This document shows, piece after piece, positions 1 through 28,667 of a stretch of 28,667 bases of DNA; position 1 is the stretch's first letter, and each line of letters begins with the position of its first letter. A model generated the notes under the pieces. The model had not been told where the DNA came from, made no database searches, and saw nothing but the letters and a program-made list of their open reading frames with translations. Made by a program: the position numbers and the translations under genes. This DNA comes from a virus (Duplodnaviria > Caudoviricetes), in IMG/VR virus record IMGVR_UViG_3300037991_000421, positions 1 to 28,667 of that record; one strand, given 5' to 3'.

Positions 1-78
1 AAAGAGTCGAATAAGCGATTTGATGAGCAGAAATTTAGAGAATATATCGAGGTAGGTATATATGGTAATACAATATAA
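1..78 (+). CDS. 3' end of a small hypothetical phage protein (partial)
   Basis: Frame 1 is open from the window edge: KESNKRFDEQKFREYIEVGIYGNTI*. It overlaps the next start. Confidence 0.5.
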   Translation, partial: KESNKRFDEQKFREYIEVGIYGNTI

Positions 79-364
79 ATATAAACTTGGAACGCATAGA
101 GATAACAGAAGAATATGGTTGGAGGGTAAAAGACTTAATGACCATGACTTCAAAAAAGATAAGAGGTTTAATATAAGATATGCTACTAATTGTATCATGC
201 TAGAATTTAATGAGCATGGAACGAATAAAGTAAATGGAAGTTATGAGCGACCAATTATTGATATATGTAATCGTCAAGTTGGTTATCATATATTGACAGA
301 TAATGTGATGGTCACATTTGATGTAAGTAATATTTTGATTGAGGGAATTAAAAATGAAACATAA
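62..364 (+). CDS. hypothetical protein, possible SymE/AbrB-like DNA-binding fold
   Basis: GAGGTAGG RBS. Motifs KLGTHRDNRRIWLEGKRL and PIIDI resemble, from recall, the N-terminal region of some plasmid/ICE cytosine methyltransferases. Confidence 0.65.
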   Translation: MVIQYKYKLGTHRDNRRIWLEGKRLNDHDFKKDKRFNIRYATNCIMLEFNEHGTNKVNGSYERPIIDICNRQVGYHILTDNVMVTFDVSNILIEGIKNET

Positions 365-533
365 TTCTGACACAAAGAAAAAGTATAATACAAAAATGAG
401 TTTTACAGACTGGGTTTTAGAACAACAGGAAATGTTGCAGGAACAAATCCTGGACTCTGATGTAGATGAATTGACTGTTCATGAGGAACAAGCAATAACT
501 AATGAATTGCTAAACAAGTGGGGTAGCAAATGA
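354..533 (+). CDS. small acidic hypothetical protein
   Basis: ATG 354 after GAGGGA is preferred to the TTG at 339. Stop overlaps the next ATG (ATGA). Confidence 0.65.
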   Translation: MKHNSDTKKKYNTKMSFTDWVLEQQEMLQEQILDSDVDELTVHEEQAITNELLNKWGSK

Positions 534-1711
534 CCATATTAACAGATTTAAGAAACACTTTTGTTTCAGCTCATACAGAAAAAACTTTGTATGAAGAAAT
601 AAAAGATGTTAGATATAATAGAGGTAGTCTTGATATAAACTCTATGAATAAGTTATTGAGTTTTGAAGATGACTTAAACGCATGGTGTAAAGTTTTAGAT
701 ATTGATGAATATTCTTTTGAGAATTGTCGTAATTGTAATTCATTAGAATATGCTGATGATATGAGAATAGCTTATGATGAAGACGCAATTTGTCAGACTT
801 GTATTGATGATGAATATACCTATTCAGAATATAGAGATACTTATGTGCATTACGAGGACGCAGATGATGAGGAACATTATGATGAAGAGAGTGACGAGGG
901 TGTGTTGCCTTATGATTATAATGTGATGAGAGATTTGACACATACCACAGCACCAAATGAGAGAGTATTACCAGACACCGCATACTATGGTGTTGAGTTG
1001 GAAGTAGAGAAACGCACAAGTGCTACTGAAGACACAGCAAGTGGTGTATTGAGAAACTTTGAATATGATGAGTGTAAGTTTGCATTACTGAAATCTGATG
1101 GAAGTTTATCAAATGGATTTGAGATTGTCAGCTGCCCAGGAACTATCAATGCACATAGATTGTATTGGGAAAAGTTTTTCAAGGGTAGTCATATTAGAGA
1201 TTTAAAAGGTTGGTCTACTGATACAGCAGGTATGCACATACACATATCTAGGTCAGCATTGAGACAATTAGATGTTGGCAAGATATTGGTATTCATAAAT
1301 GATACCAAGAACGAGTCATTTGTAAATCATATCGCTGGTCGTAATGCAGAATCTTGGGCAAAGAAAAGTCCAAAGAAAATTATGGATTGTGTGCAAAGTT
1401 CTGAGAAATATAGTGCTGTGAATACAAGTCATAGAAATACTATTGAGTTGAGAATATTCAAGAGTAATCTATCAAAGCTAGGATTCTTCAGAGTCCTGGA
1501 ATTTGTTGACGCATTAGTTCACTTTGTAAAACAAACGAGTATATCAAAATTACAATATGCGGACTTCTTAGAATACATGGAACAACCAAACATAAGAAGT
1601 CAATACCCAGTTTTCTATGGGTGGCTAACACGCAAGAGTTATTGCATGGGTAAGCCCTCAAGAAAAGTTGATTGGTCTGATGAGCAGAGCAATCTAAGAG
1701 AAATTGCTTAA
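530..1711 (+). CDS. putative amidoligase (COOH-NH2 ligase, Amidoligase_2-like) with an N-terminal Cys-pair region
   Basis: Motifs YGVELEVE, KSDGSL..GFEIVS.P, TAGMHIHIS, EKYSAVN, TIELRIF. N-terminal CRNC..CQTC. Adjacent to a GATase. Confidence 0.85.
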   Translation: MTILTDLRNTFVSAHTEKTLYEEIKDVRYNRGSLDINSMNKLLSFEDDLNAWCKVLDIDEYSFENCRNCNSLEYADDMRIAYDEDAICQTCIDDEYTYSEYRDTYVHYEDADDEEHYDEESDEGVLPYDYNVMRDLTHTTAPNERVLPDTAYYGVELEVEKRTSATEDTASGVLRNFEYDECKFALLKSDGSLSNGFEIVSCPGTINAHRLYWEKFFKGSHIRDLKGWSTDTAGMHIHISRSALRQLDVGKILVFINDTKNESFVNHIAGRNAESWAKKSPKKIMDCVQSSEKYSAVNTSHRNTIELRIFKSNLSKLGFFRVLEFVDALVHFVKQTSISKLQYADFLEYMEQPNIRSQYPVFYGWLTRKSYCMGKPSRKVDWSDEQSNLREIA

Positions 1712-1729
1712 CTGAAAAGGAGTAATATT

Positions 1730-2668
1730 ATGTGCTTAATTATACAAGCAAAAAAGCCACAGATTATCAGTGATACTATGATGAACTGTGCATACTTAAA
1801 CAATGATGATGGCTTTGGACTTATGTTTGCCAACAAGGGTAAAGTCCATGTCCAAAAAATTGGTAAGCCAAAGTCATACAAGTCTATCCAAAAAATATGG
1901 GATAGCTACAAGGATTTAGATTTACCTATCGGTGTTCACTTTAGATTCAACACCAATGGAGAATCTAACAAGGCTATGAGCCACCCTTTCCAAGTGTTAT
2001 CTAAAGACGAGCATTCTAGGGATGTATGGCTTATGCACAATGGTCCACAATTACCCACACCTATGATTGACAAGGGCAAATCTGATACTCATCAGTTTGT
2101 CAAGTGGATATTGAAACCACAACTTGCTAATGAACCAGAGTTGTTATACAACCCAGATTGGCAAGAAATGATTGCCGACATGATTGGCAGCGACAAACTC
2201 TTATTCCTGGATTCTAAGACAGAAGAGTTTACAATCATCAATGAGCAAGAGGGCAAGACTACAGATGATATGTGGCTGTCTAACACATACTCATTACAAC
2301 CCACAGGCAACTATGCTTTGACCAGAGACTATAAGTATAACGCAGATACAGATAGTATGGAAAAGAATACAAGCAAGTGGGATTATGAAGATGAGGACAC
2401 ATGGTATGGTAACTATGGCTATGGCTATGGGGCAAATGATTTCCCTGTAACTAAGACCGAAGTCACTAGGTCAGCAAGACGCATACATGAGAAACCATTG
2501 AACGAGGACAAGAAAGATGTCATGGTCAATGGGTCAAGTATTACTGATGATGATTGGTATGGCATGACACAAGAGGAAGTGTTTGATACTGTATCAGAAA
2601 ACCCTATGGGAACAGCCGAGTGGGTATATGACATCATCTATGATGGCAACAAGAAAGTAGGTAAGTAA
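1730..2668 (+). CDS. class II (Ntn) glutamine amidotransferase with acidic C-terminal tail
   Basis: N-terminal MC nucleophile; NDDGFG, HFRFNTNG, HPF, MHNG, SDT motifs; AAGGAG RBS. Confidence 0.88.
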   Translation: MCLIIQAKKPQIISDTMMNCAYLNNDDGFGLMFANKGKVHVQKIGKPKSYKSIQKIWDSYKDLDLPIGVHFRFNTNGESNKAMSHPFQVLSKDEHSRDVWLMHNGPQLPTPMIDKGKSDTHQFVKWILKPQLANEPELLYNPDWQEMIADMIGSDKLLFLDSKTEEFTIINEQEGKTTDDMWLSNTYSLQPTGNYALTRDYKYNADTDSMEKNTSKWDYEDEDTWYGNYGYGYGANDFPVTKTEVTRSARRIHEKPLNEDKKDVMVNGSSITDDDWYGMTQEEVFDTVSENPMGTAEWVYDIIYDGNKKVGK

Positions 2669-3312
2669 TGATTATCTTTAGAAACTTTGAGAAAGGAACT
2701 TGGGAGTGTGAAAAGCCCAGGAATGGAGGTTCACAACTCACCACTTGGAAACCTATCCACTACGCAGTGCTACTGAAAGACGTAACCTTTGGAATAGTTA
2801 CACACCCTTTCAAAGTAGAAACTTCGTTCCGCCGAAAACCTTTCAGCCCTGTCAAGTTAGCCCATCTGGGAAAGGGGGCAGACTATGGTATAGCAATCAA
2901 AGGAACTGAGATAAACGATAGTGAGTGGAATGATTTGTATGAAGATACAAACAAGATACCTCACAGCACACGCAGACTATGGTCTAAGTATGGCGAGAAA
3001 TTCTACTCACACTTCCCTTTAATGAGGAAGTATTACGAGGAAAATGGTTTGTTGGGTGACGCAACCACACCACTTGGCAGAAGTGGTATCGGAAATGTAA
3101 TCAGCCACAGAACTTTCCCAGCACTGAGAGAGCATGGCGAAAGTAGTTACTTCATACCTTGTGATGTGAAAGCATTGAGGATAGAATACTCAACAGCCTC
3201 ACACATGCATGTATTGTTTGATAGTGAGCAATCTGTAAGGACATGGAGTGATTGGCATAACAAAATAGAACCATCTTGGAAACAGGTAGTTCAAGCCCGT
3301 TATGCAGCTTAA
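2668..3312 (+). CDS. hypothetical protein
   Basis: 214-aa ORF coupled to the GATase gene (TAATG). No recognisable motif. Confidence 0.75.
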   Translation: MIIFRNFEKGTWECEKPRNGGSQLTTWKPIHYAVLLKDVTFGIVTHPFKVETSFRRKPFSPVKLAHLGKGADYGIAIKGTEINDSEWNDLYEDTNKIPHSTRRLWSKYGEKFYSHFPLMRKYYEENGLLGDATTPLGRSGIGNVISHRTFPALREHGESSYFIPCDVKALRIEYSTASHMHVLFDSEQSVRTWSDWHNKIEPSWKQVVQARYAA

Positions 3313-3333
3313 TCCTGGATAATCCAGGTAAGC
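3307..3333 (+). other. hairpin at the end of the amidoligase operon (terminator or processing site)
   Basis: GCTTA-at-CCTGGA-taa-TCCAGG-TAAGC. No U-tract follows. Confidence 0.4.
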
Positions 3334-3342
3334 GAATAAACC

Positions 3343-3546
3343 CGAATAACAATCGGTATTACACGAGGGTCACTATTATTATGTGATAGGGATACATAGT
3401 CTGTATGTATAGTATACCTTACTCTAATACTAGATATAGTATATAATAAATTATTATTATATTTTAAATCGTTTATTAGAGGGGTGTGCGTTCCCTAGAA
3501 AAATGGTAACCATTGAGTAATACCGATACTTTTTCGATGTTATTCG
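3343..3546 (+). other. nested inverted-repeat, AT-rich intergenic element (candidate structured RNA or origin)
   Basis: Pairings 3343-3351/3538-3546, 3352-3362/3517-3527, 3387-3392/3492-3497, 3412-3429/3474-3489, plus local hairpins. Confidence 0.55.
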
Positions 3547-3555
3547 AGAAAACTA

Positions 3556-3584
3556 TTGACGAGAGGAGAAAATTATGCTAGAGT
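3556..3584 (+). promoter_or_regulatory. sigma70-type promoter, extended -10
   Basis: TTGACG-17 nt-TAGAGT, with TGn before the -10. Confidence 0.5.
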
Positions 3585-3685
3585 TATTTTTAATTTATGT
3601 ACTAGGATTTATTTCTTTACCCACATTTTATTGGGTAAGTGTAGCATTACATGAGGTATACTACACATTTAACAAGAGAGACTAA
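3575..3685 (+). CDS. 36-aa hydrophobic small protein (not in ORF track)
   Basis: GAGGAG RBS; MLELFLIYVLGFISLPTFYWVSVALHEVYYTFNKRD*. Confidence 0.5.
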   Translation: MLELFLIYVLGFISLPTFYWVSVALHEVYYTFNKRD

Positions 3686-3697
3686 TGGGAGACAATT

Positions 3698-4225
3698 ATG
3701 AATCCACTTATACCAACTAACGCAATCCAACTGAGGTATGATTCGCCGAGATATGAACCATACTATGATGATGATGGCAACATAGTAGATGAAGAGTGCG
3801 TGGAGTATGGAACAGATATAGTTGAGACATTTATCGAACCGACATTATCTGATGGCATACCTAGATACTACCGACTTCGTTATTCTAACAACGCCAAAGA
3901 CCATAAGAAGAGGTGGTCTAGGTGGGTTCGTAATTCTTTGGGAACTAACAACCCTTACTTTGTAAGAGTGAGCAAGGTAGGTAGACGAGTGTTGTTTACC
4001 TACGACCCAAAGTTATCTGTCGAGCATGAGAAAATTAAGAAGAAGAATCAATGGACACTAAAGAAAGTCCAGGAAATGGAACGCAGCTCAGCTGCATCAC
4101 CAGCTGCGAGGCCCGATGAAATATTCCTGGATATTGGTGACATGGTTGCTAACGCATTGTCAGAACGACAAGAACATATCAACGCAATGGAAGAAAGGAT
4201 AAACAGAGAATATGAAGAAAGATAA
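3698..4225 (+). CDS. hypothetical protein
   Basis: 175-aa ORF with GGGAG RBS. Confidence 0.75.
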   Translation: MNPLIPTNAIQLRYDSPRYEPYYDDDGNIVDEECVEYGTDIVETFIEPTLSDGIPRYYRLRYSNNAKDHKKRWSRWVRNSLGTNNPYFVRVSKVGRRVLFTYDPKLSVEHEKIKKKNQWTLKKVQEMERSSAASPAARPDEIFLDIGDMVANALSERQEHINAMEERINREYEER

Positions 4226-4355
4226 GAAAGAAGAAGATAGACAATGGGAAATCATGACCGACTTCACAATTAATATGTTGTCGCTTGTGATTTCCTTGGG
4301 GGCATTTGCAATAATAGTTTTACTATTTATGTGGATAACAAAGGTGTTTGTATGA
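4212..4355 (+). CDS. 47-aa single-TM small membrane protein (not in ORF track)
   Basis: MKKDKKEEDRQWEIMTDFTINMLSLVISLGAFAIIVLLFMWITKVFV*. It fills the gap and has an ATGA overlap with the next gene. Confidence 0.65.
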   Translation: MKKDKKEEDRQWEIMTDFTINMLSLVISLGAFAIIVLLFMWITKVFV

Positions 4356-4621
4356 AATATATTGTAACAACATGGGAGACCTTGCAGTGTCAATACGAAG
4401 TAGAATCTACTGGTAAAGAACAAGCATGGCAAGATGTTCTCAACAATAAGGGAGTGCAGATAGACAAGATGTGGTCTGATGAGGGGTCATATGTTGTCAA
4501 GGAGAAAGACTTACAAAACCAGGAAGGTGTGCAGCTTGACCCGCAGGTAAACTTTCCTGGTAATGTAGTTGATTTTAAAACTAAGGTCAGGGAATTGCTT
4601 GACAAGAAAGGTAAAAAATGA
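4352..4621 (+). CDS. hypothetical protein
   Basis: Start at ATG 4352 (ATGA coupling) preferred over 4331. Confidence 0.7.
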   Translation: MKYIVTTWETLQCQYEVESTGKEQAWQDVLNNKGVQIDKMWSDEGSYVVKEKDLQNQEGVQLDPQVNFPGNVVDFKTKVRELLDKKGKK

Positions 4622-4627
4622 TATACG
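4599..4627 (+). promoter_or_regulatory. possible sigma70-type promoter
   Basis: TTGACA-17 nt-TATACG with TGn. It lies in coding sequence. Confidence 0.35.
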
Positions 4628-4905
4628 ACTTAGTAAAAGTAAAATGGTTAGACGCAATGTCTGATGATAATTCATGGCAAGATTTATCTGAACTACGACA
4701 GCAACAACTACGCACAGTTGAAACTGTTGGGTGGATTATCCAAGACTTTGGTGACCAGATTGTAACCATATCATCTTATGATGAGGAGTGCAAGACTGGT
4801 GGTGGGGGTGTTGTTATCCCTAAAGTAAACATTGTAGAGATACAACATTTAGAAGGAGGTAGGATTGACCCAAAAGGAATACGACCACAACCCTTATCGG
4901 ACTAG
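4618..4905 (+). CDS. conserved-looking small beta-rich phage protein
   Basis: VKVKWLDA..W, TVGWI and GGGVVIPK pattern, recalled from phage hypothetical proteins. Confidence 0.75.
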   Translation: MIYDLVKVKWLDAMSDDNSWQDLSELRQQQLRTVETVGWIIQDFGDQIVTISSYDEECKTGGGGVVIPKVNIVEIQHLEGGRIDPKGIRPQPLSD

Positions 4906-5305
4906 ATTATTTACATATGGCACACTTAAAAAAGGGGGCAGACTGGAAGGCATGGTGGGAGATGCTGATTACCTGGGTGAATACTTTACATTACACTCAG
5001 TGTTTGATATGATTGATTATCAAAATGCTTTTCCCATTGTCTTTCGTAAATACAAAGAGGGTAAGTCCATCAAAGGACATCTGTATGAGGTAGATTTATC
5101 TGGTATGGATATGATTAATCGTATGGAAACCAATGCGGAATACACACCAATGGTTGTCGATATAATTAATGAACAAGGTAACTTGACAAATGCTTTAATG
5201 TTTGTTAATGCAGTAGCAGAACAACATACTGACGCAATGTACAAAGCGGGGTCAAGTGATAGAAATATTAAAAGAGAGAAAGGATATGTAGAATGGCAAC
5301 ACTAG
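4865..5305 (+). CDS. gamma-glutamyl cyclotransferase (GGCT/AIG2-like)
   Basis: LFTYGTLKKG signature; IKGHLYEV; ..INRME..Y; TTG start with GGAGG RBS. Confidence 0.85.
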   Translation: MTQKEYDHNPYRTRLFTYGTLKKGGRLEGMVGDADYLGEYFTLHSVFDMIDYQNAFPIVFRKYKEGKSIKGHLYEVDLSGMDMINRMETNAEYTPMVVDIINEQGNLTNALMFVNAVAEQHTDAMYKAGSSDRNIKREKGYVEWQH

Positions 5306-5457
5306 GAGGAATACTTGCTTGGATTTCAATCTATGGATTGTTGATAGCAGGTTCAATAAGTTTCTTTTTTCAACCGAACATTATCACATTGTTGGTGTTT
5401 GTATTCACAATGTGGTTGTTCTTATCCAAGAGGAGTAACAATGACAAAAAAGAATAA
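5293..5457 (+). CDS. 54-aa two-TM small membrane protein (not in ORF track)
   Basis: MATLGGILAWISIYGLLIAGSISFFFQPNIITLLVFVFTMWLFLSKRSNNDKKE*. It bridges the flanking genes. Confidence 0.65.
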   Translation: MATLGGILAWISIYGLLIAGSISFFFQPNIITLLVFVFTMWLFLSKRSNNDKKE

Positions 5458-5740
5458 TCCAATGGCGAAGGATTTGATGTCGCCAAAGTATAAACCACGA
5501 GTAAAACAAAGTCGCAAGGCATACAAGAGAGAGTGGGAACTTGATGATGATGTTATGACTGATGGTGATTTTGTTATGGATGGATATTCCATAACACCAA
5601 CAAGACAGAAGTCGTTTGATTTAGATGATGTAAATCTAGACCACGACGATTATGAATATAAACAGGAGGAAATAAATGGGTTGGAATCCGAAGACGCAGA
5701 ACCTATTGCAGTGGACAGATATTTCAGACGCCTTAGATAA
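5441..5740 (+). CDS. hypothetical protein, basic N-terminus and acidic C-terminus
   Basis: ATG 5441 after GAGGAG; KNNPMAKDL..PKYKPRV..SRKAYKR. Confidence 0.7.
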   Translation: MTKKNNPMAKDLMSPKYKPRVKQSRKAYKREWELDDDVMTDGDFVMDGYSITPTRQKSFDLDDVNLDHDDYEYKQEEINGLESEDAEPIAVDRYFRRLR

Positions 5741-5996
5741 GGCAGTAAAATATCTAGACGATACCGAGCGAGAGGAACCTCATGTAGAGATTAAGCATGA
5801 CAATCCTTTCGCTTTGCGTATGCGAATGTATAGATTTGTAAAGGCATTTACTTTACAGATGAAAGACAATGATGTGGTAGATGAGAACAAGTATGCTCAT
5901 CTGTCAATACAAACAACTGATGATGGGGTAATAATTACTTCATCACTTGAACGAAAACCATTGGTCTTAACGACTGATGATGGAGAGGTATTATGA
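5676..5996 (+). CDS. hypothetical protein
   Basis: GGAGG RBS; 106 aa; ATGA coupling with the next gene. Confidence 0.75.
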   Translation: MGWNPKTQNLLQWTDISDALDKAVKYLDDTEREEPHVEIKHDNPFALRMRMYRFVKAFTLQMKDNDVVDENKYAHLSIQTTDDGVIITSSLERKPLVLTTDDGEVL

Positions 5997-6292
5997 AGAA
6001 ACAAAAAGATTATGACAAAAAGGTAGGCGAGTGTATTGATGAAATGAAAGAACCTATCGTAGCACTAAGTAAGAAACATGGGGTTGATGTAATCAATGGA
6101 GCAATGCTTGAGTTATCTTTACGCATGTTCTTAATGAGAACTGGTAGCACCCAGGTTCTTCACATGTTTGCTGCAACGGTATCAAACTTAATTGAGAAAG
6201 GTCCACTCATTGAGGCATATATGCAAGACGCAGACATAGACGAAGTAGATTGGCTGAAGAATGGCAATCTAGTTAAACCAACAATACATTAG
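5993..6292 (+). CDS. hypothetical protein
   Basis: GGAGAGG RBS; 99 aa. Confidence 0.75.
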   Translation: MKKQKDYDKKVGECIDEMKEPIVALSKKHGVDVINGAMLELSLRMFLMRTGSTQVLHMFAATVSNLIEKGPLIEAYMQDADIDEVDWLKNGNLVKPTIH

Positions 6293-6300
6293 GAGAGAAT

Positions 6301-6468
6301 ATGAGTGAGAGAATAGAACATGTACCAACTAAAATGAAACATTGGGAAGATGAAATGTATAACGCTGAGTTCGAGGGTAGGTGGAGAGCATACCATGAAT
6401 TTAAAAAGTTATATGAATATTACAAAGAACTAAATGAAAGGGGGCACGAGTATGAACCAAAATTTTAA
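6301..6468 (+). CDS. 55-aa hypothetical protein (not in ORF track)
   Basis: AGGAGA RBS; MSERIEHVPTKMKHWEDEMYNAEFEGRWRAYHEFKKLYEYYKELNERGHEYEPKF*. Confidence 0.7.
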   Translation: MSERIEHVPTKMKHWEDEMYNAEFEGRWRAYHEFKKLYEYYKELNERGHEYEPKF

Positions 6469-6703
6469 GAAGGTTACGCCGGGCCACGGTCCTTCCTGGT
6501 ATGTCAAGTGGACTGCCAGTGTCGTCATGCTGATTGGCATGGTGTTAACAGCAGTAGAGTATACACCAATCAACTTGTTCTTTCATTTGTTTGGAGTGAC
6601 TGGTTGGTTTATTGTAGGTTGGATGTGGCATGACAGAGCATTGCTTACACTTAATGCAGTAGCCATGTTTATATTTACAGTTGGAATTGTAATGTATTTT
6701 TAG
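6452..6703 (+). CDS. small multi-TM membrane protein (DUF6552-like)
   Basis: WYVKWTAS, P.NLFFHLFGVTGW.IVG..WHDRALL.LN; three hydrophobic helices. Start 6452 preferred. Confidence 0.75.
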   Translation: MNQNFKKVTPGHGPSWYVKWTASVVMLIGMVLTAVEYTPINLFFHLFGVTGWFIVGWMWHDRALLTLNAVAMFIFTVGIVMYF

Positions 6704-6704
6704 C

Positions 6705-6732
6705 TTGACATTTTTTCTAACTGTGATAGTAT
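6705..6732 (+). promoter_or_regulatory. sigma70-type promoter, extended -10
   Basis: Intergenic TTGACA-16 nt-TAGTAT with TGn. Confidence 0.6.
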
Positions 6733-6756
6733 TAAATAATAAATAAAGGAGACGAT

Positions 6757-7017
6757 ATGAAATATGATGTAGTGACTTCGCATATGTATGTGCAACATTG
6801 GACAGTTGAGGCTGAGAGTAAAGACAAAGCCGAAGAACTTTTCAAGAAAGTAAATATAGATTGGGATAAACAACGAAGACAATATGTTTTAAAAGAACCC
6901 CATGATAAAATACAAGAAGGTTTGGTAGTGATACCTGACGCTGAGCTGCGGGCTGTGATGCCAATACCTGGACAAACAGAACCTAGCTTTACAAAATTAG
7001 GAGAGAGTAATGACTGA
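6757..7017 (+). CDS. hypothetical protein
   Basis: AAGGAG RBS; VEAESKDKAEE pattern. Confidence 0.75.
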   Translation: MKYDVVTSHMYVQHWTVEAESKDKAEELFKKVNIDWDKQRRQYVLKEPHDKIQEGLVVIPDAELRAVMPIPGQTEPSFTKLGESND

Positions 7018-7234
7018 TGAATTAGAAATACCTGTTGACTTATTAGAGAAAGACCCATTGGATTTAGCTGAAAGTGATGAAGACATAAATAAAATTGTTG
7101 AGTATCTTAAAGCTACCAGGGAAAACATCAGAGCAACAGAGGCTGCAGGTAAACGTATCACCAGCAAAGCCGCTAGAACTAAACCAAAACAATTTGAAAC
7201 TAATGTGTTAGACATGTTAGTAAAGGAGACATAA
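7010..7234 (+). CDS. hypothetical protein
   Basis: AGGAG RBS; coupled to the nuclease gene. Confidence 0.75.
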   Translation: MTDELEIPVDLLEKDPLDLAESDEDINKIVEYLKATRENIRATEAAGKRITSKAARTKPKQFETNVLDMLVKET

Positions 7235-8163
7235 TGGAACAACCAGATAGACTAAAGAAGTTTGTATTACAAGATGGTAGACCTATTCAAAAGATATGGG
7301 ATACATCAAGTCTATCATCATTCCTTTCATGCCCCCGACTATACAATTACTCTAACTTGCAGGGGTACAAGTCAAAGACTTATGGCATGGCAACTGGATT
7401 TGGTTCGGCTGTGCACGAAGGATTTGAGGTCCTTGACGCAGAGAAATTCAAGGGGGCAAGTAAAGAAGAAGCTGTTGTCGCAGCTATCAAGTATGTTCTC
7501 CTGGAATTTGGCGAGGCACTTAACCTATCAGAAGATAAGGCAAGAGGACTGACCTCTGTTCTTCGTGCAATAGTATGGAGAGCAGAGGAATACTGGGATG
7601 ATTTGTTTGAGATAGCAACCATGCCAGATGGTTCGCCATGTCTTGAGCAAAGGTTTGAAGTTCCCTTTGGTAATGGAGAGTATAGATTCTCTGGTCGTAT
7701 TGATAAGATAGTTCAACTTGATGGCAAGTTATATCTGTGTGATGTAAAGACTACAAAGAGTACACTTAACTCTAATTACTTTAGTAACTTCATGCCTAAC
7801 AACCAGGTATTCTCATACATCTGGGCAGCGCGAGAAGTTCTAGGTTTAGATGTTGCAGGATTTATTATTGACGCAGTGCAAACTGGCGTTCACTTTACTA
7901 GGTTTGATCGAAGTGTGTACAATGTACCAACTGATTTAATAATGGAGTGGTACAAAGACGCAATGCATACATTAGATGTATCAACTAATTATTTTAACAA
8001 GCAGTATTATCCTGCGGATTTTACTGCATGTAACAACTATGGTGGTTGTAGATTTAAAGAAGTGTGTTCGGCATCACCGTCTCGGAGAGATATATTCCTG
8101 GACAATGACTTTGATAAAGAACCACACCCAGATTTGAAGGAGGCATATGACAAAGCAGTATAG
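7234..8163 (+). CDS. PD-(D/E)XK exonuclease, Cas4/AddB-like, with putative 4Fe-4S staple
   Basis: SCPR, FGSAVH, E.RF, SGRIDKI, DVKTT, Q...Y and C-terminal C-x5-C-x5-C. Confidence 0.85.
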   Translation: MEQPDRLKKFVLQDGRPIQKIWDTSSLSSFLSCPRLYNYSNLQGYKSKTYGMATGFGSAVHEGFEVLDAEKFKGASKEEAVVAAIKYVLLEFGEALNLSEDKARGLTSVLRAIVWRAEEYWDDLFEIATMPDGSPCLEQRFEVPFGNGEYRFSGRIDKIVQLDGKLYLCDVKTTKSTLNSNYFSNFMPNNQVFSYIWAAREVLGLDVAGFIIDAVQTGVHFTRFDRSVYNVPTDLIMEWYKDAMHTLDVSTNYFNKQYYPADFTACNNYGGCRFKEVCSASPSRRDIFLDNDFDKEPHPDLKEAYDKAV

Positions 8164-8272
8164 AGAAAAACAATACACCCCACCTAAGAAGTGGTATAAC
8201 AATACAAGTTCATTATTAAATATAATAGCTGTGTTGTTAGTATTAAACTTATTCTTTTCAATAATATTATGA
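8147..8272 (+). CDS. 41-aa small membrane protein (not in ORF track)
   Basis: AAGGAGG RBS; MTKQYREKQYTPPKKWYNNTSSLLNIIAVLLVLNLFFSIIL*. Confidence 0.6.
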   Translation: MTKQYREKQYTPPKKWYNNTSSLLNIIAVLLVLNLFFSIIL

Positions 8273-8382
8273 TTACGGTAACCAACATTTTGTTGATTTT
8301 AATACTGTTATCTAACGTGTTCATTGCATTTATGATATACGCATTGGGCAAAGTTTTGTTGGAGGAACAAAAAAAAGATTGA
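8269..8382 (+). CDS. 37-aa small membrane protein (not in ORF track)
   Basis: ATGA coupling; MITVTNILLILILLSNVFIAFMIYALGKVLLEEQKKD*. Confidence 0.55.
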   Translation: MITVTNILLILILLSNVFIAFMIYALGKVLLEEQKKD

Positions 8383-8407
8383 CACGAATTTAAATTCATG
8401 CTACAAT
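8379..8407 (+). promoter_or_regulatory. sigma70-type promoter with palindromic spacer
   Basis: TTGACA-17 nt-TACAAT with TGn and an A-tract upstream. The spacer holds the perfect palindrome GAATTTAAATTC (8386-8397). Confidence 0.7.
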
Positions 8408-8429
8408 ACATACTTTACAGGAGACAAAT

Positions 8430-9224
8430 ATGGCAAACATTAGCAAACATAAATCGACAGAGTATACAAAGTTATTGCTCGTAGGTGACAGTGGGGCAGG
8501 TAAAACATCAGCACTTGCCTCACTTGCCAATGCAGGTTATAACTTACGCATACTAGATTTCGATGATGGACTATCCATCTTACCAGAGTTCTTAGATGAG
8601 AACGCAGTTAAGAACGTATCTTACGTTACACTGCGTGATGGTCTAGGTCAAGCGAATGCTTTTAGAAAAGGTGTTCAAATGATTACCAACTGGAAAGATG
8701 GCGACGAAGACTTTGGTTCAGTTAAGAACTGGACTAGCAAAGACGTACTCGTTATTGATAGCTTAACCCTGATGGGAGAAGCTGCGTTACGTGGTGCCTT
8801 GGTTTTCAATAACAAGAAACCAACTGACCAACCAAGTCAGCCAGAGTGGGGAACTGCGGCACGTGATGTACAACATATTGTACAATACATAACGGGTTCA
8901 GAAGTACCATGTAATGTAGTGGTTACTACTCACATGCAATACATGGAGGGAGACTTAGGTGTATCTAAAGCATACCCTACAAGTGTAGGTTCAAAGCTAT
9001 CTACTAAACTAGGTAGATACTTTAACTGTGTATGTAGGATCGACACACGGTCTTCCAGTAAGGGCACAGAGCGTACCCTCAGAACAGTATCAGATCACAA
9101 GATGGATCTTAAGATTACAGCTCCATCCCTGGTTGAAACAAATGCTGAGCTAAATTTAGCTAAGTTATTTGAGGCTGTGCAGAAAAATGCTCAAAGTAAA
9201 TTAACAAATAAAGGAGGCAAATAA
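8430..9224 (+). CDS. AAA_24/Sak4-like P-loop ATPase (single-strand annealing recombinase)
   Basis: Walker A GDSGAGKT, ILDFDDG, LVIDSLT, VVVTTH. Lies between an exonuclease and an SSB-like gene. Confidence 0.8.
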   Translation: MANISKHKSTEYTKLLLVGDSGAGKTSALASLANAGYNLRILDFDDGLSILPEFLDENAVKNVSYVTLRDGLGQANAFRKGVQMITNWKDGDEDFGSVKNWTSKDVLVIDSLTLMGEAALRGALVFNNKKPTDQPSQPEWGTAARDVQHIVQYITGSEVPCNVVVTTHMQYMEGDLGVSKAYPTSVGSKLSTKLGRYFNCVCRIDTRSSSKGTERTLRTVSDHKMDLKITAPSLVETNAELNLAKLFEAVQKNAQSKLTNKGGK

Positions 9225-9661
9225 TGTCAGATGTTAATGACTTTTTATCGATGACCCCTAGTGAAGTACCAGAGTCGGTAACTTTACCAGAGGGTAGCTA
9301 CGATTTTACTATCACTTCTTATCGTTCGGATAAGGTGGGAGAAAATCAAACACCATTAGTTCGTATCAACTGTAAGGCAGTTGGTGTGATTCAATCTGAT
9401 TTGGGAGAATCGGATTTGGTAAATGCCGAGCCAACTCGTATTGAGTTCTGGGCTACGCCAAAGGCAATGCAACAAAACAATCCTGCGTTGTCATTAAAAG
9501 CATTCCTTACTAAAGGATTAGAGATGGATGATGGTTCATCTTTCGGTGAATTGCTAGAGCAATCTATCGGTCAATCCTTCAGTGGAATTGTCAAGCATGA
9601 AATGGTTGGCAGAAACAAGGACATACTTCAAGCGTCCATCAAACGTATAATTAAGAAGTAG
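9224..9661 (+). CDS. putative ssDNA-binding protein (DUF669-like OB fold)
   Basis: LPEGSYDFTI start motif; position directly after the Sak4-like ATPase. Confidence 0.6.
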   Translation: MSDVNDFLSMTPSEVPESVTLPEGSYDFTITSYRSDKVGENQTPLVRINCKAVGVIQSDLGESDLVNAEPTRIEFWATPKAMQQNNPALSLKAFLTKGLEMDDGSSFGELLEQSIGQSFSGIVKHEMVGRNKDILQASIKRIIKK

Positions 9662-9666
9662 TTCTA

Positions 9667-10770
9667 ATGGGTGAGTACGCAGTCAATAAGCGAGTGCCAT
9701 CACGCACACCATCATCAGCCGATGGTTGCAAGATAGCATTTGTTTTTGAGTATCCTACCAACAAAGAAGCAATAGCGAATACGATTCTGCAAGGGGGCAC
9801 GGGAAAAGTATTCACTGAACTATGTGACATTGCAGGTATTACTCTCGACGATTGTTTACTCACCCATGCTATACAATTAAAGCCCCATCAAAATACAGCA
9901 CAACATTTTTTCCACAAACGAAACGAATACAAACGCTTGTGTAAGACAACCGAGTGGCGATCACAATTCAGTCCTACTAAAGAGGGTTATCTTAAACAAG
10001 AGTACGAGCAAGACATACAACGGTTACACAAAGAAATAGAAGAAGCCAATCCAAATATCATTATCGCAATGGGTTCATTATCTTTGTGGGCAGTGACAGG
10101 TCTAGATAAAGTTGGTACTTATAGAGGGGCTACACTACAAACAAGTCTCCTTTCTTCTCCATATAAAGTACTTGCAACTTATAGTCCTGTTGCTGTCGTT
10201 AAAAATTTTAAGTGGCGACCTCACGTAGCTTCTGATTTAATCAAAGCTAAAAGCGAATCGCTCAGCAAAACATTAGAACATACAGAAAGAGAGATATGGA
10301 TTGAACCTACTCTCTCAGATTTAGATACGTTCTATACTAAATACATTAGTAAAGCAAATCACAACGACCCTCTCGCATTTGATATTGAAACAGCAGAAGG
10401 CTCTATCGTATGTATAGGCTTTGCGCCTAACCCTCGAACTGCAATCGTAGTTCCTTTTCGTGATAAGAATACTGACACCCAAAACTATTGGAACGCTACC
10501 GAAGAAGTAGCGGCCTGGCAGTGGGTACGTAAGATCCTGGAAGACGAAGAGATTGTAAAGGTAGCACAGAATCAACTATATGATATATCATGGCTCGCTC
10601 ACAAACAAAAAATAAAAGTTAAAGGTATCACACATGATACCATGCATGCCCAACATTCACTGCAACCAGAACAAGAAAAAGGTTTAGGTTTCTTAGGCTC
10701 GATTTACACAAATGAGAGTGCTTGGAAAACACTAGCCAAGTTTTCAAAGAGTACCAAAGCAGATGAATAG
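9667..10770 (+). CDS. split DNA polymerase A, part 1: UDG-like domain plus N-terminal part of the 3'-5' exonuclease
   Basis: UDG-fold motifs (EIEEANPNIIIAMG..S, YRG, VLATYSP); ExoI AFDIET; ExoII AQNQLYD; HDTMHAQH..QPE..GLGFLGSIYT. Confidence 0.8.
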   Translation: MGEYAVNKRVPSRTPSSADGCKIAFVFEYPTNKEAIANTILQGGTGKVFTELCDIAGITLDDCLLTHAIQLKPHQNTAQHFFHKRNEYKRLCKTTEWRSQFSPTKEGYLKQEYEQDIQRLHKEIEEANPNIIIAMGSLSLWAVTGLDKVGTYRGATLQTSLLSSPYKVLATYSPVAVVKNFKWRPHVASDLIKAKSESLSKTLEHTEREIWIEPTLSDLDTFYTKYISKANHNDPLAFDIETAEGSIVCIGFAPNPRTAIVVPFRDKNTDTQNYWNATEEVAAWQWVRKILEDEEIVKVAQNQLYDISWLAHKQKIKVKGITHDTMHAQHSLQPEQEKGLGFLGSIYTNESAWKTLAKFSKSTKADE

Positions 10771-10772
10771 AA

Positions 10773-11087
10773 ATGAAACGATCAGAATTATTCTCGGTAA
10801 AGCCAATGCCAGAGGATTCAAAGGACATAGAGAACCACTACAATTTATGGAGGGCTGTTCTCGATCAGGCAGTACAAGACTATTCCTACACGGGAAAGTC
10901 AGAAGAGGGATTGAAATACAAAAAGGAAGTAGAGAAGTGGTTGAAGTATAAGTATGACGATTTTAAATTTGTGTGTGATCTAGCTGCGGTAGACCACATG
11001 CGTGCAAGAAAAGAATTTGAACGATACAAGGAGGGAGAATATGACAACAACAGGGAGGTCATCAGAGCTACTAAGAAAAGCAAGTGA
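10773..11087 (+). CDS. conserved-looking phage hypothetical protein
   Basis: LWRAVLDQAVQD..WL..DFKFVCDLA pattern. Confidence 0.75.
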   Translation: MKRSELFSVKPMPEDSKDIENHYNLWRAVLDQAVQDYSYTGKSEEGLKYKKEVEKWLKYKYDDFKFVCDLAAVDHMRARKEFERYKEGEYDNNREVIRATKKSK

Positions 11088-11349
11088 CTTAGTAAATGGT
11101 GACCGTCAAAAAGATTATGGAGATAAGCTTCATAATCACATTAACATTGCAGACTTATGGACAGCGTATTTAGATACGACTGTCAGCCCTCATGATGTAG
11201 CAGTCATGATGTGCTTATTAAAGATAGCTAGACTGAAGCAAGGATCCAGAACAGAGGACACATACCTGGATGCATCAGCCTACATGGCAATAGCGAGAGA
11301 AATACAGGAGAGATTAGATGGCGAGGATAATAAAGAACACAGAGATTAA
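11041..11349 (+). CDS. DUF6378-like protein
   Basis: GDRQKDYGD, IADLW, DVAVMMCLLKIAR, DTYLD..AY; ATG 11041 after GGAGGGAG. Confidence 0.8.
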   Translation: MTTTGRSSELLRKASDLVNGDRQKDYGDKLHNHINIADLWTAYLDTTVSPHDVAVMMCLLKIARLKQGSRTEDTYLDASAYMAIAREIQERLDGEDNKEHRD

Positions 11350-12865
11350 GGATTTAAAACTTAATTCAGAACAAGTACTGTGGGTTTATTGTGGGTTAGA
11401 TTGTAATTTAACCACAGAGATATGGGGTAAACTTTCTCCTCAACTAGATAACAATACAAAAAATACATACGAGTTTGAACGTAACTCTTTAGGTCCAGCC
11501 ATATCAATGGTATTGCGTGGGTTACGTGTAGATGAGAGGGCAGTTACTATGATACGTGCCCCCTTACAAAAGAAAAGATTAAAGCTAGAGAGAATGCTCA
11601 ACCTTTTCGCGAACGCAGTTTGGGACAAGGACTTAAATCATAACAGTCCAGTACAATTAAAGGCTATGTTGTACGAGTATTTAAATCTTCCAGTACAAAT
11701 TAAATATGAGAAAGGTAAACAAAAGATATCAACAGACAGAGAAGCACTTGAACATATGATAGAAGAGTATCCTCGTGCTCGTCCTTTCTGTAAAACTATT
11801 ATTACCTTACGTGATATTGATAAACAATTATCTGTGTTGAAAGCAAAGAGAGATTCTGATGGACGTATACGTTGTTCATATAATGTGGCAGGCACAGAAA
11901 CAGGTAGATGGTCTTCATCTGAAAGTCCTTGGGGTACAGGTACAAACTTACAGAATATTACAAAGGACTTGCGGGCTATGTTCATACCAGACAGAGGACG
12001 TGTCATGTTTTACGCAGACTTACAAGCTGCAGAATCTAGGGCAACTGCTTACCTGTCAGGTGACGAAGGTTATATAAACGCCGTTGAATCATCAGACCTG
12101 CACACTGAGGTAGCTAAAATGGTTTGGCCTAACATGGGTTGGACAGAAGACAACGCACAGAATCGAGCACTAGCAGAGCAACCTTATTATGGAAACTTTT
12201 CTTATCGTGATGTATGTAAACGAGCAGGTCATGGTACAAACTATGGAGCGTCTGCTAATACAGTAGCACGTCATACTAAAATTAAAGTAGCACATGCTAC
12301 AAGATTCCAGTTATTATATTTTGGTGGTGTGGTTCCTCTTGCTTCTCTTGAACGTTGGCACAAACAAGATAAACGTGGTGGCTTTGAAGAACTTATAGAG
12401 ATAGGAGAAGTCATAGGTAGTGGAAGCCAGCAGCTTGTGCGTGTGAAGGGGGCATTCCCTGGTATAAGAACTTGGCATACAGAAGTTATAAAAGAATTAC
12501 AGACAACAGGTAATCTTATTACACCATTCGGTAGACGCAGACAATTCTGGGGTAGACTAGATGATGAACACTATGCAAGAAAAGCTATTGCTTATCTTCC
12601 ACAATCTACAATCGGTGACTTATTGAACTTAGGATTATATAGAGTATGGAAAGAATTGTTTGATGAAGGTGTGGAAATACTGGGACAAGTACATGACGCA
12701 GTGTTAGGTCAATGTCCTATTAATAAAGTAGATTATTTAATACCAAAAGTAATTGGTTGTTTGGAAAATCCTGTTGAAGTTAAAGGTAGAACTATGGTGA
12801 TACCTTCTGACGCAGAGGTAGGAGATTCCTGGAAAAACTTAAAGAAGTGGGGAGCGAATGCGTAA
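11318..12865 (+). CDS. polA: split DNA polymerase A, part 2: ExoIII helix plus polymerase domain
   Basis: ExoIII YCGLD; TETGRWSS; NLQNI; motif A ADLQAAESR; motif B RDVCKRAGHGTNYG; TPFGRRR; QSTIGD; motif C QVHDA. Confidence 0.92.
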   Translation: MARIIKNTEIKDLKLNSEQVLWVYCGLDCNLTTEIWGKLSPQLDNNTKNTYEFERNSLGPAISMVLRGLRVDERAVTMIRAPLQKKRLKLERMLNLFANAVWDKDLNHNSPVQLKAMLYEYLNLPVQIKYEKGKQKISTDREALEHMIEEYPRARPFCKTIITLRDIDKQLSVLKAKRDSDGRIRCSYNVAGTETGRWSSSESPWGTGTNLQNITKDLRAMFIPDRGRVMFYADLQAAESRATAYLSGDEGYINAVESSDLHTEVAKMVWPNMGWTEDNAQNRALAEQPYYGNFSYRDVCKRAGHGTNYGASANTVARHTKIKVAHATRFQLLYFGGVVPLASLERWHKQDKRGGFEELIEIGEVIGSGSQQLVRVKGAFPGIRTWHTEVIKELQTTGNLITPFGRRRQFWGRLDDEHYARKAIAYLPQSTIGDLLNLGLYRVWKELFDEGVEILGQVHDAVLGQCPINKVDYLIPKVIGCLENPVEVKGRTMVIPSDAEVGDSWKNLKKWGANA

Positions 12866-14117
12866 GACAACAGACTTTATAAATGGTTGTTTAGATATAA
12901 CTAAAGGGACACCTATTCCAGATAAGTTTTCTCAATGGACTGCGATTTCGGCTGTTGCGGGAGCACTCGGTCGTAAGTGTTGGTTCTCTATGGTTAACTA
13001 TGAGATACGTCCTAACATATTTGTAGTATTGATTGCACCACCAGGTAGAAACAAATCTGTATCGCTGATCTTGCCGTTCTCTAAAGTGTTTTCTAAACTG
13101 ACTACACCTATTGGAACAGAAGAAGATCATGAAGAATTTAATAGCGGTCTAACTAAGTATGGTTTAAAAAATTATCCTTTACATTTTATTCAAGATAGAA
13201 TTACACCAGAAAAATTAGCAGTTGAAATGCAGAAAGTATCTAGGTTAGATTTACGTGTAGGTAATACTGAATTGTTTTACGATTCATCTTTAACTTTAGT
13301 TACCTCAGAGTTTGGTACATTTATGAATAGAACTTCACAATACTTACAGATGTTCTTAACAGATATGTGGGATAGTAAAGATTCATACAGCCACCAGATT
13401 AAAACAGGTTCATCACAATTTATTAAAGGTCCATGTCTTAATTGGATTGCTTGTGCTACACCTCAACAATTTGTGGATAACTTACCAGAGGATGCAGCTT
13501 CACAAGGACTATTATCCAGGATGTTACCCATCTACCATGAAGGTACTCAAATACCACAAAGTTTATATAATGATAAGATTGATGAGGACAAAGTAGAAAA
13601 TCTAAGACATGACTTAAGTCTCATAGCTAGAATGCATGGTGAATTTACAGTTGACCCAGAAGCTAAAGAGATAATGGAAAAAGATTTTCAACAATACATA
13701 GAACCAGTGCCTACTGATCCCAACATGTTGGAGTATAATCAACGTAGGGTATCTCATTTCTTAAAGATTGCTATGTCTATTAGTGCTTCGCGTAGAGGGA
13801 CTAAAGTAATTACTGGCAGTGATTGGGATAGAACTAAGAAGATTATGTTCGATATGGAGAAGGATATGCCTAAGGCACTGGAAGGTTTTGGTATGAGTAA
13901 AACTGGCAGAATTGCTCATAACATGAAGGACTGGTTGGAGACTACTGTGTTTAATAATAACCGCTCTCACGTGCGTTTAAAGCTGTTTAAACGGCAATTA
14001 TTGACCAAGATAATGTCGCCGGGAGAAATCCCACAGTACATCCAAGCGATGGAAGACTCTGGTTATATCCGTGTTGAATCTGAATTGGTATTCCTATGCA
14101 GAAAAGACGGAATATAA
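12858..14117 (+). CDS. DUF3987-like AAA+ ATPase, putative replicative helicase
   Basis: Walker A-like APPGRNKS, ITPEKL, Walker B-like VTSEFG, LTDMWD, GLLSR arginine finger. Confidence 0.7.
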   Translation: MRKTTDFINGCLDITKGTPIPDKFSQWTAISAVAGALGRKCWFSMVNYEIRPNIFVVLIAPPGRNKSVSLILPFSKVFSKLTTPIGTEEDHEEFNSGLTKYGLKNYPLHFIQDRITPEKLAVEMQKVSRLDLRVGNTELFYDSSLTLVTSEFGTFMNRTSQYLQMFLTDMWDSKDSYSHQIKTGSSQFIKGPCLNWIACATPQQFVDNLPEDAASQGLLSRMLPIYHEGTQIPQSLYNDKIDEDKVENLRHDLSLIARMHGEFTVDPEAKEIMEKDFQQYIEPVPTDPNMLEYNQRRVSHFLKIAMSISASRRGTKVITGSDWDRTKKIMFDMEKDMPKALEGFGMSKTGRIAHNMKDWLETTVFNNNRSHVRLKLFKRQLLTKIMSPGEIPQYIQAMEDSGYIRVESELVFLCRKDGI

Positions 14118-14587
14118 TTAGAGGTCTACGATGGGCCAAAGCCCTCGATGATCGCCCAGGATTCATATCCTCTCCACGAATCAGGGGCGTACAGAGGGCA
14201 GGTCTCATCTATGAAAACCGTATTGCCAATTATATGAAGGCTTTGTATGGAGACAAAGTTTTACATGGGCAATGGTATGAGTTCGAGGACAGACGGGGAC
14301 TAGGCTGGTGTCAACCCGACATCATAGTCCTGCCAGATAAGGATCGTAAGTTTATCCTCGTCCTCGAATGTAAATTAAAAGCTACCAAGAAAGCATGGGT
14401 TCAGTTGAATTATATGTACCGTCCTGTGCTTGAGAGGATTTATCCACAGACTGAGATACGCTTAGTCCAAGTGGTAAAGAATTTAAATAAGGAGTTGAAG
14501 TTAGATTTGATAGATACAGTTGATGATTTGTTTTGTCAAGAGAAAAAGTTTGAATACTCTACATTATTTTTACGTAACTTAGGTTAA
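14096..14587 (+). CDS. PD-(D/E)XK-type endonuclease
   Basis: YE, QPDIIV, LECKL, QL..Y motifs. Confidence 0.7.
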   Translation: MQKRRNIIRGLRWAKALDDRPGFISSPRIRGVQRAGLIYENRIANYMKALYGDKVLHGQWYEFEDRRGLGWCQPDIIVLPDKDRKFILVLECKLKATKKAWVQLNYMYRPVLERIYPQTEIRLVQVVKNLNKELKLDLIDTVDDLFCQEKKFEYSTLFLRNLG

Positions 14588-14593
14588 TACATG

Positions 14594-14622
14594 TGGACAG
14601 CAGGCAAATTATATGATATACT
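14594..14622 (+). promoter_or_regulatory. sigma70-type promoter of the RNR operon
   Basis: Intergenic TGGACA-17 nt-TATACT with TGn. Confidence 0.6.
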
Positions 14623-14655
14623 ACAGACTTTCACACAACACAGATAGGAATTACG

Positions 14656-16416
14656 ATGATAAATAAACCACAGATAGATGTCGAACGCGACAATCTTTTG
14701 ACAGACTTCGGTAAAGAAGTTCTTCGAGACAGATACATGTTACCCACAGAGAAATCACCCCAGGAAGCATTTGCTAGAGCTGCCGCAGCTTTCGCAGACT
14801 CAGATGCCCATGCGAAAAGGTTGTATGATTACTCATCGAAGCTATGGTTTATGTTTGCTACTCCCATATTATCTAATGGTGGTACAGACAGAGGGCTTCC
14901 TATCTCATGCTTCTTAAATTATGTACCTGATTCTCGTGAAGGATTGTCAGAACATTATGCAGAAAATATTTGGCTATCAAGTTCAGGTGGTGGTATTGGT
15001 GGGTACTGGGGCGACATAAGGTCGCAGGATCAATCAACAAGTAAAGGTAATAAGACTACTGGAGTTATACCTTTCATGCATGTAGTTGATAGCCAAATGG
15101 TTGCGTTTAACCAGGGGGCAACAAGACGCGGGAGCTATGCCAGCTATATGGACATATCACATCCAGAAATTATAGAGTTCATAGAAATGAGAAAGCCTAG
15201 TGGTGGCGATGTTAATAGAAAGAATCTTAATCTACATCATGGGATAAATGTATCCGATAAATTTATGAGAGCATTAGAGAAAGATGAAATGTGGAAACTC
15301 ATTGATCCTCATAATAAAAAAGTTATAAGAGAAATAAAAGCTAGACAACTATGGATTAAAATATTAGAGACAAGAGTATCAACTGGTGAACCTTACATTA
15401 TGTTTAGTGATACAGTTAATAAAGGATTACCAAAAGAATTAAAAGCAAAAGGATTAAAGGTACATCATTCAAATCTGTGTAGTGAAATTACTTTACCTAC
15501 TAATCCAGATCGTACTGCAGTGTGTTGTTTGTCTAGTGTAAATTTAGAATACTATGATGAATGGAAAGACGATACACATTTTATTGATGATCTTATGCGT
15601 ATGTTAGATAATGTATTAACTTACTTTATTAAACATGCCCCCGCTCATTTGTGGAGAGCAGTAGCTTCTGCAAAAGCAGAGCGGTCAGTAGGTCTAGGGG
15701 CTATGGGATTTCATTCTTATTTACAGCGTAAAGGTGTAGGATTTAACAGTCCTATGTCTTATGATATTAATAAGAATATATTTAAACACATATATGATAA
15801 AGCTTTAGAATCAAACTTTGCTCTTGGTAAAGTGAGAGGAGAACCAGAGGATATGAAAGGTAGTGGTAAAAGGTTTGCACATATGCTAGCCATTGCACCA
15901 AACGCTAGTAGTTCTATCATATGCGGAGGCGTATCACCTAGTATAGAACCATTACGTGCTAACGCTTTCACTCAAAAAACTATGAGCGGTTCGTTCTTAG
16001 TTAAGAATAAATACTTAGAAAAATTATTAGAAGAGAAAGGTAAGAATACTAAAGATGTTTGGAAGACTATTATTTCTAGTAGAGGATCTGTCGATGCGCT
16101 CGACTTCCTCAACGCACAAGAAAAAAATATATTTAAGACGGCCATTGAGATTGATCAAGCGTGGTTGGTTGACTTGGCTGGCGAACGTCAAAACTATATT
16201 TGCCAAGCGCAATCATTAAACTTATTTTTTCCACCTGATGTAAACGTAAGAAGATTAAACAACATACATAAACGTGCGTGGGAAAATGGATTAAAAACTT
16301 TATACTATTGTAGAAGTGAAGCTATTAAAAGAGCAGAGAACATAGCTAATAAAGTAGAGAGAAAAGTTAGACAAGATAGTCAAGAGGAGGAATCATGCGT
16401 GATGTGCCAAGCTTAA
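14656..16416 (+). CDS. nrdA: class I ribonucleotide reductase alpha subunit, without ATP cone
   Basis: ATPILSN, ISCF, SNLCSEI, AVCCLSS, AIAPNASSS, LYYCRS, C-terminal CVMC. Confidence 0.95.
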   Translation: MINKPQIDVERDNLLTDFGKEVLRDRYMLPTEKSPQEAFARAAAAFADSDAHAKRLYDYSSKLWFMFATPILSNGGTDRGLPISCFLNYVPDSREGLSEHYAENIWLSSSGGGIGGYWGDIRSQDQSTSKGNKTTGVIPFMHVVDSQMVAFNQGATRRGSYASYMDISHPEIIEFIEMRKPSGGDVNRKNLNLHHGINVSDKFMRALEKDEMWKLIDPHNKKVIREIKARQLWIKILETRVSTGEPYIMFSDTVNKGLPKELKAKGLKVHHSNLCSEITLPTNPDRTAVCCLSSVNLEYYDEWKDDTHFIDDLMRMLDNVLTYFIKHAPAHLWRAVASAKAERSVGLGAMGFHSYLQRKGVGFNSPMSYDINKNIFKHIYDKALESNFALGKVRGEPEDMKGSGKRFAHMLAIAPNASSSIICGGVSPSIEPLRANAFTQKTMSGSFLVKNKYLEKLLEEKGKNTKDVWKTIISSRGSVDALDFLNAQEKNIFKTAIEIDQAWLVDLAGERQNYICQAQSLNLFFPPDVNVRRLNNIHKRAWENGLKTLYYCRSEAIKRAENIANKVERKVRQDSQEEESCVMCQA

Positions 16417-17405
16417 AACATTTAGATTTATTTAGTGGTCTTGGTGGTTTTAGTCTAGGTCTTGAAGCCACTGGTGGATTTGAAACAGTAGCTTTCTGTG
16501 ACATAGAAAAATTTCCACGTAAAGTTTTGAAACAACATTGGCCTGATGTTAAACAATATAAAGATATAAAGGAGTTAACTTATGAGAGATTACAAGAAGA
16601 CGGGATCGGAGAAATCGACATCATTACGGGCGGCTATCCTTGCCAACCTTTCTCCGTCGCAGGTAGACAAAGAGGTGAAAAAGATAAAAGACACCTCTGG
16701 CCAGAAATGTTTAGACTTATCCACGAATGTAGGCCCACTTGGGTCATTGGAGAAAACGTTAGTGGACACATTAAACTCGGTCTCGACACCGTACTTGAGG
16801 ACTTGGAGAGTGAAGGTTACGCCGCGAGGGCGTTTAGTATTTCAGCTTCTAGCGTCGGTGCCACCCATAAAAGAGAAAGAGTCTGGATTGTGGGCAACTC
16901 CCAACACAATGGATCATCTACCACAGAGAAGTCCAGAAGCATTGAGGAAACAAGCAACGACAACAAGGAAAGGCCGAACCAAACCAGCGAATCTACGGGA
17001 ACAAGTAGATCCAATAGTAATGAAAATGTGGAGAACACCAGACAACCTGGCTGGGGGGAGCAATCTACCTGGAATACAGAAAGCTTTGGACGAGGGTCAT
17101 CTAAAACGACCGAGTGGTCAACCAATACAGATACGTCTTCAGGATCAAGTGAGGGAGCCGAGACTATGTCCGACTCCAACAGCAAGAGATTGGAAGGACG
17201 CAGGTCCAAACAGCAACTACGAAAAGATGAGACAGAAAGGACGATTAGCTGGGACGGCTGGTGGGAGTTTGAACCCGACGTGGGTCGAGTGGCTAATGGG
17301 GTACCCAAAAGGGTGGACAGACTTAAAGGACTAGGTAATAGTTTAGTGCCCGCTATACCTTTTATAATAGGGCAATCAATTTTAAGAGAGGAGTATATAT
17401 GGTAA
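16395..17405 (+). CDS. C5 cytosine DNA methyltransferase, catalytic (alpha) polypeptide
   Basis: Motifs I FSGLGG, IV GGYPCQPFS, VI ENV, VIII HKRERVWIVG, X RLKGLGNSLVP. Motif IX is not evident in this frame. Confidence 0.92.
   Translation: MRDVPSLKHLDLFSGLGGFSLGLEATGGFETVAFCDIEKFPRKVLKQHWPDVKQYKDIKELTYERLQEDGIGEIDIITGGYPCQPFSVAGRQRGEKDKRHLWPEMFRLIHECRPTWVIGENVSGHIKLGLDTVLEDLESEGYAARAFSISASSVGATHKRERVWIVGNSQHNGSSTTEKSRSIEETSNDNKERPNQTSESTGTSRSNSNENVENTRQPGWGEQSTWNTESFGRGSSKTTEWSTNTDTSSGSSEGAETMSDSNSKRLEGRRSKQQLRKDETERTISWDGWWEFEPDVGRVANGVPKRVDRLKGLGNSLVPAIPFIIGQSILREEYIW
16582..17334 (+). CDS. C5-MTase beta polypeptide (TRD-like repeats plus motif IX) nested in the +1 frame
   Basis: Own RBS AAGGAG (16569-16574); repeats LWATP/MWRTP/LCPTP; C-terminal LNPTWVEWLMGYPKGWT. 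Confidence 0.8.
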   Translation: MRDYKKTGSEKSTSLRAAILANLSPSQVDKEVKKIKDTSGQKCLDLSTNVGPLGSLEKTLVDTLNSVSTPYLRTWRVKVTPRGRLVFQLLASVPPIKEKESGLWATPNTMDHLPQRSPEALRKQATTTRKGRTKPANLREQVDPIVMKMWRTPDNLAGGSNLPGIQKALDEGHLKRPSGQPIQIRLQDQVREPRLCPTPTARDWKDAGPNSNYEKMRQKGRLAGTAGGSLNPTWVEWLMGYPKGWTDLKD

Positions 17406-17485
17406 TAGGATTAGAAATTGTAATCATGGCTTATGTAGTTACGGTTACAGGTGGATTATTATTACAAGCGGCGGGTATCCAATGA
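17399..17485 (+). CDS. 28-aa hydrophobic peptide (not in ORF track)
   Basis: GAGGAG RBS; MVIGLEIVIMAYVVTVTGGLLLQAAGIQ*; ATGA-coupled to nrdB. Confidence 0.55.
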   Translation: MVIGLEIVIMAYVVTVTGGLLLQAAGIQ

Positions 17486-18441
17486 GTGTATTTAATTCAA
17501 GAGATTATTATAAACCATTTAAATATCCGTGGGCTTTTGAAGCTTACGATTTACAACAGAAGATGCACTGGCTACCAAGCGAAGTGCCCCTTCATGAAGA
17601 TGTAAACGATTGGAACAACAGAATGAATGATGGTGAAAAGAATTTGGTAAAACAAATACTAACATTCTTTACACAAGGGGATGTGGATATAGCGCAAGCA
17701 TACATGGATGTATACATGCCTATGTTTAAACAACCAGAGATTCGTATGATGTTATCAGCTATTGCAACTAGCGAAGCAAACCATGCTCACTCGTATTCAT
17801 TATTAAATGATACAATAGGTATGGATGATGGAGATTATAAAGCGTTCCAAGAAATCACAGCTATGAATGATAAGCATGAGTACTTGTGGAAAAACAAAGG
17901 GGGCACAGAAGAGGAGAAGATTGTCAGAGACATGGCTGTGTTCTCAGCTTTTGGTGAAGGGCTTCAGTTGTTTGCTAGCTTTGTAATGCTGCTAAACTTT
18001 CAAAGGTTTGGCAAGATGAAAGGCATGGGACAAATTGTCGCATGGTCTATTCGTGATGAGTCGCATCATGTAGAGAATATGATTAAGCTAGTGCATGCAG
18101 TACTAGATGAAATGCCTCACGTTTGGCATGACAATTTTAAGAAGACTTTATATGATATATGTAGAGACATGGTAGAACTAGAGGATAAGTTTATCGATCT
18201 AGCTTTTGCTATGGGTCCTGTAGAAGGGTTGACTCCAGAAGAAGTCAAGCAATACATAAGACATATAGCGGACAGAAGATTGTTACAGCTAGGATTAAAG
18301 CCCAACTATGGAGTCAAAGATAACCCACTTGAGTGGGTAGACTGGATTGTTGGAGGTGTGGAACACACCAATTTCTTTGAGAATCGTAGCACGGAGTACG
18401 CAAAAGGCGCACTTACTGGTACTTGGGACGATGCATTTTAA
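17482..18441 (+). CDS. nrdB: class I ribonucleotide reductase beta subunit
   Basis: W.PSEV, FFTQGD, EANHAHSY (radical Tyr), EGLQLF, RDESHH, NFFE..TEY. Confidence 0.95.
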   Translation: MSVFNSRDYYKPFKYPWAFEAYDLQQKMHWLPSEVPLHEDVNDWNNRMNDGEKNLVKQILTFFTQGDVDIAQAYMDVYMPMFKQPEIRMMLSAIATSEANHAHSYSLLNDTIGMDDGDYKAFQEITAMNDKHEYLWKNKGGTEEEKIVRDMAVFSAFGEGLQLFASFVMLLNFQRFGKMKGMGQIVAWSIRDESHHVENMIKLVHAVLDEMPHVWHDNFKKTLYDICRDMVELEDKFIDLAFAMGPVEGLTPEEVKQYIRHIADRRLLQLGLKPNYGVKDNPLEWVDWIVGGVEHTNFFENRSTEYAKGALTGTWDDAF

Positions 18442-18454
18442 TTTAAAAAAAGTA

Positions 18455-18483
18455 TTGACACCAGCATCAAATCGTGCTATTAT
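18455..18483 (+). promoter_or_regulatory. sigma70-type promoter, extended -10
   Basis: A-tract, then TTGACA-17 nt-TATTAT with TGn; intergenic. Confidence 0.7.
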
Positions 18484-18488
18484 TATAA

Positions 18489-18563
18489 TTGAAACTAGAC
18501 ATAGTTTTAAGGGGGCACATAAGGCTGAGTGACTGATAAGCAGTTGTTCAGCCTTTGGCTTTT
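18489..18563 (+). ncRNA. candidate ~75-nt small RNA or structured leader
   Basis: Begins at the predicted +1. Hairpin 18489-18510, linker GGGGGCACAT, 15-bp hairpin 18521-18555, then a T-rich tail. Confidence 0.4.
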
Positions 18564-18577
18564 ATAGAGGGAGATAA

Positions 18578-18892
18578 ATGAAACCTATCAACACGTTCTC
18601 AGAAGCAGAACTAAAAAAATATCTACAAGAATATAAGGTTAAACAAAACGCGGCGTGGCGTAGGTATAGGTCACGTGGGGAAACAGATAAGCATGGTGCT
18701 CATCGAGAATACCTAGACGCGAAATCCATGATAACTAATATTAATTACAAAATTAAAAATGATACGTGGTTGTATAATGATTTACCAGATGGTACTAGAA
18801 TAGGCGGACGAAGAGTCACAGCATCAGGTAATCCAAATTTAATTGGTAAAATTATTGATGGCTTTGGGAGGGTAATAGATGAGACTGCATAA
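18578..18892 (+). CDS. hypothetical protein
   Basis: GAGGGGAG RBS; 104 aa; basic. Confidence 0.75.
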   Translation: MKPINTFSEAELKKYLQEYKVKQNAAWRRYRSRGETDKHGAHREYLDAKSMITNINYKIKNDTWLYNDLPDGTRIGGRRVTASGNPNLIGKIIDGFGRVIDETA

Positions 18893-19061
18893 ACATCCAG
18901 ACTACCCAAATAAAACTAAGTATGATGGGCTAGCACATTATTTATACAGAACAAATAAACCTAGTACAGTAAGACTCCAACCACTGTGGAAGAATCTTAA
19001 ACTTAAAGATAAAGATTACTGGAGAGGTTTAGCACAGGTTTGGAAAGGACAGGACTTATGA
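18879..19061 (+). CDS. hypothetical protein
   Basis: GGAGG RBS; 60 aa; coupled to glutaredoxin. Confidence 0.65.
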   Translation: MRLHKHPDYPNKTKYDGLAHYLYRTNKPSTVRLQPLWKNLKLKDKDYWRGLAQVWKGQDL

Positions 19062-19333
19062 GATTAGAAGCAGAGATATATTCTAAACCTAACTGCCCTT
19101 ACTGTGATATGGCTAAGTTGCGTCTAGTTTCATACAACCCAAAGATTTATATGTTAGATACTGATTATACGAGAGAGGACTTTTTTAAAAAGTTTCCAAA
19201 TGCAAAAACATTCCCACAAATAATTTTAAATGGTGAGAAAATAGGTGGGTATCTTGAACTTGAAAAATGGTTTGACAAGTTTATAATAAAACAGGAGAAT
19301 AATAATGAAGGACATACTACAAGAAGCGGTTAA
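19058..19333 (+). CDS. grx: glutaredoxin
   Basis: YSKPNCPYC, TFPQI, IGGY; ATG 19058 in an ATGA overlap. Confidence 0.92.
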   Translation: MRLEAEIYSKPNCPYCDMAKLRLVSYNPKIYMLDTDYTREDFFKKFPNAKTFPQIILNGEKIGGYLELEKWFDKFIIKQENNNEGHTTRSG

Positions 19334-20531
19334 TGCTTTAGTACTAGCAAAGGGAAACATATCTGAAGCAGCTCGTGCTTTGAAGTTACCAAGACCCACA
19401 CTTAATAGTCGATTAGAAAAAGCTAAACTAAATAATATTAAACCTACAGTTAAAGCTGCAGATACTGAAGCGGCTTTGACAGAACAGAAACTTACGTATG
19501 AGTTACAGATAAAAGAACTCAAACAACAAGTAGAAGAACTAGCTAGAGAAAACATAACGGCAGATGCTATACGTAAGCATGTGTTTCAGCTAGGAGAATA
19601 CAATGCCAAGCCACCTAAGTGGTTGCATAAATCTACACCTGCTAAAGGTGCACCAGGAATACCTACGTTATTCTTATCTGACTTTCATTGGGGAGAAGTA
19701 GTAAGTAAAACAAACGTAGATAATTTAAATCAATACAATAGAGATATAGGAAAGAAGAGAGTAGAGTTTACAATCAACTCTGCTATTGACTTATGTACCA
19801 ATCACATGGTCAATGCTAAGTATCCTGGTATTATATTACCTCTTGGTGGGGATATGATTAGTGGTAGTATTCATGATGAGTTAATAGAAACAAATGATGG
19901 AACAAGTATAGAACATGTACTTGAACTATTAGATATGTTAGCTTCTGGTATTACTAAACTAGCTGACACATTTGGTAATGTATTTGTACCATGTGTAATA
20001 GGTAATCACAGTCGCATGTATAAACAATACAGACATAAGCAAGCTGTTGAAAGTAGCTTTGACTGGTTACTGTATAACATGTTAGAAAAATATTTCTCTA
20101 AAGATAAACGAGTTAACTTCTTAATACCAAATACATATGACGCATATTATAAAGTATATGGTATTAGTTATCTGTTGACACATGGTGACAGACTAGGAGT
20201 TAAAGGTGGTACTGGTATAGTAGGAATGCTTGGGCCTATAGCACGAGGCGTGCAGAAAGTCAAGTCCGAATACGCTAACTTAAAGAAACCTGTGGACTAT
20301 GTAATCATGGGTCACTTCCACCAATACATATCATTGAAAGATGCCATTGTTAATGGATCAATAAAAGGATATGATGAGTACGCTATGTCGGGTAGATTTG
20401 CATACGAAAGACCGCAACAAGCATTGTGGTTTACACACCCTGTATATGGTATTACATTTCAAGTACCTGTACAAAGTGTTGAAAAAGAAATTAAAAAACC
20501 AAAGGAATCGTGGGTATCATGGCGAAGTTAG
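19305..20531 (+). CDS. Fis-like HTH, coiled coil and calcineurin-like metallophosphoesterase
   Basis: GNISEAARALKLPRPTLNSRL; SDFHWG, GGD, GNH, THGD, GHFH motifs. Confidence 0.85.
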   Translation: MKDILQEAVNALVLAKGNISEAARALKLPRPTLNSRLEKAKLNNIKPTVKAADTEAALTEQKLTYELQIKELKQQVEELARENITADAIRKHVFQLGEYNAKPPKWLHKSTPAKGAPGIPTLFLSDFHWGEVVSKTNVDNLNQYNRDIGKKRVEFTINSAIDLCTNHMVNAKYPGIILPLGGDMISGSIHDELIETNDGTSIEHVLELLDMLASGITKLADTFGNVFVPCVIGNHSRMYKQYRHKQAVESSFDWLLYNMLEKYFSKDKRVNFLIPNTYDAYYKVYGISYLLTHGDRLGVKGGTGIVGMLGPIARGVQKVKSEYANLKKPVDYVIMGHFHQYISLKDAIVNGSIKGYDEYAMSGRFAYERPQQALWFTHPVYGITFQVPVQSVEKEIKKPKESWVSWRS

Positions 20532-20534
20532 GTC

Positions 20535-20563
20535 TTGCATGTGCCCCCTTTTTATGTTATACT
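20535..20563 (+). promoter_or_regulatory. sigma70-type promoter with GTGCCCCCTT in the spacer
   Basis: Intergenic TTGCAT-17 nt-TATACT with TGn. Confidence 0.6.
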
Positions 20564-20585
20564 AAAGGATTACTTAGGAGTACAT

Positions 20586-20714
20586 ATGGATAATGAAATT
20601 AAAAACCCTATGCCACAAGGTGTTGACTTTGAATTAGGCATAGTAAAAATTGGCGGAGATGCTGTCAAAGTAGAAGAGCCGAAAGAAGATAACGATGGCA
20701 AAGAAAAAGCTTAA
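20586..20714 (+). CDS. 42-aa acidic small protein (not in ORF track)
   Basis: AGGAG RBS; MDNEIKNPMPQGVDFELGIVKIGGDAVKVEEPKEDNDGKEKA*. Confidence 0.6.
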   Translation: MDNEIKNPMPQGVDFELGIVKIGGDAVKVEEPKEDNDGKEKA

Positions 20715-20886
20715 CATAAAGAAAGCTATTAAAAAACCAGGATCACTTAGAAAAGCTCTTGGCATTAAAGAAGGTAAGACTATACCTAAAGCTAAGCTTG
20801 ATGCGGCAGCAAAGAAACCTGGTAAGCTAGGACAGAAGGCTAGATTTGCACAAACTTTATCTAAACTTAGAAAAAAAAGAACATGA
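20695..20886 (+). CDS. highly basic small protein, probably nucleic-acid binding
   Basis: 19 Lys + 4 Arg in 63 aa; two KKPGxL units. Confidence 0.8.
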   Translation: MAKKKLNIKKAIKKPGSLRKALGIKEGKTIPKAKLDAAAKKPGKLGQKARFAQTLSKLRKKRT

Positions 20887-21134
20887 TAAAAGTAGCATTT
20901 GCTATAATAATTACATCAATGCCACATTGGCCATCAGTAAAGTATCAAGGATATTTATATCCTGACATGGAAACGTGTTACCAATACACTGAAATGTATG
21001 TAGAACAATTTAGATCATACGCTGATAGTCAAGGAGATTATGATGCACATTTTGATTCTTTTTGTTTTGAAACAGAATCATACCCAATAGAAGGATTTGA
21101 AGATATGAAAAGAGGAATAGGTTTTAATGCCTGA
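20883..21134 (+). CDS. hypothetical protein with hydrophobic N-terminus
   Basis: ATGA coupling; 83 aa; two Cys. Confidence 0.7.
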   Translation: MIKVAFAIIITSMPHWPSVKYQGYLYPDMETCYQYTEMYVEQFRSYADSQGDYDAHFDSFCFETESYPIEGFEDMKRGIGFNA

Positions 21135-21228
21135 ATGTATAAAGTGTGGACATGAATGTCACTGTAGCAATAGCGGTGCTTGTTGTGGCGGTCAATGTGA
21201 ATGTTGCAGCTGTGAACACAATGGCTAG
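21127..21228 (+). CDS. 33-aa Cys/His-rich metallothionein-like peptide (not in ORF track)
   Basis: GAGGA RBS; MPECIKCGHECHCSNSGACCGGQCECCSCEHNG*; 10 Cys and 3 His. Confidence 0.7.
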   Translation: MPECIKCGHECHCSNSGACCGGQCECCSCEHNG

Positions 21229-21787
21229 AGGTATTACAGATTTATGGGGTAGTATTACTGAAGCAGTCAGTAACATGGCTGGTATATCTGGCAGTGCTGA
21301 TATGAACTTTGCTAATCAGTGGGGTGATAACTATCACGGCAAAGCAGATGATGATAAAAGAAAAAGAGCTTTTGAAGTTTTACAATCTGACTTTACAGTA
21401 CCAACAGAAGCTGTAGATTCTATAAATAAATCAGCCTTTATATTTGATGGTGATATGGGCTTTGATTCAGAAACAATTAAAGAAAACATGACAAAGATAG
21501 GTGCTATTGAAAGCAACTATACAACTAAAGTACAAGAGGACGAAGGTCCTGCAAGATCTTACTGGCAAGTCGAGCCTTCAACGGCGAAATCATTACTGAA
21601 TAATTCATCAGCATTATTCGGACCAAAGTTTAATGAAGTATTTGCACAGTATGCTGAAGGAGACAAAACGGCGTCGGAAGTTTTAGCAGGTAAATCTATT
21701 ACAGATTTACAAACGTTAATAGAGAATGACTCTGATTTAGGGGCGGCTTTTGCAACAGCTAAAATGATTACAACGTTTGAAACATAA
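21221..21787 (+). CDS. lysozyme/lytic transglycosylase-fold protein
   Basis: Catalytic-type GAIES followed by GPARSYWQVEPSTA. ATG 21221 preferred to the GTG at 21146. Confidence 0.6.
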   Translation: MARGITDLWGSITEAVSNMAGISGSADMNFANQWGDNYHGKADDDKRKRAFEVLQSDFTVPTEAVDSINKSAFIFDGDMGFDSETIKENMTKIGAIESNYTTKVQEDEGPARSYWQVEPSTAKSLLNNSSALFGPKFNEVFAQYAEGDKTASEVLAGKSITDLQTLIENDSDLGAAFATAKMITTFET

Positions 21788-21796
21788 GGAGTAAAT

Positions 21797-21940
21797 ATGA
21801 AACTTATAAAAGATTGTTGGTCATGGATTAAAGAATGGAATGACTGGGGAATGAAAGACTGGATTAAAGCTGGTATCATTTGTGCAGTTGTACTTATCGT
21901 AATCTATAATATGACAACAGGTGGAGCGCCTTCGGCGTAA
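21797..21940 (+). CDS. 47-aa Trp-rich single-TM protein (not in ORF track)
   Basis: AAGGAG RBS; MKLIKDCWSWIKEWNDWGMKDWIKAGIICAVVLIVIYNMTTGGAPSA*. Confidence 0.75.
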   Translation: MKLIKDCWSWIKEWNDWGMKDWIKAGIICAVVLIVIYNMTTGGAPSA

Positions 21941-21950
21941 CCAATTAATT

Positions 21951-21977
21951 AAGGCTCCTTCGGGAGCCTTTACATTT
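21951..21977. terminator. intrinsic terminator-like hairpin, possibly bidirectional
   Basis: AAGGCTCC-TTCG-GGAGCCTT with a cUUCGg loop and A/T-rich flanks. Confidence 0.7.
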
Positions 21978-21987
21978 AGGAGATAAC

Positions 21988-22425
21988 ATGTTAGGTGGAT
22001 TACCAGTAGAAATGATTACGATGTTAGGCTCATCTTTATTAGGTGGGTTTATGTCAATCTGGTCACAAAGTATTAAAGCAAAACAAGACGAACAAAAAAT
22101 GTTATTAGCTAGAGCTGATAATCAAATGAAACATATTGATAAAGCTCGTGCGTTTACAGATAAAGGTTTTACTTTTACCAGAAGAATCATTGCCCTATCT
22201 GCTGTAGGTGCTATCATTGTATGGCCTAAGATTGTACCAGTATTTTTTGATACTAGTGTGTGGTTAACGTGGACTGAATTTAGCAGAGGATTTTTATTCT
22301 TAGTAGAGAAAAAAGAAATCGTTATGGATAAAGAGTTCTTTGGTGTAGTAATTACACCACTAGATACACACTTAATGAGTGCAATTGTGGGACTTTACTT
22401 TGGTGGTAGCTTAGTTAAAAGATAA
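21988..22425 (+). CDS. holin-like membrane protein
   Basis: AGGAG RBS; 2-3 hydrophobic segments; TRRIIAL; IVGLYFG near the C-terminus; near the lysozyme-like gene. Confidence 0.55.
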   Translation: MLGGLPVEMITMLGSSLLGGFMSIWSQSIKAKQDEQKMLLARADNQMKHIDKARAFTDKGFTFTRRIIALSAVGAIIVWPKIVPVFFDTSVWLTWTEFSRGFLFLVEKKEIVMDKEFFGVVITPLDTHLMSAIVGLYFGGSLVKR

Positions 22426-25400
22426 TTATTCTAGACCTAAAGCTTTTCTTTGCTTAATGTTCTTACCAATGTTAAGTGGATCTTTAGTTAATCTTACATC
22501 ACTATAGGTAGCTTCTAATGCTTGTTGCATTAGTGCGTTTAAGTCAGGGAATATCATATCAGATATGTCTTGCTTGTTATTCCATTTGAATAACTCTCTG
22601 GTTATATCATTTAATTCTTGTTGGCCTTTTAAAACCATTTTACTATTACCTATTTGATTACCTACGAATATATCTCTGTATGCATTTGTAATTTGCGCAT
22701 TAACTTTTTGTCTTTTACTTTGATTTCTTGTAGCATTTTTTCTTTCTTGATATAATGCTTCTCTCGCTCTTTTATTTCTAGCAGAACCAAAACCTATACT
22801 CTGTAATATAGTTTCCATAGCACTAGCATCAGTGCTTAGTACACTACCATAATTAGTTTCAGTAAATCCTTTACCCAAACTTTGATCATATGCTTTGTAC
22901 ATGTTACGTATAAATAAAGGTGATGATCTAAATGCTACATCTAATAATCCTTCGCCTTCTCTCATAGCTTGTGCACCTTCTCTTATTGATGTAATAAATA
23001 CAGAACCAGGTGCCCCCGCAAAATCTGCCGCATTTCCGCCAGGCGTTAGTCCTAGCAGTGCCGCAATTGCTCTTATTTGTTGTGATCCTGGTACATTACC
23101 AAGTGACAATCTTCTTTGTACATCTATATTTAATCCAGCTTCTATTACACCGTTCTCCATAGCATTAATTAATCCTGGCCCAAAGCCTGCTTCATACAAC
23201 ATTTCCCTCATAGCCGCTCTCATGTCTGTCTTAAGTCCCGTTCCTACGATAGGTGCCTTTTCAATCAGCCAGTTAGCTAACTCTTCTGCATCATCAGATC
23301 CTGGTAATCCAAAGAGACCGCCTGTTAGACCTAACATAACCATCATTCTAGCAAATACTTTTCTTCCTGCAGTTTTAGAACCAGGAGTTTTACCACCTGT
23401 TAATAATCTAAACATTAATGCAAACATCTGTCCAATATAAGTTTGGAATAATGCAGGCACAGCAAAAGCACCACGCATAATTTGTGGTCTATTTAGTTTA
23501 CCATACACACCAAACGTATCATCAATCATAGTTCGTGCAATTATTTGAGGGCTAATGATGCCACCATTGTCATTAATCATACCTTGTACTAGGTTATCGC
23601 CGTTATATATTTTATAAAATTCTTCTACAACTTTAGGATCTTGTCCCATTCTATAAGCTGCTATGTATGCAGTTAAACGAGAGATTGCTTCCATTGTATT
23701 GAATGGCCCGCCAATTACTTGTGTTTCAAAGTTACGGAATGCTGTGTCTCTATCAAATCCTGAACGTCCGGGTACTTGTCCTGTTTCTTGCAGTGCTTGA
23801 CCTTGTCTAATATAATTAGGCATGTCTTCTTCTATTGCAGCTTTAACATCTTCAGGGACTTTAGTCCAATCTATAAATACATCGCCGTGTTGATTGTTAG
23901 TGTAAGAAAACATAGCTGTTGCTTCTTTAAATGCAATACCTAATTCTTTTGTAGCTCTTATACTTCCCCCCATCTGTGAAAGCATAGGTCCTGTAAATTG
24001 TACGTTAGACATTATCTGCAAGAATGCAGATGATAAGTTGCCCCCAAGATACCACCAAAATCCTAGTCGTCTTAGTTGTGCAAACTCTTGATATGGGTCT
24101 TGGCTATAGTTCCACCACTTATCAAAACCAATTTTTAATTGTTTGTATTTAATTGGGTCAGTAGCAATAGCATCTTCTAATACTTTCTTTCTCTCATCTG
24201 CTTCATTCATAAACCTACTACGCGCCGCATATCTAGAACCTAAAAAACCAAACTGACTTGCAGCTCTACCAAAATCAGGATTGTATCCTGGTACACCACC
24301 TACTCTTTGACGTGGTTGCATGAATTGATCAAAGCCAATTATATTTTTATTGTTTTTAATTAATTCTCTAAGTTCCCCTTCTAGTTCTGCAAACACTTCT
24401 TGTTTAGGATTACTTAAGTATTGAGCAACATCTAGCATATCAATAGAACCTTTTTCTAACTTCTCTTTAATATTAAGTTGACTTATTTCTTGTACGTTTC
24501 TAACTTCTACGCCAGTGTCTTCTCTCCAATCACTAATAAATTTAATTCTTGCAGCGTCTGCTTCTTTCTTAGTTTCAAAATGTTCACGTCTAATTAAGTA
24601 AGCAGGATTTAATTTAACAAACTTACCTTTAACTTTCATAGCCCCTTGCTCTGTTGCCGTTGCGTCTAAGTATTGAGGTTCATTATTATTAACTATAGTT
24701 ACTACATAATCACCAAATCTAGATAAAGGTGCATAGTCACTTTGTTTAAACTCTTCAAACTTTGTCATCTGACTATGTAGTTTAATTAACCCTAGGTCTG
24801 CTGTGGCTTTTGGTTGCTCAGCTATAGGGTCAACACCTAATATACTTTGTATTTCTTTTATAGCACTAGGAGTTAAAGCAGATCTATCTACAAACTCTGC
24901 ATCTCTATTCTCTAAGATTCTTCTAAGTGCACTAATAATGCCAGTCATTTGTTGATACGTTATATTTTCTAACTCTTCATCAGTATTTAAATTTGACAAG
25001 TCAGGCATGTATACACTAGATAAAGCTTTACCTTCATGAAACTTTAATGTTTCTACTGCACTTTTAAGTTGTTCCAAATAACCACCAGCTATCATTCCTT
25101 TTATTTGTTCTTTAGCTAAAAATGTTTCTGCTACTTGATACTCAACATATGCTTGTGCTAAATCTCCTTCTAATATAATTAACTCACCAGCTGTCATTGG
25201 CAAACCTGTAGGACTATTTCTTGAATCAAAATCCATTGGCATTCTAAATATAATTCTACCATCTTGGTCAGGTCTAAATGTTCTGTTAGGGTAGTATTGT
25301 GATATAACTTGTGCTCTATATAATGCTTCACGCATAGCAGGATCTTCTATCATCTTACTATATCTAAATAAAATATTTTGATAAGTGTTCTGTATTTGTT

Positions 25401-28400
25401 TAGCTTTAGTATTCATATTCTCAATACTACGCCATACTCTTTCAAACAGCGGATTATCTTTAGCCCATGTTCTAACAAAGCCAGCGATACGATGCATCAA
25501 ACTCATCTTAGGCATATCCATAGTGGTATTATCTTTACTATAAGTTTTTTTATTTTCCTCCATAGCTTTACCCATTTTAGCATTGAGTGCTCTCTTCTGC
25601 TGTCTGTTCATAGGAATATATTCATCCATAGGTTTTTCACCTGGCACAGGTTGATATTGATTTGCCGCCATCATGTTAGGTTGACGTATACCATATGCAC
25701 CGTCATTAAATACAGATTTAAATTGTTGTGGTTTAAATATAATGTATGAATCAGTAGGTGGTTCTTCAATCATTAACATGATTTCTTCCACAGTAGGTTC
25801 TTTAACTGTCGGGTCAATAACACCTGTCGCTTGTGCTGCTGCGTAAGCTACAGCTTTTCTACGTATAGACTTGTGTTTGTATTCTCCTTCGTTTAAGTAT
25901 ACTACACCATCATAACCTTTCTTTTGTATAAGTTCTTTTATTTCTTGGAAGCTTTCATCAAGGCCAGTGTATAAACCCATCTGCCTTAACTGTTCTACTT
26001 GTGATTCATTTTCAGTTTCAAACTTTTCTATTCTATCCATAGCTTTATTAAATTCATTTTCTGTAATGATATTTTTTCTACGTAGATAACCTAATACTGT
26101 AGCAGGATCCCATGTACCAAAGTCAGGTAAACGTAAAGGATTTTTTATATTAGCAAAACCTCTGAATACATAGTAGTCAGATAGTTGTGCCCCCTTATTC
26201 TTAACTAGTGTATCTATTACTGATTGGTCTGGTGTAAAGTGAAAACCAAAATCATTTGTTCTTTCCATATCAAATACTTCGAACGGCGTTCTCTCTGTCA
26301 TTTGTCTAGTATCTAATGTCGCATGCATTACAATCAAGGGGGCACCCTTGTCATCTACTACTTGACTTAGTCTGCCACCACTGTTGAACCATTTAAAGAA
26401 CTGTGCTGTGTTTGTTATTGTAGGTTGTTGTGTAAATAATGCACGAGTACGCGGGGAGAACCCAGAAATTTCCTCACCACTCCATTTGTTTGTAACTATT
26501 ATATCCTTTGCATTGTCACCTGTTAAATATATTTCTGATTCACGTTGCATACTGTCATAACGAGCGCCTACCAAACCAAGATCAATTGCGTTAAATATTG
26601 CAGCTGATGTATCAAATCTGTTTCCTGTCAATGCATTACCTAATGCAATTAAATATTGTTTTAATCTATTAAATGCTCTAGCTATAAAACTCCCAGTTTG
26701 GTATCTACCTGTCATGTAGTCAGCAAATGCGTCAGATATAGCTTCTTCTACTTGTTCATTATAACTTAATTCAGGATGTCTTTCTTTTATTTTATATTGT
26801 TTTATCCATCTATTTTCAGCTGCTCTTGTTAAATCATACCATTCATTTCTTGTAAAGAATCCTTCATTTCTAAGTAAGTGCATTACCTCATGATGTAATA
26901 CATAGTTAAGTGAGTCAGTTCTGTTTAAGTTAGGTCTAAGTTCTGGTATTGCATTGTATGCTACTTCTACACCACGTGACCCTAGTATATATTTACCAGC
27001 AAGTGCAACACCATCTGATTCTAAGAATGGTTTTAAATCTACACGTATGTCTAGATTCATTTTATTTATGATGTCTTTTAAAACTTGATAAACTTTAGGG
27101 GCATTGTCAGCAAAGTCATTTGTTATTCTAGGTTGGTTATAATTTTTTGCCCATAGTTCATACTTACGTTGATAACTATTTTCTTGTTCAAAAGAAAAGT
27201 TTCTAGCTTTCTTTGCTATTCTTCCTAGTCTTGGATCTCTTGTTGTAATACTATTCCACTCGGTAGATATAGTTGGCTCTTCATTAAACGTAGCAAGTGT
27301 TTCATTAAATTCTATTCTAGCTTTATCGATGTTATTAATATGAGTTTCATACATAACAATTTGTTCAGTAACTGCTTCTGTCTGTGGGCCTTGTTTTAAT
27401 TTAGCTATTTCTTTTTCTGACGCTGATCTAGAAGCGGGGCTATATGCTCCAATAATTCTGCCTCTATCCATAATAATATGAGATCGTCTATCAATTCTGT
27501 CAATTTGTTTTTGTATAGCGTCGGCTTTTCTAAAATTATTATTAAATAACTCTGCACGCTTTTGTCTTTTTAATTGTGTCTTTAAAGTTTTTTCTTCAGC
27601 AGTAATCCACTTCCAACCTCTGTTATCTAATAGATGTAATAACTCTCTTAATCTTCTTATTCTTTCTCCAACTGGTTTATCATAAATGCCTTCACCTAAT
27701 TCAGATACTCTTTCAGCTGCAGTTAGTGGTTCAACTATGGTAGAACCAGTTTTTACTTTTTCAGTACGTTCTCTTGTACCTTTTGTTTCATCTTCAAATC
27801 TAATATTATCATTTAATATTTTGTCTAATCTTTTTCTACCTTCAGTCTTAGCACTTCTACCAACTATTTTTGTATTGTTTTTTAAATCTTCAATATATTG
27901 CTGACCAAACGGGCCTCTAAATCCTAATTCATTTAACTTATCATATTCACTATCAGATATATAGTTTGTATTATCTTGTGCTAATGATTGTATTTGTCTA
28001 TATCTTTCTTGAGGCCAAGCTCTTTGTTCTACAGCAGATCTTAAATCTGCGTTATCAACGTCATTAAATTGTGAATACGCACCATCAACTTCACCTTCAT
28101 TCTCTAATGCTTCTTCTACTGTAAGTTCTTTACCATCTTTGTAGTTATCATCTTCGTAGAACATTTGGAATCGTTCTTGTCTAGGATTTTTATTTTGTTG
28201 CCATAAACTATATTCTTGTCTAATTATATTTTGCTGTTCTCTTTGAGCTGTTATATCATTTACAGTATCATTTATGTATTGTTCTTTTTGTTCAGAAAAG
28301 TTTTCATCAAAGTTTTTATCTGTATCTTTATCTACCCATCCTCTTCGTTTTAATTCTTTTTTATTTAATGCGCTAGCTTCTTGTACTTCTTTTGAATCTA

Positions 28401-28667
28401 AGTCTACGTCATCTGCAGTATCTTGATTGTAAATAAATCCTGCACTATTATTAAACTTGTTTTGATTTATAGTACCATCATTAATTTTTAATATTGATTT
28501 AGCTCTAGCTTTTGGAACAAATAAATCACCTTGCCCACTTACACCTTCTAATAAAACAAACTGTTCTCCATTAACTGTAGTATCCCCTGCAATTACAAAG
28601 ATAGGAAATGCGGAATTGTTTGGGTCATCCTGATTAAAACTTTCACCTGTAGGTTGTGCTTGTGGCC
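22426..28667 (-). CDS. giant polyvalent virion/ejection protein (5'-truncated): zincin peptidase, ART-like domain, PLxRFG domain
   Basis: The frame has no stop between 28164 and the window end, so the start is outside. HHEVMH...EEAISDAF; PLIVMHAT/FGFHFT/NIKNPL/GYDGVVY/IIFKPQQFKS; YAPLSRFGDY. Confidence 0.85.
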   Translation of the reverse strand, partial: PQAQPTGESFNQDDPNNSAFPIFVIAGDTTVNGEQFVLLEGVSGQGDLFVPKARAKSILKINDGTINQNKFNNSAGFIYNQDTADDVDLDSKEVQEASALNKKELKRRGWVDKDTDKNFDENFSEQKEQYINDTVNDITAQREQQNIIRQEYSLWQQNKNPRQERFQMFYEDDNYKDGKELTVEEALENEGEVDGAYSQFNDVDNADLRSAVEQRAWPQERYRQIQSLAQDNTNYISDSEYDKLNELGFRGPFGQQYIEDLKNNTKIVGRSAKTEGRKRLDKILNDNIRFEDETKGTRERTEKVKTGSTIVEPLTAAERVSELGEGIYDKPVGERIRRLRELLHLLDNRGWKWITAEEKTLKTQLKRQKRAELFNNNFRKADAIQKQIDRIDRRSHIIMDRGRIIGAYSPASRSASEKEIAKLKQGPQTEAVTEQIVMYETHINNIDKARIEFNETLATFNEEPTISTEWNSITTRDPRLGRIAKKARNFSFEQENSYQRKYELWAKNYNQPRITNDFADNAPKVYQVLKDIINKMNLDIRVDLKPFLESDGVALAGKYILGSRGVEVAYNAIPELRPNLNRTDSLNYVLHHEVMHLLRNEGFFTRNEWYDLTRAAENRWIKQYKIKERHPELSYNEQVEEAISDAFADYMTGRYQTGSFIARAFNRLKQYLIALGNALTGNRFDTSAAIFNAIDLGLVGARYDSMQRESEIYLTGDNAKDIIVTNKWSGEEISGFSPRTRALFTQQPTITNTAQFFKWFNSGGRLSQVVDDKGAPLIVMHATLDTRQMTERTPFEVFDMERTNDFGFHFTPDQSVIDTLVKNKGAQLSDYYVFRGFANIKNPLRLPDFGTWDPATVLGYLRRKNIITENEFNKAMDRIEKFETENESQVEQLRQMGLYTGLDESFQEIKELIQKKGYDGVVYLNEGEYKHKSIRRKAVAYAAAQATGVIDPTVKEPTVEEIMLMIEEPPTDSYIIFKPQQFKSVFNDGAYGIRQPNMMAANQYQPVPGEKPMDEYIPMNRQQKRALNAKMGKAMEENKKTYSKDNTTMDMPKMSLMHRIAGFVRTWAKDNPLFERVWRSIENMNTKAKQIQNTYQNILFRYSKMIEDPAMREALYRAQVISQYYPNRTFRPDQDGRIIFRMPMDFDSRNSPTGLPMTAGELIILEGDLAQAYVEYQVAETFLAKEQIKGMIAGGYLEQLKSAVETLKFHEGKALSSVYMPDLSNLNTDEELENITYQQMTGIISALRRILENRDAEFVDRSALTPSAIKEIQSILGVDPIAEQPKATADLGLIKLHSQMTKFEEFKQSDYAPLSRFGDYVVTIVNNNEPQYLDATATEQGAMKVKGKFVKLNPAYLIRREHFETKKEADAARIKFISDWREDTGVEVRNVQEISQLNIKEKLEKGSIDMLDVAQYLSNPKQEVFAELEGELRELIKNNKNIIGFDQFMQPRQRVGGVPGYNPDFGRAASQFGFLGSRYAARSRFMNEADERKKVLEDAIATDPIKYKQLKIGFDKWWNYSQDPYQEFAQLRRLGFWWYLGGNLSSAFLQIMSNVQFTGPMLSQMGGSIRATKELGIAFKEATAMFSYTNNQHGDVFIDWTKVPEDVKAAIEEDMPNYIRQGQALQETGQVPGRSGFDRDTAFRNFETQVIGGPFNTMEAISRLTAYIAAYRMGQDPKVVEEFYKIYNGDNLVQGMINDNGGIISPQIIARTMIDDTFGVYGKLNRPQIMRGAFAVPALFQTYIGQMFALMFRLLTGGKTPGSKTAGRKVFARMMVMLGLTGGLFGLPGSDDAEELANWLIEKAPIVGTGLKTDMRAAMREMLYEAGFGPGLINAMENGVIEAGLNIDVQRRLSLGNVPGSQQIRAIAALLGLTPGGNAADFAGAPGSVFITSIREGAQAMREGEGLLDVAFRSSPLFIRNMYKAYDQSLGKGFTETNYGSVLSTDASAMETILQSIGFGSARNKRAREALYQERKNATRNQSKRQKVNAQITNAYRDIFVGNQIGNSKMVLKGQQELNDITRELFKWNNKQDISDMIFPDLNALMQQALEATYSDVRLTKDPLNIGKNIKQRKALGLE

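Follow-up and report, generated by a model that had tools for sequence, protein, structure and literature searches.

The 28,667-nt window analysed here, a stretch of DNA from a virus of the Caudoviricetes, carries the word GGGGGCA far more often than its composition predicts, which raises the question of what this word does for the phage and what reads it. In the whole window, 18 copies were counted (11 on the plus strand and 7 on the minus strand) against 0.82 expected under a Markov-2 model and 1.8 under Markov-3, and GGGGGCA is the highest-ranked 7-mer; each of its single-mismatch neighbours has at most 3 copies. Our recount thus reproduced the hand count of 18 in the original prediction, together with its 12 copies of AAGGGGGCA, its 8 copies of the 10-mer AAGGGGGCAC at the same coordinates, and its tally of G runs: 21 are at least five bases long, and CA follows 18 of them. 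Other details had to be adjusted. The reading frame does vary among the copies as had been claimed, but, whichever orientation is considered, one of the three frames is never used by the in-gene copies, which occupy the other two. The AA prefix is present in window copies, but it lies outside the clade-wide word and is lineage-specific. Three copies (4298, 18511 and 20542), rather than the two regulatory positions that had been named, stand between genes. The individual sites are listed in Table 1 together with the replication genes discussed below. A hairpin or terminator role was rejected: the three intergenic sites have no common structure in which GGGGGCA takes part.

Table 1. GGGGGCA sites and replication-related genes in the window.
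Feature	Position	Strand	Context and conservation
PD-(D/E)XK exonuclease, Sak4-like annealing protein, SSB-like protein	7234..9661	+	
Split family A polymerase (PolA)	9667..12865	+	UDG + 3'-5' exonuclease ORF, 104-aa helical ORF, DUF6378 ORF, 515-aa polymerase ORF; candidate reader
Stand-alone DUF3987 (MCM-related) helicase	12858..14117	+	Directly behind PolA; primase domain not detected; candidate reader
HTH + phosphoesterase-like protein	19305..20531	+	10/10 clade genomes, 0/25 distant; rival candidate reader
GGGGGCA	2874..2880	+	Sense, ORF 2668-3312 (KGA)
GGGGGCA	4298..4304	+	Intergenic; only 1 relative aligned here
GGGGGCA	4934..4940	+	Sense, gamma-glutamylcyclotransferase (KGG)
GGGGGCA, 10-mer form	6440..6446	+	Start of DUF6552 ORF
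GGGGGCA	7330..7336	-	Antisense, PD-(D/E)XK exonuclease (CPR); deep conservation, 21/40 non-redundant orthologues at 57-95% identity
GGGGGCA	7452..7458	+	Sense, exonuclease (KGA); sub-clade specific, 6/40 orthologues
GGGGGCA	9793..9799	+	Sense, UDG/3'-5' exonuclease (GG); 14/53 orthologues, 10/10 at >=80% identity
GGGGGCA	11557..11563	-	Antisense, PolA (RAP); deep conservation, 30/63 orthologues
GGGGGCA	12448..12454	+	Sense, PolA (KGA); 13/63 orthologues; alternative sites in other lineages, gene nt 393 or 1083
GGGGGCA	15114..15120	+	Sense, nrdA; 5/28 orthologues
GGGGGCA	15636..15642	-	Antisense, nrdA (HAP); 18/28 orthologues
GGGGGCA	17899..17905	+	Sense, nrdB (GG, two rare codons); 27/28 orthologues
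GGGGGCA	18511..18517	+	Intergenic, 3' of a putative TTGACA-17-TATTAT promoter-like site; 11/11 aligned relatives, 69-99% nt identity
GGGGGCA	20542..20548	-	Intergenic, in the spacer of a putative TTGCAT-17-TATACT promoter-like site; 18/18 aligned relatives
GGGGGCA	23011..23017	-	Sense, 1912-aa polyvalent protein
GGGGGCA	24039..24045	-	Sense, polyvalent protein
GGGGGCA	26188..26194	-	Sense, polyvalent protein
GGGGGCA	26338..26344	+	Antisense, polyvalent protein

The word is under selection at the DNA level, in both orientations, within genes as well as between them. First, the 15 in-gene copies (36 called genes) compare with 0.60 +/- 0.74 copies, and never more than 3, in 500 synonymous-codon shuffles. 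Second, four-fold third positions inside the word are kept at 0.89 (13 sites), compared with 0.41 at 138 other G/C-ending sites (p 1.6e-6). Third, GGGGGCA is present in 155 of 155 related phage loci, whose polymerases are 64-100% identical, with 840 copies against 58 expected, and in 2 of 81 distant loci. These results, with the conservation of the intergenic copies, bear out the earlier view of a selected cis-signal. The word conserved across the clade is (R)GGGGCA, and its flanks vary by sub-clade, drifting along the phage tree (a quick tree of 57 rows, from loci of at least 11 kb with near-full PolA). RGGGGCA occurs at least once in 62 of 63 PolA genes, at alternative places; the sites turn over with compensation, and it is their density that is conserved. 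Apart from one 8-kb contig (2 copies against 0.6 expected), no sister clade with a polymerase about 50% identical was found, and a scan of genome contigs returned a single distant locus.

The arrangement of the copies was examined in one genome from each of seven sub-clades, and the outcome was the same with 11 contigs. Genes in this set and in the distant genomes were called with a self-trained caller, which covered 60% of G005 and 46% of G028 and matched the result obtained from annotated genes in Caulobacter phage Kuura. Same-strand gaps had a coefficient of variation of 0.64 against 0.88 +/- 0.06, a value that none of 3000 simulations reached, and long same-strand gaps numbered 5 where 12.9 were expected. 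Opposite-strand neighbour pairs were at chance (28 against 33.7 +/- 7.2). With 313 copies in 601 kb, each strand has about one copy every 3.8 kb, and the strands are balanced in five long contigs (10-15 plus, 11-17 minus). GGGGGCA therefore acts on each strand separately, with even spacing per strand and independence between strands. A KOPS-like site, one of the options offered earlier, would be polar; this polarity is absent: when four long genomes were divided into 10-kb bins, almost all bins had copies on both strands, and the sense bias among the 313 copies is only 216 to 97.

Several explanations raised earlier can be set aside on these data. The sense bias and the presence of a C5 methyltransferase gene in the window speak for an RNA-level signal and for a methylation target, respectively. 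However, enrichment in the antisense orientation equals or exceeds that in the sense orientation (6 antisense copies against 0.2 expected in G001 and 7 against 0.0 in G003), which makes an sRNA target or any other RNA-level role unlikely. Likewise, four relatives (G002-G005, two of them complete) have no C5 methyltransferase gene and retain 21-31 copies of GGGGGCA each, which refutes the phage's own enzyme as the reader. A homopolymer artefact is contradicted by the agreement of 155 independently assembled loci and by contigs from 4 runs in 4 studies, among which no indel is listed at any G run between 6000 and 15900 (the sole indel rows are at 6852/6856; of 437 substitution rows, 40 are among those listed). 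Taken together, phage methyltransferase target, RNA-level signal and artefact have a very small probability.

The replication module of the phage has the order exonuclease-Sak4-SSB-split PolA-DUF3987 helicase, without a recognisable primase, and the phage family keeps it in this form in all long genomes examined. No primase was found with PF08275 in 30 relatives, with PHROGs on 80 ORFs, or by tblastn with three annotated primases; PF09250 and PF13155 gave no match in 25 records, but these searches are weak, since neither family recovered the primase that is annotated in HTVC023P. Among viruses with a DNA polymerase, 98% encode a primase, and DUF3987 helicases usually adjoin one (PMC4889955). 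Here, PolA lies directly upstream of the DUF3987 helicase, in the position usual for the primase. Since no primase is recognisable in these phages, GGGGGCA may well be a start signal for the phage copying machinery. We put at about an even chance that it is a priming word at which the phage's own replisome starts DNA chains, with the readers marked in Table 1 as candidates. Priming is the best remaining option of those listed originally, and a Chi-like site is its main rival.

In the proposed scheme, the helicase would unwind the DNA, and a putative priming activity in the split PolA or in the helicase module would read the word on single-stranded DNA. If the template were read as in T7 and SP6, with a cryptic 3' base, the primer would start G-C-C-C-C; if the opposite strand were read, a purine-started RGGGGCA primer would result, and the data fit either strand. 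Because the word is rare by chance in a genome of 34-41% GC, selection would have to hold its density, and it would keep about one copy per 3.8 kb per strand, a scale like that of Okazaki fragments. Selection acts on the two orientations alike in either arm of the genome, so that every region would probably be copied in both directions. This proposal has precedents. The template triplets of the SP6 and T7 primases are 5'-GCA-3' and 5'-GTC-3' (PMC5737085), and PolA-based primases beside helicases exist (PMC7581432, PMC10061031). Like the sites of T7 gp4, SP6 and NrS-1 PrimPol (5'-GTGG-3' and 5'-TTTGGTTA-3' for the last), GGGGGCA is short, non-palindromic and strand-specific; it ends in the SP6 triplet after a run of G, and its spacing is on the scale of lagging-strand fragments. 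Unlike those systems, the phage has no recognisable DnaG/Toprim or AEP primase, seven bases are strictly kept, and priming is putative. The three-base length of known DnaG-type sites counts against the priming reading.

A likeness to the module is found in CCPol-MP-Cch2 of SCCmec and in TV-Pol. As in these, the PolA ORF has a truncated exonuclease domain, only its tail being left, and stands directly 5' of the helicase in an operon that has an SSB-like gene and in which no other primase is recognisable. In contrast to CCPol-MP, the phage PolA gene directly overlaps the helicase gene, an upstream ORF supplies the missing part of the exonuclease in fusion with a UDG domain, the SSB gene adjoins that of Sak4 and does not separate PolA from the helicase, and neither the thumb nor the fingers are reduced in size. 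The predicted PolA structure has an ordinary Klenow-like fold in which an extra primase domain was not seen, and this too counts against priming. The 104-aa ORF was modelled only with low confidence (pLDDT 49), and an Atlas search returned only unnamed viral clusters. No genome-wide seven-base word is known for CCPol-MP. Our literature searches, which covered mainly journals outside subscription, found no description of GGGGGCA as a whole word together with a phage, nor of priming in a PolA-DUF3987 module.

The polymerase is not the only protein whose distribution follows the word. Seven genes, among them that of the HTH-phosphoesterase, are present in 10 of 10 clade genomes, and six of them are found in none of 25 distant genomes and one in 1 of 25; their distribution therefore follows GGGGGCA no less closely than that of the polymerase lineage. 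A conceivable, although rather doubtful, reader is a DNA-binding or nicking protein specific to the clade, such as the HTH-phosphoesterase. It would introduce nicks into virion DNA, or it would start strand displacement from nicks, and Sak4 would anneal the strands set free. In 8 of 13 contigs, the HTH-phosphoesterase gene is followed after 13-34 bp by a minus-strand site. Phages tf, T5 and phiKMV are known to have site-specific nicks at a consensus that recurs along the genome, and tf also carries amidoligase and amidotransferase genes (PMC3517423). Those nick words resemble GGGGGCA in being repeated and non-palindromic, with kb spacing and similar positions in relatives, but they are confined to one strand, whereas GGGGGCA is balanced between both. 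Copies on opposite strands show no avoidance of close pairing, which would carry a risk of breaks, and Kuura has its own word without the HTH-phosphoesterase.

The main rival to priming, a possible but weaker candidate, is a Chi-like site that restrains an end-processing nuclease, either AddAB/RecBCD of a marine host or the phage's PD-(D/E)XK exonuclease; from whichever DNA end it started, the nuclease would come upon a site in the right orientation after a few kb at most. Chi is strand-specific and G-rich, and it is over-represented in inhibitor-free phages, some of which encode a recombinase (PMC3784561). Like Chi (5'-GCGGTGGT-3' in Caulobacter) in Chi-rich phages, GGGGGCA is a G-rich, strand-specific word of 7-8 bases selected in phage coding DNA; even same-strand spacing in both orientations is compatible with permuted or random ends, the phage encodes an exonuclease-Sak4-SSB set, and GCTGG-containing words are enriched in some distant relatives (G019, G032). 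However, Chi enrichment in phages is 2.5-3.1-fold at 0.2 per kb (PMC3784561), whereas GGGGGCA reaches about 14-fold at 0.52 per kb, an enrichment about five times stronger, and its flanks drift along the phage tree. The sequence also differs from the Caulobacter chi and from two gammaproteobacterial Chi words, all of which have 0-4 copies in clade genomes. Comparison with host DNA was made for SAR11-like DNA only: SAR11-probe contigs contain 5 copies of GGGGGCA in 167 kb of non-rRNA DNA (0.03 per kb), where GGTGGTGG is enriched, and nine cultured pelagiphages contain 2 copies altogether. On these data, a SAR11 genome word was rejected. HTVC023P, to whose capsid that of the relative G001 is 58% identical, differs in its replication module, which has an annotated primase, and has 2 copies of GGGGGCA. 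The same data bear on the use of a borrowed host factor, whether a restart or nucleoid protein or a DnaG that the helicase of the phage would recruit. Host priming is the default because no phage primase was found, but bacterial primase sites are trinucleotides, and a host factor should mark host DNA and the other phages of that host, which was not seen for SAR11; we regard this explanation as improbable.

Distant relatives with the same module give a mixed picture. The cultured phage Kuura has the same gene order, a PolA 39% identical and a counterpart of the SSB-like protein that scores against DUF669 (E 0.002). It has its own enriched word, GAGGGAC (33 against 11.1 expected), replaced in its relative G012 by GAGGGTC (30 against 10.9). 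The chi of its host genus is not enriched (5 against 4.3 expected; chi from PMC5443536), a point against the Chi-like reading. Unlike GGGGGCA, however, the Kuura word is polar and uneven per strand (CV 1.76), and most of 26 distant genomes with the module lack a word of similar strength (in 7 of 26 a word reaches p 1e-8 or less, but its enrichment is only 3-6-fold in each); both observations count against priming. At a threshold of E 1e-30, the polymerase family comprises over 1,100 protein clusters, the module having been checked in part of them. We tentatively suggest, as a less probable extension, that this large family might replicate with split UDG-PolA, DUF3987 helicase and no primase, its polymerase module priming itself at such a word and the present clade having written a (R)GGGGCA priming map on both strands.

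In conclusion, viruses that encode a DNA polymerase nearly always encode a primase too, and the clade described here offers an experimental handle on priming in the exceptions: one well-defined candidate for the template word and a few candidate readers. Because the cultured Kuura shares the module and has its own word, bench experiments on this question are already feasible. If the Chi-like explanation is true instead, GGGGGCA would be a host-identification tag for an abundant uncultured clade of marine phages, and a new Chi sequence.

The word GGGGGCA is a real and strongly selected feature of this phage. The original prediction had counted its copies exactly: 18 in the window (11 on the plus and 7 on the minus strand), of which 12 occur as AAGGGGGCA and 8 as AAGGGGGCAC, with 18 of the 21 long G runs followed by CA. 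It is the top-ranking 7-mer, against 0.82 copies expected from a Markov-2 model. After synonymous-codon shuffling, the 15 in-gene copies fell to 0.60 ± 0.74 (maximum 3 in 500 shuffles), and these copies use rare codons, GGG accounting for 60 of 570 Gly codons and CCC for 29 of 330 Pro codons. Among close orthologues, the word's four-fold third positions were retained at a rate of 0.89 (13 sites), compared with 0.41 at other G/C-ending positions (138 sites; p 1.6e-6). Of the copies between genes, the one at 18511 was kept in 11/11 aligned relatives and the one at 20542 in 18/18. Codon shuffles, silent-site retention and intergenic conservation thus back the selected cis-signal that had been proposed. 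A homopolymer artefact does not account for it, as no indel was listed at the window G runs in contigs of four studies. No published description of the word was found in the literature searches made.

Some sites are old: 21 of 40 exonuclease orthologues have the word at codon 33, 30 of 63 PolA orthologues at codon 80 and 27 of 28 nrdB orthologues at codon 140. Others are lineage-specific; even so, at least one site is retained in 62 of 63 PolA genes. Copies are more often sense than antisense (216 vs 97). Relative to codon expectation, however, enrichment is no lower for the antisense ones, and a signal at the RNA level is therefore disfavoured. Of the intergenic sites, the two conserved ones lie 2 kb from each other, each next to a sigma-70-like promoter, and over 12 bp they are perfect inverted copies.

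Among relatives with PolA 64–100% identical, GGGGGCA reached at least three times its expectation in 155 of 155 loci (840 observed vs 58.4 expected; three duplicates were removed, and many of the loci are close relatives), compared with 2 of 81 distant loci with PolA at 36–49% (124 vs 153). Thirteen long contigs (601 kb) hold 313 copies, balanced between strands. The fine form follows the phage tree: a sixth G is never present in the window's sub-clade (0 in 8/8 rows), where AA in front is preferred, AGGGGCA is additionally enriched in one 20-row clade and locus L113, and C behind the word is favoured in another group (72/94). Therefore, the conserved word is (R)GGGGCA; of the (AA)GGGGGCA(C) motif first described, the core is selected clade-wide, but the 10-mer is not the conserved form and the flanks differ by sub-clade.

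The window comes from a marine phage, uncultured and about 60 kb long. Among cultured phages, Caulobacter phage Kuura has the closest polymerase (39%); nrdA is 63% identical to pelagiphages, and the capsid of relative G001 is 58% identical to that of Pelagibacter phage HTVC023P. The polymerase split falls inside the 3'-5' exonuclease domain, with the UDG domain on the upstream part and two small ORFs between. The predicted PolA model (pLDDT 96) is Klenow-like, without a separate primase domain, and has a fingers insertion of ~45 residues (around residues 336–377) common to a few distant relatives. PolA lies immediately upstream of the helicase. The clade shows this order, and so do 24 of the 25 distant contigs in which tblastn detected the helicase. 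Leaving structural genes aside, Kuura shares only helicase, PolA, UDG-exonuclease, Sak4 and exonuclease with both the clade and almost every distant genome. Within the clade, one class of ribonucleotide reductase has been exchanged for another: the window encodes class Ia, and G002–G005 a B12-dependent class II enzyme. The C5 MTase gene with its internal ORF resembles M.EcoHK31I and other two-polypeptide MTases whose reading frames overlap. G002–G005 (two of them complete) lack the MTase but keep the word, which rules out the phage's own enzyme for the MTase target suggested originally.

Features of the window phage and its relative G003
Feature	Coordinates	Remarks
Split family A polymerase	9667-12865	UDG/3'-5' exonuclease ORF and PolA ORF
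Class Ia ribonucleotide reductase	14656-18441	
C5 MTase	16395-17405	
+1-frame ORF inside MTase gene	16582-17334	250 aa; different MTase PHROG, phrog_1008, E 3e-23; kept in G001 at 67%
Promoter, sigma-70-like	18455-18483	
Conserved intergenic site	18509-18520	
Promoter, sigma-70-like	20535-20563	
Conserved intergenic site	20539-20550	
Polyvalent protein	22426-28164	1912 aa; ART-PolyVal domain, HExxH motif; 2,860 aa in G003
DUF3987 helicase, HTH-phosphoesterase		
PD-(D/E)XK exonuclease, Sak4, SSB-like protein		
Amidoligase-like, amidotransferase-like, gamma-glutamylcyclotransferase genes		
Class II ribonucleotide reductase	G003, 118-2031	

With each of seven sub-clades represented by a single genome, gaps on the same strand were more even than random (CV 0.64 vs 0.88 ± 0.06) and long same-strand gaps fewer (5 vs 12.9 expected), and opposite-strand distances were at chance (28 vs 33.7 ± 7.2); 11 contigs, mutually non-independent, gave the same outcome. 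Each site thus serves its own strand only and is redundant near a same-strand neighbour, a pattern that fits priming or Chi but not a protein organising double-stranded DNA. The most likely reading, at roughly even odds, is that GGGGGCA marks chain-start sites, at which the phage's own replisome would start chains. A Chi-like role would also suit the strand-specific even spacing, but Chi in phages is reported at 2.5–3.1-fold and 0.2 per kb (PMC3784561), compared with ~14-fold and 0.52 per kb here, and Kuura is not enriched for Caulobacter chi GCGGTGGT (5 vs 4.3; chi from PMC5443536), so we regard this role as unlikely. Still less probable is a site of a clade-specific nicking or binding protein, since the nick words described in PMC3517423 lie on one strand and GGGGGCA is balanced on both.

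Nine cultured pelagiphages hold 2 copies of GGGGGCA in total and SAR116 phage HMO-2011 holds 3. A SAR11 genome word was rejected, since contigs picked with a SAR11 probe have 5 copies in their non-rRNA DNA (167 kb after dereplication); SAR11 may not be the host. In these contigs (L282-L386) GGTGGTGG is enriched (19 vs 3.0), as it is in HTVC023P (29 vs 6.7), where GCTGGTGG is enriched as well (16 vs 3.7), possibly as a SAR11 Chi or an effect of glycine-rich coding.

In the wider polymerase family, Kuura has its own enriched word, GAGGGAC (33 vs 11.1), and G012, a genome whose polymerase is 65% identical to Kuura's, has GAGGGTC instead (30 vs 10.9). That two related phages differ here by a single letter suggests that the reader is encoded by the phage. 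These two words and GGGGGCA all consist of a G run and then two or three bases, and GCA and GTC are the primase triplets reported for SP6 and T7, respectively (PMC5737085, PMC2034472), an analogy that may serve as a lead only. A family-wide rule is argued against by the polarity of the Kuura word, which points outward from the junction lying behind the helicase and is antisense in 27 of 30 in-gene copies, and by a word at p 1e-8 or lower in only 7 of 26 distant genomes, at 3–6-fold. Weaker selection would be expected in those genomes because they are 45–64% GC, with chance G-rich words at 0.04–0.30 per kb. Polar words of the same replication family, mostly antisense and away from the helicase-rear junction, are GAGGGAC, GAGGGTC and, in G017, GGGTTTG. 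In G027 (L422-L424) the palindromic core GCCGGC is strongly enriched (GGCCGGC 39 vs 9.3 sense, 37 vs 9.5 antisense), and TCCGGG-containing words are modestly enriched in five distant relatives (G030, G031, G033, G034 and G037).

A primase is reported for 98% of viruses with a polymerase, and it is common for a DUF3987 helicase to be fused to a primase or encoded next to it (PMC4889955). DnaG_N had no match in 30 relatives, Prim-Pol and Toprim_2 Pfam searches had none in 25 records, and a PHROG scan covering 80 ORFs selected from the 146 of two complete genomes (the remainder being orthologues scanned before or structural) gave no primase family except for the PHROG label of the helicase itself. 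The absence is soft, since the annotated primase of HTVC023P escaped both Pfam searches as well. PolA enzymes priming de novo beside a helicase have been described, namely CCPol-MP and TV-Pol (PMC7581432, PMC10061031, PMC10201439). The window phage is not placed in that family, because the OB-fold gene between PolA and helicase that defines CCPol-MP is absent from it. The distinctive point of this case is a primase-type signature in a phage without a recognisable primase.
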